Notes: generated by a model not told the origin, from the sequence alone. Counted from the stretch's first letter, positions 1-64,000 are shown. The stretch is 64,000 nt of DNA from Candidatus Micrarchaeota archaeon (GCA_028867135.1 JAGWGW010000001.1:53598-117597); one strand, 5' to 3'. Numbers and translations are program-made.

Positions 1-163
1 AATTAAATATTCAAACAGATATATAAATATTTGCTTTCTTCCAAGAAAAAGTTGAAACTTACATGATTCCGTTGAGGCATGTATCGAATTATATATGGTT
101 GCTTCTTTCTGCTGATTCGGTTTTTAAGGATTGCCTGTCATTATCCTTTAGCACTGGGGTTTT

Positions 164-1888
164 ATGTCTACAGACGTCATGCTTAGGTTCTCAGAGAACG
201 ATCCTGGAACGAGGATAGACAGCTTCGATGACAGCGAGTCGGAGACGCTAAGAAGGTTCGTGACCAACATAGACAGCACCGTATTCGCTTGGATACCTGC
301 AAGCGAGCTAAGTCCAGAGCAGACTGGGGCGCTGCTCTCAAGGTACAGCAGAACCTCATTGACTGGGAGAAGGCTGTTCCTCAAAGAGTTCCTGCCTAAC
401 AAGAACAGAGGAAGGGAGTTCTTCGAGGCGTGGCTGGTCGATTATGGCGATGATTCAATACAGGAGATGGTGGGCGGCATACCCCTCGCCTGCGAGTACG
501 TCTCACAGGTAGCTGTCAAGGAGATAGAGGATTCGAGGATGGGCTCCTACATAGAGAAGTCAACAAGATATGTGGCGTTCGACAAGAAGATGCAGAACGG
601 CGAGTACATGTTCTACAAGGACCCGAACATACTCAAATCGAGGTTCGGCGACGAATACCTTGCGCTGATGAATGACCTGTTCGATTCGTATTCAAAGAAC
701 ATAGAGCCTATGGCAAAATACCTAAGGGACATGAATCCTCTGGATTCGCAGGGCTTCAGGATAGGCGACAAGGTGGTAAGGATATCTGAGCTTGACAAGG
801 GGACAGAGGAGAAATATGGGATAAGCGAGGAGGATCTGAGGAAATCGTACGACAACGCCACGAAGGCCAATGCTCTTGACTTCGTGAGGGATTATCTTCC
901 CATGTCTACGCTCACCCATGTCGGGATAAGCGCAAATGCCAGAACCTATGAATCGATGACGATAAAGATGATGACATCTCCGCTCGCAGAAGCGAGGTTT
1001 ATCGGAAATCTCATACACGAGCAGCTTGAGAAGGTAGTGCCATCATTGGTCAAGAGGGCCGGAGACAAGCACGGGCTGGACTTCCAGAAGTTCCTCAGGG
1101 AAAAGAGCAACGAAACAGCATTCAATGTTGAGCAGATAGTTGACAAGACGTTCCTGCAGCAGAATGGAGAGCAGGTAAGCTTTGTTGACTACACTGGCAT
1201 GAACAGCAGGGACCCGAATGAGGCTGCGGAGATAAGCGTAATATCCGCAATACTCTACAAGAACATTGAAGGATGCTCGATGAAGCAGGCAAGGGACATT
1301 GCAAGGGCAATGAGCAAGGGCGAGCGCGAGAAGATAATATCCGCGTACGTTGGAAAGAGGACCAACAGGAGGCACAAGCCGGGGAGGGCGTTCGAGAACG
1401 TCGACTACCTGTTCGACTTTATGGGCAGGATAGGGATATACAGGGACATACAGAGGCACAGGATAGGCACGCAGGAGAGGCAGAACTTCACGGTGAAGCT
1501 AGGATACAACACAAGAAAGGAGTACGAGGATGTTGGAATCGCTGATGATTACAAGAGCAAGATGGCAAGGGTCATAGACCTGTTCAACAACATACACCAG
1601 GCAATGCCATACCAGGCGCAGTACGCTGTCACGTTCGGCTTCAACATAAGATGGTACTACAGGCTCAACGCAAGGCAGCTTTTCCATGTATGCGAACTCA
1701 GGAGCACTCCTGGAGGTCATCCGGACTACAGGAAGGTCGTCAAGGAAGCGTATCTTAAGGTTAAAGACGTCCATCCGTCAATCGCAAAGTACATGAGCTT
1801 CATGGACCTGAACGATACGATGCTTGGAAGGCTTAATTCCGAGATAAGGATAGCCCAGAAGAAGAAGGAGCTGGGATCGAAGAAATAA
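164..1888 (+). CDS. ThyX-family (FAD-dependent thymidylate synthase-like) protein, long two-lobed form
   Basis: 574-aa ORF with ATG at 164. The C-terminal half has ThyX-type signatures (YRDIQRHRIGTQERQ; NARQLFHVCELRSTPGGHPDYRKV). The N-terminal half has a degenerate second copy (ALLSRYSRTS). It lies next to glyA. The call is from motif memory only. Confidence 0.6.
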   Translation: MSTDVMLRFSENDPGTRIDSFDDSESETLRRFVTNIDSTVFAWIPASELSPEQTGALLSRYSRTSLTGRRLFLKEFLPNKNRGREFFEAWLVDYGDDSIQEMVGGIPLACEYVSQVAVKEIEDSRMGSYIEKSTRYVAFDKKMQNGEYMFYKDPNILKSRFGDEYLALMNDLFDSYSKNIEPMAKYLRDMNPLDSQGFRIGDKVVRISELDKGTEEKYGISEEDLRKSYDNATKANALDFVRDYLPMSTLTHVGISANARTYESMTIKMMTSPLAEARFIGNLIHEQLEKVVPSLVKRAGDKHGLDFQKFLREKSNETAFNVEQIVDKTFLQQNGEQVSFVDYTGMNSRDPNEAAEISVISAILYKNIEGCSMKQARDIARAMSKGEREKIISAYVGKRTNRRHKPGRAFENVDYLFDFMGRIGIYRDIQRHRIGTQERQNFTVKLGYNTRKEYEDVGIADDYKSKMARVIDLFNNIHQAMPYQAQYAVTFGFNIRWYYRLNARQLFHVCELRSTPGGHPDYRKVVKEAYLKVKDVHPSIAKYMSFMDLNDTMLGRLNSEIRIAQKKKELGSKK

Positions 1889-1894
1889 GCATAT

Positions 1895-3238
1895 TTAGGA
1901 TCCGAGATCCGGATACAGCGGAAACTTTGCGCATAATTCGATTACTTCTTTCTTAAGTGCCTGAAGCTTTGGATTCTTTCCTGCCTCATCCCTGAACTTT
2001 GCAAGATATGCGGATCTTTCCTCCTTGTTTTCAGGCATCGAATAGTATTTTATCTCGTTGCATGCTTCCGCAATTATCCTTCCTATCTGGTTCATCTCCT
2101 GCTCCCTCATGCCCCTTGTCGTGAGTGCTGGCGTGCCAAGTCTCACTCCGCTGGGATAGAACGGCGATGCGGGCTCCTTTGGAATCGTGTTCTTGTTTAC
2201 GGTTATGCCTGCCACTTCCAGGGCATATTCCGCAAACGCGCCCTTGCCTTTGCCTAAAGGAGTAAGGTCTATCAGCACCATGTGGTTTACGGTCCCATCA
2301 GTGACCAGCTTCATGCCATTTGCCATCAGCGAGCTCGCGAGCGCCTTCGCGTTCCTCACTATCTGCTGCCCGTATTCCCTGAAATCTGGCGTTGAAGCCT
2401 CAAGCAGCGCTGTTGCTATGCCAGCTATGACATTTTCATGTGGGCCACCCTGCATGCCCGGGAATATCGTCTTGTTTATCTTCTCGCCTAGTTCTGGATC
2501 CTTCCTCATGCCTTTCTCGGTCACCATTATCAGCGCTCCTCTGGGCCCTCTCATGGTCTTGTGCGTGGTTGTCATTATCACATGAGCATAATCCTTCGGG
2601 CTTTCGTGGGCTCCAGCAACAACAAGGCCTGCTATGTGGGAGATGTCTGCAGCAAGATATGCGCCTACACTGTCCGCTATCTCAGCAAACTCCTTGAACG
2701 GGAATTCCCTTGTATAAGCTGTGCACCCCACCCATATCAGCTTTGGCTTGTTCTCCTGTGCGAGCTTCCTTGCCTCTTCTATGTCTATGTAGCCATCTGC
2801 CTTGACATGGTATGGCACTGACTTGAATATCTGACCTGTCACGCTAGTCTTCCATCCATGGGTCAGATGCCCCCCATCAGTAAGGTTCATGCCCATTATG
2901 ACATCTCCGGGCTTGCATGTTGCAAGATAGACGGCGAGGTTTGCCGGAGAGCCCGAGTATGCCTGGACGTTCGCATGAGGAACCTTGAAGAGTTCCTTTG
3001 CCCTGTCTATCGCAGTCTGCTCGACAACGTCTATGAAATGGTTGCCTCCGTAATACCTGTGCGAAGGATAGCCCTCCGAATACTTGTTGGTGAGAACGGA
3101 ACCCATGGCCTCCATGACCGCAAGGCTCGTGAAGTTCTCAGAGGGAATCATCTCCAACCCCTCCCTCTGCCTCTGGAGCTCGTTCTTCAATGCCTCGTAA
3201 ATCTTAGGATCCCTTGCCTGCAGCTTAGAATCGGCCAT
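1895..3238 (-). CDS. glyA: serine hydroxymethyltransferase
   Basis: Strong SHMT signature (LEMIPSENFTSLAVMEAMGSVLTNKYSEGYP, THKTMRGPRG). I prefer the ATG at 3238 (MADSKLQ...). The ORF-track start at 3298 is a TTG that would overlap the neighbouring gene. Confidence 0.92.
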   Translation of the reverse strand: MADSKLQARDPKIYEALKNELQRQREGLEMIPSENFTSLAVMEAMGSVLTNKYSEGYPSHRYYGGNHFIDVVEQTAIDRAKELFKVPHANVQAYSGSPANLAVYLATCKPGDVIMGMNLTDGGHLTHGWKTSVTGQIFKSVPYHVKADGYIDIEEARKLAQENKPKLIWVGCTAYTREFPFKEFAEIADSVGAYLAADISHIAGLVVAGAHESPKDYAHVIMTTTHKTMRGPRGALIMVTEKGMRKDPELGEKINKTIFPGMQGGPHENVIAGIATALLEASTPDFREYGQQIVRNAKALASSLMANGMKLVTDGTVNHMVLIDLTPLGKGKGAFAEYALEVAGITVNKNTIPKEPASPFYPSGVRLGTPALTTRGMREQEMNQIGRIIAEACNEIKYYSMPENKEERSAYLAKFRDEAGKNPKLQALKKEVIELCAKFPLYPDLGS

Positions 3239-3281
3239 TGCATCCCCATTCCATATTTCCAGCAAAGAATAATAAACTGCT

Positions 3282-3701
3282 TTATCGTCCGTTGGCAAGG
3301 AAGTCGTCTATGTGCTTGAAGGCTTCTTGAACGCCCTTGTATTCCTTCACCAGCAGCCATTTGTTTCCCGACACCATCGCCGATAATCTCCTTTCTTTGC
3401 CTGGCCTGAACAGGCAGAGTATTGGTTTCTTGAACGTTTCAGCAATTCCGAGTTCATATCCGACACCGATTGATGGGGTAGTCACCTCCGCAACTACTAC
3501 ATCAGATTCCCTGAGCCAGTTTGTATCAGTATCGTATATCATCTGGTCTGAAACGTCTTTCTCCTTCAGCCCAAGCATGGGACCCATGGCTACATGCTCG
3601 GTAAGGACGTCTCCGTGCTTCTTGAGATGATTGACTATTTTTGCGTACATCTCCTGGTCCTGCCTTCCTCCCCTTATGGATCCGCAGAAGTATATCTTCA
3701 T
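3282..3701 (-). CDS. 2'-deoxynucleoside 5'-phosphate N-hydrolase (DNPH1/Rcl-like, nucleoside 2-deoxyribosyltransferase superfamily)
   Basis: MKIYFCGSIRGGRQD ... VLTEHV ... DVVVAEVTTPSIGVGYELG ... KPILCLFRP ... LSAMV closely parallels DNPH1 motifs. The start is set to the ATG at 3701 because the longer ORF overlaps the tRNA at 3716-3815. Confidence 0.85.
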   Translation of the reverse strand: MKIYFCGSIRGGRQDQEMYAKIVNHLKKHGDVLTEHVAMGPMLGLKEKDVSDQMIYDTDTNWLRESDVVVAEVTTPSIGVGYELGIAETFKKPILCLFRPGKERRLSAMVSGNKWLLVKEYKGVQEAFKHIDDFLANGR

Positions 3702-3715
3702 GGAATCACGCTTGA

Positions 3716-3815
3716 TGGACTCTGCGGGAATTTCATAAACTTCCAAAAAAAGTTTATTTTGAACCCGCAACCTCCTGCATGCCATGCAGGCGCGCTACCG
3801 TTGCGCTAAGAGCCC
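3716..3815 (-). tRNA. tRNA-Ala (anticodon GGC) with a 28-nt insertion in the T-loop
   Basis: Hand-folded cloverleaf on the minus strand. Acceptor GGGCTCT/AGAGTCC includes the G3:U70 Ala identity pair. D arm is GCGC-AACGGTA-GCGC. Anticodon arm is CCTGC-ATGGCAT-GCAGG. T stem is GCGGG...CCCGC, but 35 nt lie between the stem halves instead of 7. Discriminator is A, and no CCA is encoded. Confidence 0.75.
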
Positions 3816-3869
3816 ATAAGCGTAGCTAATATGATAACAAATCTTATTTAACGTTTGGTTGGCATTTAG

Positions 3870-4769
3870 ATGTTAGATTCTATGAAGACGAAGTCAGAAC
3901 TTAAGTCGCAGTCTGCGATGGAATACCTGATGACGTATGGATGGGCGATTCTCGCGATTGCAATAGTCATGGTCTCGCTCTATTCGCTCGGCATATTCAA
4001 TGTTGCAAACCTGAAGCCGGCTGCGAACCCAGGTTCTTGCGAAGTTGTTAGGACAACTGCCCAAACATCTCTTGCTGGACAGTGCAGCAACCTTATTCCG
4101 AAATATGTTGGGCAGTTCAATGGGGCAAGTAGCATAAATGCAGGAACTGGGGCAAATATGAATTTCGGTTGGACTAATCCATTCACAATCACGGCATGGA
4201 TAGAAACTAGCCAAGCAGCAGGTTCGTATTATGTCATTGTTGGAAAGGCATCGGGAGGCCAAGGATATCTTCTTTCTGTAAATAGCGGCGAAGCTACAGT
4301 ATATTTGGTTGGTGCCTGGGCTTCTAACCGGATTCAAATCGCTTGCAGCAGTAGCGTAAATGACGGCAAATGGCATTATATAGCAACCACTTACAACGGA
4401 AACAAGAGCGCAACTGGAACATATGTATATATGGATAATACGCAGTGCCACGCGGTTGTAGCAGACGCCCTAACCTCTAATTTTGCAACAAACAACAATG
4501 TCCAAATGGGATATATGGCAGGATGGGGAGGGTATCAAGGTTCAACTGCAGATATCCAGATTTATAATACCTCCTTGGACAATACCTCGCTAAAGGCCCT
4601 TTATCAAGAGGGCATAGGGGGCGCACCTATAGATGTAGGCCATCTAGTAGCATGGTGGCCGCTGAACGGCAACGCGAACGACTATTCAGGAAACAACAAC
4701 CAAGGAACATCGACGAATATAGTGTGGAATGCAAACTGGCAGAATAACTACACCCAACCAGGCTCATGA
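3870..4769 (+). CDS. type IV pilin-like (class III signal peptide) LamG/concanavalin-like domain protein, paralog 1
   Basis: Short basic leader (MLDSMKTKSELKS or MKTKSELKS), then QSAMEYLMTYGWAILAIAIVMVSLYSLGIF (Q+1, E+5, hydrophobic helix). Conserved Cys pair CEVVRTTAQTSLAGQC. LamG-like core (QFNG..S ... FTITAW ... DGKWHYIATTYNG ... VYMDN ... ADIQIYNTSL). Three paralogs are present in the window. Confidence 0.8.
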   Translation: MLDSMKTKSELKSQSAMEYLMTYGWAILAIAIVMVSLYSLGIFNVANLKPAANPGSCEVVRTTAQTSLAGQCSNLIPKYVGQFNGASSINAGTGANMNFGWTNPFTITAWIETSQAAGSYYVIVGKASGGQGYLLSVNSGEATVYLVGAWASNRIQIACSSSVNDGKWHYIATTYNGNKSATGTYVYMDNTQCHAVVADALTSNFATNNNVQMGYMAGWGGYQGSTADIQIYNTSLDNTSLKALYQEGIGGAPIDVGHLVAWWPLNGNANDYSGNNNQGTSTNIVWNANWQNNYTQPGS

Positions 4770-4777
4770 TGAAGGAG

Positions 4778-5242
4778 TTATCTTTTCTTAGAGTTCTTCT
4801 TGAATAGGGTCACTGCCTTCCTGAACTCCTCTGGAGAGTCGAAGTTCTGGTAGATGCTCACGAACCTTATGTATGCAACAGGATCAAGCTTGAATAGCTC
4901 CTTCACCACCATGTCACCTATGCTCCTGCTGTCTATTTCCTTAATTCCCTTGCTTCTTATCTTCATCTCTATCTTGTCTGCCATCTTGTCCATCGTCTCC
5001 CTGCTTATGGCTCGCTTCTCGCATGCTTTCATTATTCCGTTGAGTATCTTGCTCTTGTCGAAAGGCTCCCTTGCGCCGTTCCTCTTTATGATGGTGATCT
5101 CCGCGAAATCCGCTTTCTCATAGGTCGTGAATCTCTTCTTGCAGGATTCGCAGGCCCTTCTCCTTCTTATGCTGTCTCCGCTCGGGCTCTCCCTGGAATC
5201 GACAACCTCTGTGTTGTAATATCCGCAATAAGGGCACTTCAT
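4778..5242 (-). CDS. nrdR: transcriptional repressor NrdR (Zn-ribbon + ATP-cone)
   Basis: MKCPYCGYYNTEVVDSRESPSGDSIRRRRACESCKKRFTTYE is the NrdR zinc ribbon, followed by an ATP-cone-length C-terminus. Confidence 0.88.
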   Translation of the reverse strand: MKCPYCGYYNTEVVDSRESPSGDSIRRRRACESCKKRFTTYEKADFAEITIIKRNGAREPFDKSKILNGIMKACEKRAISRETMDKMADKIEMKIRSKGIKEIDSRSIGDMVVKELFKLDPVAYIRFVSIYQNFDSPEEFRKAVTLFKKNSKKR

Positions 5243-5246
5243 TGTC

Positions 5247-6152
5247 TCACTTGGTTATTATCTCGCACGAGTCCTTTCCTACCACTACCTCCTTCTCTGC
5301 CTGCGCTACCATTCCTTTCGACCTTTCTATGAGCACCGGGAACGCTTCAAGGGCTTCCATGTTGAGCATCTCTGCAATTCCCCTCCTTATGCCGAATTCC
5401 GACGTGTCCTTCATCTCGTTCCTCAGCCATCTCAGTGCGAATGGGAACGTCTTGTAGTTGTTGCTTATGTGCTCCATTACCTTCCTTGTTTCAGCTGCTC
5501 TTGCGGCGATGTCCTTCGTCTTCTGGAATATCTCAAGGAACTCTCCGTCTTCAACAAATCCCTCTCCTGTAGTCATGAATGGCTCTATTGCTATAACCTC
5601 TCCCTCATTTAATACGCTTTCGTCCCCATTGTCATAATTGGGTACGAAGACGCTGGCGTGCAGTTCTTCTCTCTCTACTCCATGCCCGCCGAGGTTCTTT
5701 ATTGGATTGAATCCGTACTCCTTAGCGATTTTCTCTATCGCAGCCCCTATCGAATTTACCTTTACTCCGTCCTTTACCATGCTTATCGCCGTTTCGAGCG
5801 CCTTTTCGCTCGCCTCTACCAGCTTTCCGTTGTTTCCCGATAGGTCTATCGTTATAGCACAGTCGGTCAGGTAATCGCCCTTCCTTGCGCCTATGTCAAC
5901 CTTCACGATGTCTTTCGGCCCGAATACGGTCTTGTCGTCATATGAAGGAGTGTAGTGCGCTGCCTGCTCGTTCACCGATATGTTCACAGGAAATGACATC
6001 AGGCATCCCCCGTCTTTTATCAGCTTCTCTATCCCCTCGGCCACATCAAGCAGCTTCGCCCCTTCCTTTACTATCTTCCTTGCATGAACGAGGGCCTCTG
6101 AGGATATCTTGCCTGCTTCTCTCAACTTGTCGTAGTCGTAATCATCTTCCAT
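5247..6152 (-). CDS. map: type 2 (archaeal/eukaryotic) methionine aminopeptidase
   Basis: 301 aa. It has the pita-bread-fold pattern (AAHYTP, DIVKVDIGA, GHGVE, IEPF) and the C-terminal helical insert typical of MAP2. Confidence 0.87.
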   Translation of the reverse strand: MEDDYDYDKLREAGKISSEALVHARKIVKEGAKLLDVAEGIEKLIKDGGCLMSFPVNISVNEQAAHYTPSYDDKTVFGPKDIVKVDIGARKGDYLTDCAITIDLSGNNGKLVEASEKALETAISMVKDGVKVNSIGAAIEKIAKEYGFNPIKNLGGHGVEREELHASVFVPNYDNGDESVLNEGEVIAIEPFMTTGEGFVEDGEFLEIFQKTKDIAARAAETRKVMEHISNNYKTFPFALRWLRNEMKDTSEFGIRRGIAEMLNMEALEAFPVLIERSKGMVAQAEKEVVVGKDSCEIITK

Positions 6153-6153
6153 G

Positions 6154-8562
6154 TCAAAGCCTCTTCTGAGATCCTCCCCACTTGAGTTCCTCCTCGCTGA
6201 ATCCGAGTTCCTTGAGTATCTTGAGCGTTGCGGGTATTACCTGGTTGTTTATGTAATATGCAGGATCGTAGTCTGTTGCAATCTCCGCGAGCTCGGCCTT
6301 CTCCGATATTGTATTCCCGTGCCTTGTTATTATGTACCCTATCGTTGCGCCCTCAAGCTCGTCCCTTGTCTTTATCTTCTTCTCTATAGCCTTCTTTGCC
6401 GCTGCAAGCTCAGGAGATTTTGCATCATAGTTGTCGATCTTCTTCCTGAGCTGCGTGTAGATGATCAGATCCTTCAATGGCACCTTGCCTTCGTTCAGCT
6501 TTGCTATGACGTCCTTCACTATGGACACCGCCTTTGACTTACTGCCCTCTTTGAGGATTGCTTCGAGGACCTTCTTCTGCGTGTCCCTTGAAACATAGGA
6601 CCAGTCCCTCCTTACAAGCTCGAACCCCTTTATCTTTATCCTGCCGGACTCCGAAAGTAGCGCGTATTTCTTCTTCGCAGCTCCGAGGTCGGCGTTCTTC
6701 TTTCCCACGAAGACGCCCCTTACATACGAGTCCTCGAGCTCGAGCTCCATTGTGTCAGGAAGGGATTTGTTTATCTTGTCGAGGAACTTCTTCGCGTCCT
6801 CCTTTGTCTTTTCCTGCATCAGCAGGAAGATGCTATCCGTGTCGCCGTAAAGCACCTTGAAACCAGACTTCTCGGCTTCCTCCATCGTATTCTTGATGTA
6901 GTTCCTGCCAAAGGCAGTTACGCTCTCTGCGCATTCCCTTGAATACCATCTCGACCTTGCGTAGCCGAGATAACCATAGAAGGAATTCGCAAGTATCTTG
7001 AGCGCGTTGGACCTTGCACCAAGATTCTTGTTGTCCGGATCCTTCTTGTACGCTGCCTTTACCTTGGTCCTGTCAGATATCAGTATCCTGAGCACCTTGG
7101 GGACTATGCCTTCGGGCTTCTTCACGAACTTGGCCCCTGTCGGAGATTCGTGGTTCTCTCCGGCACTCTTTGAAAGCGTGTTTGGGTCTATGTTGTATGC
7201 TATGATTATGGAAGGATACAGCCCCCTGAAATCGAATACCGCTATGTTGTCGTATATCCCTGCTTCGGGAGTCTTGACATACGCGCCTTCTATAGGATTC
7301 GTTGTCCTTGAGAATATCTCAGCCTCGCTTGGTTTGTTCGGTATCATCTCCTTGTTCGCATTGGCATACCTCATGAGCAGGTATTCGACAAGCTGGCCGG
7401 TTGTTGACACTGATGCTTCTCCCAGAGATGTGCCGCTGACCTTCGCTACCTCGACCTCCAAGGGGGCAAAGAAGTTGTACAGCTCGTTCAATGTCTTTGA
7501 ATCGCTAAGCGAGTAATCGGTCAGTTCCTCAAGATCCTTTCCGCCATTGTCCCAGAGCTGCCAGATGTTCTTCTTGTCCACTGTTATCTTCGTTGAGTTG
7601 GTGACCGCTGCATAAACCTCCCCTAATGTAAAGTTGTTTATCTTGAGGAGCTTGTCCGAAGCCCCTACAATGGACACGAACTTGGCAACATTGTATATGT
7701 CCATGTTCACTCGTCCTGGTATCTTGACTGCTTCGAGAAGCCCGTGATGCTCCCTCTTGACCTCCTCGCCGTATCTAGTTATGTCGAATTTGATCCTATT
7801 GTAAGCTGACCTTTCCATAAGGTACGGTATGTCGAAGTTTGATGAGTTGTATCCCGCTATAACATCAGGATCTATCTCCTTTATCACAGATACAAAGCCC
7901 TCTATCAGCTCCTTCTCGTTCTTGAAGACTGTGACAAATTCCCTGTCTACCTTCTTTGTCGTTAGTACGCCGCTCCTGCTGTTGGTGGCGTAGCTTATCA
8001 TTATAACTGGGTCTTCCTTTGGCCTTGGCTGCGTCATTGGGTTGTATGTTTCTATGTCGAAACAGAGCTGCGTGATCTCTGTGCTGTCGTGAGACGGTTG
8101 TATCTCGTCCACAACCATGATCTGACCGTCTTCATGAGCCTTTATCCTTACGCCCTGGAGCGGGATCACGCTCTTGTCTATCAGGTACCTTTTCCAGAAC
8201 AGGATGTCGTATTCGTACCTTTCGCCGAATTCCTGGAGTTTTTCGCTTATTATGGGGATATCGCTAGGGTTTGTAGCCTCTATCTTCAGCGACTGCGCCT
8301 TCTTGCCCTTTACTACGGTGGCCTCCTTTGTCACGGAGCGTATGGTTATCCTTTTGTCATTCTTCTGGAATTCCATCTTCGATAACGAGTCTGTGTCTAT
8401 GGATTCGTTGTGTGGTATGAGCCTGAAATAAGGGTAAAAACTGGGGTCGTATATGGTCTGGATCCCTTTGCCGTTCTTGAGCGTAATCCTTATGATGCTC
8501 CTGTCCTGAAGGGATGCGTAATCCACGTCTATTATTATGCCTTCTAACTCGTGCTGCTCCAT
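6154..8562 (-). CDS. polB: family B DNA polymerase
   Basis: Exo I FDIETYN, Pol motif A DFRGLYPSII, KILANSFYGYLGY and Pol motif C YGDTDS. No intein-sized insertion. Confidence 0.95.
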   Translation of the reverse strand: MEQHELEGIIIDVDYASLQDRSIIRITLKNGKGIQTIYDPSFYPYFRLIPHNESIDTDSLSKMEFQKNDKRITIRSVTKEATVVKGKKAQSLKIEATNPSDIPIISEKLQEFGERYEYDILFWKRYLIDKSVIPLQGVRIKAHEDGQIMVVDEIQPSHDSTEITQLCFDIETYNPMTQPRPKEDPVIMISYATNSRSGVLTTKKVDREFVTVFKNEKELIEGFVSVIKEIDPDVIAGYNSSNFDIPYLMERSAYNRIKFDITRYGEEVKREHHGLLEAVKIPGRVNMDIYNVAKFVSIVGASDKLLKINNFTLGEVYAAVTNSTKITVDKKNIWQLWDNGGKDLEELTDYSLSDSKTLNELYNFFAPLEVEVAKVSGTSLGEASVSTTGQLVEYLLMRYANANKEMIPNKPSEAEIFSRTTNPIEGAYVKTPEAGIYDNIAVFDFRGLYPSIIIAYNIDPNTLSKSAGENHESPTGAKFVKKPEGIVPKVLRILISDRTKVKAAYKKDPDNKNLGARSNALKILANSFYGYLGYARSRWYSRECAESVTAFGRNYIKNTMEEAEKSGFKVLYGDTDSIFLLMQEKTKEDAKKFLDKINKSLPDTMELELEDSYVRGVFVGKKNADLGAAKKKYALLSESGRIKIKGFELVRRDWSYVSRDTQKKVLEAILKEGSKSKAVSIVKDVIAKLNEGKVPLKDLIIYTQLRKKIDNYDAKSPELAAAKKAIEKKIKTRDELEGATIGYIITRHGNTISEKAELAEIATDYDPAYYINNQVIPATLKILKELGFSEEELKWGGSQKRL

Positions 8563-8604
8563 AACCCTTCAGATCCTTACTCTGTTGCAGAATAAATAGT
8601 AGCT

Positions 8605-9030
8605 TCAGCCCGCTCCGGTTCCGCTGCCCGCAGGCGCCTCTGTCAGCTTTGCCCTGGACAATGGAAGAGGTGCTACGAACCCTATTGAATAGGCAACAAG
8701 CGTGCCCCTTGCACCGCATTCGAAGTTAAGCATGTTTATGACGTCTTCGGCGAATTTCAGCGGCAGCGTCTTCTTGCTCTTCCAAGTGCTCTCTATGTCC
8801 TCAGCATCCTTCCTCGATTCCTTTGCGCTTATCGTGCCGCTTATCGTTAGCTTGCCTACAGCCTTTGCCTTGTCTGATCCCTCGTATGCGGTTACGAAAG
8901 TGAAGCCCACGTCAACGTTCTCCTTGTCGACCTTGACGCTCTCGAAGTTAATGTTGAACTTCATGTTTGAGATCATTTCCTTGAGATCCCTTGTTGCTTC
9001 TATCTTGTTTACGTCTATGTTTGTTATCAT
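8605..9030 (-). CDS. hypothetical protein
   Basis: 141-aa ORF with coding-like composition, immediately downstream of polB. There is only a vague resemblance to SecB-like beta-sheet chaperones, and no motif I can name. Confidence 0.55.
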   Translation of the reverse strand: MITNIDVNKIEATRDLKEMISNMKFNINFESVKVDKENVDVGFTFVTAYEGSDKAKAVGKLTISGTISAKESRKDAEDIESTWKSKKTLPLKFAEDVINMLNFECGARGTLVAYSIGFVAPLPLSRAKLTEAPAGSGTGAG

Positions 9031-9148
9031 ACAATCACTCTAGTATTTTTCAGCATAATATAACAATATACCTATAAAATGCTTTCTGTATTCGCTCGTT
9101 CGGCCCAATAAGATTGTATATTATAACGTATTGTCAAGGATTATAAAT

Positions 9149-9223
9149 GGGCATGTGGCGTAACTTGGATAGCGCACCTGGCTTCGGACCAGGGGGTTGC
9201 GGGTTCAAATCCCGTCATGCCCG
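9149..9223 (+). tRNA. tRNA-Arg (anticodon TCG), uninterrupted
   Basis: 75-nt cloverleaf: GGGCATG / GCGT-AACTTGGATA-GCGC / CCTGG-CTTCGGA-CCAGG / GGGTT / GCGGG-TTCAAAT-CCCGT / CATGCCC-G. Confidence 0.9.
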
Positions 9224-9339
9224 CTACGATTTGCAAAAATTTATTTTTGTAAAACCTTTTGGGAATCGGTTTAAATAATTTATCATGCGCATGTATTTCC
9301 AGTAACCTTTTCCAAGGAGAACTGGATTGTGAAAGACAA

Positions 9340-10650
9340 ATGATAGTGATGAAGTTCGGCGGCAGCTCTGTGGCAAACACGGAGATGATAAAAGGCGTCG
9401 CCGGCATAGTGAAGTCACAAGTCAAGAAGAAGCCTATTGTTGTTGTGTCAGCCCTGGGAGGCGTGACCAACGATCTTATAGAGGCAGCTACTTTTGCCGC
9501 GAATGGCTCTGGAACAAAAAAATGCGACGAGATAACGGGCCGGCACCTTGCTGTGATAAAGGAGCTGGGTCTTGGGGAACAGATAATAGGAGATGAAGTT
9601 TCACAACTAAGGCGCGAAATGGAGAAGATTGGGGCTGGCAGAAACCTCAACCAAAAGTCGCTTGACACTGTGATGTCGTTCGGGGAGCGCATGTCCGCCA
9701 GGATAGTGGCCGCATGCTTGGTTTCCGTCGGCGTCAACTCGAAGGCGTACGATGCCTTCAACATCGGGCTGGTTACAGATTCAAGCTTCGGCAACGCCAA
9801 CCCGCTTCCCAAAGCAAGCTCTATGATAAGGAGATCGCTCAGCGGAGTTTCGGGCGTCCCGGTCGTGACGGGGTTTATTGGCAAGGACAGGGTCGGAAAC
9901 ATAACCACATTGGGCAGGGGAGGAAGCGACTATACTGCATCGCTGATAGGAATGGCGGTAAGGGCGAAGGAGATCCAGATATGGACCAATACAAATGGCG
10001 TACTTACCGCTGATCCGAGAATAGTGAGTGGGGCTCTGAACATCAGGGACCTTTCGTACGAGGAGGAGCTTGAGCTGGAGTACCTTGGCGCAAATACATT
10101 GCATCCTAAGGGAATAAGGCCCGCTTTTGAAAAGAACATAACCGTCAGGGTGCTGAACACGCTGCACCCGAAGGAGAGCGACACCGTGATAAAAAGCAGG
10201 ATCAATGAGAAGATGCGCGTTGCCTCCATCACGCACAAGGACGGCATGCATATTATCCTGTTGCGCGCGCAGGATCCGCCGAAGAGGCTTCATGACGTTT
10301 TTGATATAATAAGAAGGCACGGTATTTCAATAGATTCGGTATTGACATCAAGGACAGACATTATGATCATATTCAGCGGGTATTACAACGGGAACATCAA
10401 GGATGCCCTCAAAGAACTGGGCAGTGTCGGAAAGGTTTCGATAAGGAGCGGAAGGGCCAAGATATCGGTAGTTGGGAAGGCCCTCTTCTCAATCCCTGGG
10501 ATATCTGGGAAGATTTTTTCCTCTTTGGCAGACATGCCTATAGAGGCCATATCATATGGCAGCTCCGGCATGAGCCAGAGCTTCTTTGTCAAGGAGCAGC
10601 ATGCGGGCACAGCGATAAGGAAGCTCCATAGGACGTTTTTTGGTGCATAG
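9340..10650 (+). CDS. lysC: aspartate kinase
   Basis: [12 protein letters not shown]-terminus, the amino-acid-kinase pattern ([12 protein letters not shown]) and C-terminal ACT-like repeats. ATG at 9340. The ORF-track 5' extension runs into the tRNA flank. Confidence 0.88.
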
Positions 10651-10651
10651 A

Positions 10652-11704
10652 ATGGCGAAAATCTCAGTTGGTGTATTCGGCGCTACGGGAATGGTGGGCC
10701 AGACGATTGTGCAATTGCTGGACAACCATCCTTGGTTCGAGGTAACAGAGCTCGCAGCGTCGGAGAATTCGGCTGGGAAGTCCTATGAAGACGTAATGAG
10801 GATGAGATGGAGCGCAGGCTCTGAGATACCCGAATACGCGAGAGGCATGATCGTAAAGGAGGCGGGAACGACGCCCGACTGCAACCTGGTGCTCTCGGCG
10901 CTTGATTCTAAGGTTGCGGGTCCGATAGAGGAAGGCCTTGCAAAGGCAGGCTATGCTGTGTCGAGCAATTCAAGAAACCACAGGATGTTCGATGATGTCC
11001 CGTTGCTGATACCTGAGATAAATGCCAACCACATAAACCTTATCAAGAAGCAGCAGAAGGAAAGGGGCTGGGAAGGTTTCATAGTAACCGATCCCAACTG
11101 CTCGGCGATGCAGCTGTGCATAGCTCTCAAGCCTTTGCAGGACGCATTCGGCCTTGAGAGCGTGATGATAACTACGATGCAGGCCTTGAGCGGCGCTGGC
11201 TATCCCGGGGTTCCTTCGATGGACATAATGGACAACGTGATACCCTTCATAGGGGACGAGGAGGAGAAGCTGCAGAGCGAGCCTCTCAAGATACTAGGCT
11301 CTTTTGCAAAGGATAGGATAAGGCCAGCGAACTTCAAGATAAGCGCGCAGTGCAACAGGGTTGCCGTAAGGCATGGGCACATGGAAACTGTAAACGTGAA
11401 GCTCTCTAGAAAGGCGGATGAGGACAAGATAATAAAGGCATTTGAGTCGTTCAAGCCATTGAAGGAAATGGGGCTTCCATCTGCTCCGGAGAGGCCCATA
11501 GTATACATGCGCAACGAGAACAGACCGCAGCCCAAGCTTGATGCAAACATCGAGAACGGGATGGCTTCGGTTGTTGGGAGATTGAGGAAATGCAGCATAC
11601 TCGACTATAAGTTCATAGTCCTCGGGCACAACCTTGTGAGAGGCGCCGCAGGAGCTGCAATTCTCAATGCTGAGCTTCTGAAGGCAAAAGGATATGTGGG
11701 CTGA
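10652..11704 (+). CDS. asd: aspartate-semialdehyde dehydrogenase
   Basis: [15 protein letters not shown]-binding motif, active-site NCSAMQL, and ...[10 protein letters not shown]. The ATG lies 1 nt after the lysC stop. Confidence 0.9.
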
Positions 11705-11705
11705 A

Positions 11706-12884
11706 TCAGGACAGTCTTTCCATGTAGTCCTGATATCCGAATCTCTTGATGATTTTCAGCTTCTTTTTCTCTGGGTCGTATAAGGCTATGGAAGGATGCT
11801 TTACGCCGTTGAACATCGTTGTCTTGACCATAGTGTAATGAGCCATGTCAAGGAAGACCAGCCTGTCCCCAACATTAAGCTTGTTCTTGAAGGAGTAATC
11901 GCCTACCATGTCGCCTGCAAGGCAGGTGAGGCCTCCAAGCCTGTACGTATGCTTTAATTCGCCCGGTTTTCCAGCGCCTATTATGTTAGGCCTGTACGGC
12001 ATCGCTAGCACGTCGGGCATGTGGGCCTCTGCGGAGGTATCAAGAATTGCGATGTCATTCTTGTTGTGCACTATGTCGAGGACCGTGGACACAAGCACGC
12101 CCGAATTGAGCGCAACAGCCTCTCCTGGTTCCAGGCATATCTGCACCTTATACCTCTTCTTGAAATCGTTCAGCGTTTTGACCAACAGTCCGACATCGTA
12201 GTCCGGCCTTGTTATGTGATGACCCCCTCCGAAATCGACCCATTTCATGCTGCGAAGGTATTTCCCGTAAAGCTTTTCGAACGACTTGAGGACCCTTACG
12301 AGCACGTCCGCGTTCTGTTCGCACAGCGTATGGAAATGTATGCCTTCGACTCCTTTGAGGTCCTCGCCTTCAAGATCTCCTGGCAGGATTCCCAGCCTTG
12401 AGCCTGAAAGCGATGGGTTGTAAAGGTCCGTTTCGACCTCCGAATGGCCGGGATTAACGCGCAATCCTATGCTGATCTTCCTCTTGCCCCCTGCGACCTT
12501 GTTCCTGTACCTCTTCCATTGGGAAACCGAATTGAAGATTATGGCATCTGAGTACTCCATCGCTTCTTCGATGTCCTTGTCGGAGTAGGCCGGGGCCGCT
12601 GTGTACACCTCCTTCCCGAATTTTTCGTATCCTAGGCGCGCTTCGATAGGCCCGCTTGCGCATACACCGTCAAGATACTTGCTGATCAATGGAAATGTGG
12701 AGTGCATGCCGAACGCCTTCAGTGCAAGCAGGATTTTGGCGCCTGTTTGCTTCTTGACATATGAAAGCACGCGCATGTTCCTTCTGAGGACCCCCTCATT
12801 CACCAAGAAGCATGGACTCTCCACCTTGTCCGTAATCGCCTTTGGAAAGTCCCGCAGCTCCTTATTGTGGAAATTGTACCTCAT
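11706..12884 (-). CDS. nspC: carboxynorspermidine/carboxyspermidine decarboxylase (PLP, alanine racemase-fold)
   Basis: SPCFLVNEGVLRRNM...ILLALKAF...CASGPIEARLG, FGGGH and CLAGD resemble the NspC/CANSDC family rather than LysA. It is adjacent to a CANSDH-like gene. Confidence 0.78.
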   Translation of the reverse strand: MRYNFHNKELRDFPKAITDKVESPCFLVNEGVLRRNMRVLSYVKKQTGAKILLALKAFGMHSTFPLISKYLDGVCASGPIEARLGYEKFGKEVYTAAPAYSDKDIEEAMEYSDAIIFNSVSQWKRYRNKVAGGKRKISIGLRVNPGHSEVETDLYNPSLSGSRLGILPGDLEGEDLKGVEGIHFHTLCEQNADVLVRVLKSFEKLYGKYLRSMKWVDFGGGHHITRPDYDVGLLVKTLNDFKKRYKVQICLEPGEAVALNSGVLVSTVLDIVHNKNDIAILDTSAEAHMPDVLAMPYRPNIIGAGKPGELKHTYRLGGLTCLAGDMVGDYSFKNKLNVGDRLVFLDMAHYTMVKTTMFNGVKHPSIALYDPEKKKLKIIKRFGYQDYMERLS

Positions 12885-12892
12885 TTAATCGC

Positions 12893-14110
12893 CTATCCTG
12901 GCAGATCTCCGTCGAACTCAGACTGCTGCCAAGGAAGCCCGTATTTGCTGAGCGCGTCCATGAATGGATCCGGATCCAGCTGCTCCATATTGAAGACTCC
13001 AGAACCTTTCCATTTTCCTGTTAGCATCATCATGGCGCCTATCATTGCCGGAACTCCTGTCGTGTAGGATATGGCCTGTGCGCCAACCTCCTTGAAAGAC
13101 TCGGCGTGGTCGCATACGTTATAGATGTAGACTGATCTCCTTTTCCCGTCCTTGATCCCAGTCATCACATTGCCTATCACGGTCTTGCCGGTGTAATTGG
13201 TCCCGAGAGTCGCTGGATCAGGAAGCAGGGTCTTAAGGAATTTTATAGGGACTATCTTCTTGCCGTCATATTCCACCTCATCTATCCTTGTTATGCCGAT
13301 GTTCTGCATTACCCTAAGGTGCGTAAGATAGTTCTCGGAGAACGTCATCCAGAATCTTATTCTCTTCAGTCCCTTGATGTTCTTTGCAAGTGATTCAAGC
13401 TCCTCGTGGTAAAGGAGATAGCTTTCCTTAGGGCCCACTATAGGATAATCAAAGCTGAAATGCACGCTTCCCTGGTCAATTATAGGCGGCGTTTCTATCC
13501 ACTTGCCATTTTCCCAATGCCTTACGACCTGCGTTACCTCCCGTATGTTTATCTCAGGGTTGAAGTTCGTTGCAAAGGGGTGACCATGGCTGCCCGCATT
13601 GCAATCCAGGATATCTATGTAGTTTATCTCGTCGAAAAGATGTTTTTGCGCGTATGCGCAGAACACGTTCGATACCCCAGGGTCAAATCCTGAGCCGAGC
13701 ACGGCCATCAGCCCTTTTGCCTTGAATCTGCCATTGTAGGCCCATTGCCAGCTGTATTCGAAGTGGGCCACGTCCTTCGGTTCGTAGTTTGCAGTGTCAA
13801 GATAATTTACGCCAGCCTCAAGGCACGCGTCCATTATGCTAAGATCCTGATACGGAAGCGCCACGTTAATTACAAGATCAGGCTTTATCCTCTTGATGAG
13901 CGCTGTCAGTTCGGGTACATTGTCGGCGTCTACCTGTGCGACATTGATTTCTCTCTGGGCCCTTTCTTTAATCTCGGCCCTTATCTGTTCACATTTTGAC
14001 AGTGTCCTGCTTGCGAGAGTTATGTCGGTAAAAACGCTTGGCAGTTGGGCGCATTTATGCGCAACGACCCTGCCGACGCCGCCTGCACCGATTATAAGTA
14101 CTTTCCCCAT
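12893..14110 (-). CDS. carboxynorspermidine/carboxyspermidine synthase (dehydrogenase), saccharopine-dehydrogenase family
   Basis: MGKVLIIGAGGVGRVVAHKCAQ, ASRTLSKCE and GSGFDPGVSNVF follow the pattern of CANSDH. There is a GGAGG-like SD (cctcc on the + strand at 14117-14121) upstream of the ATG. Confidence 0.78.
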   Translation of the reverse strand: MGKVLIIGAGGVGRVVAHKCAQLPSVFTDITLASRTLSKCEQIRAEIKERAQREINVAQVDADNVPELTALIKRIKPDLVINVALPYQDLSIMDACLEAGVNYLDTANYEPKDVAHFEYSWQWAYNGRFKAKGLMAVLGSGFDPGVSNVFCAYAQKHLFDEINYIDILDCNAGSHGHPFATNFNPEINIREVTQVVRHWENGKWIETPPIIDQGSVHFSFDYPIVGPKESYLLYHEELESLAKNIKGLKRIRFWMTFSENYLTHLRVMQNIGITRIDEVEYDGKKIVPIKFLKTLLPDPATLGTNYTGKTVIGNVMTGIKDGKRRSVYIYNVCDHAESFKEVGAQAISYTTGVPAMIGAMMMLTGKWKGSGVFNMEQLDPDPFMDALSKYGLPWQQSEFDGDLPG

Positions 14111-14264
14111 TGTCTTCCTCCGAATCTCAGATGATAAATTGTTAGTTCTGATTATTAAGCTTTCTCTATTTTACGAATACAGAATTATAAAATGGCCTGT
14201 TGCAGGCTGGATATGCCGGTTGCTTAAATGGTATGGTTATATTGATTTGCAGGGTATTTTTAGC

Positions 14265-15122
14265 ATGCGCAAATTGCAGTCTGCGATGGAGTACCTGATG
14301 ACTTATGGGTGGGCGATTCTCGCGATTGCGGTCGTGATGGTATCCCTCTATTCCATAGGGATATTCAACTTGGGGAGCCTGACACCAACAGCGACTCCGG
14401 GCGCATGCCAGGTGATAAGGACCGCTGCGCAGACGAGCCTTGCGGGGCAGTGTACGAACATAATTCCAAAGTACGTGGGGCAGTTCAACGGAGCGAGCAG
14501 CTACATCAAGACCTCTTTTGTGAACAAGGCCGGATCGTGGACCATTTCGGCCTGGGCTGATGCAAGGCAGTTCCAAACTGCGAATCTCAACTCAAACCAC
14601 CATAACATATTGGATTCGGACCTGTCGGGTTCTTACGGCAATGGCTTCGGGATAGAGGGATCGCCGACGGTGCTCAGGGTGATATACAACAACGGCTTCC
14701 TGAACTACAACTATAACTTCAACACCGGGACATGGTACGACATAACTGTGGTTTACAACACGAACAACGGCACTGTAACGCCTTATGTCAATGGAATCTC
14801 GCTTGGGGGCAGCAGCGTTACATTTGGCGCTTCCCTTTATCAGCAATATTACATTGGTAGGGACCAGCCGAATGCGGTTTATTTCAACGGGTCGATTGCG
14901 AATGTGCAGATCTATAACACCACCATAGATGCTGCATCGATACAGACGCTGTATAGGAAAGGTATAGGAGGCGTGCCGATAGACCTGGCGCACCTGTCCG
15001 CGTGGTGGCCGCTGAACGGCAATGCCAATGACTACTCAGGAAACAACTATCAGGGCAATGTTACAGGGCCTGTGGTCTGGAGCGCGGACTGGCAACCTGG
15101 ATATGCGGCCCCAACCACGTGA
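14265..15122 (+). CDS. type IV pilin-like LamG domain protein, paralog 2
   Basis: MRKL|QSAMEYLMTYGWAILAIAVVMVSLYSIGIF, CQVIRTAAQTSLAGQC, a LamG-like core, and the conserved tail WWPLNGNANDYSGNNYQG. The ORF-track start at 13893 is an antisense read-through of the neighbouring gene. Confidence 0.8.
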   Translation: MRKLQSAMEYLMTYGWAILAIAVVMVSLYSIGIFNLGSLTPTATPGACQVIRTAAQTSLAGQCTNIIPKYVGQFNGASSYIKTSFVNKAGSWTISAWADARQFQTANLNSNHHNILDSDLSGSYGNGFGIEGSPTVLRVIYNNGFLNYNYNFNTGTWYDITVVYNTNNGTVTPYVNGISLGGSSVTFGASLYQQYYIGRDQPNAVYFNGSIANVQIYNTTIDAASIQTLYRKGIGGVPIDLAHLSAWWPLNGNANDYSGNNYQGNVTGPVVWSADWQPGYAAPTT

Positions 15123-15128
15123 AGCTGC

Positions 15129-16601
15129 TCATGAGATGTATTTCTCGAGCCCTGAGCTCTCTATGACGTTCTCCTGCTCGAGCTGCCTGTAGACCATGTA
15201 CATAATCCCCACTGTAAGCAATATGCCCATTCCTGTCCCTATTGCGCCTGTGAGGTTCGCGACCGCAGCGAGGAGCGCAACGACTATGCTGCCCAGAACG
15301 GTTATCGTTGGTATGTACTTGTTTAGTATCGACTCGATGATCCTCGGGTCCCTCCTGAATCCCGGAATCTGCCAGCCTACGCTTTGCAGCTGATCCGCCA
15401 TGTTCTTTGGGCTCTGTCCGGTCATCTCCACCCAGAACTTTCCGAATATGATGCAGAGGATTATCAGCACAATCGTGTACGTGATTATGTGCACCCATTC
15501 GGGGACATAGACCACGCCGCCCCACGGAACGTATAATGGGCTAACCCCAGCAAGGAGGTTGTTGAAGTACGCGCCATAGCCTATCCCGTATGGCGGAGGG
15601 TACGGCTCCCCTATGTTGAACGTTGGTGCTATGAGGTACAGTATGCCCCCTGTAAGGGCCTTTGTGGTTCCACCGCCCGCTCCGTTTGCATTTACCTGGT
15701 AATAGCCTATGAAGTGCGCAATCTGCGCGTACTGGCCCGTCACCCCTGAAAGGAAGCTGAACCACAGGGTGGTGCTTGCAATCAGCGAGCTTGCGAGGAT
15801 TACAGGGAGAACGCTGACGTACAGGAATGGTATGGGCAGCCTTCCTCCTACTCCCCTGGCCTGGCTGAACGCAAGCGGCAGCTCTATCTTTATGTCATAT
15901 ACGTAGATGCATATCAGCATGACAAGGATTGCGAAGAACAGCGAGCCGAATGCGAGTATCGCGTTTGGAAGCGCAGAGGATCCGCCCTGGGCTATCTGCC
16001 CTATCGCTCCTACAAGCAGTATGTTTATGGTGCCTGCTACGATCGCGAACGCAACTCCCCCTGCTATGAACAGGTTTATCCCTGATGTTATTCCGTACTT
16101 GACCATTGTCTCGTCAAGGTATATGACTATGATCGCGCCTAGCGCGAGCTGTATGGCCACTATCCCGAAGAAGCTGGGGTTTATCAATGGAAGCGAATTG
16201 GCGAATATGGCTGATTCTACGAGCGCTATGGCTATTGCCGCAGACTTCTGTATCGTCTGGAACTTGCCCTTCTCGTAGGGGTTGCTCATGTCTATCTTGA
16301 GCAGCTCTGCGCCCTGCAGGAACTGCAGGACTATGCTTGCCAGCACTATCGGGCTTATTCCTACCGTTATGAGCGTGCCCGTCCTTGAAGCGAACACTAT
16401 GTTGAGCAGCTGGAATACCGGGTTCTGGAGCGTTGTCTTGTTGACGCCAAATGCGGGCGTGCTGAAAAGTATGAAGTAGAGCGACATGATTATCGCGGTC
16501 CACTTCAGCTTCTGCCTGAACGAGAGCGGTTCGTGCGGCTTCCTGATGTGTGGCACTACGCTCAGTACCGCGCTAAGCCTGTTGAGAAAACCAAGGTTCA
16601 T
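15129..16601 (-). CDS. secY: preprotein translocase subunit SecY
   Basis: 490 aa with 10 TM-like segments. SecY-type N-terminus (KPHEPLSFRQKLKWT) and GIMPIF-region equivalents. Confidence 0.92.
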   Translation of the reverse strand: MNLGFLNRLSAVLSVVPHIRKPHEPLSFRQKLKWTAIIMSLYFILFSTPAFGVNKTTLQNPVFQLLNIVFASRTGTLITVGISPIVLASIVLQFLQGAELLKIDMSNPYEKGKFQTIQKSAAIAIALVESAIFANSLPLINPSFFGIVAIQLALGAIIVIYLDETMVKYGITSGINLFIAGGVAFAIVAGTINILLVGAIGQIAQGGSSALPNAILAFGSLFFAILVMLICIYVYDIKIELPLAFSQARGVGGRLPIPFLYVSVLPVILASSLIASTTLWFSFLSGVTGQYAQIAHFIGYYQVNANGAGGGTTKALTGGILYLIAPTFNIGEPYPPPYGIGYGAYFNNLLAGVSPLYVPWGGVVYVPEWVHIITYTIVLIILCIIFGKFWVEMTGQSPKNMADQLQSVGWQIPGFRRDPRIIESILNKYIPTITVLGSIVVALLAAVANLTGAIGTGMGILLTVGIMYMVYRQLEQENVIESSGLEKYIS

Positions 16602-17563
16602 TTGATTGCCTTCGACTCTATTGTGACAGCATAGTTGCCTTTCCTGCCTGTGCTCCTGTTCATCGTGACCCTTCCATCGAACCTCTTTGATACGAAGCCT
16701 AGCAGCATCGCGATTGAGTATTTCAGGAACCCGTCAGATGAGTTATAATGGCTGTATTTCAATTTTATAACCTTTTTGCTTCTTGAAGGTATCACCTCCG
16801 CCTTGATACCGAAATAGTCGGATATCCTGCCTACGGCCTTTCCTGCGCTCTCAGACATGCTTGCATGCGCTATGTATTCGCCGCATGCGTAGAGCAGCTT
16901 TGCAACCTCTCCAAGCAGTGGCTCCTCGAGCAGGGGCATCGAGGCGAGCAGATGGTACCTTGCATTGGGCGTGTTCTCCCTCCTTGCGGACAATATCGAA
17001 TAGATCGAGGCTGGAAGGGCCTCTGCCTGCGGGTACGAGTTTCTGGGATTAGCCGACGAGTCTGGGAATGTGATGAACTGGCAGAAATTAGACCTGTTCG
17101 AGGAGCAGTGCGTCTCGTTGGTCACAACATGCATGTTCGCTGACGCTGAAACGTAGCCTGCTATTATTCCGGACTCGAATATGTGGATGTTTTCCCCGAG
17201 CCCCAGCTTCGGAGTGCGCTTGCCGAAGGATGTAATCACCATCTTGTATGTGGAAGGGTTGTATAGGACCTTGCCGAAGCCCAGCTTCTCCATTATTTCG
17301 GGAAGCATGTCCTTCCTCCCTGACTTGAGGAACAGGCCCCTGCCCACAGCGTACCCGGAGTTGTAGCCTAGGATGCTAAGCGAAGCTGTCGCGCAGTATA
17401 TCGCATCCTCTATGTCTATATTCGCTGTGCTCTCCTTGGGGTGCTCGATAAAATCCTTTACAAGCAGATCCTGCACATCGTAAGCGCTCACAAGGCGCAC
17501 CGCCTTCCTTGCCTTTTTCTTTTTGCCAGCGGGCTTCGCCCTACGCCTTCTTGCCTTTTTCAT
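16598..17563 (-). CDS. hypothetical protein with lysine/arginine-rich N-terminus and V4R-like (Cys-containing) domain
   Basis: MKKARRRRAKPAGKKKKARK, then ...IFESGIIAGYVSA...ETHCSSNRSNFCQFI, which is reminiscent of V4R domains. Its stop overlaps the secY start (ATGA). The family call is weak. Confidence 0.5.
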   Translation of the reverse strand: MKKARRRRAKPAGKKKKARKAVRLVSAYDVQDLLVKDFIEHPKESTANIDIEDAIYCATASLSILGYNSGYAVGRGLFLKSGRKDMLPEIMEKLGFGKVLYNPSTYKMVITSFGKRTPKLGLGENIHIFESGIIAGYVSASANMHVVTNETHCSSNRSNFCQFITFPDSSANPRNSYPQAEALPASIYSILSARRENTPNARYHLLASMPLLEEPLLGEVAKLLYACGEYIAHASMSESAGKAVGRISDYFGIKAEVIPSRSKKVIKLKYSHYNSSDGFLKYSIAMLLGFVSKRFDGRVTMNRSTGRKGNYAVTIESKAIK

Positions 17564-17633
17564 TCGCACACGTGTTCCTTTGTAATTAAGATTATACAAA
17601 GGCTTATATTTACTTTTTGTGTGCTAGTTTATC

Positions 17634-19253
17634 ATGAGTCTGTTAGGTCTGGTCGCAGCTCTAGTTTTAGCTACCTCCTTCTCCTGGGCAAGAATGTTTG
17701 CAGCCCTCTTCCTATCCATGATAATAAGCCTGCTGCTCGGCATCTACATTGCGACGTCAAAATCTGGGGAGAGGATAGCGCTTCCATTGGTGGACATACT
17801 TCAGACGCTGCCGATACTCACCTTCTTCCCGTTCGTGGTGCTGGTAGTCCTGAGGACCATACCGAATTCCCTTGGTTTGAACGTGGCGGTTGTCGTCCTC
17901 ATAGTCACGAGCATGGTATGGAACATGATCCTGAGCGTCTATGAATCAGTCAAGACCATACCAAACGAGATATTGGAGGTCGGAAGGCTTTACAAGCTCC
18001 ATCCGGTAGAGAAGCTGAGAAGGATATTCATACCTGCAAGCATGCCAAGGCTGGTGGAGCAGTCGATACTGTCGTGGGCTATAGGCCTCTTCTACCTGGT
18101 CACGAGCGAGATATTCTCCGTGGGCAACAGCTGCCCTGTCGGAGGAGGAGGAGCGTGCCATGTCCAGATGGGCATAGGCGTGGCGATAGCGCACCTCGCT
18201 CCTGACAGCACAGGATACCTCATAGGCATCCTGGTGTTCATAGCGTTTGTAGTCGCAACCAGGTTCGTCTTCTTCAAGCCGCTGGAGGAGCATTTCAGCA
18301 GGTACATGAAGGGGAGCGCGATAAGGCCAGATAAGGTCACCGTATACAGGAGGATTGCCAGGGATTGGATCGGGAGGATGCAGAAGGTGAGGATAGACAT
18401 CGGGATAAAGAGAAGGGGCCTCAAGGCCGCTGATGACATATTGATGTTCAGGAGGGAGATGAGGAGAAGGTACAGCAGGATAAGCGCCAGGATAAGGATG
18501 TGGTACGTTGTCATTGCGCTGTTTGCAGTGGTCGTCGTTGCATACCTTTCGGCAAACTACACGTCATTCATAGCGAACGAGCCCATAGTGCTGATAGCGA
18601 TGCTCTTTTCATTTGTAAGGGTGTGGGTAGCATACATAGCTATAGTCGCTGTTGCGCTTCCCATCTGTGTCTACCTCGTATTCATGTCAAAGAGGCGCAG
18701 CGGATACATAACATTGTTCCAGGTGATGGCTTCAATACCTGCGACAATACTGCTTCCGTGGATAGCGCTCAATCTGAAGAACGGGGAGCTTGTGGCGTTC
18801 GCGGTGTTCTTCCTTGCAGGCATATGGTACGTCATATTCGGCGTCATGGCCAACGCATCTACGATACCGAGCAGCATATTCGAGGTAAGGAGGATATTCG
18901 GGGTCAGGGGCATGAACGCGTGGAAGAACGTCTACGTCAAGGCGCTGCTCCCGGGGCTTATAACAGGCAGTATAACCGCGATAGCTGCTGAATGGAACGC
19001 GAGCATCGTGGCAGAGTACTTCACCAGCAGCGGCATCAGCGGCCTTACCGGGGTCTATACGCAGGTGGGGAGCATGGTCCTATTCGGCAGGACCATACCT
19101 CTTGGCATAGGATACCTGCTTGACGGCGCACTTGTCAACGGCCAGCTTGTCGTGATGGGGTTTGCGATATTCAACCTTGTCGTGATGATAATAGTAATTA
19201 ATAGGCTTGTGTGGAAAAGGATGTATAGCCAGATTGCAAGGACTTATAGGTGA
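17634..19253 (+). CDS. ABC transporter, duplicated permease (anion/NitT-TauT-like)
   Basis: 539 aa with about 12 TM segments in two halves. Each half has a binding-protein-dependent permease-like loop. An ABC ATPase follows 5 nt downstream. Confidence 0.72.
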   Translation: MSLLGLVAALVLATSFSWARMFAALFLSMIISLLLGIYIATSKSGERIALPLVDILQTLPILTFFPFVVLVVLRTIPNSLGLNVAVVVLIVTSMVWNMILSVYESVKTIPNEILEVGRLYKLHPVEKLRRIFIPASMPRLVEQSILSWAIGLFYLVTSEIFSVGNSCPVGGGGACHVQMGIGVAIAHLAPDSTGYLIGILVFIAFVVATRFVFFKPLEEHFSRYMKGSAIRPDKVTVYRRIARDWIGRMQKVRIDIGIKRRGLKAADDILMFRREMRRRYSRISARIRMWYVVIALFAVVVVAYLSANYTSFIANEPIVLIAMLFSFVRVWVAYIAIVAVALPICVYLVFMSKRRSGYITLFQVMASIPATILLPWIALNLKNGELVAFAVFFLAGIWYVIFGVMANASTIPSSIFEVRRIFGVRGMNAWKNVYVKALLPGLITGSITAIAAEWNASIVAEYFTSSGISGLTGVYTQVGSMVLFGRTIPLGIGYLLDGALVNGQLVVMGFAIFNLVVMIIVINRLVWKRMYSQIARTYR

Positions 19254-19257
19254 ACCG

Positions 19258-20004
19258 ATGGCGCTCATAAATGTCGATCACATATCATACACCTTCGAGG
19301 AAAGCGACCTGAACATCATAGAGGACGTATCGTTCACCGCGGGGAAGGGCGAGTTCGTCTCCATAGTAGGGCCCTCGGGATGCGGCAAGAGCACGCTCCT
19401 GAGGATGGTCGCAGGGCTTGTGAAGCCGACCACAGGCAGCATATACTACATGAACAGGGAGATCACCGAACCGAACAGCAAGATATCCTTCGTATTTCAG
19501 GATTTCGCGCTCATGCCCTGGCTCACGAACCTCGAGAACGTGAAGATAGGGTTGTCTTTCTCAGACATGGATGAGGATGAAAAGAACAGGAAGGCCGCTG
19601 AGCTGCTTGACAGATTCGGGCTCGACGGGTTTGACGATTACTATCCGAATGCGCTGAGCGGGGGGATGAAGCAGCGTGTGGGAATTGCGAGGGCGGTGGC
19701 ATCGGATCCGCAGGTGCTGCTCATGGACGAGCCGTTCAGCGCGCTCGACGAGCTTACGGCCAATACGCTGAGGGCGGATATAGTCTACATGCTGGAGAAC
19801 AAGAACCTGTCTGTCAACTCTGTGATCATGGTCTCGCACAACGTGAACGAAGCCGTGGAACTGTCCGACAAGATAGTGGTGCTCTCTAAGAAGCCGTCCC
19901 ACATCAAGGAGGTGGTCGAAATCAACAGGAAAAGGCCGAGGGACATGAGGAGCAAGGAGTTCCAGAGGATAATAGACAAGGTCTATGCTGCGCTGGCAAG
20001 GTAG
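19258..20004 (+). CDS. ABC transporter ATP-binding protein (NitT/TauT family)
   Basis: Walker A GPSGCGKST, Q-loop, signature LSGGMKQRVGIARA, and Walker B LLMDEPFSALD. Confidence 0.9.
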   Translation: MALINVDHISYTFEESDLNIIEDVSFTAGKGEFVSIVGPSGCGKSTLLRMVAGLVKPTTGSIYYMNREITEPNSKISFVFQDFALMPWLTNLENVKIGLSFSDMDEDEKNRKAAELLDRFGLDGFDDYYPNALSGGMKQRVGIARAVASDPQVLLMDEPFSALDELTANTLRADIVYMLENKNLSVNSVIMVSHNVNEAVELSDKIVVLSKKPSHIKEVVEINRKRPRDMRSKEFQRIIDKVYAALAR

Positions 20005-20008
20005 CCGA

Positions 20009-20482
20009 TTACCTCAATCTCCATTCGTCCTTGTTGGCATCGTACTCTATCAGCTTGCTCCTGACGCCCCATCTTAACAGCATCTTCTTTAGCTGTTCGT
20101 TGTTGGTGGTCTTGTCACCGTGCAATAGGATGCCCTTTGCGTGCAGCAGGTCGAACAGCTCCCGTGAAGTAGCGTAGTTCTTGCTGAGTATCGCTACTGT
20201 GCTCTTGAAAGGCTCGATCGCTGGGAGCTTCTCGCGTATCATCCTCGACGCGTTCGATACGGTGAGGCTGTTCCCCTCCTTTGTCAGCTTTATTGTTGAT
20301 GAATCCACGACAGCGAACCCGAGGAGCTTGCATGCCTCTATCATTGGCAGCAGGTCGTCGATGTCCTCGCCGGCTTCCTGCGCTAGCTCTGATATGCTTA
20401 TCTCGCCGTTGTTCTGCTTTATGAGCCCGACGATGCCCCTTATTCTTCCGATCCCCGGCCCCAAAGGAAATAGAGTTGCCAT
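20009..20482 (-). CDS. AAA-associated C-terminal domain-like protein (stand-alone partner of anion ABC ATPases)
   Basis: 157 aa. The pattern IRGIVGLI...GEISISELA...DIDDLLPMIEACKLLGF...LT.EG recalls the domain usually fused or adjacent to this ABC family. The call is from memory only. Confidence 0.45.
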   Translation of the reverse strand: MATLFPLGPGIGRIRGIVGLIKQNNGEISISELAQEAGEDIDDLLPMIEACKLLGFAVVDSSTIKLTKEGNSLTVSNASRMIREKLPAIEPFKSTVAILSKNYATSRELFDLLHAKGILLHGDKTTNNEQLKKMLLRWGVRSKLIEYDANKDEWRLR

Positions 20483-20566
20483 CAAAGCCTATTATTGACT
20501 AATAAAGCTTTTAACCCTTGCCTGCAGCTTCGCCGCCTTTTTAATTTGTCGTCTTTAAATAGCCGC

Positions 20567-21088
20567 TCATCCTCTTTTCCTCCTGGGCGTTATGCTGCAT
20601 CCCCTTGCCACCACTCCCAGATAGTAGTATATGAGAATCAGGTTTACGGCAAGCACAGCGACTATTATCTGCGCCTGGTTGACGCTGACCAGGTGCACTA
20701 TGTTGGATACGGTGAGTATGTTGACTCCGAGCACTATCAGGATTGTCGCGAATATCGGATAGCTGCACACGCAGCTGGCTATCATGCTGACTATTGCAGG
20801 CAATGCGACCCCCAGGAACCCTTCTGAAGCCTTGGACGCTGCCCTTATCGCATTGACCCTGATTGAATAGGCGGCTATTGCAATCATCACCCCGCCGGTG
20901 GCCATCACGGGATAGAGAAGATAGAGAGGGGCAACTACCATGAATACCCCCTTGTTTGAATAGAGGATAAGGTAGGCGAAGACCGCGTAGTTGAGCAGCA
21001 TGCCGATTGCTGCTGCAATTATGTATTCGGGCTTTTTGAATATGAGCCAGAACATCTCAGCTCTTGTTATCCTCACTTCACGAGGCAT
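20567..21088 (-). CDS. hypothetical polytopic membrane protein (CVC motif within a TM segment)
   Basis: About 5 hydrophobic helices. The ATG at 21088 lies 5 nt after the stop of the upstream DUF929-like gene. Confidence 0.55.
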   Translation of the reverse strand: MPREVRITRAEMFWLIFKKPEYIIAAAIGMLLNYAVFAYLILYSNKGVFMVVAPLYLLYPVMATGGVMIAIAAYSIRVNAIRAASKASEGFLGVALPAIVSMIASCVCSYPIFATILIVLGVNILTVSNIVHLVSVNQAQIIVAVLAVNLILIYYYLGVVARGCSITPRRKRG

Positions 21089-21093
21089 CAGTC

Positions 21094-22128
21094 TCACGGA
21101 TAGTATTTCGCTTCCATTGCCCTGATGTTGCTGTCTTTGCATATAGGAGCAGTGTTGTTAATCGACTTGCATACGGCTATTATGTACGCGTCAGCGCCCG
21201 CGTACTCGGTCCAGGCGAACTGGTCGTGCGGGGAGGCAATCTCAGCAAGCACCTGCTTGTGCGTCATTGTGGCGAGTGTGTCTGTGGATGTGCTGTTGCC
21301 GAAGGCTACAGCATCGGCTCCTTTGAACACATAGTTGCCCCATATGGTGTACGGGGTTCCCTGGAATGCAAGCGATGAATTGGAGTTGCTCACGTTAAGT
21401 ATGTAATTGAATGCGCTTATAGCCGTCGCGTTGCCCCTGCGGTCGACGTTTGTGGCAATAGTCGAAAGCGGGTTAAGGACGAAGCCTCCAGTTATTGGGT
21501 TTGTATCCTCTATGCTCACGAAAGTGGCATAGCTGCTTGAATACTCGTTCGCGACGGTAGTGTTTGACGAGTTGACAGGCTCAATGGTCCAGTAGAGCGT
21601 CGGGACGTCGGCATCGCCGAGCGCGGAGTAGCCGTTGTAGAGGTTCTTGAAGGTTCCGAATTGGGAAAGCGCGAGCGCCATCGACCACCTGTTCTCGCCG
21701 CAGAATATGCACGTTATAGAGCCGAGGTACACGACGGGGGCCTTGGCTGTGCCCGGATTGAACGGTGTCGGTAGCAGCTGCGTGCTTGGCGTGACCGTGT
21801 TCTTTATCGAGCCGTTTAGGAACATTGCTGCGGCCTTGGAGAAGTAGCTCTGTGGCGCGCCGTTTATTATTGCGAGTTCTGTCGAGTTCAGCGGATCGTT
21901 GATGTACTTGAGGGTGTTGCCCGGGCCGCCATGCCCTGCCGGAGGGATGGATGTCGTCACGTTGACGTAGACGACCTTGCCAGGATGCGTGAAGTAGTAT
22001 ATGGCCATGCCAGAAGCGATAAGCATGCCCGCTATGCCTATTGCTAGCGAAACGTTTGTTATAAGCTTCAGCCTGGCTATCGTCTTTTTGAAGCTCTCCG
22101 CCTGGCCTTTCTTATCTCTAATGGCCAT
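21094..22128 (-). CDS. membrane-anchored DUF929-like thioredoxin-fold protein (CxxC)
   Basis: N-terminal TM anchor, then VVYLGSITCIFCGENRWSMALALSQFGTF, the signature I associate with DUF929. There are many N-x-S/T sequons. Confidence 0.62.
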   Translation of the reverse strand: MAIRDKKGQAESFKKTIARLKLITNVSLAIGIAGMLIASGMAIYYFTHPGKVVYVNVTTSIPPAGHGGPGNTLKYINDPLNSTELAIINGAPQSYFSKAAAMFLNGSIKNTVTPSTQLLPTPFNPGTAKAPVVYLGSITCIFCGENRWSMALALSQFGTFKNLYNGYSALGDADVPTLYWTIEPVNSSNTTVANEYSSSYATFVSIEDTNPITGGFVLNPLSTIATNVDRRGNATAISAFNYILNVSNSNSSLAFQGTPYTIWGNYVFKGADAVAFGNSTSTDTLATMTHKQVLAEIASPHDQFAWTEYAGADAYIIAVCKSINNTAPICKDSNIRAMEAKYYP

Positions 22129-22277
22129 TTATTTCCACTGCTGAACAATTCTGCGTTAAAGCTATATAAATGGTTTGATTGCTGCTCAATATGCCGATAT
22201 AATCGGTTGCCTGCAGTCGACCGCTCTTTCACTGCTGATTATTTAAACCAAAAAGGACCATTTACTGTTGTGGGCCT

Positions 22278-23039
22278 ATGAACCAGAGCTTGCAGGAGCT
22301 CAGGACAGACTATTTGGTTGAGACAAACCTCATTGATGCGCACTGCCATCTTGACCTGTTCCCGAACCCCGATGAGATAGTAGACTTCGCTTTTTCAAAA
22401 GGCCTGGAGGCGATAATAACTTCAGGCGGAAGCGGCAATGGCAATCTTGCATCGCTAAGGATAGCGAGGCGCGACAGGGTCTTCGCGACGATAGGTATAG
22501 ACCCCCTTGCTGCGCAGACCGAGTTCCATCTGATAGATAACCTTGAGGAGGAGATGCTCACGAGCAGGAAGATAATAGGCATTGGGGAGATAGGGCTTGA
22601 TGCGAAGATCCTTGACAAGGTGCCGGTAGAGGTGCAGAAGAAGGCGTTCGAACGCCAGCTGGACATCGCTTCAGTGCACGACATGCCTGTTGTGATACAT
22701 TCGAGGGGCATGATCGAGGACGTCATAAAGGTAATTACCGAAAGGGAGGTCAAGCGCGCCATGTTCCATTTCTTCGAGGGTGACGAGAGGCAGGCGGTGG
22801 CGCTCGCGAAGATGGGTCATCTAATCTCGATACCTCCGGCGGAATCCTCAAAGAGGAAAAGGGTTATAAAGGAATTGGACTTAAGTAGTATGGCATTTGA
22901 AACGGACTCGCCAGTTGTAGGAAAGGATCCGACTGATGTCGCTAAGGTTGTAAGGCTCGTGGCAGATCTCAAGGGTTTCAGCTTTGAGGAGGTCGCCCTG
23001 CGCGCGGCACAGAACGTTAAAGGATTTTTCTATATATAA
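22278..23039 (+). CDS. TatD-family metal-dependent hydrolase
   Basis: IDAHCHLD, GEIGLD, VIHSR and ETDSP motifs. Confidence 0.85.
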   Translation: MNQSLQELRTDYLVETNLIDAHCHLDLFPNPDEIVDFAFSKGLEAIITSGGSGNGNLASLRIARRDRVFATIGIDPLAAQTEFHLIDNLEEEMLTSRKIIGIGEIGLDAKILDKVPVEVQKKAFERQLDIASVHDMPVVIHSRGMIEDVIKVITEREVKRAMFHFFEGDERQAVALAKMGHLISIPPAESSKRKRVIKELDLSSMAFETDSPVVGKDPTDVAKVVRLVADLKGFSFEEVALRAAQNVKGFFYI

Positions 23040-23048
23040 TATGACCGC

Positions 23049-23136
23049 GGGCCCGTAGCTCAGCTTGGATAGAGCAGCAACCTTCTAAGTTGATGGTCGC
23101 GGGTTCAAAAGGATCCTGGAAATCCCGCCGGGCCCG
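23049..23136 (+). tRNA. tRNA-Arg (anticodon TCT) with a 13-nt insertion in the T-loop
   Basis: GGGCCCG / GCTC-AGCTTGGATA-GAGC / GCAAC-CTTCTAA-GTTGA (one 27:43 mismatch) / TGGTC / GCGGG-[20 nt: TTCAAAAGGATCCTGGAAAT]-CCCGC / CGGGCCC-G. Confidence 0.75.
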
Positions 23137-23155
23137 TAGCACATAGGTGTTTGAC

Positions 23156-23425
23156 ATGGCAGATGAAAACAAGAATTTTGACGAGATAATAACGCAGATA
23201 AAGCAGCAGATCGACATGCTCCTGAACGATAACAGCGTGCCAAGGAACGTGAAGAACGCGCTCGACGAGGCCAAGAAGTCGCTAGAGCAGAACTCCGGAT
23301 ACTCTGTAAAGGCCTCAGCGGCGACATACAAGATAGACGAGATAAGCAACGACATCAACCTGCCTCCTTACGCGAGGACCGTGATATGGAACGTCCTGAG
23401 CCTCCTCGAATCCATAAAGGACTGA
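23156..23425 (+). CDS. UPF0147-family small archaeal protein
   Basis: DNSVPRNVKNALDEAKKSL ... DEISNDINLPPYARTVIWNVLSLLE matches my memory of the UPF0147 pattern. Confidence 0.72.
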   Translation: MADENKNFDEIITQIKQQIDMLLNDNSVPRNVKNALDEAKKSLEQNSGYSVKASAATYKIDEISNDINLPPYARTVIWNVLSLLESIKD

Positions 23426-23655
23426 TCGTGCCTCGCAGATAAACAGGCTTATTAGCATACCTGTTGACGTATTTTCCATGGTAGATGGCAGCAGAATCCC
23501 AACAAAGGCGGACAGGGGTATAAACAAATGGTTCCTGTATGGCGTCGGTGTAAATATATTTGTCATAATTTTAAGACTATTTCAAACTCCTAATCCTTGG
23601 AAAAGTAAATAAAGACAGCAAGCGATAGTTAGTCTTACTGCTGCTTGGGGGTTCT

Positions 23656-25185
23656 ATGCCTGATAAGACTATAGCTACTGATCTTGCCAAAAGGCTCAAC
23701 GGCATAGCGCTAGTGAGCTCCGATATAACCGACGAGGACCTGCGCGGCATAGGCCTCGAGCCGCTGACAGCCTACATAGTTGATTTCTACGGTAAGGAGA
23801 AAAGGCCCGGCATACTCGACAGGACGACGCTTGCGAAGATCATAGACGACATGAGGAACGAGTCGCTGCCCTTCCAGCCTGAAGCCGTCCGCGCGTCCGG
23901 TTTCTCTCCGACGGCAAAGCATTTCGACGCAGATTACAGGATACGGAGCATAGTGCCCGAGAAGACAACATCTGCTGTAGACAGCTTTGCAGCGTATTTC
24001 AGGAACAGGCTCGACAGGCTGCGCGCGATGATACAGGACGGGAGGAACAGCAGGACATTCGGCATGATAAACAACATTGCAAGCGTTGAGAGGTATGTGG
24101 AAGGCAGGGAGATATGCATCGCGGGGATAGTCAATGAGAAGAGCGCGACAAAGAATGGGCATATACTCGCGACGATTGAAGACGAGACCGGGCTGGCTAA
24201 GATACTTTTCGTGGGCAAATCGCAAAAAGACAACGAATCGGCGCTTTTCACAGAGGCTTCGAAGATCATGACGGACGAGGTAATCGCTGTGCGCGGAAAG
24301 ATATCCGGAAGCGGCAAGGTTCCGTTCATAATAGCGAATTCGCTGATTTACCCAGACATACCGATAAGGAACAGGAAGCAGACCGACAAGGACGTGGCGA
24401 TAGCCTTCCTTTCGGACATACATGTGGGCAGCAAGCTCTTCCTCGACAAGCAGTTCAACCGTTTTGTGGAATGGATGAACGGAAATGTAGACTACAGGAA
24501 GGATCTTGTCGAGAAGATAAAGTACATAACGATTGCAGGGGATCTTGTCGACGGCATAGGGGTCTATCCTAACCAGGACAGGGAACTGAGCATAGACGAC
24601 ATATACAAGCAGTACACTGTGCTCCTTGACCTGCTCTCGGAAATACCTGAGTATGTGCATATATTCGTGATGCCAGGGAACCATGACGGTGTGCAGAGGG
24701 CGGAGCCCCAGCCATCGCTTCCGGCGAGCCTTATAGGCGAGAGGGAGCTGCGGAACGTGCACCTCCTGTCAAATCCGGGGTATGTGACAATAGAGGGGTT
24801 GAAGGTGCTCGCATACCATGGCACATCCCTTGATTCTGTAATACAGGCCGTGCCTGGATGCAGCTATTCGAAGCCTGAAACCGCGATGATAGAGGTGCTG
24901 AGAAGAAGGCATCTCTCACCGATATACGGCGACAACCCGATAGTGCCTAGCAGGAAGGACAACATGGTGATAGACGATGTGCCTGACATACTCCACATGG
25001 GGCACCTGCACAAGAACGGAATCGCAGATTACCATGGGACATTGATAGTGAACAGCGGCACGTGGCAGGCAAGGACCGCGTATCAGGTAAAGAACGGGCA
25101 TATACCGACGCCCGCGATACTGCCCGTGTACGAGACCAAGACAATGGGCATCAGCCACATAGACTTCAACAGCATGATGGTGTAA
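23656..25185 (+). CDS. polD1: DNA polymerase D small subunit DP1
   Basis: OB-fold segment, then calcineurin-type phosphoesterase motifs (FLSDIHVGS, GDLVDG, GNHD, GHLH). The DP2 gene follows immediately. Confidence 0.9.
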   Translation: MPDKTIATDLAKRLNGIALVSSDITDEDLRGIGLEPLTAYIVDFYGKEKRPGILDRTTLAKIIDDMRNESLPFQPEAVRASGFSPTAKHFDADYRIRSIVPEKTTSAVDSFAAYFRNRLDRLRAMIQDGRNSRTFGMINNIASVERYVEGREICIAGIVNEKSATKNGHILATIEDETGLAKILFVGKSQKDNESALFTEASKIMTDEVIAVRGKISGSGKVPFIIANSLIYPDIPIRNRKQTDKDVAIAFLSDIHVGSKLFLDKQFNRFVEWMNGNVDYRKDLVEKIKYITIAGDLVDGIGVYPNQDRELSIDDIYKQYTVLLDLLSEIPEYVHIFVMPGNHDGVQRAEPQPSLPASLIGERELRNVHLLSNPGYVTIEGLKVLAYHGTSLDSVIQAVPGCSYSKPETAMIEVLRRRHLSPIYGDNPIVPSRKDNMVIDDVPDILHMGHLHKNGIADYHGTLIVNSGTWQARTAYQVKNGHIPTPAILPVYETKTMGISHIDFNSMMV

Positions 25186-25187
25186 GC

Positions 25188-28100
25188 TTGAACATAGATT
25201 CGTATTTCGAAACTCTTTCCAAGGACTTCGAGAAGGCGTACTCTGTAGCAAAGGATGCTAGGGAGAAAGGGCTCGACCCTAAGCATTATGTGGAGATAAA
25301 GCCGGCACCCGACCTTGCGAGCAGGGTCGAGGGGCTCACTAACGTCGAAGGCGTATCAGAGATGATAAGGAGGCTGGCTAAGGAGGACCAGGGAAGCAGG
25401 CTCGCATTCGCGATTGTCAAGGAGATATGCGCAGACGAGAGGTTCGACGGCTACGAAACAATAAAGCGGATAGAGCTGGCTGTGAGGATTGGGACCGCTA
25501 TACTCACAGAAGGCATACTGGTGGCGCCTACCGAAGGCATAAGCAGCGTGAAGAGGTACAAGAACAGGGACGGCACCGACTACATCGCAGTCAACTATGC
25601 AGGGCCGATAAGGGGAGCGGGAGGGACGGTTGCGGCTTTGTCTGTAGCCCTTGCGGATTATGCGAGGAGGATCTTCAAGATAGGGTCCTACAGGGCCACG
25701 ATGGATGAAATTGAAAGGTACGTTGAGGAAACTGAGATATACCACGAGCGATGCGCAAGGCTGCAGTACAGGCCTTCGGATGACGACATAAGGACCATAG
25801 TGTCAAACTGCCCGGTGTGCGTTGACGGGGTCCCAACGGAAACGATAGAGATAAGCGTGCACAGCAACATCGACAGGATCGGTTTTGACAACAAGACTGT
25901 TCAGATAACGAACAGGGTGAGGGGAGGGGTGCCGTTGGTGCTGTGCGAGGGCATAGCCCAGAAGGCGAAGAAGGTGCTTAAGGAGACGAAGGGGGTAGGG
26001 CTTGACTGGGACTGGCTGAACAACACCATAAAGGTGGATGTAAAGAAGAAGGATCAGGCAAAGGACGAGGGAGGATTCCTTGACGAGCTTGTCGCCGGAA
26101 GGCCGATACTTTCGTATCCTGGATACAGCGGCGGATTCAGGCTGAGGTATGGGAGGAGCAGGTTCACAGGAATAGCTTCGAAAGGATTCAGCGTGGCAAC
26201 CATGATACTCACGATGGGATACGTGGCCGTCGGCACGCAGCTGAAGATAGAATTCCCGGGCAAGGGCTGCATTGCAACCCCCGTGGACTCGATAGAGGGG
26301 CCTTTCGTGAAACTGAAGTCTGGGGAGGCGTTAAGGGTAAACGATGCAGAAACCGCGATGAGGCTTAAGGATGAGGTCATTGAGATAATAGCGTTAGGGG
26401 ACATGCTCGTCACATATGGGGATTTCAGGAAGTCCAACACGCAGCTCAAGCCTTCCAGCTATGTCGAGGAACTGTGGGAACTCGAGCTCAGGAACGCCGA
26501 CAAAAAAGCCGAGGTTGAGCATGCCAGGATAGACTTTGCTGAAGCGTACGGGCTTTCCCTGAAGCACAAGATACCCATACATCCCAAATTCCTGTTCGAA
26601 TTCCAGGCGATTTCAAAGTCAGAACTGACCGCTCTCGCATCCGAAATGCTAAGAAGTTCGAATCTTGGGTCCTTCAAGAGGCTGGCGGATGTCGGCGAGG
26701 TGAGGGTAGCTGCGGCAGATAGCATAAAGAGGATATTGGAGAAGCTCAACGCACCGCACAGGATCGACGGCGACAGGATTGTGATGCAGAAGGACTATGG
26801 CGCAAGCCTTGCCGCATCGCTGGGGTTCATGTCTGGCGTCGACGGGGTGATAGACGCAAATGAATCATTGGTAAGGAAGTACGAGGACGCTGAAGATGCG
26901 CTGACAGCTGTGAACTCGGTGGCTCCGTTCAGGATAATGAGGAGGAGCACCTTTGTCGGGACAAGGATAGGCAGGCCTGAAAAGGCAAGGGAGAGGCTGA
27001 TGAAACCTGCGCCGAACGTGCTATTCCCCATATCGGGATATGGCGGCAAGGAAAGGAACATCAGCAGCGCGTACAGCGCCGATGCGAAGAGATTCAGGTC
27101 TGATGTGGAGATGGAGATGGCAAGGTACAGGTGCCCCAACTGCAAGCGCATTGTGGATTCGCCCTTCTGCTACGACTGCATGAGGGGAGCCATAATAGAG
27201 AGCGTCTGCCCCGCATGCAGAACGCTTACTTTGGACAGCGCATGCCCGAACTGCAAGTCGCAGACAGTGGCGTATGACAAGAGGAGCATAAATCTCGCGC
27301 ACCTCACCGCAGATGCGATGAAGAGGCTGGGCATAGGAAAGCTTCCGAAGGTTGTCAAGGGAGTCAGGGGCATGACAAACAGGAGCAAGTGCGTGGAGGT
27401 GCTTGAGAAGGGCATACTGAGGAGCGCAAACAACATATACATATTCAAGGACGGCACATCGAGGTTCGATGCGACCGACGTGCCGATAACCCATTTCTAT
27501 CCTAAGGAGATGGAGTGCAGCGTGGAGAAGATGCGGGCGCTTGGGTACGATGTCGATTACAAGGGCAACAAGCTCGAGAGCGATACGCAGCTTGTCGAGA
27601 TGAGGCACCAGGATGTTATACTCAACAGGAGGGGGGCCGAATACATGTTAAGGACATCCAAGTTCGTAGACCAGATGCTCGAGAAGCTCTACGGCATCCC
27701 TCCGTTCTATGGCATAAGTACCATACAGGACCTGATAGGGACGCTTGTGATAACGCTGTCCCCGCATACCTCATGCGGAGTATTGAACAGGATAATAGGA
27801 TTTACAGATGCCAACGTTGGCTTCGCGCATCCTTATACAATATCGGCAAGGAGAAGGAACGCCGACGGAGATGAGGATACCACAATGCTGCTTCTTGACG
27901 CTTTGATAAACTTCTCGAAGGAATACCTACCTACGACGGTCGGGGGCACCATGGATACGCCGCTGATACTGACTGTTAATGTCAAGCCAAAGGAGGTGGA
28001 CGACGAGGCGCACGCCATGGAGGTTGTTGAGAGCTACGGCCTTGACTTCTATTTGAAGACATTTGCGAATGCATATCCGTCAGAGGTGAAGTTGGAGCTT

Positions 28101-28631
28101 GTCGAGGACAGGCTCAGCTCAGACAGGGCGTACAGCAACCTCGGCTTCACGCATCAGTCCGGGATAGGGGTGCTCAAGAGTGCGCCGAGGAAGAGCAGGT
28201 ACACGGAGCTGAAGACGATGCAGGAGAAGATAGACGACGAGTTCAAGCTCATGGATATGCTCGATTCTGTGAACAAGCGCGACGCTGCGAGGAAGGTCAT
28301 AATGAGCCACTTCATCCCAGACCTTATAGGAAACCTGCATTCGTTCTCAAGGCAGACCTTCAGGTGCTCTACATGCACAGCGAAGTATAGGAGGGTTCCG
28401 CTCAGCGGAAGGTGCCAAAGGGACAACGGCAAGCTGCTGCTTACGATCTCGAAAGGAGGAATAGAGAAATACCTCGGCGCTGCGATAAACCTGGCCGAGA
28501 GGTACCAGCTTGACACCTACACCAGGCAGAGACTCTATCTGATAAGAGATGAGATAAACGACATCTTCGAGGTTGTGGAGAAGGATTCGGACGCCACAGA
28601 AGGGCAGTTCAGCCTGCTGAAATACGTCTGA
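25188..28631 (+). CDS. polD2: DNA polymerase D large subunit DP2
   Basis: DP2-type N-terminus (YFETL...AKDAREKGLDPKHYVEIKPAPDLASRVEGL) and Cys clusters (CPNCKR..C.DC; CPACR...CPNCK; CSTC). There is no in-frame ATG near the expected N-terminus. A TTG at 25188, 3 nt after the DP1 stop, is the likely start. Confidence 0.9.
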   Translation: MNIDSYFETLSKDFEKAYSVAKDAREKGLDPKHYVEIKPAPDLASRVEGLTNVEGVSEMIRRLAKEDQGSRLAFAIVKEICADERFDGYETIKRIELAVRIGTAILTEGILVAPTEGISSVKRYKNRDGTDYIAVNYAGPIRGAGGTVAALSVALADYARRIFKIGSYRATMDEIERYVEETEIYHERCARLQYRPSDDDIRTIVSNCPVCVDGVPTETIEISVHSNIDRIGFDNKTVQITNRVRGGVPLVLCEGIAQKAKKVLKETKGVGLDWDWLNNTIKVDVKKKDQAKDEGGFLDELVAGRPILSYPGYSGGFRLRYGRSRFTGIASKGFSVATMILTMGYVAVGTQLKIEFPGKGCIATPVDSIEGPFVKLKSGEALRVNDAETAMRLKDEVIEIIALGDMLVTYGDFRKSNTQLKPSSYVEELWELELRNADKKAEVEHARIDFAEAYGLSLKHKIPIHPKFLFEFQAISKSELTALASEMLRSSNLGSFKRLADVGEVRVAAADSIKRILEKLNAPHRIDGDRIVMQKDYGASLAASLGFMSGVDGVIDANESLVRKYEDAEDALTAVNSVAPFRIMRRSTFVGTRIGRPEKARERLMKPAPNVLFPISGYGGKERNISSAYSADAKRFRSDVEMEMARYRCPNCKRIVDSPFCYDCMRGAIIESVCPACRTLTLDSACPNCKSQTVAYDKRSINLAHLTADAMKRLGIGKLPKVVKGVRGMTNRSKCVEVLEKGILRSANNIYIFKDGTSRFDATDVPITHFYPKEMECSVEKMRALGYDVDYKGNKLESDTQLVEMRHQDVILNRRGAEYMLRTSKFVDQMLEKLYGIPPFYGISTIQDLIGTLVITLSPHTSCGVLNRIIGFTDANVGFAHPYTISARRRNADGDEDTTMLLLDALINFSKEYLPTTVGGTMDTPLILTVNVKPKEVDDEAHAMEVVESYGLDFYLKTFANAYPSEVKLELVEDRLSSDRAYSNLGFTHQSGIGVLKSAPRKSRYTELKTMQEKIDDEFKLMDMLDSVNKRDAARKVIMSHFIPDLIGNLHSFSRQTFRCSTCTAKYRRVPLSGRCQRDNGKLLLTISKGGIEKYLGAAINLAERYQLDTYTRQRLYLIRDEINDIFEVVEKDSDATEGQFSLLKYV

Positions 28632-28645
28632 CTGTTCGGCACAGG

Positions 28646-30292
28646 CTATGGCCTGAGCATCTGCTCCAGTATTCCCAAGACTGCAACGTGGCGTATTCCT
28701 GGCACTCCGCTGTTATCCACCGCGCGAGAAGCGAATTCCTGACCGTCCACATTTACTTTTGCCGAGACGGATATTGTTGTCTCAAAGTCTATCTTCGGCC
28801 ATCCGAAGACCTGCGACGCTATCCCGTACATGTACGAAGCCATGTTGGGGTTTTGGCTTAAAAAGCCAAAGGCGGCTTCCCTCACCCTGGTCCATTTGCC
28901 TGTCTCTGCCTTCGGCTCGAATAGTATCGTGAATAGGTCTATCTCGTTCAGCTTGCCGGTATTGAGCCTTTTGATTATCTCGGCTTCTATCCTATCCGTC
29001 ATACCGCCGTTCCTTGTGGCAAGCTTTATCAGCCTGGAAAAGTCGCCATTGACCAAGTTGCCGGGGCTGTCTGACTCGAGTGCTTTATGGGCATTGGCAT
29101 ATCTCTGCATCTTAAGTATCGAATTGGTCTCGTTCCTTACTGCGAGTTCCCTTATGTTTATCTGCTCGCTGATAGCTTCGAGCTCCCCTTTTGTCATGAC
29201 TTCGTCTCCGGTTATTGCTGCTACGATCTGCCTGTGGTTGATTATGTCTGAATAGCGGCGTATCGGGGAGGTGAACCTAAGGTAACCGTTGGGCGGTCTT
29301 ATGCCAAGGGCATAGTGCCCCACGTTTTCCGGAGAGTTGTAGGCCCTTTCGAACATATTGGCGACCCTTTTGCGCAGCATCTTGATCTCCAGCCTGCTCG
29401 GAGAGTCTGTTGCATCGCTGAGCTTGTCAAGCTCCTCGAGTATCCTGGCGACATCAGGCTCTGGCGGTATGGCCTTGTGGTTCCTGTAGAGCGCGTATGC
29501 GCCCTTCTCTGCAAGGAATGATGCGACAGCAGTATTTGTGAGTATCATGAATTCTTGGATTATGAGTTTGGAGACGCTCCTTCTGTGCGGGTCAAGCCCG
29601 ATTATGGTTCCGTCCTCGTTGGTCATTATGCCGCTCAGGAGGTCGAAGTATGCCATGGCGCCTTCGGACCTTCTTTTTTCCATAAGGCCCTGGGCGAGCA
29701 CGCTCGCGACTTTGAAAAGCTCTCCGAGACTGTGCGTCTGTCCGTCGACTATGGCGTCTACCTTGTCGTATGTGAACCTTTTGAGGCTACGCAGGGCGGT
29801 GCGCTCTATTTCTACCTTTTCAAGATCAAGGTTCCGGCTAAGGGTCATTGACACCGTGATTGTGGGCCTGAGTCGGGCTTCCTTAAGGCTCAAGAGGTTC
29901 TCCGAAAGCCTGTGCGGTATCATCGGGTCGCTGCCCGTATTGTAGTACAGGGATGCACTTCTTGCCAAAGCTTCGTTGTCTATCGCAGAGCCCTTTGGTA
30001 TTACGGAGGTGACGTCAGCAATGCTGACGTCTATCCTGTACCTTCCTTTGTTTAGCTTCTCGACCCAGATCGCATCGTCAAGGTCCTTTGATATGCTCTT
30101 GTCTATGGTTACGCCTTTGACGCGCCTGCGCCCCGCAAAGAGCGTCCTTGTAAGCGCTATCGATTCTGAGTCCCTGAGGACCTCTTCAGGAAAAGGCATG
30201 TTCCTTTTGACAAGCACCAGAGGAGTCGGAGCACGCGGTATGGACGATATCCCGTTTCCGTTGGTTGCAGCTTGTACCCGCTCTGCGTGCAT
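28646..30292 (-). CDS. RNB-domain 3'-5' exoribonuclease (RNase II/R family), minimal form
   Basis: TIDKSISKDLDDAIWVE, IQEFMILTN and GHYALG...YLRFTSPIRRYSDIINHRQ. There are no recognisable N-terminal cold-shock domains or C-terminal S1 domain. Confidence 0.8.
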   Translation of the reverse strand: MHAERVQAATNGNGISSIPRAPTPLVLVKRNMPFPEEVLRDSESIALTRTLFAGRRRVKGVTIDKSISKDLDDAIWVEKLNKGRYRIDVSIADVTSVIPKGSAIDNEALARSASLYYNTGSDPMIPHRLSENLLSLKEARLRPTITVSMTLSRNLDLEKVEIERTALRSLKRFTYDKVDAIVDGQTHSLGELFKVASVLAQGLMEKRRSEGAMAYFDLLSGIMTNEDGTIIGLDPHRRSVSKLIIQEFMILTNTAVASFLAEKGAYALYRNHKAIPPEPDVARILEELDKLSDATDSPSRLEIKMLRKRVANMFERAYNSPENVGHYALGIRPPNGYLRFTSPIRRYSDIINHRQIVAAITGDEVMTKGELEAISEQINIRELAVRNETNSILKMQRYANAHKALESDSPGNLVNGDFSRLIKLATRNGGMTDRIEAEIIKRLNTGKLNEIDLFTILFEPKAETGKWTRVREAAFGFLSQNPNMASYMYGIASQVFGWPKIDFETTISVSAKVNVDGQEFASRAVDNSGVPGIRHVAVLGILEQMLRP

Positions 30293-30325
30293 ACCGTATC
30301 TCCCTTTTCACCAATATAAACTTTG

Positions 30326-31198
30326 CTATGATGTTGGAGCTGCGTATCCGCTCTGCCAGCTTGAGCTCCAGATTACGTTCGTCGGAATCCCGTGGTTGTT
30401 GTTTCCCGAGTAGTCGTTCGCATCGCCATTGAGGGGCCACCATCCTACAAGATGCTGCAGGTCTACAGGAGCGCCGCCTATTCCTTTGGCGTATGTGGAT
30501 TTTACCGTTGTTGAATCGAGAGAGGCGTTGTACAGCTGCACATCGGCCAACATGATCGAGTTATAGCCATTTGCACCTCCCTGGAACTGGATATGTGCTG
30601 TGGCTGTTGCTAGGGTGTTTGATCCTATGTTGGTGCTCACCTTCTGCACGCCGTTTACGTATATCAGCAGATTGGTCCCATCGAAAACAAAGGAGTAATG
30701 CTGCCACCCCGCTGGAAATGGCCCGGATACGGTTGTAGCGTGCGTTATCCCTGAGCTGTCCCTTGTCCTGAACGCCAGGTAGTCGCTGCTCGCACTGCCG
30801 AAATACGAGTCGAATTCGCTGCCGGCGCCTCCTGCGTTGCCCTGCGTCACAACGCTTATGTATGATCCTCCGCTCCATCCTGATGGCAGATCTGCCCAGA
30901 CCAAGACTGTGAAAGGGCCCTTGGGTCCTGCCGCAGCTGAGACGTTTACATAGCTACCCTGTGCATTGAACTTTGCAACAAACTTTGGGACGAGGTTGCT
31001 GCACTGTCCAGCGAGGCTCGTCTGCGCAGCGGTCCTTATCACTTGGCACGCCACGGAAGAGCCACTCGGGGAGAAGCTGCCGAGGTTGAATATCCCGAGC
31101 GAATAGAGCGATACCATGACTATTGCAATCGCGAGGATGGCCCACCCATAAGTCATCAGGTATTCCATCGCCGACTGCGATCTGCAACTACAGCGCAT
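30326..31198 (-). CDS. type IV pilin-like LamG domain protein, paralog 3
   Basis: MRCSCRS|QSAMEYLMTYGWAILAIAIVMVSLYSLGIF, CQVIRTAAQTSLAGQC, and the tail WWPLNGDANDYSGNNNHG. The ATG shares one nucleotide with the TGA of the upstream aminotransferase gene (TGATG). Confidence 0.8.
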   Translation of the reverse strand: MRCSCRSQSAMEYLMTYGWAILAIAIVMVSLYSLGIFNLGSFSPSGSSVACQVIRTAAQTSLAGQCSNLVPKFVAKFNAQGSYVNVSAAAGPKGPFTVLVWADLPSGWSGGSYISVVTQGNAGGAGSEFDSYFGSASSDYLAFRTRDSSGITHATTVSGPFPAGWQHYSFVFDGTNLLIYVNGVQKVSTNIGSNTLATATAHIQFQGGANGYNSIMLADVQLYNASLDSTTVKSTYAKGIGGAPVDLQHLVGWWPLNGDANDYSGNNNHGIPTNVIWSSSWQSGYAAPTS

Positions 31199-32526
31199 CA
31201 ACCAACCTTCAGTTGCCTGTTTATCTTGCTTATTGAGCCATCGATGACATCCATGCCTTTCTCTATGTTTGCCATCGACATGGTTATCGGGGGTATTATC
31301 CGTATGGTCGATACTCCTGAAGGCAGAAGCACGAGGAAGTTGTTGAAGCATTCCTCCATTATCTTGTTCCTTTCCTTTGCTGCCGGCTCCTTTGACTTTC
31401 TGTCCCTTACGAACTCTACCCCTATCATCATGCCCATGCCCCTGACGTCGCCTATGATCTCGTAGCTATCCTTCATCTTGTTGAGCCTCTTCATTATGTA
31501 CGCTCCTTTCGTCTTCGCGTCGCTTTCAAGCTTCGACTTGTTCTTCTGTATGTAATTGAGGAGTTCGTTTGCAGCTGCGACTGATACAAGATTGCCCCCG
31601 AAAGTGTTGGAATGCGCACCTGGTGGCGTGTCGCCCAATGACTTCCTTGTCACAGTTATCCCTATCGGAAGGCCTGCTCCGGCTGCTTTCGCCATCGTGT
31701 ACATGTCTGCCTCTACCCCGAAATTGTCAAGCGCAAGGAACTTTCCTGCCCTGAAGTATCCTGATTGCACTTCGTCAGCGACCATCAGGAACCCGTTGTC
31801 GCTGGCTATCTCCCTTATCCCTTTGACGAATTCCTTCGGAGGCACGATGTACCCGCCTTCTCCCTGTATGGGCTCCATGAATATCGCCGCTACCTCTTTT
31901 GGCGATACCTCCTTGCTCAGTGGGTATTTCCTTATGTAATCTACGCACTCAATGCCGCATGACGGATACTCCTTGCCGAAGGGGCACCTGTAGCAGTATG
32001 CGTATGGTACATGTATGGCAGAGTTGAACGGCCCGAAATGCTCGCGCTGCGCAAGCTTCGACGACGTGAGAGACAGGGAACCGAGGGTCCTGCCGTGGAA
32101 CGAGTTGTAGAATGCAAGTATGTACTGCTTCTTTGTGAATATCCTGGAGAATTTTATCGCTGCCTCGTTCGCCTCTGAGCCCGAATTCGAGAAAAACACC
32201 CTCCCGAAGCCCTTTGGAAACATCTTTACGAGGTTCTCGGAGAATGTCACTGGAAGCTCTGCGTAGAAGTCTGTGAAAGCGGCGTGCATCAGCTTGTCTA
32301 TCTGCGCCTTTACGGCGTTCCTGACCTCTTTGCTGCTGTTCACACCGAAGTTGTAGACGGATATGAATGTTGCGAAATCGAGGAACCTGTTGCCCTCTAT
32401 GTCGGTTATGTAGTCGCCGTCACCCGAGACTGATACCAGCGGGTGCTCCCCCTTTGTCGTGGTGAGCATGACCTCTTTGTCCCTTCTTATCACAGCCCTT
32501 ATCTTTTTGCCGATCTTGAATCCCAT
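31198..32526 (-). CDS. class III PLP aminotransferase (acetylornithine / 4-aminobutyrate / diaminobutyrate family)
   Basis: 442 aa with GSEANE, DEVQSG and T.AK...GLP patterns. The substrate cannot be assigned by eye. Confidence 0.85.
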   Translation of the reverse strand: MGFKIGKKIRAVIRRDKEVMLTTTKGEHPLVSVSGDGDYITDIEGNRFLDFATFISVYNFGVNSSKEVRNAVKAQIDKLMHAAFTDFYAELPVTFSENLVKMFPKGFGRVFFSNSGSEANEAAIKFSRIFTKKQYILAFYNSFHGRTLGSLSLTSSKLAQREHFGPFNSAIHVPYAYCYRCPFGKEYPSCGIECVDYIRKYPLSKEVSPKEVAAIFMEPIQGEGGYIVPPKEFVKGIREIASDNGFLMVADEVQSGYFRAGKFLALDNFGVEADMYTMAKAAGAGLPIGITVTRKSLGDTPPGAHSNTFGGNLVSVAAANELLNYIQKNKSKLESDAKTKGAYIMKRLNKMKDSYEIIGDVRGMGMMIGVEFVRDRKSKEPAAKERNKIMEECFNNFLVLLPSGVSTIRIIPPITMSMANIEKGMDVIDGSISKINRQLKVG

Positions 32527-32558
32527 ACTACCAACAGAATGGATGTGTCGCTTGATAA

Positions 32559-33758
32559 TTATAAATCTTCTAAGAGTTTCTCTATCGCCTTCTTCACGAC
32601 CTTTTCCTTGCTTTCCTCTGACGCGAAGGCCTCGAAGAGCTCAGCGGGGCTGGTCTTGAGCCCGTATTTCTTCTGCTGCAGCTTCTCCATGAATACGGAC
32701 ATGCCCAGGTCCTTTACCGATACGCCGTCAGCCGCGTTAGACTTGCGTGCAGCATCCAGCTGTATGTCGGCTCCGTCCATGCCCTTGTCTGATATCTCGA
32801 CTGTTGCCCTGTCCCTGAACTTCTTCGGTATGCCGTGCAGCTGCATGTCCATCTTCTTGAATCCGTCGCTTATCCTGCCTTCCAGAACTATCCTGATTAT
32901 CGGCTTGCTGGCCTCTTTTGCAAGTATGCCGGATATGCTGCGCTCTATGGCCTCTGCGGCTTCTGTGGGTTTCTTCCCGTCTATGTCTATTCTTGCGACT
33001 ACGAGCTTCCTTGAGCTTATTGTGTTGAACGAGTGCTGTTTTGTTTTTGTATCATACACGTAGAATCCCTTTGCCTCCTGCTCGTTGTCCTTGAGCTGCG
33101 TGAGGACAGTGCTTCCGGGAATCAGCAATGTGGATCCGTGTATTCTGCCTTCGTACCTGCTGTGTATGTGGCCGTTGACATACAGGTCAAAGCCTTTCGG
33201 GAACTCGTCAAAGGTTATGAAGTCCTTGCTGAAAGGGAGCAACTCGTAGATCGACTGGTGGAACATGAGTATGTTGAATGCGCCAGGCTCTGGTTTTGGA
33301 TCCCTCTCGGCTACTATCTTCCTGAAGCGCTCTTCTGATATCCCGCCAAGGCCGCAGACGGATACCTTCTCATCGCCTTTTGCTATCAGCGCGGTTGAGT
33401 CGCTGACGTCTATCAGCAGCCCTGCAAGGTGCAGCAGGTCTACGGGATCCTCCGCATCCTGGGCCCTTCTTTCATGCGTGCCCGGTATTGCTATGATCGG
33501 TACGTTCGTGTACGCCTCGCTGCCTTTCACTATGCTTGCCTTTGCGGCCCAGTTCCTTTCCGACAGCTCCCGGAAGAGGTTGATGGCCTCGGCAAGCACG
33601 TCGGGCTTTGGGTTCCTGCTGTCGAAGATGTCCCCCGGTATCAGCATCGCGTCGGAAACGCTCGCCGCGTCCTCGAGTGCCTCCTTTGCCTGCCTGAACG
33701 CATCCTCCCTGAACCTCTCGTATCCAAGATGGAAGTCCGAGAGTATCGCTATCCTCAT
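32559..33758 (-). CDS. Mre11/SbcD-type metallophosphoesterase
   Basis: Motifs in order: DFHLG, GDIFD, GTHE (a variant of GNHD), MFHQ, NGHIH. The start overlaps the orc1/cdc6 stop (ATGA). No rad50 is adjacent. Confidence 0.62.
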   Translation of the reverse strand: MRIAILSDFHLGYERFREDAFRQAKEALEDAASVSDAMLIPGDIFDSRNPKPDVLAEAINLFRELSERNWAAKASIVKGSEAYTNVPIIAIPGTHERRAQDAEDPVDLLHLAGLLIDVSDSTALIAKGDEKVSVCGLGGISEERFRKIVAERDPKPEPGAFNILMFHQSIYELLPFSKDFITFDEFPKGFDLYVNGHIHSRYEGRIHGSTLLIPGSTVLTQLKDNEQEAKGFYVYDTKTKQHSFNTISSRKLVVARIDIDGKKPTEAAEAIERSISGILAKEASKPIIRIVLEGRISDGFKKMDMQLHGIPKKFRDRATVEISDKGMDGADIQLDAARKSNAADGVSVKDLGMSVFMEKLQQKKYGLKTSPAELFEAFASEESKEKVVKKAIEKLLEDL

Positions 33759-34972
33759 TTGCCCACTTCCGCTTCGCTCTCCATCAGCAGTGTCTTTTCT
33801 ATCGTATCTTTCATCTTTTCCGGCGGGTACGCAAGCCTTATCAGCTTCGTGTGCCCCCTTATGCCCTTCCCTGATTCGTACGTGAGGATCAGCCCCTGCA
33901 TCTCAAGGTCCGTGATGTACTTCCTGTACCATCTGGAGCTTTTTGGCTCCTTCTGCAGTGACTGGCTTATCTGCGAATACTTGTTGTAGACATCGCCGCT
34001 GAATAGGTAGGTGTCTGCGCCCTCGCTGAGCCTCTTGTACCTGCTGCCCTGTATAGAAAGCATCGATATTGCGTATATGATGAGCTTCTGGTGCTCTGGA
34101 AGCGTATTGACAAGCTCGTATGCTATCTCCTCCTCCGCGTACTTCGACGCATCGCTGACCTCCTTCGTCGTTACAGAATCGAGCCCGTGCTCGTCAGAGA
34201 TCTCGCCGGCCTTGGACAGTATCTTCAGCGCCAGCCTTGCGTCGCCGCTGTCCTTTGCAGCTATGGCAGCAGCAAGGTTTATCGCAGACTGGTCTATTGC
34301 TCCCTTCTTGAAGCCCTTCTCGGCCCTGTCCTTCAGTATCGCTGCAAGCTCGTTGGAGTTGTACGGCGGGAATACCAGTTCGTTCTCGTACAGCGTTGAC
34401 AGGCTCCTGGGATCGAGGACATCCTTGAAGGATATCTTGTTGGATATGCCGACTATGGTTATGCCGCCTGATTTTATGTCCGTGTTTGCCCTAGTCAGCG
34501 TGTATACGAGGTCGTCGAGGTCCTTGACCACGTCTATCTCGTCGAGCACGACGACGAGCACCTTCGCGTCCTCCTCTATCCAGCTTATCACCTTCTCGTA
34601 TATGTCAACGATCCCGTACCCCTTCCTCGCATACAGCGGCAGATACTCGCTGATTATCTTGTGCAGCACCCTGTACCTCGAGTTGTGTATCCTGCAGTTG
34701 ATGTAGATTATCTTCGCCTTTACAACAGGCAGCGTTCTTATCTTGTCTATTATGTACTTCATGCACGACGTCTTCCCTGTTCCGGTCTTGCCGTAGATGA
34801 AAAGGTTCCTGCCCCTCTCCCCCCTGAGCGAAGGATTGAGCGACTTCACTATGTCGTCTATCTGCTTGTCCCTGAAAAGGAGGTTGGCGGGTACGAAATG
34901 CGGCGACAGCACCTCCCTATTCATGAAGATCTTTGATTCCTTGAAAAGTGAAGAAAAAGGCTCAGCAGACAT
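33755..34972 (-). CDS. orc1: Orc1/Cdc6 replication initiator
   Basis: Walker A GKTGTGKTS, Walker B VVVLDEID, sensor regions and a C-terminal winged helix. Confidence 0.92.
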   Translation of the reverse strand: MSAEPFSSLFKESKIFMNREVLSPHFVPANLLFRDKQIDDIVKSLNPSLRGERGRNLFIYGKTGTGKTSCMKYIIDKIRTLPVVKAKIIYINCRIHNSRYRVLHKIISEYLPLYARKGYGIVDIYEKVISWIEEDAKVLVVVLDEIDVVKDLDDLVYTLTRANTDIKSGGITIVGISNKISFKDVLDPRSLSTLYENELVFPPYNSNELAAILKDRAEKGFKKGAIDQSAINLAAAIAAKDSGDARLALKILSKAGEISDEHGLDSVTTKEVSDASKYAEEEIAYELVNTLPEHQKLIIYAISMLSIQGSRYKRLSEGADTYLFSGDVYNKYSQISQSLQKEPKSSRWYRKYITDLEMQGLILTYESGKGIRGHTKLIRLAYPPEKMKDTIEKTLLMESEAEVGK

Positions 34973-34986
34973 ACAAAAACACCGCT

Positions 34987-35778
34987 CTATCCACCTATCT
35001 TCTTTACAATACTTATAAACTCTTCCCTAATCCTGCTGTCTTCAAGGACAGGTACCATGCCCTTGTCGCTCAATTCGGCGAATTTCCTGTCCAGCGCTAT
35101 GCTTCCGAGGAGTTCGCACTGCAGCGATTCGGCAACCTCCCTTGCGCCCTTTGCATCGCCTTCTGACATGTTCTCTATCACGCCGAGCAGCGACACGCCG
35201 AGCCTTTTTGCCATCATTCCCGATCTTATTGTGTTGATGGCCGCTATGTGCTGCGGCGTTGTTACAAGTACAAAGCCGTCAAGGTCAAGGAGCTGGATTA
35301 TCGACAGCGGCGCATCCGAGCTTCCGGGAGGAAGATCGAGTATGAGGTAGTCTAGGGTTCCCCATTCCGTGCTGTCCAGGAACTCGAGAACCATCTTGCC
35401 TATCATGGGCCCTCTCCATATTATCGGCTTCCTTGCATCGTCAACGAACATCGCGGTTGAAATCACCTTGACTCCGTTCTTCTCTGCAGGCTTGAGAGGA
35501 TAGTGCTGGTCCCACATCCCTTCCATCCCAAGGAAAAGGGTGATGTTCGGAGTGTCTATGTCGGCATCGAGGAGCCCCACCTTGTAACCCATGCCGTTGA
35601 GCGCATACGCCATGTTGACTGCCACGGTGGTCTTGCCGACCCCTCCCTTGGCGCTGTACACCCCTATCTTGTGCTTGATCGCAGACAGCTTCGCCCTTAT
35701 CGCCTTCTTCTGCTCTATGACCCTGAGTATCGATGGATGCATCTTCATGTTGTTCGTTTCTTCCTGCCCATCAGCCAT
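34987..35778 (-). CDS. Mrp/NBP35/ApbC-family Fe-S cluster carrier ATPase
   Basis: Deviant Walker A SAKGGVGKTT and DLPPG. Confidence 0.85.
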   Translation of the reverse strand: MADGQEETNNMKMHPSILRVIEQKKAIRAKLSAIKHKIGVYSAKGGVGKTTVAVNMAYALNGMGYKVGLLDADIDTPNITLFLGMEGMWDQHYPLKPAEKNGVKVISTAMFVDDARKPIIWRGPMIGKMVLEFLDSTEWGTLDYLILDLPPGSSDAPLSIIQLLDLDGFVLVTTPQHIAAINTIRSGMMAKRLGVSLLGVIENMSEGDAKGAREVAESLQCELLGSIALDRKFAELSDKGMVPVLEDSRIREEFISIVKKIGG

Positions 35779-35905
35779 AGAATCCCCAGCAAAAGCAGTA
35801 GATATTACCGCTTTGCCTATTAATAGATTTGCGTAGGACTGAAAAGCAAAACTATATAATTATAAGTAACGATATATCAAGCATCTTCTGCTTAAAGTGA
35901 ATGTT

Positions 35906-36601
35906 ATGTATCCAAACGTACAGGCATATGACAGAGGGGTAATGTTCAACCCTGATGGGAGGCTGTTCCAGGTAGAGTATGCAAAGGAAGCGGTAAGGAA
36001 GGGAGCCACGTCCATAGGGCTCATAGGCAAGGACTGCGTCGTATTCGTGGCGCACAAGAACATCACCGAGCAGCTGGCGGTTTCGTCGACCATCCAGAAG
36101 GTCTTCAAGATAGACTCGCACATAGGGGCTACTTACAGCGGAATGGTCGCGGACGGCTTGCACATCATAGACACTGCCAGGTCAAGCTCGCAGAACCACA
36201 GGCTGGTTTACGACGACGTCAAGTCCGTAGAGGCGCTTGCCAAGGGCATCTCGGCCTACATGATGCAGGCGACCCAGTACGGGGGCCTGAGGCCTTATGC
36301 TGTTTCAATGCTTCTCGGGGGCATAGATTCCGGGCCAAGGCTCTTCGAGATAGAGCCGGGAGCCTCGTTCCTCGGGTACAAGGCTGACGCCATAGGGGCG
36401 GGGAAGAAGGTCGCAACCGAGATACTGCTAAAAGAGTACAAGGACAACATGTCGGTTGATGAGGCCATAGGCCTGGGGGCGAAGATCATAAAGAAGGTCA
36501 GCGAGATGAAGCTCACAGAGGACAATGTCGACATAGGCTACATACAGGACGGGAACGAGTTCACGATACTGACTCCTGACAAGCTCGCCAGCTACCTGTG
36601 A
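35906..36601 (+). CDS. psmA: proteasome alpha subunit
   Basis: YDRGVMFNPDGRLFQVEYAKEAV. I prefer the ATG at 35906 over the GTG at 35897. Confidence 0.93.
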   Translation: MYPNVQAYDRGVMFNPDGRLFQVEYAKEAVRKGATSIGLIGKDCVVFVAHKNITEQLAVSSTIQKVFKIDSHIGATYSGMVADGLHIIDTARSSSQNHRLVYDDVKSVEALAKGISAYMMQATQYGGLRPYAVSMLLGGIDSGPRLFEIEPGASFLGYKADAIGAGKKVATEILLKEYKDNMSVDEAIGLGAKIIKKVSEMKLTEDNVDIGYIQDGNEFTILTPDKLASYL

Positions 36602-36631
36602 CGTTCAATTGTTCAATTCTTGTGGATTTAG

Positions 36632-37312
36632 ATGTCTAAAACGGTTATCGCCAAGTATTCTGTAGGAGGGGACACGTTCGAGATTTTCGTAGACTCGGAC
36701 ATGGCGTATGATTACATAACGGGGAAGAGGAGCGACCCGATGGGGCCCCTGCAGGCAGAAGAGGTCTTCGTCGACGCTAACAAGGGGGAGAGGGCCAGCC
36801 AGGACAAGATAAAGAAGGTCTTCGGGACTACCGATATTGCGAAGATAGCGGAGACGATAATGAAGAAGGGCACTGTACCGGTAACAACCGAACAGAAGGC
36901 TAAGATGATGGAGGAGAAGAGGAGGCAGATAGTTGCGATAATAGCAAGGAACTCGATAGACCCGAGGACCAACGCGCCGCACCCTCCGCAGAGGATAGAG
37001 AACGCAATGCACGAGGCGAAGGTGGCTGTAGAGCCGTTTAAGAATGCCAACGAGCAGGTCGAGTCAGTGCTAAAGAAGATAAATGTTATCCTACCAATAA
37101 AGTTTGCTACAGCGAAGATAGAGGTCACCATACCTGCAGAATATGCTAATAGGTGCTATGGACTGCTAAAGCAGTACGGACTGAGGAGCGAGGAGTGGCT
37201 TTCAAACGGATCTTTAAAGGCAAACCTTGAATTCCCCGCAGGCTTGCAGGGAGAATTCTTCGAGAAGCTAAACAGCTTCACAAAAGGCAGCGCGATTGCA
37301 AGGAATCTGTGA
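36632..37312 (+). CDS. SBDS/Sdo1 ribosome maturation protein
   Basis: Its length and its position between psmA and rrp4 fit the conserved archaeal exosome superoperon. The N-terminal FYSH-like segment is also consistent. Confidence 0.82.
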   Translation: MSKTVIAKYSVGGDTFEIFVDSDMAYDYITGKRSDPMGPLQAEEVFVDANKGERASQDKIKKVFGTTDIAKIAETIMKKGTVPVTTEQKAKMMEEKRRQIVAIIARNSIDPRTNAPHPPQRIENAMHEAKVAVEPFKNANEQVESVLKKINVILPIKFATAKIEVTIPAEYANRCYGLLKQYGLRSEEWLSNGSLKANLEFPAGLQGEFFEKLNSFTKGSAIARNL

Positions 37313-37317
37313 TAAGA

Positions 37318-37920
37318 ATGCAGAAAATAGTTGTTCCGGGAGAGAAGATTGCTGATGCCCAGCTTAGGTTAGACGACGGGCTTGTCGAGAACAATGCGAC
37401 CTACTCGACTGTGATAGGGATATACGACGACGAGAGGAAGACTCTGATACCTTTGGAGGGACTGTGGTACCCGAGAAGGGATGACAGGGTCGTGGGGGTC
37501 ATAGAGGAGGACAAGCTAAATACGTATGTTGTGAACCTGAACGCGCCATACAAAGGCCTCATAATATCGAAGTTCGTGGACACGCCGCTTGCTGCGGGAG
37601 ACTCGATAGAGGCCATGATAAAGGAGGTTGACAAGACCAAGACGGCTATTCTCATGAGGCCCAGGAGGCTCGCAGGGGGCAAGGTGATGATGGTGAGGCC
37701 GTCAAAGGTTCCGAGGATAATAGGCAAGAACGACACGATGATCAAGCAGATCATGGACTTCACGAAGTCGACAATTGTGATAGGGCTTAACGGAGTCGTA
37801 TGGATGAAGGGGGGCAACGTGGACCTTGCGACAGCCGCAATACTCAAGATAGAGGAAGAGGCGCACACGAGCGGGCTCACGGAGAGGGTAAGGGAGATGC
37901 TGCAGAAGGGTGCTTTATGA
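37318..37920 (+). CDS. rrp4: exosome RNA-binding subunit Rrp4 (S1 + KH)
   Basis: VVPGEKI, an S1-like segment, and a KH segment (IIGKNDTMIKQI). The stop overlaps the rrp41 start. Confidence 0.8.
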   Translation: MQKIVVPGEKIADAQLRLDDGLVENNATYSTVIGIYDDERKTLIPLEGLWYPRRDDRVVGVIEEDKLNTYVVNLNAPYKGLIISKFVDTPLAAGDSIEAMIKEVDKTKTAILMRPRRLAGGKVMMVRPSKVPRIIGKNDTMIKQIMDFTKSTIVIGLNGVVWMKGGNVDLATAAILKIEEEAHTSGLTERVREMLQKGAL

Positions 37921-38660
37921 TGGCTGGTGGAGAGAAACCAGTATTGATAAAGGACGGGAAGAGACTTGACGGCAGAGGGGCCGAGGACCTCAGGGAGATT
38001 AAGATAATTCCTGATTACATCAAGAACGCTGACGGCTCGGCATACATAGAATGGGGCAACAACAAGATAATAGCCGCTGTTTACGGCCCGCAGGAGGCGC
38101 TGCCAAAGCACGTGCAGGATCCGCAAAGGGCGATAATAAAGTGCAGGTACCAGATGGCGCCGTTCTCAAGCCTTGAGGAGCATGGAAGGACGGGTCCTAA
38201 CAGAAGGGCCATAGAGATATCGAAGGTGACCAAAGAGGTCTTCGAGAACGCGGTCTTGATCGACTACTTCCCCGGGAGCGAGATCGACCTGTATGTGGAG
38301 GTGCTGCAGGGGGACGGAGGCACGAGGGCAGCAGGAATAACGGTTGCTTCTGTTGCGATGGCCCTGTCAGGCATACCGATGAGGGACCTTCCTTATTCCG
38401 TCTCCGTTGGAAAGGTCGGCGAATCCCTTATACTGGACCTCAACAAGATAGAGGACAATTACTCAGATGCTGACATGCCCATAGCGATAAGCCCGAAATC
38501 CAACGACATACTGTTGCTGCAGATGGACGGCAATCTCACGAGAGATGAGGTTAGGCAGGGCATAAAGATGGCGCAGAGGGCGGGCGAAAAGATTGCAAGG
38601 ATGCAGAGGGAGGCGTTGAAGGCTCCTTACGAAAGGATAGCCGAGAGGTACAAGAAATAG
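37917..38660 (+). CDS. rrp41: exosome catalytic subunit Rrp41 (RNase PH fold)
   Basis: RLDGRGAEDLREIKI ... ADGSAYIEWGNNKIIAAVYGP ... DGGTRAAGI. Confidence 0.88.
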   Translation: MMAGGEKPVLIKDGKRLDGRGAEDLREIKIIPDYIKNADGSAYIEWGNNKIIAAVYGPQEALPKHVQDPQRAIIKCRYQMAPFSSLEEHGRTGPNRRAIEISKVTKEVFENAVLIDYFPGSEIDLYVEVLQGDGGTRAAGITVASVAMALSGIPMRDLPYSVSVGKVGESLILDLNKIEDNYSDADMPIAISPKSNDILLLQMDGNLTRDEVRQGIKMAQRAGEKIARMQREALKAPYERIAERYKK

Positions 38661-38671
38661 GTGTTTTGATT

Positions 38672-39472
38672 ATGTTGCAGGAAAACAACGTCATGGGGGA
38701 CTTCATAAAGGACTTGCTGCAGAAGGGCAAGAGGGAGGACGGAAGGAAGGCGATGGACTACAGGAGCATAGAGATAAAGACGAATGTGATGCCCAATGCC
38801 GAGGGCTCCGCGGAGGTCAACATCGGCCACACAAGGGTGCTTGCGGGCGTCAAGGTGGGCCTTGGGACCCCCATGCACGACAAGCCAAACGAAGGCAATC
38901 TCATGACAGCCGCTGAGCTGCTTCCGCTGGCTTCAAGGTATTACGAGCCTGGCCCGCCGACTCCAGAAGCCATCGAAGTGGCAAGGGTCATAGACAGGGG
39001 CATAAGGGCCGCGAACGTAATAGACATGGAGGCGCTGTTCGTGGAGCCTGAGAAGGTGTGGGAGGTGTTCGTAGACATATACGTGCTGAATTACCATGGC
39101 AACCTGTTCGATGCAGGCACGCTGGCCGCTACGGCCGCGCTTAAGAGCGCAAGGATGCCAAAGGTTGAGAAGAACGGCGAGGAGTTCACCGTGATAAGGG
39201 AGGGGGCGCTCGGAAAGCTCAAGACCAAGAACATTGTGACATCGTGCACATTCGGCAAGCTGTTCGGCAGCGTGGTACTCGACCCTGATGGAAACGAGGA
39301 GAGCTTCATGGACGCGAGGGTCACCATAGCCAGCGACGAGAATGTCGTGAGGGCCATGCAGAAGGGCCTGGGAGGATCATTCTCGACAAAGGAGCTTGAC
39401 GGCCTTCTTGACGTTTCGTTCGAGAAATCGAGGAGCTTGAGGAATATAATAACAAACGCTGCTGGTGAATGA
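38672..39472 (+). CDS. rrp42: exosome subunit Rrp42 (RNase PH fold, non-catalytic)
   Basis: REDGRKAMDYRSIEI...AEGSAEV. It follows rrp41. A TTG at 38666 is an alternative start. Confidence 0.85.
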   Translation: MLQENNVMGDFIKDLLQKGKREDGRKAMDYRSIEIKTNVMPNAEGSAEVNIGHTRVLAGVKVGLGTPMHDKPNEGNLMTAAELLPLASRYYEPGPPTPEAIEVARVIDRGIRAANVIDMEALFVEPEKVWEVFVDIYVLNYHGNLFDAGTLAATAALKSARMPKVEKNGEEFTVIREGALGKLKTKNIVTSCTFGKLFGSVVLDPDGNEESFMDARVTIASDENVVRAMQKGLGGSFSTKELDGLLDVSFEKSRSLRNIITNAAGE

Positions 39473-39473
39473 T

Positions 39474-39710
39474 ATGGCCAAGGGTGCTATTAGATACGGA
39501 GTAGGGCTGAGAAAAAGGGCAATGGCCGTAAAGAAGGAGAAGAGCAGCAGGTACAGGTGCGACCTGTGCGGCAAGGTAGCGGTCAAGAGGATAAGCTACG
39601 CAATATGGAGGTGCAGGCATTGCAACGCGACGTTCGCGGGCGGAGCCTACACATTCAAGACAGCTGCCGGCGAGATGGTAAGCAGGATAATGGGAAGGAG
39701 CGGTGCATGA
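39474..39710 (+). CDS. rpl37ae: ribosomal protein L37Ae (eL43)
   Basis: YGVGLRKR...YRCDLCGK..VKR...IWRCRHCN..FAGGAY zinc ribbon. Confidence 0.9.
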   Translation: MAKGAIRYGVGLRKRAMAVKKEKSSRYRCDLCGKVAVKRISYAIWRCRHCNATFAGGAYTFKTAAGEMVSRIMGRSGA

Positions 39711-39711
39711 T

Positions 39712-40074
39712 ATGGTGAAGATAACGCATGTTCCAGTCAAGGAGTTGGTGATACACGACATAATAGCGGTGGACAAGCAGGATATGCTGAGGGGAAGGGT
39801 CACTCCGGCAGGAACCATGCCTCTGTACTGGTGCGATGGCGTACTCTTCAGCTTCTCGTCGTTCCCGATGAACGACCAGGTGATAAAGGACCACCTGGAA
39901 GGGAAGATCCACTGGCTTGAGGTGCAGTTTGCGATGGAGAGCAAGTACACTCCTGTAATAGCGCTGAGCGAGGAGGAGTACAAGGCTACTCTCAACGTCA
40001 GGGTAATAGACACGAGCTCAGTGGAGCTCCACAAGGAGCTTATTAAATGGATAAAGGGCAATTACAAGAAATAA
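39712..40074 (+). CDS. hypothetical protein
   Basis: 120-aa ORF with ATG 2 nt after the rpl37ae stop and a GGAAGGAG SD upstream. It sits between rpl37ae and rpoP. No family is recognised. Confidence 0.6.
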   Translation: MVKITHVPVKELVIHDIIAVDKQDMLRGRVTPAGTMPLYWCDGVLFSFSSFPMNDQVIKDHLEGKIHWLEVQFAMESKYTPVIALSEEEYKATLNVRVIDTSSVELHKELIKWIKGNYKK

Positions 40075-40086
40075 GAAGTGAAAAAA

Positions 40087-40218
40087 ATGGCCTACATATG
40101 CTTGCACTGTGGAAAGGAGGTCAAGGGCACTGAGAAGCTCATAAGGTGCCCTTACTGCGGATACAAGGTACTCGCAAAGAAGAGAAGCTCTCTGGCAAAG
40201 GAAGTTTCTACTGATTGA
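40087..40218 (+). CDS. rpoP: RNA polymerase subunit Rpo12/RpoP
   Basis: 43-aa ORF missing from the ORF track (too short): MAYICLHCGKEVKGTEKLIRCPYCGYKVLAKKR... It has CxxC...CxxC followed by a basic tail, and it occupies the expected superoperon position. Confidence 0.8.
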   Translation: MAYICLHCGKEVKGTEKLIRCPYCGYKVLAKKRSSLAKEVSTD

Positions 40219-40229
40219 AGGTCTTCGTG

Positions 40230-40496
40230 ATGGACAAAGGCGTGGCCCTTCGGAAATTGAGGGATGAGGGCTATACCAGGTTTCTATCTTGGGAAGACAA
40301 GCCTGGCAAGAGGTACAAGCCGCATTTTCATTTCAAGGCATCCAAGATATTTGTCCTGAAGGGTTCTATGAAAGTAACGATCGGGGATAGGGCCAAAAAC
40401 TACGTTTCTGGGGATTCTGTCTTTGTCCCAAAAAAGACAAGGCATAGTGCAGTAGTTGGGATATCAGGCGGCGAATTTCTCGAGGGACAGAAATAG
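40230..40496 (+). CDS. cupin-domain protein
   Basis: Small beta-barrel pattern H.H...E...G....G ... H (KPHFHFKASKIFVLKGSMKVTIGD...GDSVFVPKKTRH). Confidence 0.6.
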   Translation: MDKGVALRKLRDEGYTRFLSWEDKPGKRYKPHFHFKASKIFVLKGSMKVTIGDRAKNYVSGDSVFVPKKTRHSAVVGISGGEFLEGQK

Positions 40497-40516
40497 ATTG
40501 AGCTCTTGTTTTACCT

Positions 40517-40768
40517 CTACTTTTCGCTCACTATTATCGTTTCGGATATCTTCTTTACCCTCTTGAACATTATGCTGTTCTTGAGGAAGTCATCCCTTAG
40601 GTTCCCGCTCCTTATCAGGTTCTCAACGTTGTTCAGGAGAAGGTGCGACACGGCTGCATCGTCTATGTTGATTATCACGCCCTTGACCTCTCCTAGCACC
40701 CTGCCGTCAGAAGCTATGACCTTCTTGTTATAAAGTTCTGAGATTGCAACTCCCGCCATACCATCCAT
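40517..40768 (-). CDS. PRC-barrel domain protein
   Basis: ISELYNKKVIASDGRVLGEVKGVIINIDDAAVSHLLL is a typical PRC-barrel N-terminal pattern. Confidence 0.6.
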   Translation of the reverse strand: MDGMAGVAISELYNKKVIASDGRVLGEVKGVIINIDDAAVSHLLLNNVENLIRSGNLRDDFLKNSIMFKRVKKISETIIVSEK

Positions 40769-41317
40769 CTATATACGCGATATCTTCTTGGAAGCGAAAA
40801 TTCTTATTATGTACTCATTGAGCAGCTTTATGAATGCGCCCTCATCCTTCGCTTTTTCCGCCAGCTCATCCTTTGTGAATAGGTCGACGTTTGACTCAAC
40901 GAGGTTCCTTATGTAGTTGTTGGTTATCGAATAGAAGCGCTGTCCGCAGGCTGCGCACTTGAGCGTGGGCATCACGGGGACGTTTGTTATGGATGACGGA
41001 TCTGCCGAATCGAGCTCGCGCCTTATCCCCGCCCTGCCGCATTTCTGGCATTTTGCATCTATTGTTATCCCTTGGTATGCGCCTACCTTTACAACCCTTG
41101 AAGCTGGGTTTCCCAGGTAGCTATCCAGCTCGGACATGGGTTCCCCGCCCCTCTTGTATACCTGGTTCGCTATCTCCCCCTTTGCCGTAAACTCTGTTAT
41201 AAGGGACCCTAGTGCAGTCCTTTCCGCAAGGCAGAAGAGAGTCATGCCGTTTCTGGAGTAGGTGCCGGTCCTGAGCCTTTTGTCGTCGCTCTCGTATATG
41301 TCGAGCCTATTTTCCAT
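40769..41317 (-). CDS. hypothetical zinc-ribbon protein
   Basis: 182 aa with CQKCG...CAACG. It abuts the PRC-barrel gene with no gap and overlaps the upstream histone-fold gene by 11 nt. Confidence 0.55.
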   Translation of the reverse strand: MENRLDIYESDDKRLRTGTYSRNGMTLFCLAERTALGSLITEFTAKGEIANQVYKRGGEPMSELDSYLGNPASRVVKVGAYQGITIDAKCQKCGRAGIRRELDSADPSSITNVPVMPTLKCAACGQRFYSITNNYIRNLVESNVDLFTKDELAEKAKDEGAFIKLLNEYIIRIFASKKISRI

Positions 41318-41555
41318 CCAGAGCCCTTTTTATGACATAGTCCTTGATGTCCTTCTTTGTCACCTTTCCTCTCTTGTCCTTGATCGCGTTCTGCACAGCG
41401 AAGCTGGATATCTTCTTTGCCTCTTTCTCGAGTATCTCCGCTATCCTCTCGGCCCCCTTCTCGGTTATCTTCACGCCGAAGTTCCTGTTCACTATGTGCT
41501 TTATCTTCTTTGCGGATATCCTTGTCATCAAATCAGCACTCAAGATCCTCATCAC
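41307..41555 (-). CDS. histone-fold-like small DNA-binding protein
   Basis: ISAKKIKHIV...VKITEKGAERIAEILEKEAKKISSFAVQNAIKDKRGKVTKKDIKD resembles a single histone fold (helix-loop-helix-loop-helix). The call is weak. Confidence 0.5.
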   Translation of the reverse strand: MMRILSADLMTRISAKKIKHIVNRNFGVKITEKGAERIAEILEKEAKKISSFAVQNAIKDKRGKVTKKDIKDYVIKRALDGK

Positions 41556-41600
41556 TGCTCAGAGTCAGAGTTCATCACTCTTGTCTATTCCCATTGCAGC

Positions 41601-41644
41601 ATTATAAATTTATACATGGGCTATGAGTAAAGATTTATATAATC
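41601..41644. promoter_or_regulatory. divergent promoter region with two TATA-like boxes
   Basis: ATTATAAATTTATA (41601-41614) faces the minus-strand histone-fold operon. TTTATATAAT (41635-41644) lies about 40 nt upstream of the trxA ATG. This is judged by sequence pattern only. Confidence 0.3.
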
Positions 41645-41682
41645 TAGAAGCGTAAAACGCTCAACGCTCCTATGTGGTAGAT

Positions 41683-41997
41683 ATGATAGACTTAAACAAG
41701 GACAATTTCGATGCGGAGGTTTTGAATGCGAAGCAGCCTGTGCTGGTGGATTTCTGGGCCGAGTGGTGCGGGCCGTGCAGGATATTCTCACCGATAATAG
41801 AGGACGTCTCCAAGGACTACGCCGGCAAGATAAAGTTCTTCAAGCTTAATACTGACGAGAATTCTGACATAGCCTCAAGGTACAACATAATGAGCATACC
41901 GACAGTTCTCCTGTTCGAGAAGGGCGAGGTGAAGGCCATGTCGGTAGGCGCGCTTCCTAAGGAATCGTTCAAGAGATGGCTCGAGAAGAACCTATAA
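41683..41997 (+). CDS. trxA: thioredoxin
   Basis: WAEWCGPCR active site. ORF length is 104 aa. Confidence 0.92.
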   Translation: MIDLNKDNFDAEVLNAKQPVLVDFWAEWCGPCRIFSPIIEDVSKDYAGKIKFFKLNTDENSDIASRYNIMSIPTVLLFEKGEVKAMSVGALPKESFKRWLEKNL

Positions 41998-42040
41998 CAG
42001 CACTTATATCTTTTACTCTCTAATCCAATACATTGGTAAC

Positions 42041-43315
42041 ATGCCGGTAGATCTGCCTAGGGGCACAAGGGACTACAACACAGCCGAAGCGATAGCGCTC
42101 AATGACATACTGCTCAAGATAGAATCCTCGTTCAGGAGGTTCGGCTTCTCACCTATAGACACTCCGGCCATCGAAAACCTCGACGTCATAAACGCCAAGG
42201 CCTATGGTGACGAACCGAGGAAGGAGATATACGTGCTCGATGGCGGCGAGGCTGGCCTGCGCTTCGACCTTACGGTACCGCTGGCAAGGTACATGGCCAT
42301 GAACAAGGACCTTCCTCTGCCTTTCAAGAGGTACCAGATAGGCAAGACCTGGAGGAAGGAGGAGCCTCAGCACATGCGCTACAGGGAGTTCGTGCAGGCT
42401 GATGTGGACATAGTGGGCAGCTCTGAGCTCTCGAGCGACGCGGAGGTGGTCGCGGCTGCAGCAGTCGCCCTTGAATCTCTAGGGATAGACAACTACAGGA
42501 TAATGATCAACAGCAGGATAATACTGAATGCGATACTGGATTATTTCGGCATAGCAAAGGAGAAGCAGGTAGCGGCGATAAGGGCCATAGACAAGCTCGA
42601 GAAGCTTGGCAGGAACGAGGTTGCGAAGCTGCTGAACGGCGTGGGCATAGGAGGGGACAAGTGTGACGAGCTCCTGAACTTCATAACTGCAAACGTTGAT
42701 AGCGAGGAGAAGCTGAAGAGGGTAGAAGGGAGCGTGCCTAGCGCCAAGGACGAGGTGCAGAGGCTTCGCTCTCTGCTTGAGCTCCTCGGGATGTACAAAC
42801 TGATGGGGCTTGCGTTCGTTGACCTGTCTCTCGCGCGCGGCCTTGATTATTACACCGGCTTCGTGTGGGAGTTCGTAATCTTCCAGAACGATAAGAGGAT
42901 TCCCACGATCGTTGCGGGCGGCAGGTACGACAACCTCATAGGCATCTATTCGAAGAGGCCGCTGCCTGCGGTCGGCGTGTCGATAGGGGTGAGCAGAATA
43001 GCCGGCCTAGTAGACGTCATGGACAAGAGAAAGACCTACTCGGAGGTGTTCATAGCGTGCATAGACGGCAGCGTCCGCGACTATGCGATAAATGTTGCTG
43101 GAAGGCTGAGGGCCAGCGGGATATGCGCGGACCTCGACACAACAGGCAGGAACATATCCAAGCAGCTTGAGTACGCCTCTTCGCTCGGCATAGGAAAAGT
43201 CATAATAATAGGGAAGATGGAGAAGGATGCAAGCAAGACGAAGCTGCGGGACATGAACACAGGCATAGAGGACATACTTGACGTCGATTCACTGATATCG
43301 AGGCTGAAGGGATAG
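42041..43315 (+). CDS. hisS: histidine--tRNA ligase
   Basis: PRGTRDY, class II motifs (FRYE-equivalent WRKEEPQHMRYREF, GGGRYD-equivalent AGGRYDNL) and a C-terminal anticodon-binding domain. Confidence 0.92.
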   Translation: MPVDLPRGTRDYNTAEAIALNDILLKIESSFRRFGFSPIDTPAIENLDVINAKAYGDEPRKEIYVLDGGEAGLRFDLTVPLARYMAMNKDLPLPFKRYQIGKTWRKEEPQHMRYREFVQADVDIVGSSELSSDAEVVAAAAVALESLGIDNYRIMINSRIILNAILDYFGIAKEKQVAAIRAIDKLEKLGRNEVAKLLNGVGIGGDKCDELLNFITANVDSEEKLKRVEGSVPSAKDEVQRLRSLLELLGMYKLMGLAFVDLSLARGLDYYTGFVWEFVIFQNDKRIPTIVAGGRYDNLIGIYSKRPLPAVGVSIGVSRIAGLVDVMDKRKTYSEVFIACIDGSVRDYAINVAGRLRASGICADLDTTGRNISKQLEYASSLGIGKVIIIGKMEKDASKTKLRDMNTGIEDILDVDSLISRLKG

Positions 43316-43317
43316 CG

Positions 43318-43833
43318 ATGGCGAAATCCGAGGTTGAGGAGCTGACCAAGAAGACGGTGCAGAAGGGAGGCATGCTGGTCAAGCTCTATTTCGACATGCA
43401 GAGCGAGAACAAGGACGACCTGCAGCCGCTTATGACGGAACTGATAAACAACAACCTGATGAAGGCACCAGGTGCGGTCTACTGCTACGGCTCTGTTGAG
43501 GAGCCGATAAGGATGGACAACATGTATTCCACAAGCGCTACTGTGGTCATCCTGTTCAAGGACCTAAACTCGCTGATAAAGGCCGTATTCAAGTACCCTC
43601 CCGCGGGGGTCGAGATAATCAAGCCTGAAGGGGAGTACAACATAAAGATGAGCGAACTGCAGTCTGTGCTCATAGATATCGCGCAGACGGCCGTTGACTA
43701 CTCGCAGTACATAATGGAGAGGGTGCTCACAAAGGACGATCTGGAGAAGGTCAAGAAGGACCTTAAGCACAGGGAGGAGCTGGGCAAAAGGCTGTTGGAG
43801 AAGAAGGGCGGGAAACAGAGCGCAGGAGCATGA
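43318..43833 (+). CDS. hypothetical protein
   Basis: 171-aa ORF starting 2 nt after hisS. Coding-like composition, with no recognisable motif. Confidence 0.55.
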   Translation: MAKSEVEELTKKTVQKGGMLVKLYFDMQSENKDDLQPLMTELINNNLMKAPGAVYCYGSVEEPIRMDNMYSTSATVVILFKDLNSLIKAVFKYPPAGVEIIKPEGEYNIKMSELQSVLIDIAQTAVDYSQYIMERVLTKDDLEKVKKDLKHREELGKRLLEKKGGKQSAGA

Positions 43834-43876
43834 TTTTTGCTGTTGACAATCAGGTTGTTTACAGCCAATCCTCAGG

Positions 43877-44974
43877 CTAGTTTGATAGCCCCCTAAGGAA
43901 GAACCTCTTTATCATGAGGCTTGGCATATCCATGTCGCCGTAATCACCGAGGAACCTGCCGATCCCAAGGACGCGCATGGCCCTCAGGCCGAGGCCCAGC
44001 AGCCTTGCGTCGGCGCCTGAATATGCCTTTGATATCATGGAATGGAGAGCCATCTCCAACCCGAACTTTCTCGTGAACATCTTCTCGTAGTCGCTTAAAC
44101 GCTTTCCCTCCTTGAGGTGCATGACTATAGCCTTCGCGGCCATTAGCGCTGCATTGCCTCCGAAGATTATTCCGCCTCCCGTAGTGGCCTTCACCTGGCC
44201 CGCTGCGTCGCCAACAAGGAGCACCCGGTTCCTCTCGTCGATTATGCTGCCCCTCATTGACATGGGTATCGTGCTGGCTCCTTCGCTTAGCTGCTTCGAA
44301 TCGCCTATGATGCCTGCTATCTCCTTGCTTTTTATGAAGTGCTCGAACGCCTTCTTGCCGTTTCCGTGCCTTGAATCTACGCCGACACCGACCTCGAGAA
44401 TGTCCTTCGAATTCGGGCACAGCCACGCGAATAGGCCCTTGTAGCTGTTGTCGAAGAACAGGTCCACCATGCCGTCCTGCGCGTTTATGTTGTACTCGGC
44501 CTTGTATGTCAGCGAATACCTTTGTATGGAACCCATGGAAAAGTGCCTTGCCACAGATGATACCGCGCCGTCTGCGCCGACGATGATGCTCGAATCGTGG
44601 ATTCTGGAAAGCATATCTCCGCCGATCCTTTGCCCCGTTATGACCGTTGCTCCTGCGCTCTCAGCCTCATCCCTGCACAGCTGGTTCAGCTCGGGCCTGT
44701 CAAGCACGTGCGCTATAGGCTTCTTGGACTCTATGCTTATGGCCGAGCCGGCCGCGTGGAGCCTTGCGCCGCTCAGCGTGTTCGTTAGCGCTCTGGAATA
44801 GTCGATGCCGAGGGATTCCAGCCCCTTTATTGACAGTATGCCTGAAGCCCTGGCAGGATACCCCAGCCTGTGCTTCTGGTCGTATACTGTTGCGCTCACG
44901 CCCGCCTTTGCGAGCCCTTTTGCCGCGAGCAGGCCCGCGGTTCCTGCGCCGATAACAGCCACTTCACTCCTCAA
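43877..44974 (-). CDS. geranylgeranyl reductase-family FAD-dependent oxidoreductase
   Basis: VAVIGAGTAGLLAAKGLAKAG dinucleotide-binding motif and LVGDAAG. TTG start. Confidence 0.8.
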   Translation of the reverse strand: MRSEVAVIGAGTAGLLAAKGLAKAGVSATVYDQKHRLGYPARASGILSIKGLESLGIDYSRALTNTLSGARLHAAGSAISIESKKPIAHVLDRPELNQLCRDEAESAGATVITGQRIGGDMLSRIHDSSIIVGADGAVSSVARHFSMGSIQRYSLTYKAEYNINAQDGMVDLFFDNSYKGLFAWLCPNSKDILEVGVGVDSRHGNGKKAFEHFIKSKEIAGIIGDSKQLSEGASTIPMSMRGSIIDERNRVLLVGDAAGQVKATTGGGIIFGGNAALMAAKAIVMHLKEGKRLSDYEKMFTRKFGLEMALHSMISKAYSGADARLLGLGLRAMRVLGIGRFLGDYGDMDMPSLMIKRFFLRGLSN

Positions 44975-45041
44975 ATAGGCACCTTTAATAATTTTGTCTG
45001 GAAATAGGCTTTTGTAATTATACTTTTCATCTTACGATTAT

Positions 45042-48000
45042 ATGTCTTTCTTTGTACCGTTATTAATAGGCATATTGTCAGTGGTACTTCCTGGATATTT
45101 CCTTGCGCTGGCGCTGCTAAAGAAGACAGGAATGCCGATGTTCGAGATAGCGGCCATAGGTGTCATATTCGGTCTGCTGTTCCCTCCTGCGCTGACCTGG
45201 TTCGAGTCCTATTTCATGGATTTCGTGCACTTCTTTGCGTTCTCGGAGAGCCTCTACATTGTGAATGTTGCGGTGCTGACAGTCATAGGCATAGCGCTTT
45301 GCGTACAGCAGGGGGCCATGCGGGTCGGACTTCTTGGAAGAAGGTCTGAGCAGGAGCTCAAGAGCGAGCTGAACAGGGACTACAAGATAAGGCTGGCCTC
45401 GTTGCGCGGCAGGCTATCCGAGCTTGGAAGCGACGTCAAGATAATAAGGGAGCACCAGAAGGAGGAGGAAGAGCTTGCGAAGAGGCACAAGGATGAGATG
45501 GAGCTGATGAAGGATGCGGGCGCGGAGGAAAGGATGGGAATCGAGGAGCACCATCTCAAGCAGGAGAAGGAGCTGTTCGAGGAGCATGAGAAGGAGGAGC
45601 TGATGCTCATAGGAAACGCTGCTAAGAGCGCGGGTTGGTTCAGGAACGAGTATGTGTGGATCATCCTGCTTGCGCTTATGCTGGTCACTTTCGCGACCAG
45701 GATAGAGAACATAGGCGTTGCGTCGAAGTATTTCGAGTTCGACCCGTATTTCGACATGCTGAGCACAGGATACATAATAGTGCACGGGTATCAGCCTTAC
45801 TACGACCACTCGGCATGGCCCGTGGAGCCTAGCGGTACTCTTCACAGGATAGAGCCCATTGTTCCCTACCTCGAGGCGTTCTGGTACGACATCTCCAACA
45901 ATCCGCACGTAAACAGCGCATCTATAGACACCAACCTCATGAGCACGGTGAGCAGCTTCTATCCGCCTGTGGTCGCGGCTCTGCTGGTCTTCGTGGTCTT
46001 CATGCTCCTTTACCACCAGTATGGCAGGTTTCCCGCGTTGATCGGGGCGGCCCTTGCAGCAGCCATGCCTGCCCTTATAACTACGTTCATTGCTGGGGAG
46101 CAGCTGCTCGAGCCCTGGGGGATCTTTGCTATGTTCTTCTTCTATGCGTCCTACATGCTAGCTGTCAGCAACCCCAAGGAGAAGAGGTATGCTGTGCTTG
46201 CGGGCATCGCGTTCGCGTCGAACTTCCTTGGTGCGCATTATTACATTGTGCCGACCGCCATACTTTCCATCTACATCATACTGCAGGGAGTCCTTAACGT
46301 GCTCAGGAAGGAGGACAACCGCGACTTCTACGTGATGAACGGGATAGTCCTCCTCATCATCACGATAACGTTTGCGCTATACGATCCTTACGGTGGGACG
46401 CTGAACAGCAGGATACCTTATGTGCTGGGATTCATACCTGTCACAATAGCATTCCCTCTGTTCTCGTATCTTTTCATAGCGCTGTTCGAGCGGCTGCCGC
46501 TGGTCTTGGAGGAGAGGAAGGTACTGCCGAGGTTCACAGTGTACCATTATCTGGCGTTCCTGCTGCTGCTGGTCGCGGTGGTGACGCTGCTCGTGCTGTT
46601 CACCAGCCTCGGTAACTCTGTAAGAGGTTACATAGACATAAGCAAGAGGTTCACCACGCCTTCAAAGCCGTTGTTCATGACGGTCCAGGAGTACACGCCG
46701 ACGGGACCCAACTTCAATTTCGGAAGCGCTGGCTTCGGATTCATAGGCAGCATGTTCGGCGGTGTGTCCCTCTTCGTGTGGTTCGCGCTGATAATCTTCA
46801 CGGTGCTGGCACTGCTTGCAATATACTACAGGAACTCGAAGACCAGCATATTCGCTGTCGCAGCAGTGTGGCCGCTCGCGATAGCTGGCATGATCGAGAT
46901 AAAGTACCTGCCGCATTTCGGGGTGGGATACATAGTTGCGATAGGCATAATACTCGGGGAACTGCTGCTCATTGTCGGAAAGGAGCAGAAGAAGACCATG
47001 AAATACGCGCTATATGGGATAGGTGCAGTTATAGTGCTGTTTGAGATGGGGCCTCTGCTGCTGCAGGCTATCCCGGCCGCATTCAACAGCAACTGCGCGT
47101 CACTGTCGCAATACCAGAACAGCATAGGGCTGAGCATGTACTGCAACACGGTGCCCAACTACTGGCTCTCTGCGACGCAGTGGATGAGGAGCAATGTGGG
47201 GCCGCACGGGCCAAGGATACTCTCATGGTGGGATTACGGCGACTGGATAAACTGGTTCGGGAACAGCAACGCCGTGCTCAGGGGAGACAATGCCGTAGCG
47301 CAGGAGGACTATGACACCGCTGCCCAGTTCGTCTTCGGGCCTGCAGACGGCTACAACAGCTCCACACTTGCAGCCTTCATGGACAAGTCGCAGGCCAAGT
47401 ATGTCCTTTTCGACGACCAACTGTTGCCCAAGTGGGGTGCACTCAACTTCCTGGCATGCATAGACGTGAACCAGACAAGCATGGCGTACGCGTTTGCGCA
47501 GGGAAAGCCGCAGGGACAGCCTTACGCTCTTGGCACGTCGAACTGCGAGGTAACTCATGCGCCAGCGTATGTGGTCATACCCGTATCCACCAGCATAAAC
47601 AACTACTGCACCTTCTCCAATTCTAGCGTGCAGGCGATGAAGGGCGTCATACTCTCAGGGGGGTCATACCAGAACGCAAGCGTCTGCATACCGGTTACAT
47701 TCCTGCAGAACGCGTTCCTGAACGGCTATCTGGCTAATGGGGTCAAGACCTCTGTCTATTACGAGAACGGCACAAAGAGCAACATAGTCCTTGTGTCGGA
47801 CTTCTTCGGCGGAGTCAACTCTGCCGGAGGCCAGACCATCGTAAGCTTCGTCGCGCTCTATACGCCTAACGGGCCTAACGGCACGATAACAGATGCGCCA
47901 AGCAGGTTCTATGACTCAAACTTCTACAAGGGCTTCTTCCTAGGAAAGCTTCCTGGCTTGACGCTGGTGTATCCAGGCAACGTGGCCGGAGTCAATTACA

Positions 48001-48113
48001 TCAACTCTACGAACAAGATCATGATATTCCAGATTGATAACTATACCGGCTCTCTGCCAGCGCTCAATACCAAGCCACCGTGGATAAGCAACAACTATAC
48101 GATGCCTGGATAA
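45042..48113 (+). CDS. aglB: archaeal oligosaccharyltransferase AglB (STT3 family) with N-terminal extension
   Basis: WWDYG motif at 47226-47240 (ILSWWDYGDWINWFG). First-loop acidic motif FEFDPYFD. Many TM segments and a large C-terminal soluble domain. Confidence 0.9.
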   Translation: MSFFVPLLIGILSVVLPGYFLALALLKKTGMPMFEIAAIGVIFGLLFPPALTWFESYFMDFVHFFAFSESLYIVNVAVLTVIGIALCVQQGAMRVGLLGRRSEQELKSELNRDYKIRLASLRGRLSELGSDVKIIREHQKEEEELAKRHKDEMELMKDAGAEERMGIEEHHLKQEKELFEEHEKEELMLIGNAAKSAGWFRNEYVWIILLALMLVTFATRIENIGVASKYFEFDPYFDMLSTGYIIVHGYQPYYDHSAWPVEPSGTLHRIEPIVPYLEAFWYDISNNPHVNSASIDTNLMSTVSSFYPPVVAALLVFVVFMLLYHQYGRFPALIGAALAAAMPALITTFIAGEQLLEPWGIFAMFFFYASYMLAVSNPKEKRYAVLAGIAFASNFLGAHYYIVPTAILSIYIILQGVLNVLRKEDNRDFYVMNGIVLLIITITFALYDPYGGTLNSRIPYVLGFIPVTIAFPLFSYLFIALFERLPLVLEERKVLPRFTVYHYLAFLLLLVAVVTLLVLFTSLGNSVRGYIDISKRFTTPSKPLFMTVQEYTPTGPNFNFGSAGFGFIGSMFGGVSLFVWFALIIFTVLALLAIYYRNSKTSIFAVAAVWPLAIAGMIEIKYLPHFGVGYIVAIGIILGELLLIVGKEQKKTMKYALYGIGAVIVLFEMGPLLLQAIPAAFNSNCASLSQYQNSIGLSMYCNTVPNYWLSATQWMRSNVGPHGPRILSWWDYGDWINWFGNSNAVLRGDNAVAQEDYDTAAQFVFGPADGYNSSTLAAFMDKSQAKYVLFDDQLLPKWGALNFLACIDVNQTSMAYAFAQGKPQGQPYALGTSNCEVTHAPAYVVIPVSTSINNYCTFSNSSVQAMKGVILSGGSYQNASVCIPVTFLQNAFLNGYLANGVKTSVYYENGTKSNIVLVSDFFGGVNSAGGQTIVSFVALYTPNGPNGTITDAPSRFYDSNFYKGFFLGKLPGLTLVYPGNVAGVNYINSTNKIMIFQIDNYTGSLPALNTKPPWISNNYTMPG

Positions 48114-48122
48114 TGCGGTGTT

Positions 48123-49259
48123 TTGTTGAAGGTAATCATAGCACAGCCATACATAAACCTAAGGGGAGGAGTCGACAGGGTGATACTCAGGATAGCCGAG
48201 CATTACAAGGCGAAGATCCTGACCCTTGAATACGACAGTAGGAATTCTTTCGATGAATTCTCGAAGCTTGACATAGAGGTCGTGGGCAAGAAGGTGCCGT
48301 TGTCAGGGATGCTGCCCTACAGGGCATCGCAGGGCTTCAGGTACGGCTACAGCTTCTACAACATGAAGCTCGATGAAGACTACGACGTCATAAACGCGCA
48401 CATCTCGCCGAGCGAATGGATAAGGCACAGGAACGAGAGGGTGCTCTGGTACTGCCATACCCCTCCAAGGGAGGTCTACGACCTTTACGACACGAGGATG
48501 AAGGGCAGGGGCGCCAGGGAGAAGCTTGTCTATGCGGCGATGGCAAAGGCCTACAGGCTGATTGCGAACGGGGTGACAAAGGACATAGAGGAGATAGCCA
48601 CAAACAGCGAGACGACAAAGGAGCGGATTAGAAAGTACTACTCTAGGAGCGCAACTGTCGTGAACCCAGGAATAGACGCCAGAGGCTATGCGAACGGTGG
48701 CGACGGAAGGTTCTTCCTCTACCCTTCCAGGATACTCGTCAACAAGAGGCAGGAGTATGTCATAGACGCGTTCAGGAGATTCGCGAAGGCAAGCAAAGGC
48801 AATTATGAGCTTGTGATAGCAGGAAGCCTGTCAAATGACCCTGAGCACCAGCTGTACTACGAAAAGATAAGGGAGATGGCAAGGGGCCAGAGGATCCGCA
48901 TAATCAAGAATGCCAGCGAGGAGAAGCTCAGGAACCTTTATTCGACATGCTCCGCTGTGCTCTTCGCAGCTATGAACGAGGACTTCGGTTTCATACCGTT
49001 GGAGGCGATGGCGAGCGGCAAGCCGGTCATATCCGTCAACGAAGGCGGCCCGAGGGAGACGATAATCGACAACAAGACAGGCTTCCTTGTCGGCTCTCCT
49101 AAGGAGATGGCTGATAGGATGCTCTTTGTAACTGAGCACAAGGACATCGCGGAGAGGATGGGCAGGGAGGGCAGGAGGAGGGCCGAGAATGAGTACAGCT
49201 GGAACAGGTTCTTCGAAAAACTGGATCCCTTGATGAAGAGGGTAGCAAAGGGACGTTAA
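48123..49259 (+). CDS. GT4-family (group 1) glycosyltransferase
   Basis: EDFGFIPLEAMASGKPVI and E..G.LV motifs. TTG start, with no nearby ATG. Confidence 0.85.
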   Translation: MLKVIIAQPYINLRGGVDRVILRIAEHYKAKILTLEYDSRNSFDEFSKLDIEVVGKKVPLSGMLPYRASQGFRYGYSFYNMKLDEDYDVINAHISPSEWIRHRNERVLWYCHTPPREVYDLYDTRMKGRGAREKLVYAAMAKAYRLIANGVTKDIEEIATNSETTKERIRKYYSRSATVVNPGIDARGYANGGDGRFFLYPSRILVNKRQEYVIDAFRRFAKASKGNYELVIAGSLSNDPEHQLYYEKIREMARGQRIRIIKNASEEKLRNLYSTCSAVLFAAMNEDFGFIPLEAMASGKPVISVNEGGPRETIIDNKTGFLVGSPKEMADRMLFVTEHKDIAERMGREGRRRAENEYSWNRFFEKLDPLMKRVAKGR

Positions 49260-49264
49260 ACGAT

Positions 49265-49693
49265 TCAGTATAATCCTAGCTTCTGCTTTATCCTGGAGCT
49301 CTTGTACCTCTTCGTCCTGTATCCTTTGATGGCTGCGACCCTTGCCTTTATGCCCATGTCCTTAAGCCTGGATTTGAGCTCCTTGACATCAGCCTGGTCG
49401 TATCCTATTGCAATAACATCGGGCTTCAGCCTTGAGAGTATGCCGTATATGCCGGCTTTTGTGGCTATCCTGTTGCCCAGCACTGCCTTGTCGACCAGGC
49501 CCAGTGAGCTCACCATTGCCAGCCTGTCCCTCTCGTTGAACAACGGCCTCTTTTTCTTGAACATCAGTATGCTGCTGTCCCTGGCCACCACCACGACTAG
49601 CTCCGTGCCGAGGGCCCTTGCGCCTTGCAGGTATTTTATGTGCCCCGGATGGAGTACATCGAAGGAGCCGAACGCTACAACCCTGCGCTTCAT
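49265..49693 (-). CDS. cytidylyltransferase-fold nucleotidyltransferase, probably FAD synthase RibL
   Basis: VVAFGSFDVLHPGHIKYLQGARALG.ELVVVVARD, 142 aa. The RibL versus PPAT/TagD-like distinction was not resolved. Confidence 0.68.
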   Translation of the reverse strand: MKRRVVAFGSFDVLHPGHIKYLQGARALGTELVVVVARDSSILMFKKKRPLFNERDRLAMVSSLGLVDKAVLGNRIATKAGIYGILSRLKPDVIAIGYDQADVKELKSRLKDMGIKARVAAIKGYRTKRYKSSRIKQKLGLY

Positions 49694-49778
49694 CCGACCA
49701 TCTTTTGACCGTAAACATATCTGTGTGCAACCCTATTAATCGTTATCCTTGACATCGGAAACCAAAACATTTGGGGTC

Positions 49779-49786
49779 TTATAAAT
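49779..49786 (+). promoter_or_regulatory. TATA-like box
   Basis: TTATAAAT lies about 25-30 nt upstream of the ATG at 49810, which is compatible with a leaderless archaeal transcript. Confidence 0.3.
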
Positions 49787-49809
49787 ATCTCGAAAGCGCA
49801 GCGTTGCTT

Positions 49810-50184
49810 ATGGCTCCTCGAAAATTAAGGCCTGAGAATGCGGTCCTGAGCGGTGTTCTGCCGGAAAGGCTGAAGCCTGAGATAAAGGGCAGGCTCGGCG
49901 CCGCGAGGGAAGCCATCAGGGCGGCCAACGGGATTGAGGACAGTGCAGGGATGTCAAGCGCAACATGGAGGAGCGTGGCCGTGGGGCACATAAGGCACGC
50001 GTTGGAGACCCTGCACAAAGAAAGCGGCCGTCTGGACATGCAGGCAAGGCATGTTGGTGACGACAGCGCAGGGCGCGCCGCCTTGCTTGATGAGAAGAGG
50101 GTCCTTGAGAGTGCTGCCGCAAGGATCGGCGCCATTGAAACGAGGCAGATAGGGAGGCTCCTTAAGGATTTGAAGCGGGCATGA
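49810..50184 (+). CDS. hypothetical Ala/Arg-rich helical protein
   Basis: Both strands are open here. The plus-strand product looks protein-like, while the minus-strand product is Ser/Leu-rich antisense-like. The segment is visibly more GC-rich than its flanks. Confidence 0.4.
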   Translation: MAPRKLRPENAVLSGVLPERLKPEIKGRLGAAREAIRAANGIEDSAGMSSATWRSVAVGHIRHALETLHKESGRLDMQARHVGDDSAGRAALLDEKRVLESAAARIGAIETRQIGRLLKDLKRA

Positions 50185-50318
50185 GTGCCGCCTTTTGACA
50201 TCGCCGGAGCAAGCTATAAAAAGCTTTTCAGTCATATATATGTTGTATATTGGATTTCAGAGTTTGTAATCGCAAAATTTGGAGTCTCCTACTTATACGC
50301 TTTAAATAAGGTGAGTGA

Positions 50319-51974
50319 ATGGCTGAGAATCAATTAGGAGGACAACAGTATCTCGTTTTGCCTGAAGGGGCAAGCAGGCTTCTTGGAAAGGAGGCGCAGA
50401 GGACGAACATAGCAGTCGGCTACGCCGTCGCGAGCATAGTCAAGACAACGCTGGGGCCGAAGGGCATGGACAAGATGCTCGTTAGCGAGCTCGGCGACAT
50501 AACGATAACGAACGACGGAGCTACGATACTCGAGGAGATGAACGTAGAGCATCCTATAGCGAAGATCCTTGTGGAGGTCGCGAAGACCCAGGACAAGGAG
50601 GTGGGGGATGGAACCACGTCGGCAGTTATAATATCAGGAGACCTGCTGAAGAACGCGGGCAACCTTCTGGACCAGGGGATCCCCCCAGCAGCGATAATAA
50701 AAGGGTACGAGATGGCGCATGCCAAGGCCGTTGAGATCCTCAAGGGAGTGGCGAGCGACGTGTCGATAGACGACCAGAAGAAGCTCGAGGAGATAGCGCT
50801 GATATCCATAGGCTCAAAGAATATAGGCAGCGAAGTCACGAAGAGGGCGCTGACAAAGCTCGTAATACAGGCCGTAAAGCAGGTTGCGATGAGGGATGGC
50901 AGCAAGGTAACGATAGACAGGGACTTCATAAAGCTGGAGAAGAAGGAAGGGGCGAGCATAGAGGACACGCAGTTCATAAACGGCGTGCTCATAGACAAGG
51001 AGGTTGCGCATTCGGGAATGCCGAAGAGCGCCAAGAACGGGGCGATAGCGCTGTTGGACATAGCACTCGAGATAGAAAAGACGGAGGTGGATGCCAAGAT
51101 AGAGATAACGTCGCCAGAGCAGATGCAGGCGTTCCTGAACCAGGAGGAGAAGATGCTCAAGGACATGGTGGAGAAGATAAAGGCAAGCAAGGCGAACGTC
51201 ATCTTCGTGCAGAAGGGCATAGACGACGTTGCGCAGCACTACCTTGCAAAGGCGGGGATAATGGCCGTCAGAAGGGTCAAGAAGAGCGACATGGAGAAGC
51301 TCGCAAAGGCGACCGGCGCAAGGCTGGTTACAAGCCTTGACGACCTTACCAACAAGGACCTCGGGTTCGCAGGAATGATAGAGGAGAGGAAGATCGCTGG
51401 AGAGCAGATGATATTCGTGGAAAAGTGCAAGGATCCCAAGAGCGTGACCATATTCGTAAGGGGAGGCACGAAGCAGACCTCTGACGAGGTAGAGAGGGCC
51501 CTCACAGACGTCATGGGATCGCTGATAAGCGCCATAGAGGACGGCAAGTACGTGAGCGGCGGAGGCAGCACAGAGGTCGAGATAGCGATGAAGCTCAGGG
51601 ACATGGCTACCGATGTAGGCGGAAGGGAGCAGCTCGCCATACAGGCGTTCGCTGACGCGCTTGAGGTGATACCGAAGGCGCTCGCAGACAGCTCCGGCAT
51701 GGACCCCATAGACACGCTGGTTCAGCTGAGGAGCAAGCACAAGGCAAAGGATGGGAAGTCCTTCGGAATAGACGTATACGGCAACAGGATAGCCGACATG
51801 GAGAAGATGGGCGTGATCGAGCCTATGAAGGTCAAGTCGCAGGCGCTGTCCAGCGCTACAGAAGCCAGCGTTTCAATACTTAGGATAGACGACATGATAA
51901 GCTCCAAGGGAAGCAGGCCGCAGGGGCCTGGCGGGCCTGGAGGAATGCCTGGCATGGGCGGCATGGAGGAATAA
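50319..51974 (+). CDS. ths: thermosome subunit (group II chaperonin)
   Basis: TLGPKGMDKML, ITNDGATIL, VGDGTTS and GGG..E, with the C-terminal GGMPGMGGM tail. Confidence 0.95.
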   Translation: MAENQLGGQQYLVLPEGASRLLGKEAQRTNIAVGYAVASIVKTTLGPKGMDKMLVSELGDITITNDGATILEEMNVEHPIAKILVEVAKTQDKEVGDGTTSAVIISGDLLKNAGNLLDQGIPPAAIIKGYEMAHAKAVEILKGVASDVSIDDQKKLEEIALISIGSKNIGSEVTKRALTKLVIQAVKQVAMRDGSKVTIDRDFIKLEKKEGASIEDTQFINGVLIDKEVAHSGMPKSAKNGAIALLDIALEIEKTEVDAKIEITSPEQMQAFLNQEEKMLKDMVEKIKASKANVIFVQKGIDDVAQHYLAKAGIMAVRRVKKSDMEKLAKATGARLVTSLDDLTNKDLGFAGMIEERKIAGEQMIFVEKCKDPKSVTIFVRGGTKQTSDEVERALTDVMGSLISAIEDGKYVSGGGSTEVEIAMKLRDMATDVGGREQLAIQAFADALEVIPKALADSSGMDPIDTLVQLRSKHKAKDGKSFGIDVYGNRIADMEKMGVIEPMKVKSQALSSATEASVSILRIDDMISSKGSRPQGPGGPGGMPGMGGMEE

Positions 51975-51994
51975 GGGCTTAGGGCCTGTTTGCT

Positions 51995-52597
51995 ATGACA
52001 AAGCTAATAATCTTCACCGGGACCCCTGGTTCCGGAAAGAGTACGGTGCTGTCGCATCTTCAGGCCAAGGGAGTCAAGGTCGTCAACATGGGCACCGAGA
52101 TGCAGGCGGTGCTTGCCGAGAAGGGGCAGACCCTCGACAGGGACAAGCTTAGGCTGCTGAGCAACGAGGATACGCTGAAGGCAAGGATGAAGGTAATAAA
52201 GAGGATCATAGACAGCAAGACGGACTCGATAATAGAGACTCATGCTTCCATAAAGCAGGGGAGCAGGTACATACCCGGATTCTCAATGGACGAGCTAAAG
52301 AGCATAAGGGTGACGGGCATAATATACATAGACGCAAAATCCGAGGACATACTGAAGAGAAGGACCGGGGATACGTCAAGGTACAGGGCGGACCTGGGGG
52401 TCACAGAGGCGGAGATAGACGAGCACAGGACTGTGAACATCGCGATACTGTCATCGTTCGCGCTGCATCTTGGCATACCGCTTTACATAGTGGAGAACGA
52501 GGAGGGGAAGATAAAGGATACGGTAAAAGAGGTGGACAGGATAGTGAAGGAGCTCTTCGGCGCCTTAGGAAGGGAGGAGAGCCTCAAGGCAGGCTAA
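51995..52597 (+). CDS. adkA: archaeal-type adenylate kinase
   Basis: IIFTGTPGSGKST P-loop, ETHASIK and RR...D.SR.R pattern. ORF length is 200 aa. Confidence 0.85.
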   Translation: MTKLIIFTGTPGSGKSTVLSHLQAKGVKVVNMGTEMQAVLAEKGQTLDRDKLRLLSNEDTLKARMKVIKRIIDSKTDSIIETHASIKQGSRYIPGFSMDELKSIRVTGIIYIDAKSEDILKRRTGDTSRYRADLGVTEAEIDEHRTVNIAILSSFALHLGIPLYIVENEEGKIKDTVKEVDRIVKELFGALGREESLKAG

Positions 52598-52648
52598 AGC
52601 ATTTAAATACCAGTTAATGCATATTGATGTTTATACGATGGTGAGATT

Positions 52649-53119
52649 TTGGACTTGCTGATTGTGATACCGCTTATTGCGCTTGTCTACGTTACCGCAA
52701 CGATAGTCGTGCAGAGGAAGGTATCCAACATAGAGAGGATGCGGGAGCTGCAGCAGGGGATGAAGGACAGGATGAAGGAGCTTAACTCCATGATAAAGAG
52801 CAACGCCGACAAGGCTGCGATAGACGCGAAGAACAAGGAGCTCTCTGCGATAGCCTCTGAGAACATGAAGCACACGATGAAGGCCAGCTTCATAATACTG
52901 CCGATATCGTTGATAGTCTTCTACTACCTGCTCCCGCTGGGCTTCGGCCACAGCACCTTCAGCCTTGACATACTGTCATTTAAGCTTAACTACCAGACAT
53001 ACTTCGTGGTCGTTGCGGTCATTGCGGGACTGGCCGCATCGGTGCTGCTCGGCGCCTACGACAAGAGGAGGCTTGCGAAGAAAGCGGCAGCAAACTCCGA
53101 AGCGTCGATGCCCGCCTGA
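52649..53119 (+). CDS. DUF106/EMC3-like membrane protein (archaeal Oxa1/YidC-superfamily candidate)
   Basis: TM1, then a coiled-coil (MRELQQGMKDRMKEL), then two more TMs. It holds the conserved position between adk and rpl34e/cmk. TTG start. Confidence 0.72.
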   Translation: MDLLIVIPLIALVYVTATIVVQRKVSNIERMRELQQGMKDRMKELNSMIKSNADKAAIDAKNKELSAIASENMKHTMKASFIILPISLIVFYYLLPLGFGHSTFSLDILSFKLNYQTYFVVVAVIAGLAASVLLGAYDKRRLAKKAAANSEASMPA

Positions 53120-53129
53120 AGGTGAAAAC

Positions 53130-53456
53130 ATGCCAAAACCGATGAATAGATCCAGAAGCATGAGAAGGCTAGACAGGGTAACCAGGAACAACAAGCACGT
53201 GATACACTTCGAAAGGAGGAAGGGCTCGGCGCCGCATTGCGCAATATGCAGGAGCGAGCTGAACGGGATATCGCCAAGGATGAAGTACAGGGGCAGGAGT
53301 ACGAGCAGCAATGCGAGGCTGTTCGGAGGCGTGCTCTGCTCCGGCTGCACCAGCAAGATAATCAAGCTTGCCAGCAGGATAGAGCATGGCGAGATGAAGA
53401 TCAACGACATAAGGATGACGGAGAAGGGATACGTGCTGCAGATGATTTCGCATTGA
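53130..53456 (+). CDS. rpl34e: ribosomal protein L34e
   Basis: MPKPMNRSRSMRRLDRVTRNNKHVIHFERRKGSAPHCAICRSELNGI. A GGTGA SD lies 5 nt upstream. Confidence 0.85.
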   Translation: MPKPMNRSRSMRRLDRVTRNNKHVIHFERRKGSAPHCAICRSELNGISPRMKYRGRSTSSNARLFGGVLCSGCTSKIIKLASRIEHGEMKINDIRMTEKGYVLQMISH

Positions 53457-53468
53457 TGGCTTGGTTCC

Positions 53469-53990
53469 ATGATAATAGCCATCTCTGGACTCACTGGTTC
53501 TGGAAAGACGACGATAGGGGAGAAGGTTGCAAAGGCCCTGAATGTCAGGTACATCTACACGAGCCACAAGCAGTCGGTCAAGGAGATAGCCGACGTTGTG
53601 AAGTTCACCAGGAAGGCCACCCCAGCATTCGAGAAGAGCTTCGATGCAAGGATCGTGGGCCTTGCGAACAGGCAGGACTGCGTGGTAACGACATGGATGG
53701 GGCCTTGGCTGATAAAAAAGGCTACGGCTAGGGTATGGCTCTACGCGAGCCTTGATTCAAGGGTCAGAAGGAAGATGAAGGAGGTAAAGATGAACTACAG
53801 CAGGACGAAAAGGTACGTGCTTGAGAAGGACAGGCTCAACATGAAAAGGTTCAAGAAGATTTACAACGTAGATATAAACGACCACGGCATATTCGACATA
53901 TGCATCAATACTGAAAGGCTCGAGGTCAGGCAGACTGTCAACATGGTCATTGCGCTTAGCGCTGAAAAGGATAGCAGGAAATTCAAATAG
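53469..53990 (+). CDS. cmk: archaeal cytidylate kinase
   Basis: IIAISGLTGSGKTT P-loop, 173 aa, in the conserved neighbourhood. Confidence 0.85.
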   Translation: MIIAISGLTGSGKTTIGEKVAKALNVRYIYTSHKQSVKEIADVVKFTRKATPAFEKSFDARIVGLANRQDCVVTTWMGPWLIKKATARVWLYASLDSRVRRKMKEVKMNYSRTKRYVLEKDRLNMKRFKKIYNVDINDHGIFDICINTERLEVRQTVNMVIALSAEKDSRKFK

Positions 53991-53997
53991 TGATTTT

Positions 53998-54273
53998 ATG
54001 GTGTTGCTGGAAGAGGGAAGGTTGTGCGTGAAGAAGCTTGGAAGGGACGCTGGAGACAGGGCGGTCATTACAAAGGTAATAGACGCTAATTTTGTGAGCA
54101 TAATAAGCTCCTCGAGGATAAAGGAGAGGAAGTGCAACGTGAAGCACCTCGAGTTCCTTTCGGAGAGGATAGACCCTGATAACAAGGAGCAGCTTGCAAG
54201 GGCCCTTGAGATAGAGGTTTCGAAGCTTGTTGGAGCGCCAAGGGCGCCTGCGAAGAAAGAGAGGAAGCAGTAA
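53998..54273 (+). CDS. rpl14e: ribosomal protein L14e
   Basis: KOW-like GRLCVKKLGRDAGDRAVI. ORF length is 91 aa, starting at the ATG after the cmk stop. Confidence 0.8.
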   Translation: MVLLEEGRLCVKKLGRDAGDRAVITKVIDANFVSIISSSRIKERKCNVKHLEFLSERIDPDNKEQLARALEIEVSKLVGAPRAPAKKERKQ

Positions 54274-54284
54274 GCCTCCAAGTC

Positions 54285-55151
54285 TCAGGTAGTAGGCGCA
54301 GTATATCCTGACTGCCAGTTCGCATTCCATATTACATTTGTAGGAGTTCCTTGGTAGTTGTTGCCTGAATAATCGTTTCCATTTCCGTTGAGCGGCCACC
54401 ATCCTACAAGATGCTGGACATCTATCGGGGCACCACCGATGCCTGCTTGATATAATCTCTTTACTGTAACATTATCCAGAGAGATATTGTAAATCTGAAT
54501 ATTTGCTATAGAACCATTGAAATATTGGTTGTATCCTGGAGTGTCGTAACCAACACTAGTTATATCACCAGTTATCGGCATAGTCCCGCTTTGCGCTGCT
54601 GTGTTGTCTACTTTCCCATTTAGATAAACCAACTCGGTAGAGCCATTATAAGTTATTGCAACTTGAGACCAAACAGAAATCTTTATCGCTGTATTACCAC
54701 ATGTCCAGTGCCATGTGCTTGTTAATATCCCTCCACCGACGCAATCCGACGCACCTATCGAAGGATTACCAAATCCCAAATAATAAGGGCCATTTTTTGC
54801 TACGATAGTACCTACCGACGAAGTAGATGGCCTTACCCACGCAACTATTGTTATATAATTTATGGGATTCAGTAATGCTGAAGAGGCACTTAGACTTATC
54901 ACACTATTCTGACCATTGAAGCGTGCCACATATTTAGGAATTAGATTTCCACACTGTCCAGCAAGACTTGTCTGTGCCGCAGTTCTCAAAACTTGGCACG
55001 AGCCAGGAATCGCGGTTGGCGCCAAGTTGCTTAGGTTGAATATCCCCAATGAATAAAGGGAGACCATGACGATGGCGATTGCGAGTATCGCCCATCCATA
55101 AGTCATCAGATACTCCATCGCAGACTGCGACTTGCCTATGCCTAGATTCAT
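54285..55151 (-). CDS. type IV pilin-like LamG domain protein, paralog 4
   Basis: MNLGIGKS|QSAMEYLMTYGWAILAIAIVMVSLYSLGIF, CQVLRTAAQTSLAGQC, a LamG-like core, and the tail WWPLNGNGNDYSGNNYQG. Confidence 0.8.
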   Translation of the reverse strand: MNLGIGKSQSAMEYLMTYGWAILAIAIVMVSLYSLGIFNLSNLAPTAIPGSCQVLRTAAQTSLAGQCGNLIPKYVARFNGQNSVISLSASSALLNPINYITIVAWVRPSTSSVGTIVAKNGPYYLGFGNPSIGASDCVGGGILTSTWHWTCGNTAIKISVWSQVAITYNGSTELVYLNGKVDNTAAQSGTMPITGDITSVGYDTPGYNQYFNGSIANIQIYNISLDNVTVKRLYQAGIGGAPIDVQHLVGWWPLNGNGNDYSGNNYQGTPTNVIWNANWQSGYTAPTT

Positions 55152-55175
55152 GAATTTAGATTTGCCTTAAGTTTC

Positions 55176-56558
55176 TTAATGGCTTCCCTTGTATTCTTTG
55201 TATTTCAGGAGTTCAGAAAGAGATTTCACTGCAGCTGCTGGAGAATCGTAGACTGGGAATCCTGAGCTCTCCATCATGAGCTTGTGCACCTGCGTATACT
55301 CTGAGCCCATGGCTATGCCTATCATAGGCTTGTCCGACCTTTCCTTGTAGTGTATGAGCTTCGCGGCTACGCTTGAATCTGCGCCCGGAGTCTGGAACAA
55401 CGTCACCACGATGATCATGTCTATGTCTGGGTCCTGCATAACTGCGGATATCGCGTCCTCGTACCTCTTGCCGTCTGCGTCTCCGGCAAGGTCCAGAGGG
55501 TTCCTAACGTTCACAAGCATCGGCATCGTCTTCTTGAGCGCGTCTACGGTTTGCTGCGAGAATTCTGCCATCTTCAGATTTCCTGATGCGGCTACCTCGT
55601 CTGTCGCTATGACTCCTATGCCTCCTCCGTTTGTTATGACTGCGACCCTATTGCCTTTCGGCTCTGGCTCTGACTCGAATGCCTTCGCATAATACAGCAG
55701 ATCGTTGAGGTCGTCTGCGATGGTGAAGCCGAACTGGGTGAATAGGGCCATGTTTGTTTCGTAGCTTCCTGCAAGCGAAGCCGTGTGCGAATGGGCCGCC
55801 TGCATGCCCGCGCTCGTCCTGCCCGCCTTAAGCACTATTATGGGTTTAGCTTTCGTTGCGCTTCTGGCAATTTCCAGGAACTCCTTTCCGCGCTTTATGC
55901 CCTCGAGATACATTACTATGACTTTGGTCTCCTTGTCATCTATGAGATAGTTGAGTATGTCTACTTCGTCTATGTGCGCCGCGTTGCCGTACGATATGAA
56001 CTTCGAGAGGCCGAAGCCCTCAGATGATATCATGTCGAGTATGGCGCTTCCTACAGCGCCGCTCTGCGAGACGAAGCTGACTCCCCCTATCTGCGGCCTG
56101 GAGAGCTTGTATGTTGGAAGGAACAGTGTATCGACCCTTGATCTTGGGTCCATTATGCCGAGGCAGTTTGGACCCATTGTCGGTATCTTGTACTTGCCCG
56201 CGATCTTTACAAGCTCGTCCTGCAGTGCCTTGTTCCCGACCTCTGCGAACCCTCCGCTTATCACGACTGCTGTCTTCGCCTTTGCCTTGCCGCATTCCTC
56301 CAATGCTTCTGGCACGTAGGGTGCAGGTATCGCTATGACTGCAAGATCCACCTTCTCTTTTATGTCCATTATGCTTGCATAGGACTTGAAACCCATGACA
56401 TTGTCTGCGTTCTTGTTGACTACGAAGATCCTGCCCGGGTATCCTGAATTTATGTAGTTCTGCAGTATCACGTGCCCGACTTTGTCAGGGTCCCTTGACG
56501 CGCCTATTATCGCCACCGACTTGGGCTTCATCATCGGTTCAAGATCCATCTTTGCCAT
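55176..56558 (-). CDS. ADP-forming acetyl-CoA synthetase, alpha subunit (CoA-binding + ligase-CoA domains)
   Basis: PKSVAIIGASRDPDKVGH, GPNCLG, and SQSGA...HSHTASLAG with the phosphohistidine loop. I prefer the ATG at 56558, after the beta-subunit stop. Confidence 0.85.
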   Translation of the reverse strand: MAKMDLEPMMKPKSVAIIGASRDPDKVGHVILQNYINSGYPGRIFVVNKNADNVMGFKSYASIMDIKEKVDLAVIAIPAPYVPEALEECGKAKAKTAVVISGGFAEVGNKALQDELVKIAGKYKIPTMGPNCLGIMDPRSRVDTLFLPTYKLSRPQIGGVSFVSQSGAVGSAILDMISSEGFGLSKFISYGNAAHIDEVDILNYLIDDKETKVIVMYLEGIKRGKEFLEIARSATKAKPIIVLKAGRTSAGMQAAHSHTASLAGSYETNMALFTQFGFTIADDLNDLLYYAKAFESEPEPKGNRVAVITNGGGIGVIATDEVAASGNLKMAEFSQQTVDALKKTMPMLVNVRNPLDLAGDADGKRYEDAISAVMQDPDIDMIIVVTLFQTPGADSSVAAKLIHYKERSDKPMIGIAMGSEYTQVHKLMMESSGFPVYDSPAAAVKSLSELLKYKEYKGSH

Positions 56559-56565
56559 TGTTTCA

Positions 56566-57183
56566 CTATTTGAGTATCCTAATGTCAACGACATCGTAGC
56601 CGTTCTCCCTCAATATCACTGGATTGAGATCCAGCTCATTTATCGTTGCGTTTGAGGAGAGCAGCTTCGAAACCTTAAGCAATAGGTCTGTAAGCATCTT
56701 CTCGTTCTTGCCGTTGTACGTTATTACAGAGTTTGATTTGAGCTGCTTGATCATGTCCTTAGCGTCTATCTCCTTTATCGGGCAAATCCTGAGCGCAAAG
56801 TCCTTGAAGACCTCCACGTATATGCCTCCGAGGCCTAGTAGTATCACCTTGCCGAACTGCTCGTCGGTCCTTCCTCCTATTATTACCTCTATTCCTCTGC
56901 CCGCCATCTTCTGCACGATTATCTTGTATGGTGAGAGCCCTTTTGCTTTCTTCAGGAGCGCGGCGTATGCTTTTTTCACCTCGTCCTTGCCCCGCAGGTC
57001 GAGCAGCACCAGGCCCGACTTGCTCTTGTGAAGCGCTTTGTTCGAAAGCACCTTCATTACTATAGGATCAGAGCCTGCGAACTTGACAGCTTGTTCTGCT
57101 GAATTAACGTACCTGCTTTCTATGCTCCTTATACCGTACTTATCGAGCATCCCCTTGGCATCAATATAATCCATTAGCTGCAT
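56566..57183 (-). CDS. ADP-forming acetyl-CoA synthetase, beta subunit (ATP-grasp)
   Basis: EAKGMLDKYGI...PIVMKV.S...HKS..G.V.L pattern, directly upstream of the alpha subunit. Confidence 0.8.
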   Translation of the reverse strand: MQLMDYIDAKGMLDKYGIRSIESRYVNSAEQAVKFAGSDPIVMKVLSNKALHKSKSGLVLLDLRGKDEVKKAYAALLKKAKGLSPYKIIVQKMAGRGIEVIIGGRTDEQFGKVILLGLGGIYVEVFKDFALRICPIKEIDAKDMIKQLKSNSVITYNGKNEKMLTDLLLKVSKLLSSNATINELDLNPVILRENGYDVVDIRILK

Positions 57184-57184
57184 T

Positions 57185-57868
57185 CTATAGACCCCTGTAT
57201 TTTACCAGGTACACTACAGCTAGAATTATCAGCAGCACAATCAAGATTATTATCGGGAGCCTGCTTCTCTTTTTCTTCTGGAGAGGAGGCATCTGGAACT
57301 GCTCCGGCTGCGCTGCTGCCTGCTGTGGCTGTGCGGTCGCTTGGGGCTGCGCCGGCTCTTGTTGCTGCTCCTCCTGCTGGTGCGGCTGTTGGTCTGGTTT
57401 CTGGGCGGGCTGCTGCTGGGGCTTGCTTGCCTTGAGGAAACCCTTCTCGGTCAGGAGAAGGTCCACAGTGCCGCTCTTTAGCTCGTAGATGAGCAGCGTC
57501 TGCTTGAAAAGCTTGTACAGGCGCATCGCCAAATCCTTTGGCCTGAGGTTCAGCGTGTTTTGCATCTCTATGGGAGCCTTCTTGCCTGTCGATAGCTGCG
57601 CCAGTATCGCCTCGTCCAGTATGTCCAGCGGCTCTGCGGTTCTCGATTCGGCTTCTGCTATCAGCGCCTTTCCGGCTTCTGTGACTATTATCGTGTTGGG
57701 CCCGGGATAGTATGACGTGAATTCGACCAGGCCCTTCTGCTTGAGAGTTCCTGCGAGGTTAGATGCGTCGAATATGCTCGCGTTTATGGCGCTGCCGAAT
57801 TTTTCCAGCGCCATGTCTGGTTTTATCTGGAGCAGGCATGCCAAATCGGTGAAGTTGACCTCGTCCAT
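57185..57868 (-). CDS. hypothetical tail-anchored protein with Gln/Pro-rich linker
   Basis: Globular N-terminal part, then KPQQQPAQKPDQQPHQQEEQQQEPAQPQATAQPQQAAAQPEQ, a basic patch KKKRSR, and a C-terminal TM LPIIILIVLLIILAVVYLV. The stop lies 1 nt before the acd beta start. Confidence 0.55.
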   Translation of the reverse strand: MDEVNFTDLACLLQIKPDMALEKFGSAINASIFDASNLAGTLKQKGLVEFTSYYPGPNTIIVTEAGKALIAEAESRTAEPLDILDEAILAQLSTGKKAPIEMQNTLNLRPKDLAMRLYKLFKQTLLIYELKSGTVDLLLTEKGFLKASKPQQQPAQKPDQQPHQQEEQQQEPAQPQATAQPQQAAAQPEQFQMPPLQKKKRSRLPIIILIVLLIILAVVYLVKYRGL

Positions 57869-57961
57869 GCAACCAGATATAATTACAGAGGAATTAATAA
57901 AAAGGCTATCAGACAAGTTATATCTGTTCTTGTTTGCTGTGGTTTTCTGGAGATTGCGTTT

Positions 57962-59197
57962 TTGGGGGGAGCCGGTGAGGTTGGAAGGTCTGCGTTCCTG
58001 CTGAAGGATTCTGTTAATCTCCTTTTCGACTGCGGGGTCAAGCTAGACGGCAAGACGGAGTATCCGATGGACCCCGGAAAGGTAGACCTCTGCATTCTGA
58101 GCCACGCGCACCTAGACCACAGCGGCGCAATGCCTTCGCTCTACCATTACAGCCTGCCCGTAGCCTTTGGCACAGAGCCAAGCAAGAGGCTGGCTGAGCT
58201 CCTGATAAACGATTCCATAAAGCTGGCTCACAGGAAGCACGAGAAGCCCAAGTTCTTCAGGAACCAGTTCAACACGTTCCTCAACAAGTACATATCATAT
58301 CTCTATTACGAGCGCTTCGGGTTCGGCGAATACGACATAGAACTGCATGACGCGGGCCACATATGCGGAAGCGCGATAACAAGTGTGGAGAGGAACAGGG
58401 ACGGAAAGCGCATAGTCTATACTGGGGATTTCAAGCTTGAGGAGCAGGCGCTTCACAAGAGCGCGGATATAGTCAGGAGCGATGCGCTCATAATAGAATC
58501 GACGTATGCGGGAAAGGACCATCCTGAAAGGAAGGAAACTGTGCGGAAGCTGGTTGAGGAGATAAAGGAGGTTATAGACAACAATGGCACCGCACTGATG
58601 CCGGTGTTTGCTGTTGGAAGGTCCCAGGAGGTGATGGCGATATTGGGGGAGAATGGGCTGGCTGACATAGCCTATCTTGACGGGATGGCAAGAGAAGCGA
58701 CGAGCATAGTGCTTCAGCACAAGAGCTATTTGAAAAACCCAGAAGCGCTCGTAAGCGCGGTGGGGATGGCGAGAAGCGTGAGTTTCGCTTTCGAGAAAAG
58801 GCAGGCGCTTGGGGGAGGCAGCATTATAGTTACGACATCGGGCATGCTTAATGGAGGCCCTGTCCTGAACTATCTGACCAGGCTCAACAGGAACTCGAAG
58901 ATATTCTTGACAGGGTACCAGGTCGAGGGCACGAACGGCAGGAGGCTGATTGACGGCCTGCCCCTGATCATAGACAACAAGAAGGTAAAGGTTACGACGC
59001 CAATGTCGTTCCACGACCTTTCTGCGCACGCTGGAAAGTCCGATCTGCTAAGGTACGTCAAGGAGAGCAACCCTGAGCATGTTTTCTGCGTGCACGGTGA
59101 AAGGACGGTGTCTGAGGAGTTCTCGGCAACGCTAAAGAACGAGGGATTTGATTCCTATGCGCCTAAGAATGGGGACGTCGTAAAATTAGGCTTCTGA
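57962..59197 (+). CDS. beta-CASP metallo-beta-lactamase ribonuclease (aCPSF2-like)
   Basis: HAHLDHSG, DAGH and beta-CASP motifs, with a C-terminal H (VHGE). The true start is probably upstream of the TTG at 57962 (see findings). Confidence 0.85.
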   Translation: MGGAGEVGRSAFLLKDSVNLLFDCGVKLDGKTEYPMDPGKVDLCILSHAHLDHSGAMPSLYHYSLPVAFGTEPSKRLAELLINDSIKLAHRKHEKPKFFRNQFNTFLNKYISYLYYERFGFGEYDIELHDAGHICGSAITSVERNRDGKRIVYTGDFKLEEQALHKSADIVRSDALIIESTYAGKDHPERKETVRKLVEEIKEVIDNNGTALMPVFAVGRSQEVMAILGENGLADIAYLDGMAREATSIVLQHKSYLKNPEALVSAVGMARSVSFAFEKRQALGGGSIIVTTSGMLNGGPVLNYLTRLNRNSKIFLTGYQVEGTNGRRLIDGLPLIIDNKKVKVTTPMSFHDLSAHAGKSDLLRYVKESNPEHVFCVHGERTVSEEFSATLKNEGFDSYAPKNGDVVKLGF

Positions 59198-59506
59198 GTC
59201 TTCGCTCTCTTCTGACTTTCCAAGGACCTCAATCTTTCCGTACTTCCCTGTCGAGAGCTGGGGGTTTCCCTTGAACTCGCCTACATAGCCGTTCGTTATC
59301 TTTACCTTGTCTCCAACGCTGACGGCATCGATGTCCTTCTCCCAAAGGGATATTGTTATGGTCCCTGTGGAATCCTTGAGGACTGCAGATGATACGTTGA
59401 GCCTCTTCCCGAACTTTGTTATGACCTCTCTTGGCTCCTGTTTCTCTATTACCGTTGCTTCCAAATCGACATTGCTTGCGCCTGCCTTAAGCTCACTTAT
59501 CTTCAT
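59186..59506 (-). CDS. ssb: single-OB-fold ssDNA-binding protein with acidic C-tail
   Basis: ISELKAG.SNVDLEATV...ISLWEKD...GDKVKITNGYV.EFKG..QLS.GK resembles crenarchaeal-type SSB. The tail is SEESEDSEA. Confidence 0.78.
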   Translation of the reverse strand: MKISELKAGASNVDLEATVIEKQEPREVITKFGKRLNVSSAVLKDSTGTITISLWEKDIDAVSVGDKVKITNGYVGEFKGNPQLSTGKYGKIEVLGKSEESEDSEA

Positions 59507-59554
59507 TTTATACACCGTAAGTAGTAGTTGCATATAATGATATGTAAAGCTATA

Positions 59555-59923
59555 TTAAGCTTTGTCCACGAAAGGCGCCGTTTTTGGGCCATCATGGGAT
59601 CCTGTTTGCGCTGGAATTGCGGCCTTCAGCTTTTTGATCGTGCCTGAGACCCCGGTCGTGTATATCGCGCATCTCCTGCCGTTAATGCTGCGTATCAGGG
59701 CAAGCGCGAGCACGATCCTCGCCTCGTGCCCCCTCCTTACCTTCAGTATGAAGCGGTTGCTGCCTGCGCTGTACGCTATCCTGGGCTTTGCCTCCAGGTA
59801 GGATATGTCGCCTATGGCCTTTGAGATCTCGTTCAGGAGCTCGTTTGACGGAGAGGGATTGGCCGTGTCTATTGGTATGGAGCTCTCGGCCATGACGTAC
59901 CTGTACTTATTCCTTCTTAGCAT
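59555..59923 (-). CDS. RNase P protein component Pop5 (Rnp2)
   Basis: LRRNKYRYV... and ...GVSGTIKKLK parallel archaeal Pop5. It lies downstream of the Rpp30-like gene. Confidence 0.75.
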   Translation of the reverse strand: MLRRNKYRYVMAESSIPIDTANPSPSNELLNEISKAIGDISYLEAKPRIAYSAGSNRFILKVRRGHEARIVLALALIRSINGRRCAIYTTGVSGTIKKLKAAIPAQTGSHDGPKTAPFVDKA

Positions 59924-60416
59924 GCATGCCACCGAGCATTGAGAGCGTGCGCCTCTCGACGCGCTCATCTATCCCTATAAGCTTTGAAAGCTCAACCAGC
60001 TGCGCTAACGAGAACAGGTAGTTGGGATCCTTTGCAAGGCTTGCAAGGCCTATGTTGAGGCCCCGCGTTTTGGTCCTGGCGAACGATCTCCTGGCTGCGC
60101 CGATGTTCGCCATCGTCTCGCGCCTGTCTGTTGTGACCACCTCGTTTGCGCTTATGAGAAGCGGCTTGGTCATGCCCGCAAGCTTTCCCATTACGTTGCC
60201 GTTTACCATATCGATGCCGATCACTATGCATTTCACTCCATGACTGTTCATTGACTTGAACAGCGACGGGGGGTTGGATGCCATAAGCACCGTTTCGTTG
60301 GGCTTGTTTGGGTTGTGCGATACTGCGCTCTGGTCTATGCGTATCAGGCCTGCGAACCCGAGCCTTTTAGCCAAACCCTCATCAGCATCGAAGAATACGA
60401 TATCGAAGAGCTTCAT
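59907..60416 (-). CDS. RNase P protein component Rpp30-like (Rnp3), short form
   Basis: Position (pfdB-X-pop5) and loose sequence parallels to archaeal Rpp30 (ASNPPSLFKS; ...GLASLAKDP...). At 169 aa it is shorter than typical. Confidence 0.5.
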   Translation of the reverse strand: MKLFDIVFFDADEGLAKRLGFAGLIRIDQSAVSHNPNKPNETVLMASNPPSLFKSMNSHGVKCIVIGIDMVNGNVMGKLAGMTKPLLISANEVVTTDRRETMANIGAARRSFARTKTRGLNIGLASLAKDPNYLFSLAQLVELSKLIGIDERVERRTLSMLGGMHAKKE

Positions 60417-60441
60417 CGTGCCATCTTTTGAATCGCGAAGT

Positions 60442-60831
60442 TCATTCTATGTCCGGGGTGCCTTGGCTGTCTTGGCCGCTCTGGCTCTGCTTGTAAAGCT
60501 GCGTGAGCTTTTCGCCTATGCCCTTCTCCCTTGCCCTGAGATCGTTCTGCTGCTTCGTTAGGGACTGTATCCTGGTGTCGCTCAGTTCCTGCTTGTCCTT
60601 GATGTCGCTCTGGGCCTTCTCCTTTGTCGTCTCGACTATGACGCCGCCCACGCTTATGTACACCTTGCCGCTTGCCTTGTCCACCTCCTCCTTTGCCCTT
60701 TCCAGGTCAATCTTCTGCGCCTTGAGCTGCTCGAGCTGCATCGACACCACGCGCAGCTGCTCCTGCAGCATCTGATAGTCTCTCGCAAGCTTCTCCATGT
60801 CCTGCTCTGCAGGCTGTTTTTGGGGCTCCAT
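60442..60831 (-). CDS. pfdB: prefoldin beta subunit
   Basis: Coiled-coil / beta-hairpin / coiled-coil layout (LQEQLRVV..QLEQL...VYISVGGVIVETTKE...). Confidence 0.85.
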   Translation of the reverse strand: MEPQKQPAEQDMEKLARDYQMLQEQLRVVSMQLEQLKAQKIDLERAKEEVDKASGKVYISVGGVIVETTKEKAQSDIKDKQELSDTRIQSLTKQQNDLRAREKGIGEKLTQLYKQSQSGQDSQGTPDIE

Positions 60832-60887
60832 AAAAATCAGCTTATAAGCATGTCTACTATTAGAATCCCTATACTTTTATATTTATC

Positions 60888-61397
60888 ATGCTAGTAGTTA
60901 TATCTTCATCCGGAGATTTCTTGGAGCTTAACGAAGCAGCTCTGATCGAGAGCGAATTCACAATAAGGAGCCTTAGGCTGAGCAAAGAGGTAATGGAAAC
61001 CAGGAGGAGCATAATACGGTGGCTGGCCCTGTCCCTCGGCGTAATAAACCCAGGCGAGTCTAGGCTTAGCTCCCTGTCCGTCCTTGACGCCCTTGTCTAC
61101 TTCCAGTTCACCAAGAACGTTGACCCGGAGGTCGCACAGCTGGTGGATTACATTAAAAAGAACTGGGAGGAGATAAACGAGAAGACTCTCAGGTACCATC
61201 TGCTCAGGATGAAGAAGATGGGCATAGTGGAGAACTCCAAGGGCAGGTTCTACTTCAAGCCGCCGGCTGTTGGCGAGAGGTTTGACGCGAGCAACTGGAT
61301 AAACAGCTTCTTCGAATCGAAGTACAAGGATGTTGGCAGCAAGGTGGTCGAGGTGCTCAAGGAGCTCAAGGCGAAGAATTACGGGGTTGTTGAATGA
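60888..61397 (+). CDS. hypothetical winged-helix protein
   Basis: TLRYHLLRMKKMGIVENSKGRFYF looks like a wHTH recognition helix plus wing. The stop overlaps the start of the next gene (ATGA). Confidence 0.5.
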   Translation: MLVVISSSGDFLELNEAALIESEFTIRSLRLSKEVMETRRSIIRWLALSLGVINPGESRLSSLSVLDALVYFQFTKNVDPEVAQLVDYIKKNWEEINEKTLRYHLLRMKKMGIVENSKGRFYFKPPAVGERFDASNWINSFFESKYKDVGSKVVEVLKELKAKNYGVVE

Positions 61398-63022
61398 ATA
61401 AGGAAAAATACCTATGGATAGCGCTGTTCGTGGTCATTGCGGCAGGGGCCCTTTACTACAGGCTGTTCTATCAGCCTACGCTCCTTATCAAGGTCGGCGC
61501 GCCGCAGAACTATACAGCGCAGCAGGTCTACCCGTATCAGAAACTCCAGCTTCCTGTGATCGTCACCAACCAGGGCTCGTCGGCGATAAGGAACATAACT
61601 GTGGGGTTCGTGCTGAATGGCAATACGACAACGATATACAGCGTCACCCTGCCTCCCGGTAAGCAGCTTACCCTCTATTTCAACTACTCGCCCACAAGCA
61701 GCGGCACATACAGCTTCACTGCTATAGTGGACCCAGACAAGCTGTACAACATCGGCAACAGGGCCTCGACGGTCTATTCAACAAGCTTCATAGTTGTGCC
61801 TGCGGAAAACGCGACTCCTTACACGGAGCTGCCAAGATTCGGGAACCTTTACGATTCCTATGACATGAACTCGCAGGGAGCCCTTCTCTCCTCTTTGCTG
61901 TCCAGCAACTACAGCGTATCGAAGGTCTCTTTCTCGAGGTCTTTTACGCTCAACTCGTTCCTAACCCCGATGGTTTACGTGGCGGGCAGATACATACAGG
62001 AAATACGCGGCGCGTACGGGAGCTACAGCGACGGCGCTGTATATTCTATATGGGTAAGGGGATATGTCGCACCAGGCATAGTAAAGACGCTTGCCGACGG
62101 GAAGTCGCTGCTGGCAAGCAACTATACGATAAACGGCATGAACGTGACCTTTGTGCCGCTAGGGAACAGCACAAGGCTCTGCAGTTGGTACCAGCGTGGA
62201 TGGCTCAAGCTGCTTGCCACGTACGGCTCCATGAACTGCACTTCGCTATTGCAGGACAACGCACCGGATAACCTGAATGCCAGCATAAGCACTTCACTCA
62301 TAGACAAACTGCCGACGCACTACGGACCTGTCATCGCAAACTATACAAGGGTGAGCGGCGACTTCGGCAGCGCAGGAAGGCTGTTCCTGCTAAACGGCAG
62401 CGCAATGCTCGAATTCATAGAGACAAACAATACGATGCAGAACGACATCTGCCTTGGGATAATAAACGAGCTGAACGGGACCAACTACTGCAGCGTTTAC
62501 CTGTGGGCGTCAGGGGTGCCTTTCGGCTCCACCCCCGCATATTCGCTTATAACCACCAAGGCCTACAAGGGCGTATTCAACACGAGCGCGTTCTCGCTGA
62601 TAAACTCGTCAAAGATACTCAGCCAGATAGGCCTGAATGCGGCCCTTATCGAGAGTTACGGGGTAAAGGGCAACTCTACCCGGTTCCTGTCGGGATTGAG
62701 GAACGCATGCGTTTTCGTTAACGTGACGATCGGCTGCTTCAACGTCACCTTCGAAAACAGCACAGTAGGCTTCGATGTCATGAACAACTACTCAGCTCCG
62801 GTAAGCATAAACAGCGCGAACTGCTCGTGGCATGGCCCCGGATTGATAAAGAAGCTCGGTTATACGCTCAAGCCCGGAGCGACTGCCCACATAAGCTCCA
62901 GCTGTTATGACAACTTCGCGCCGATACAAGGAATACCGCTAAACCTGTATCTGCATACGTACGTCAACATGACAATAGAGAACAAGACGCAGATAGTCAA
63001 CGGAACTGCTTATATCATCTGA
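61394..63022 (+). CDS. membrane-anchored, sequon-rich extracellular protein with CARDB-like N-terminal domain
   Basis: N-terminal TM (YLWIALFVVIAAGALYY). A CARDB-like segment (LPVIVTNQGSSAIRNITVGF...GTYSFTAIVDPD). There are more than 15 N-x-S/T sequons. Confidence 0.6.
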   Translation: MNKEKYLWIALFVVIAAGALYYRLFYQPTLLIKVGAPQNYTAQQVYPYQKLQLPVIVTNQGSSAIRNITVGFVLNGNTTTIYSVTLPPGKQLTLYFNYSPTSSGTYSFTAIVDPDKLYNIGNRASTVYSTSFIVVPAENATPYTELPRFGNLYDSYDMNSQGALLSSLLSSNYSVSKVSFSRSFTLNSFLTPMVYVAGRYIQEIRGAYGSYSDGAVYSIWVRGYVAPGIVKTLADGKSLLASNYTINGMNVTFVPLGNSTRLCSWYQRGWLKLLATYGSMNCTSLLQDNAPDNLNASISTSLIDKLPTHYGPVIANYTRVSGDFGSAGRLFLLNGSAMLEFIETNNTMQNDICLGIINELNGTNYCSVYLWASGVPFGSTPAYSLITTKAYKGVFNTSAFSLINSSKILSQIGLNAALIESYGVKGNSTRFLSGLRNACVFVNVTIGCFNVTFENSTVGFDVMNNYSAPVSINSANCSWHGPGLIKKLGYTLKPGATAHISSSCYDNFAPIQGIPLNLYLHTYVNMTIENKTQIVNGTAYII

Positions 63023-63032
63023 GTTGTAGGAG

Positions 63033-64000
63033 ATGGAAGAAGGCCCTTACAGCCTTTTCTTAAATAGGTTCGGCAGTTTTACCGATATCCAAAAACGAGC
63101 CATGGAGCTCGTTGAGGTTGGTAGGCACTGCCTTATCATGGCGCCCACTGGGAGCGGCAAGACAGAGGCAGCGGTGCTGCCGGTCCTGAAGAACATGAAG
63201 GAGCGCGGCTGGAAGGGCATCGCTGTTATTTACATAACCCCGCTGAGGGCCTTGAACAGGGACCTTATCTCGAGGCTGGAGTGGATATGCAGCGCCTCTG
63301 GGATAACGGTCGGCGTAAGGCACGGGGACACTGAGCAGAAGGAGAGGAGGATGCAGGCGGAAAGGCCGCCGCAGATACTGATAACGACTCCGGAGACGTT
63401 GCAGAACCTCTTCCTGTCGCAGAGGCTGAGGAGCAGCCTGCCCAACGTTAAGGCTGTCATAGTGGACGAGGTCCATGAGCTTTATCCAAACAAACGGGGT
63501 GCGCAGCTCTCCATAGCGCTTGAAAGGGTCAGGGAGCTCAGTGGGAATTTCCAGAGGATAGGGATCAGCGCGACGGTAGGCAACGTCGCTGAAGTAGGGA
63601 GGTTCCTCTTTGCGGCTGAGCATTATTCCATAGCAAAATCTGCCAATGTCAAGAAGATAAGCGTCAATATAGAGATGCCCGACAAACCGCTGATGAATGA
63701 CCCTGAATTCGCCAAGGTATTCAGCCTGGACAGGCCTGCGCTTGCAAGGTTGGAGAGGATGGCTGAGCTAATCAGCGGCGCTGAGGAGACGCTGGTCTTT
63801 GGCAACACCAGGCAGGTTGTGGAATCGTTGGGCAGCAAGCTACTCTATTATGAGAAACTGCACCCTTTCGGCTCCATAGGCGTGCACCACAGCTCGATAG
63901 ACAGGCATGAGCGAGTGCTGGTGGAGAAGCAGTTCAAGGAGAAGAGGATAAAGAGCCTTATCGCAACTAGCTCGCTCGAGCTTGGCATAGACATTGGCAG
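63033..64000 (+). CDS. lhr: Lhr-like DEAD/DEAH-box helicase (5' part; runs off the window)
   Basis: Own translation: FTDIQKRA, MAPTGSGKTEAA, YITPLRALNRD, TTPETL, VDEVHE, and SATVGN...SSLELGIDIG at the window edge. It is not in the ORF track because no stop falls inside the window. SD AGGAG is upstream. Confidence 0.88.
   Translation, partial: MEEGPYSLFLNRFGSFTDIQKRAMELVEVGRHCLIMAPTGSGKTEAAVLPVLKNMKERGWKGIAVIYITPLRALNRDLISRLEWICSASGITVGVRHGDTEQKERRMQAERPPQILITTPETLQNLFLSQRLRSSLPNVKAVIVDEVHELYPNKRGAQLSIALERVRELSGNFQRIGISATVGNVAEVGRFLFAAEHYSIAKSANVKKISVNIEMPDKPLMNDPEFAKVFSLDRPALARLERMAELISGAEETLVFGNTRQVVESLGSKLLYYEKLHPFGSIGVHHSSIDRHERVLVEKQFKEKRIKSLIATSSLELGIDIG

Follow-up and report, generated by a model that had tools for sequence, protein, structure and literature searches.

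Epd-type pilins, known from Methanococcus maripaludis, possess a short basic leader and a hydrophobic helix, with conservation of Gln at +1 and Glu at +5 being the hallmark of archaeal pilins processed by EppA (PMC4371748). TFF 'system 1' (ATPase clade 1, Epd-type) has been reported in DPANN archaea, with a high variety of pilins (bioRxiv 10.64898/2026.04.22.720090), and the micrarchaeon Mia14 was described to encode one FlaK-like peptidase and a pair of type IV pilus systems, of which one is of the EppA-associated Methanococcus type and belongs to the Epd-type group (PMC5498576). An expansion of LamG genes, some of them linked to type IV pilus loci, has also been reported for Mia14 (PMC5498576), and the abundance of LamG proteins in DPANN archaea and their partial linkage to pilus loci have been described for Mia14 and Undinarchaeota, together with the suggestion that they take part in host interaction (PMC5498576; PMC7414124). 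PilC of Streptococcus sanguinis is a pilin with a concanavalin A-like lectin module, identified by experiment as a glycan-binding adhesin of the pilus tip (PMC9934059). Sulfolobus bindosome proteins such as GlcS and AraS combine a class III signal peptide, a helix and a ligand-binding ectodomain, with their machinery being distant (bioRxiv 10.64898/2026.04.22.720090). LamG expansions have been put forward as contributing to host recognition and attachment by ultrasmall DPANN archaea, but only as generic 'adhesion domains'.

Four LamG genes were examined in a window of 64,000 nucleotides from a Candidatus Micrarchaeota archaeon (GCA_028867135.1, JAGWGW010000001.1:53598-117597). An earlier note, made from the sequence alone, had suggested a small host-attached archaeon, and the source does belong to the Micrarchaeota, within the DPANN. 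Translation and alignment confirmed four intact paralogs (285-299 aa) at the positions given in that note, these being uninterrupted ORFs of common architecture that can be aligned end to end (Table 1). A six-frame motif scan identified exactly four Q-x3-E helix starts in the window, namely the Gln+1 positions of Table 1, and tblastn with the four proteins as queries revealed no fifth or decayed copy in the window, with all HSPs outside the four genes having E > 0.1. The true start of gene 1 may be the second ATG at 3882 (MKTKSELKS..., 295 aa), which matches the gene call in the sister strain.

Table 1. Coordinates of the four LamG genes, their parts and the regions that differ in the sister strain (positions counted from the first nucleotide of the window)
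Feature	Position	Strand	Details
LamG paralog 1 (gene 1)	3870..4769	+	299 aa; Laminin_G_3 E=4.5e-13
Gene 1 parts	Gln+1 codon 3909; helix 3909-4001; Cys hairpin 4038-4085; LamG ~4098-4733	+	
Recombination zone inside gene 1	3915..4126	+	Identity to sister strain decays across the region coding for helix and hairpin
LamG paralog 2 (gene 2)	14265..15122	+	285 aa; Laminin_G_3 E=4.5e-16
Gene 2 parts	Gln+1 14277; helix 14277-14369; Cys hairpin 14406-14453	+	Leader MRKL
LamG paralog 3 (gene 3)	30326..31198	-	290 aa; Laminin_G_3 E=2.2e-12
Gene 3 parts	Gln+1 31177; helix 31085-31177; Cys hairpin 31001-31048	-	
LamG paralog 4 (gene 4)	54285..55151	-	288 aa; Laminin_G_3 E=2e-15
Gene 4 parts	Leader 55128-55151; Gln+1 55127; helix 55035-55127; Cys hairpin 54951-54998; LamG ~54321-54938	-	
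Strain-specific 901-bp segment	54273..55173		Gene 4 and a few flanking bases; sister strain lacks the segment

On balance, the four genes appear to specify micrarchaeal surface adhesins that are modular, resemble type IV pilins and have exchangeable heads, a reading that we favour with modest confidence because of the shared architecture, the invariance of the helix, the pattern at the putative cleavage site, the N-terminus shared with short pilins, the LamG fold, the filament machinery of the phylum, the analogy to PilC and the turnover between strains. The interpretation of the earlier note, a surface filament or adhesin repertoire with a lectin-like head, is supported, all of its testable parts having come out favourably. 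Cleavage between the -1 residue and Gln+1 would fall to an archaeal prepilin peptidase (EppA/FlaK family), and the pilin-type helix would anchor the mature LamG protein in the membrane, from which type IV filament machinery, its genes lying outside the window, would extract it. The protein would then be displayed on a thin pilus or at its tip, the pilus being made of short pilins with the same N-terminus, and the variable head of each paralog would bind its own glycan or protein target on the cell surface of the archaeal host. On this reading the repertoire turns over: some copies are fixed residents, whereas others arise by insertion or acquire a new head when recombination takes place in the conserved 5' region, the incoming material being DNA of foreign composition.

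Each precursor consists of a variable short basic leader, a 31-residue helix, a flexible linker rich in Pro and Thr, a Cys hairpin and one LamG jelly roll. The helix is hydrophobic, with Gln at +1 and Glu at +5, and its opening (QSAMEYLMTYGWAIL...) is invariant among the four paralogs. Identity between paralogs was 94-100% over the 31 residues of the helix and only 18-28% over the core, with a mean column entropy of 0.41 bits for the helix, 2.7 for the leader and 3.0 for the core. As a near-identical helix accompanies so divergent a core, and as the architecture is common to more than 2,100 homologs, the similarity of the paralogs is not attributable to chance. At helix positions with the same amino acid, only 45-70% of codons were identical between paralogs; this divergence of synonymous sites rules out recent gene conversion as the source of the invariance, which is therefore ascribed to selection at the protein level, as expected for a helix that is packed in a filament core or recognised by machinery. 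The Cys loop that had been described after the helix is present as a conserved beta-hairpin, but with the spacing Cys-x14-Cys (C52...C67 in gene 4) and not x15. Likewise, the core is divergent as claimed but about 125 aa long (residues 88-211 in gene 4) instead of 150, and the last ~75 aa, while conserved, do not form a separate C-terminal module, being the closing strands and helix of the LamG jelly roll.

Among the more than 2,100 homologs in the database, the closest were almost all from Micrarchaeota, and a relative with a genome of 0.85 Mb was found to carry at least 25 copies. The same N-terminus and Cys pair were identified on short, sequon-rich proteins of pilin size (about 140-180 aa) in related genomes, in which this N-terminus is also found on Kelch-repeat and other fusions.

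Across 104 homologs the leader varied from 3 to 49 aa, with near-absolute conservation beginning exactly at Gln+1 and with Glu at +5. Lys or Arg occupied -2 in 97 of the 104 and in all four window genes, in line with the short and basic leader that had been proposed, and this leader is followed by a hydrophobic stretch of 31 aa (criterion, at least about 20 aa). None of the 97 aligned family members departed from Gln+1 and Glu+5, nor did any of 20 N-terminal modules, a set that includes the short pilin-like proteins. The register of the LamG paralogs is that of EppA-processed archaeal pilins, indicating an EppA-type prepilin N-terminus common to the LamG proteins and the short pilins, and cleavage and incorporation into a filament are predicted for the paralogs. 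Ser or Ala stood at -1 in 52 of the 104 homologs, as they do in genes 1, 3 and 4; another 34, gene 2 among them, had Leu, and four had Phe. As far as we know, the archaeal prepilin peptidases characterised to date favour Gly, Ala or Ser at -1, and Leu is atypical of PibD/FlaK-type sites; Epd-type pilins differ from the present proteins (Ser, Leu or Ala) in having Gly or Ala. Unlike for Epd-type pilins, the class III and pilin models of Pfam and NCBIfam matched neither the full-length paralogs nor their isolated N-termini, even at E <= 10, a threshold at which HMMER filters may still discard very short hydrophobic matches. The short pilin-like relatives were not matched by these models either, and a profile built from the N-terminal module matched no solved pilin structure. 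The class III (pilin-type) N-terminus put forward in the earlier note is thus backed by its register and by the basic -2 residue, but not by curated models.

These unmatched models, the Leu or Phe that roughly one third of members have at -1, and the finding of no peptidase in the DNA examined (~1.3 Mb around 76 related loci) would agree with unprocessed type II (signal-anchor) membrane proteins, the helix being a mere transmembrane anchor and the LamG domain a surface lectin or envelope component. This is considered improbable, as plain anchors tolerate substitution, whereas the helix is essentially invariant in thousands of proteins with ectodomains of ~20% identity, despite synonymous divergence. 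Furthermore, the abrupt onset of conservation at Gln, behind leaders that range from 3 to 49 aa, indicates a processing site, and a simple anchor would not favour a charged Glu at helix position 5, which is characteristic of pilins. Secretion through Sec as soluble lectins, with an ordinary signal peptide cut by signal peptidase I, is how DPANN LamG proteins have generally been annotated, but is highly improbable here: at 31 residues the hydrophobic stretch is roughly double a Sec h-region in length, and no other part of the protein is as conserved as the helix, which is unexpected in a discarded signal peptide. In its favour, DPANN LamG proteins have been listed among proteins with Sec signal peptides (PMC9563170).

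The search with Pfam Laminin_G_3 (PF13385) that the earlier note had recommended placed all four proteins above the gathering cutoff of 27.6 bits, with scores of 47.8-59.8 bits (E 2e-12 to 5e-16). AlphaFold2 models were obtained for two of the four, with LamG/pentraxin folds matched by gene 4 (pLDDT 82.5, pTM 0.79) and LamG/neurexin/PAPP-A folds by gene 1 (pLDDT 83.8). Foldseek hits for both models included 4dqa, the PAPP-A LamG domain, pentraxins, and LG domains of neurexin, laminin and agrin (E 5e-11 to 1e-7, probability 1.00, 170-260 aligned columns), in accordance with the proposed LamG jelly-roll core. Conservation within the jelly roll is confined to its base, formed by the first strand, the closing strands and the helix; the middle ~125 residues are hypervariable, the head being the sole fast-evolving part of the protein. 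Structure prediction thus upheld the fold for these two proteins, but both monomer models had a short, protruding N-terminal helix (residues 11-34 and 16-39) that was not packed against the head. A predicted helix this short (about 24-31 residues), with no packing on the head, counts against a filament role, and a head of 25 kDa is bulky in a filament body; in Epd-type pilins, by contrast, the globular domain is small or absent. An experimental analogue is PilC, which shares a class III-type N-terminus, an unusually short pilin moiety and a grafted lectin of the ConA-like/LamG superfamily. PilC differs in being bacterial, with no homology detected between the pilin parts, in having an extra Ig-like module and in existing as a single copy inside a pil locus, whereas the genes described here are multi-paralog and strain-variable.

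When all ORFs of more than ~150 aa were compared with Pfam, no pilus ATPase, platform protein or prepilin peptidase was identified in the window, as had been noted, and only housekeeping neighbours were found, which likewise agrees with the earlier description. Across ~1.3 Mb around 76 related loci, a simple motif scan detected no peptidase-like (GxGD-type) motif, and the only secretion-type ATPase was without an adjacent platform gene; a canonical pilus operon (ATPase, platform, EppA) was absent at related loci L014 and L042. An ATPase of the T2SSE family is conserved across Micrarchaeota. Unlike the genes for Epd-type pilins, the LamG genes are dispersed, with no epd-like operon and no machinery nearby. 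Such scattering far from filament loci, as is the case for binding-protein genes, together with a bulky head and short helix ill-suited to a filament body, would suit surface display proteins of a bindosome-like or pseudopilus kind, processed by a prepilin peptidase. Archaea are known to make wide use of class III signal peptides on binding proteins that are not pilins (bioRxiv 10.64898/2026.04.22.720090; PMC4371748). We nevertheless regard this as unlikely, since known members are solute-binding proteins of ABC transporters that adjoin their transporters, whereas the present proteins have a LamG fold in place of the ABC solute-binding fold and lie beside unrelated housekeeping genes. No ABC transporter adjoins them; between gene 2 and the lone one of the window (17634-20004) lie SecY and one further gene. 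In addition, Gln+1 with Glu+5 is the signature of Epd pilins, and is also carried by the pilin-sized proteins of relatives.

The pilin-like adhesins favoured here belong to the family of the DPANN LamG/concanavalin-like expansion (arCOG07813), with the closest homologs named 'LamG domain-containing protein' at NCBI. The expansion in Micrarchaeota is already published; what is new is the pilin-type N-terminus and the turnover from strain to strain, for which no earlier description was found in the literature searched. The accounts for Mia14 and Undinarchaeota differ in not describing the invariant Gln+1/Glu+5 N-terminus, the Cys hairpin, the layout of conserved base and variable head, or insertion and replacement between strains. 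A full-text literature search for 'QSAMEYL' returned no paper, and those surveys of substrates of archaeal type IV filaments that were read give the family no separate mention. Automatic gene callers often begin these genes at the Met within QSAM, hiding the leader. With leaders hidden and the signal missed by HMMs, the pilin-like nature of the family is likely to be under-recognised. Hypotheses that can be tested follow, namely processing before Gln, display on a type IV filament, head-specific host binding and a link between repertoire and host range.

Comparison to a sister strain of ~99.7% identity showed that genes 2 and 3 are stable and genes 1 and 4 variable, copies being gained or swapped between the strains. 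Gene 4 is a clean insertion, lying on the strain-specific segment of Table 1, with flanks 99.4-99.7% identical to the sister strain, where they are joined by 3 bp (locus L079) with no target-site duplication; its best homolog anywhere in the database search was just 55% identical. The promoter and leader of gene 1 were ~99-100% identical to those of the sister strain, with identity gone entirely beyond nt 4126, and the sister counterpart has another LamG body (GC3 0.58) and other downstream genes (LSM, RNA polymerase). Against a host GC3 range of 0.59-0.73, both variable copies are of foreign codon composition (gene 1, 0.45 overall and 0.37 in the core; gene 4, 0.39 and 0.32), with gene 2 host-like at 0.66 and gene 3 at 0.62. 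A bolder proposal, which we hold as possible but doubtful, is that the LamG proteins are horizontally exchanged receptor-binding cassettes that fix which host archaeon a micrarchaeon attaches to, with the helix and Cys hairpin serving as a universal adaptor to one assembly machine and the conserved 5' and 3' coding ends as recombination handles by which foreign heads would be inserted or swapped from strain to strain. If so, the system would resemble cassette exchange in phage tail fibres or antigenic variation of pilins, and no system that determines host range would have been defined earlier in DPANN archaea. Synteny with the sister strain is kept at both stable copies, whose products agree at 284 of 285 aa for gene 2 and at 290 of 290 for gene 3. 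The start codon of gene 3 overlaps the stop codon of the upstream aminotransferase gene by 1 nt.

Four paralogous genes for LamG proteins, numbered 1 to 4 by position, were identified in the window (see the table), with clean ORFs that align end to end, as the earlier note had described. The Q-x3-E helix start was found by a six-frame scan at four sites in the window, one per gene, and tblastn with all four proteins as queries revealed no additional or decayed copy there. The leaders of the paralogs are mutually unrelated. The 31-residue helix that follows from Gln, QSAMEYLMTYGWAILAIA(I/V)VMVSLYS(L/I)GIFN, is 94-100% identical among them, with 56-78% identity for the linker and Cys hairpin, 18-28% for the core and 59-73% for the last 74 residues. 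The cysteine spacing is C-x14-C, not the Cys-x15-Cys given earlier, and hypervariability extends over about 125 residues rather than the ~150 aa assigned to the divergent core. Gene 1 may start at the second ATG, as called in the sister strain. Within the window, 12-19 of the 25-27 helix positions with the same amino acid share a codon. This divergence of synonymous codons rules out recent gene conversion as the source of the identical N-termini, and the invariance is therefore attributed to purifying selection on old paralogs.

With modest confidence, we favour the reading that the four genes encode a repertoire of adhesins that are modular and pilin-like. In this reading the precursor would be cut before Gln by a prepilin peptidase, and the invariant helix would both retain the protein in the membrane and allow a type IV filament machine to assemble it. 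The Cys hairpin would serve as a stalk, with ligands on the host surface being bound by the variable LamG head. Among proteins characterised by experiment, the closest analogue is PilC of S. sanguinis, a pilin that carries a concanavalin A-like lectin module and belongs to a tip complex (PMC9934059); in signal type, the Epd pilins are the closest relatives in archaea.

Across 104 full-length homologs, leaders range from 3 to 49 aa and are unrelated in sequence. In 97 of the 104, K/R is at the -2 position relative to the proposed cut; the -1 position is mostly occupied by Ser (43), Leu (34) or Ala (9). Leu or Phe at -1 is unusual among characterised peptidases. Near-invariance sets in at Gln; mean column entropy is 2.68 bits for the leader, 0.41 for the helix, 1.2-1.6 for the hairpin and first strand, 3.01 for the core and about 1.1-1.3 for the last 77 residues. 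Judged by sequence, the combination of an unrelated leader, K/R at -2 and near-invariance from Gln is the pattern of a processing site. The Gln+1/Glu+5 register is a hallmark of pilins processed by EppA, an archaeal peptidase dedicated to them, for which the sites RA|QI and KG|QV are known (PMC4371748). The class III-type N-terminus put forward earlier was supported by the cleavage-site pattern and was not recovered by curated models, as no class III or pilin model in Pfam or NCBIfam was matched even at E <= 10; a profile search also returned no solved pilin homologous to the N-terminal module. It is considered improbable that the N-terminus is an unprocessed signal anchor. Secretion by Sec, the route assigned to DPANN LamG proteins in other work (PMC9563170), is regarded as highly improbable.

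Short proteins of 137-182 aa encoded at related Micrarchaeota loci were found to share the QSA(M/V/L)E(Y/F)L start of the LamG family. These contain Cys, are rich in sequons and Ser/Thr, and are pilin-like as far as size and composition indicate. In related Micrarchaeota the same N-terminus is also fused to other domains, among them Kelch-like repeats in a 510-aa protein with a long Ser/Thr linker. None of the short proteins or the Kelch-repeat protein in these loci matched a Pfam pilin model. Given its occurrence on such proteins, the N-terminus behaves like a portable module, comparable to that of bacterial 'modular pilins'.

The LamG landmarks reported earlier were confirmed, with all four proteins passing Pfam Laminin_G_3. 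Confident AlphaFold2 models were obtained with a 97-sequence alignment for two of the proteins, those of gene 4 (pLDDT 82.5, pTM 0.79) and the very divergent gene 1 (pLDDT 83.8, pTM 0.82). In both, an N-terminal helix of about 24 residues is followed by a short helix in the linker and by a hairpin of two strands with a cysteine on either side; the rest is a beta sandwich that includes closing strands and a single helix close to the C-terminus. Foldseek comparison of these predicted structures bore out the jelly-roll core (probability 1.00, 170-260 aligned columns), with matches to the Bacteroides carbohydrate-binding protein 4dqa, the PAPP-A LamG domain, pentraxins and the LG domains of neurexin, laminin and agrin, and also to the jelly-roll half of clostridial neurotoxin binding domains. 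The C-terminal module described previously did not hold as a separate unit, as AlphaFold2 places the last residues inside the LamG jelly roll; the segment is part of this fold because the Foldseek alignments span nearly the whole ectodomain. Further support came from giant multi-LamG proteins, in which the unit matched by exhaustive search is typically query positions ~75-277. These three results ruled out both a separate module and a circular permutation, and a local HMM test on tandem LamG proteins gave an ambiguous register. The C-terminal segment was also rejected as a donor strand, being placed by AlphaFold2 in its own jelly roll; donor-strand exchange between subunits is conceivable but unsupported. 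The conserved base and variable middle suggest a putative fixed stalk-proximal face and a variable distal face.

Pfam scans of window ORFs over about 150 aa detected no T2SSE ATPase, T2SSF/FlaJ platform protein or A24 peptidase, in agreement with the earlier observation that no pilus ATPase, platform protein or prepilin peptidase is encoded there. When ~1.3 Mb of DNA surrounding related loci was scanned for motifs, none of the A24 peptidase type turned up, and there was a single T2SSE-family ATPase, located in the near-complete relative REEA68 (locus L014) about 5 kb from a family member. This ATPase is highly conserved across Micrarchaeota; the gene after it encodes a Sec-signal, C-terminally anchored glycoprotein and not a platform protein. 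At another related locus, L042, no pilus machinery was seen either: apart from two short pilins of the QSSLEL type, the genes there are SecDF, NMD3, archease and one that is exosortase-like. This last gene codes for a membrane protein of exosortase/archaeosortase type (PF09721), and its closeness to LamG and pilin-like genes is a hint of a second pathway for anchoring at the surface. The cultured Micrarchaeon Mia14 is reported to have a pair of type IV pilus systems, of which one is of the Methanococcus group, together with one FlaK-like peptidase, some of its LamG genes being linked to type IV pilus loci (PMC5498576), and 'system 1' filaments occur in DPANN according to a 2026 survey (bioRxiv 10.64898/2026.04.22.720090). 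The machinery step of the proposed mechanism is therefore drawn from relatives. A bindosome-like display, in which the proteins form no long filament, is rather unlikely.

The family search returned 2,124 proteins at E <= 1e-3, and a scan of species-representative genomes gave at least 563 loci. The closest homologs carry the name Candidatus Micrarchaeota; 75 of the 76 best genomic loci belong to Micrarchaeota MAGs, with one labelled Marsarchaeota. Of the top 120 matches, at least 25 distinct members come from REEA68 (JAGWHD01; 727 + 120 kb). The list from the exhaustive search of representatives is dominated by giant multi-LamG proteins and is uninformative on subfamily size. In the sister strain a further LamG member lies about 9.2 kb upstream of the point where the window begins, and the density of LamG copies probably extends past the window. 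The expansion of LamG proteins in Micrarchaeota and DPANN has already been published, as has the role in host contact that is presumed for it (PMC5498576, PMC7414124). A literature search found no published account of a prepilin-type N-terminus in the LamG family, of the family's conserved-base/variable-head layout or of its strain-level turnover. New in the present analysis is the strain-level turnover of LamG copies.

Two sister assemblies (GCA_028867475.1, GCA_028867445.1) have proteins identical to those of the window and DNA that is 99.4-99.9% identical. In place of window positions 54273-55173, which include gene 4, the sister strain has 3 bp between two otherwise abutting genes, and this comparison showed no target duplication at the insertion. 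At gene 1, identity to the sister strain decays across the helix-coding region and is gone after nt 4126, beyond which a different LamG body (GC3, a codon composition measure, of 0.58) and different downstream genes are found. GC3 is 0.59-0.73 in twelve genes of the window used for comparison, namely ten housekeeping genes, ORF 45042-48113 and the CARDB gene. In related loci, GC3 of 90 family genes averages 0.07 below that of their neighbours, with only three of the 90 more than 0.2 below, the range in which genes 1 and 4 of the window fall. The nearest homolog of gene 4 anywhere in the database search is 55% identical. This pattern fits the possible acquisition of foreign heads, either inserted or brought in by recombination within the conserved 5' region. 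For gene 1, an artefact of assembly is unlikely, since the 5' regions of the paralogs share only about 85% DNA identity.

Features of the window and of related loci (L001 to L055, related Micrarchaeota; L077, sister strain)
Feature	Position (strand)	Size or detail	Sister strain(s)	GC3
LamG gene 1	3870-4769 (+)	299 aa	promoter and leader identical	0.45 (core 0.37)
LamG gene 2	14265-15122 (+)	285 aa	syntenic, 284/285 aa identical	0.66
LamG gene 3	30326-31198 (-)	290 aa	syntenic, 290/290 aa identical	0.62
LamG gene 4	54285-55151 (-)	288 aa	absent	0.39 (core 0.32)
ThyX	164-1888 (+)	574 aa
tRNA-Ala(GGC)	3716-3815 (-)	28-nt non-canonical T-loop intron at position 59/60
NrdR-domain repressor	4778-5242 (-)
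Low-GC islands	8701-9500, 40301-42000
tRNA-like match	23049-23107 (+)	59 nt
Large ORF	45042-48113 (+)	1,023 aa
GT4 glycosyltransferase	48123-49259 (+)
CARDB protein	61394-63022 (+)	542 aa	100% identity in two assemblies
Short and Kelch-repeat proteins, L014	2637-3161 (-), 3218-4747 (-)
Short proteins, L001, L022, L048, L055	~1545 (+), ~17307 (+), ~5007 (+), ~4214 (+)	QSA(M/V/L)E(Y/F)L/QSSLEL start
Short pilin-like proteins, L042	~11992, ~12500 (-)	QSSLEL type
Exosortase-like protein, L042	15232-16755 (+)	PF09721
LamG member, L077	584-1459	291 aa

Pfam scans of all ORFs over about 150 aa showed archaeal housekeeping genes throughout the window, including ThyX, SHMT, NrdR, PolB, aspartate kinase, SecY, an ABC transporter, PolD DP1/DP2, RNB nuclease, Cdc6, the proteasome alpha subunit, SBDS, exosome subunits, HisRS, thermosome and ADP-forming acetyl-CoA synthetase. 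The LamG genes are singletons tightly wedged among these, with the start codon of gene 3 overlapping the stop of an aminotransferase gene and 24 nt separating the acetyl-CoA synthetase gene from the start of gene 4. A diversity-generating retroelement was rejected, as the scanned window ORFs (over ~150 aa) contain no reverse transcriptase domain.

A partial tRNA as an integration scar upstream of gene 1 was also ruled out, the element being a complete tRNA-Ala(GGC) with a T-loop intron, divergent to gene 1 and 55 nt upstream of it. It was missed by ARAGORN and lies below the Rfam gathering score; with the 28 nt excised, ARAGORN calls tRNA-Ala. Its position implies that the neighbouring nucleoside deoxyribosyltransferase gene starts at 3701 rather than 3785. 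A tRNA-like match found by Rfam alone (31.2 bits; no ARAGORN call) may be another intron-containing, split or truncated tRNA. In two low-GC islands, where GC drops to a minimum of 0.40-0.44 over 500 nt, the only ORFs are small and unannotated; the first island also contains the tRNA-Arg region. ThyX is unusually long, and its two Thy1 stretches suggest duplication or fusion. NrdR is mostly bacterial, and the transcriptional repressor with NrdR domains could stem from lateral transfer. The large ORF has no Pfam match and a host-like codon composition, and is a candidate for a large surface or S-layer protein; the glycosyltransferase gene lies directly 3' of it. The CARDB (cell-adhesion-related) protein is a putative second kind of surface protein in the window.
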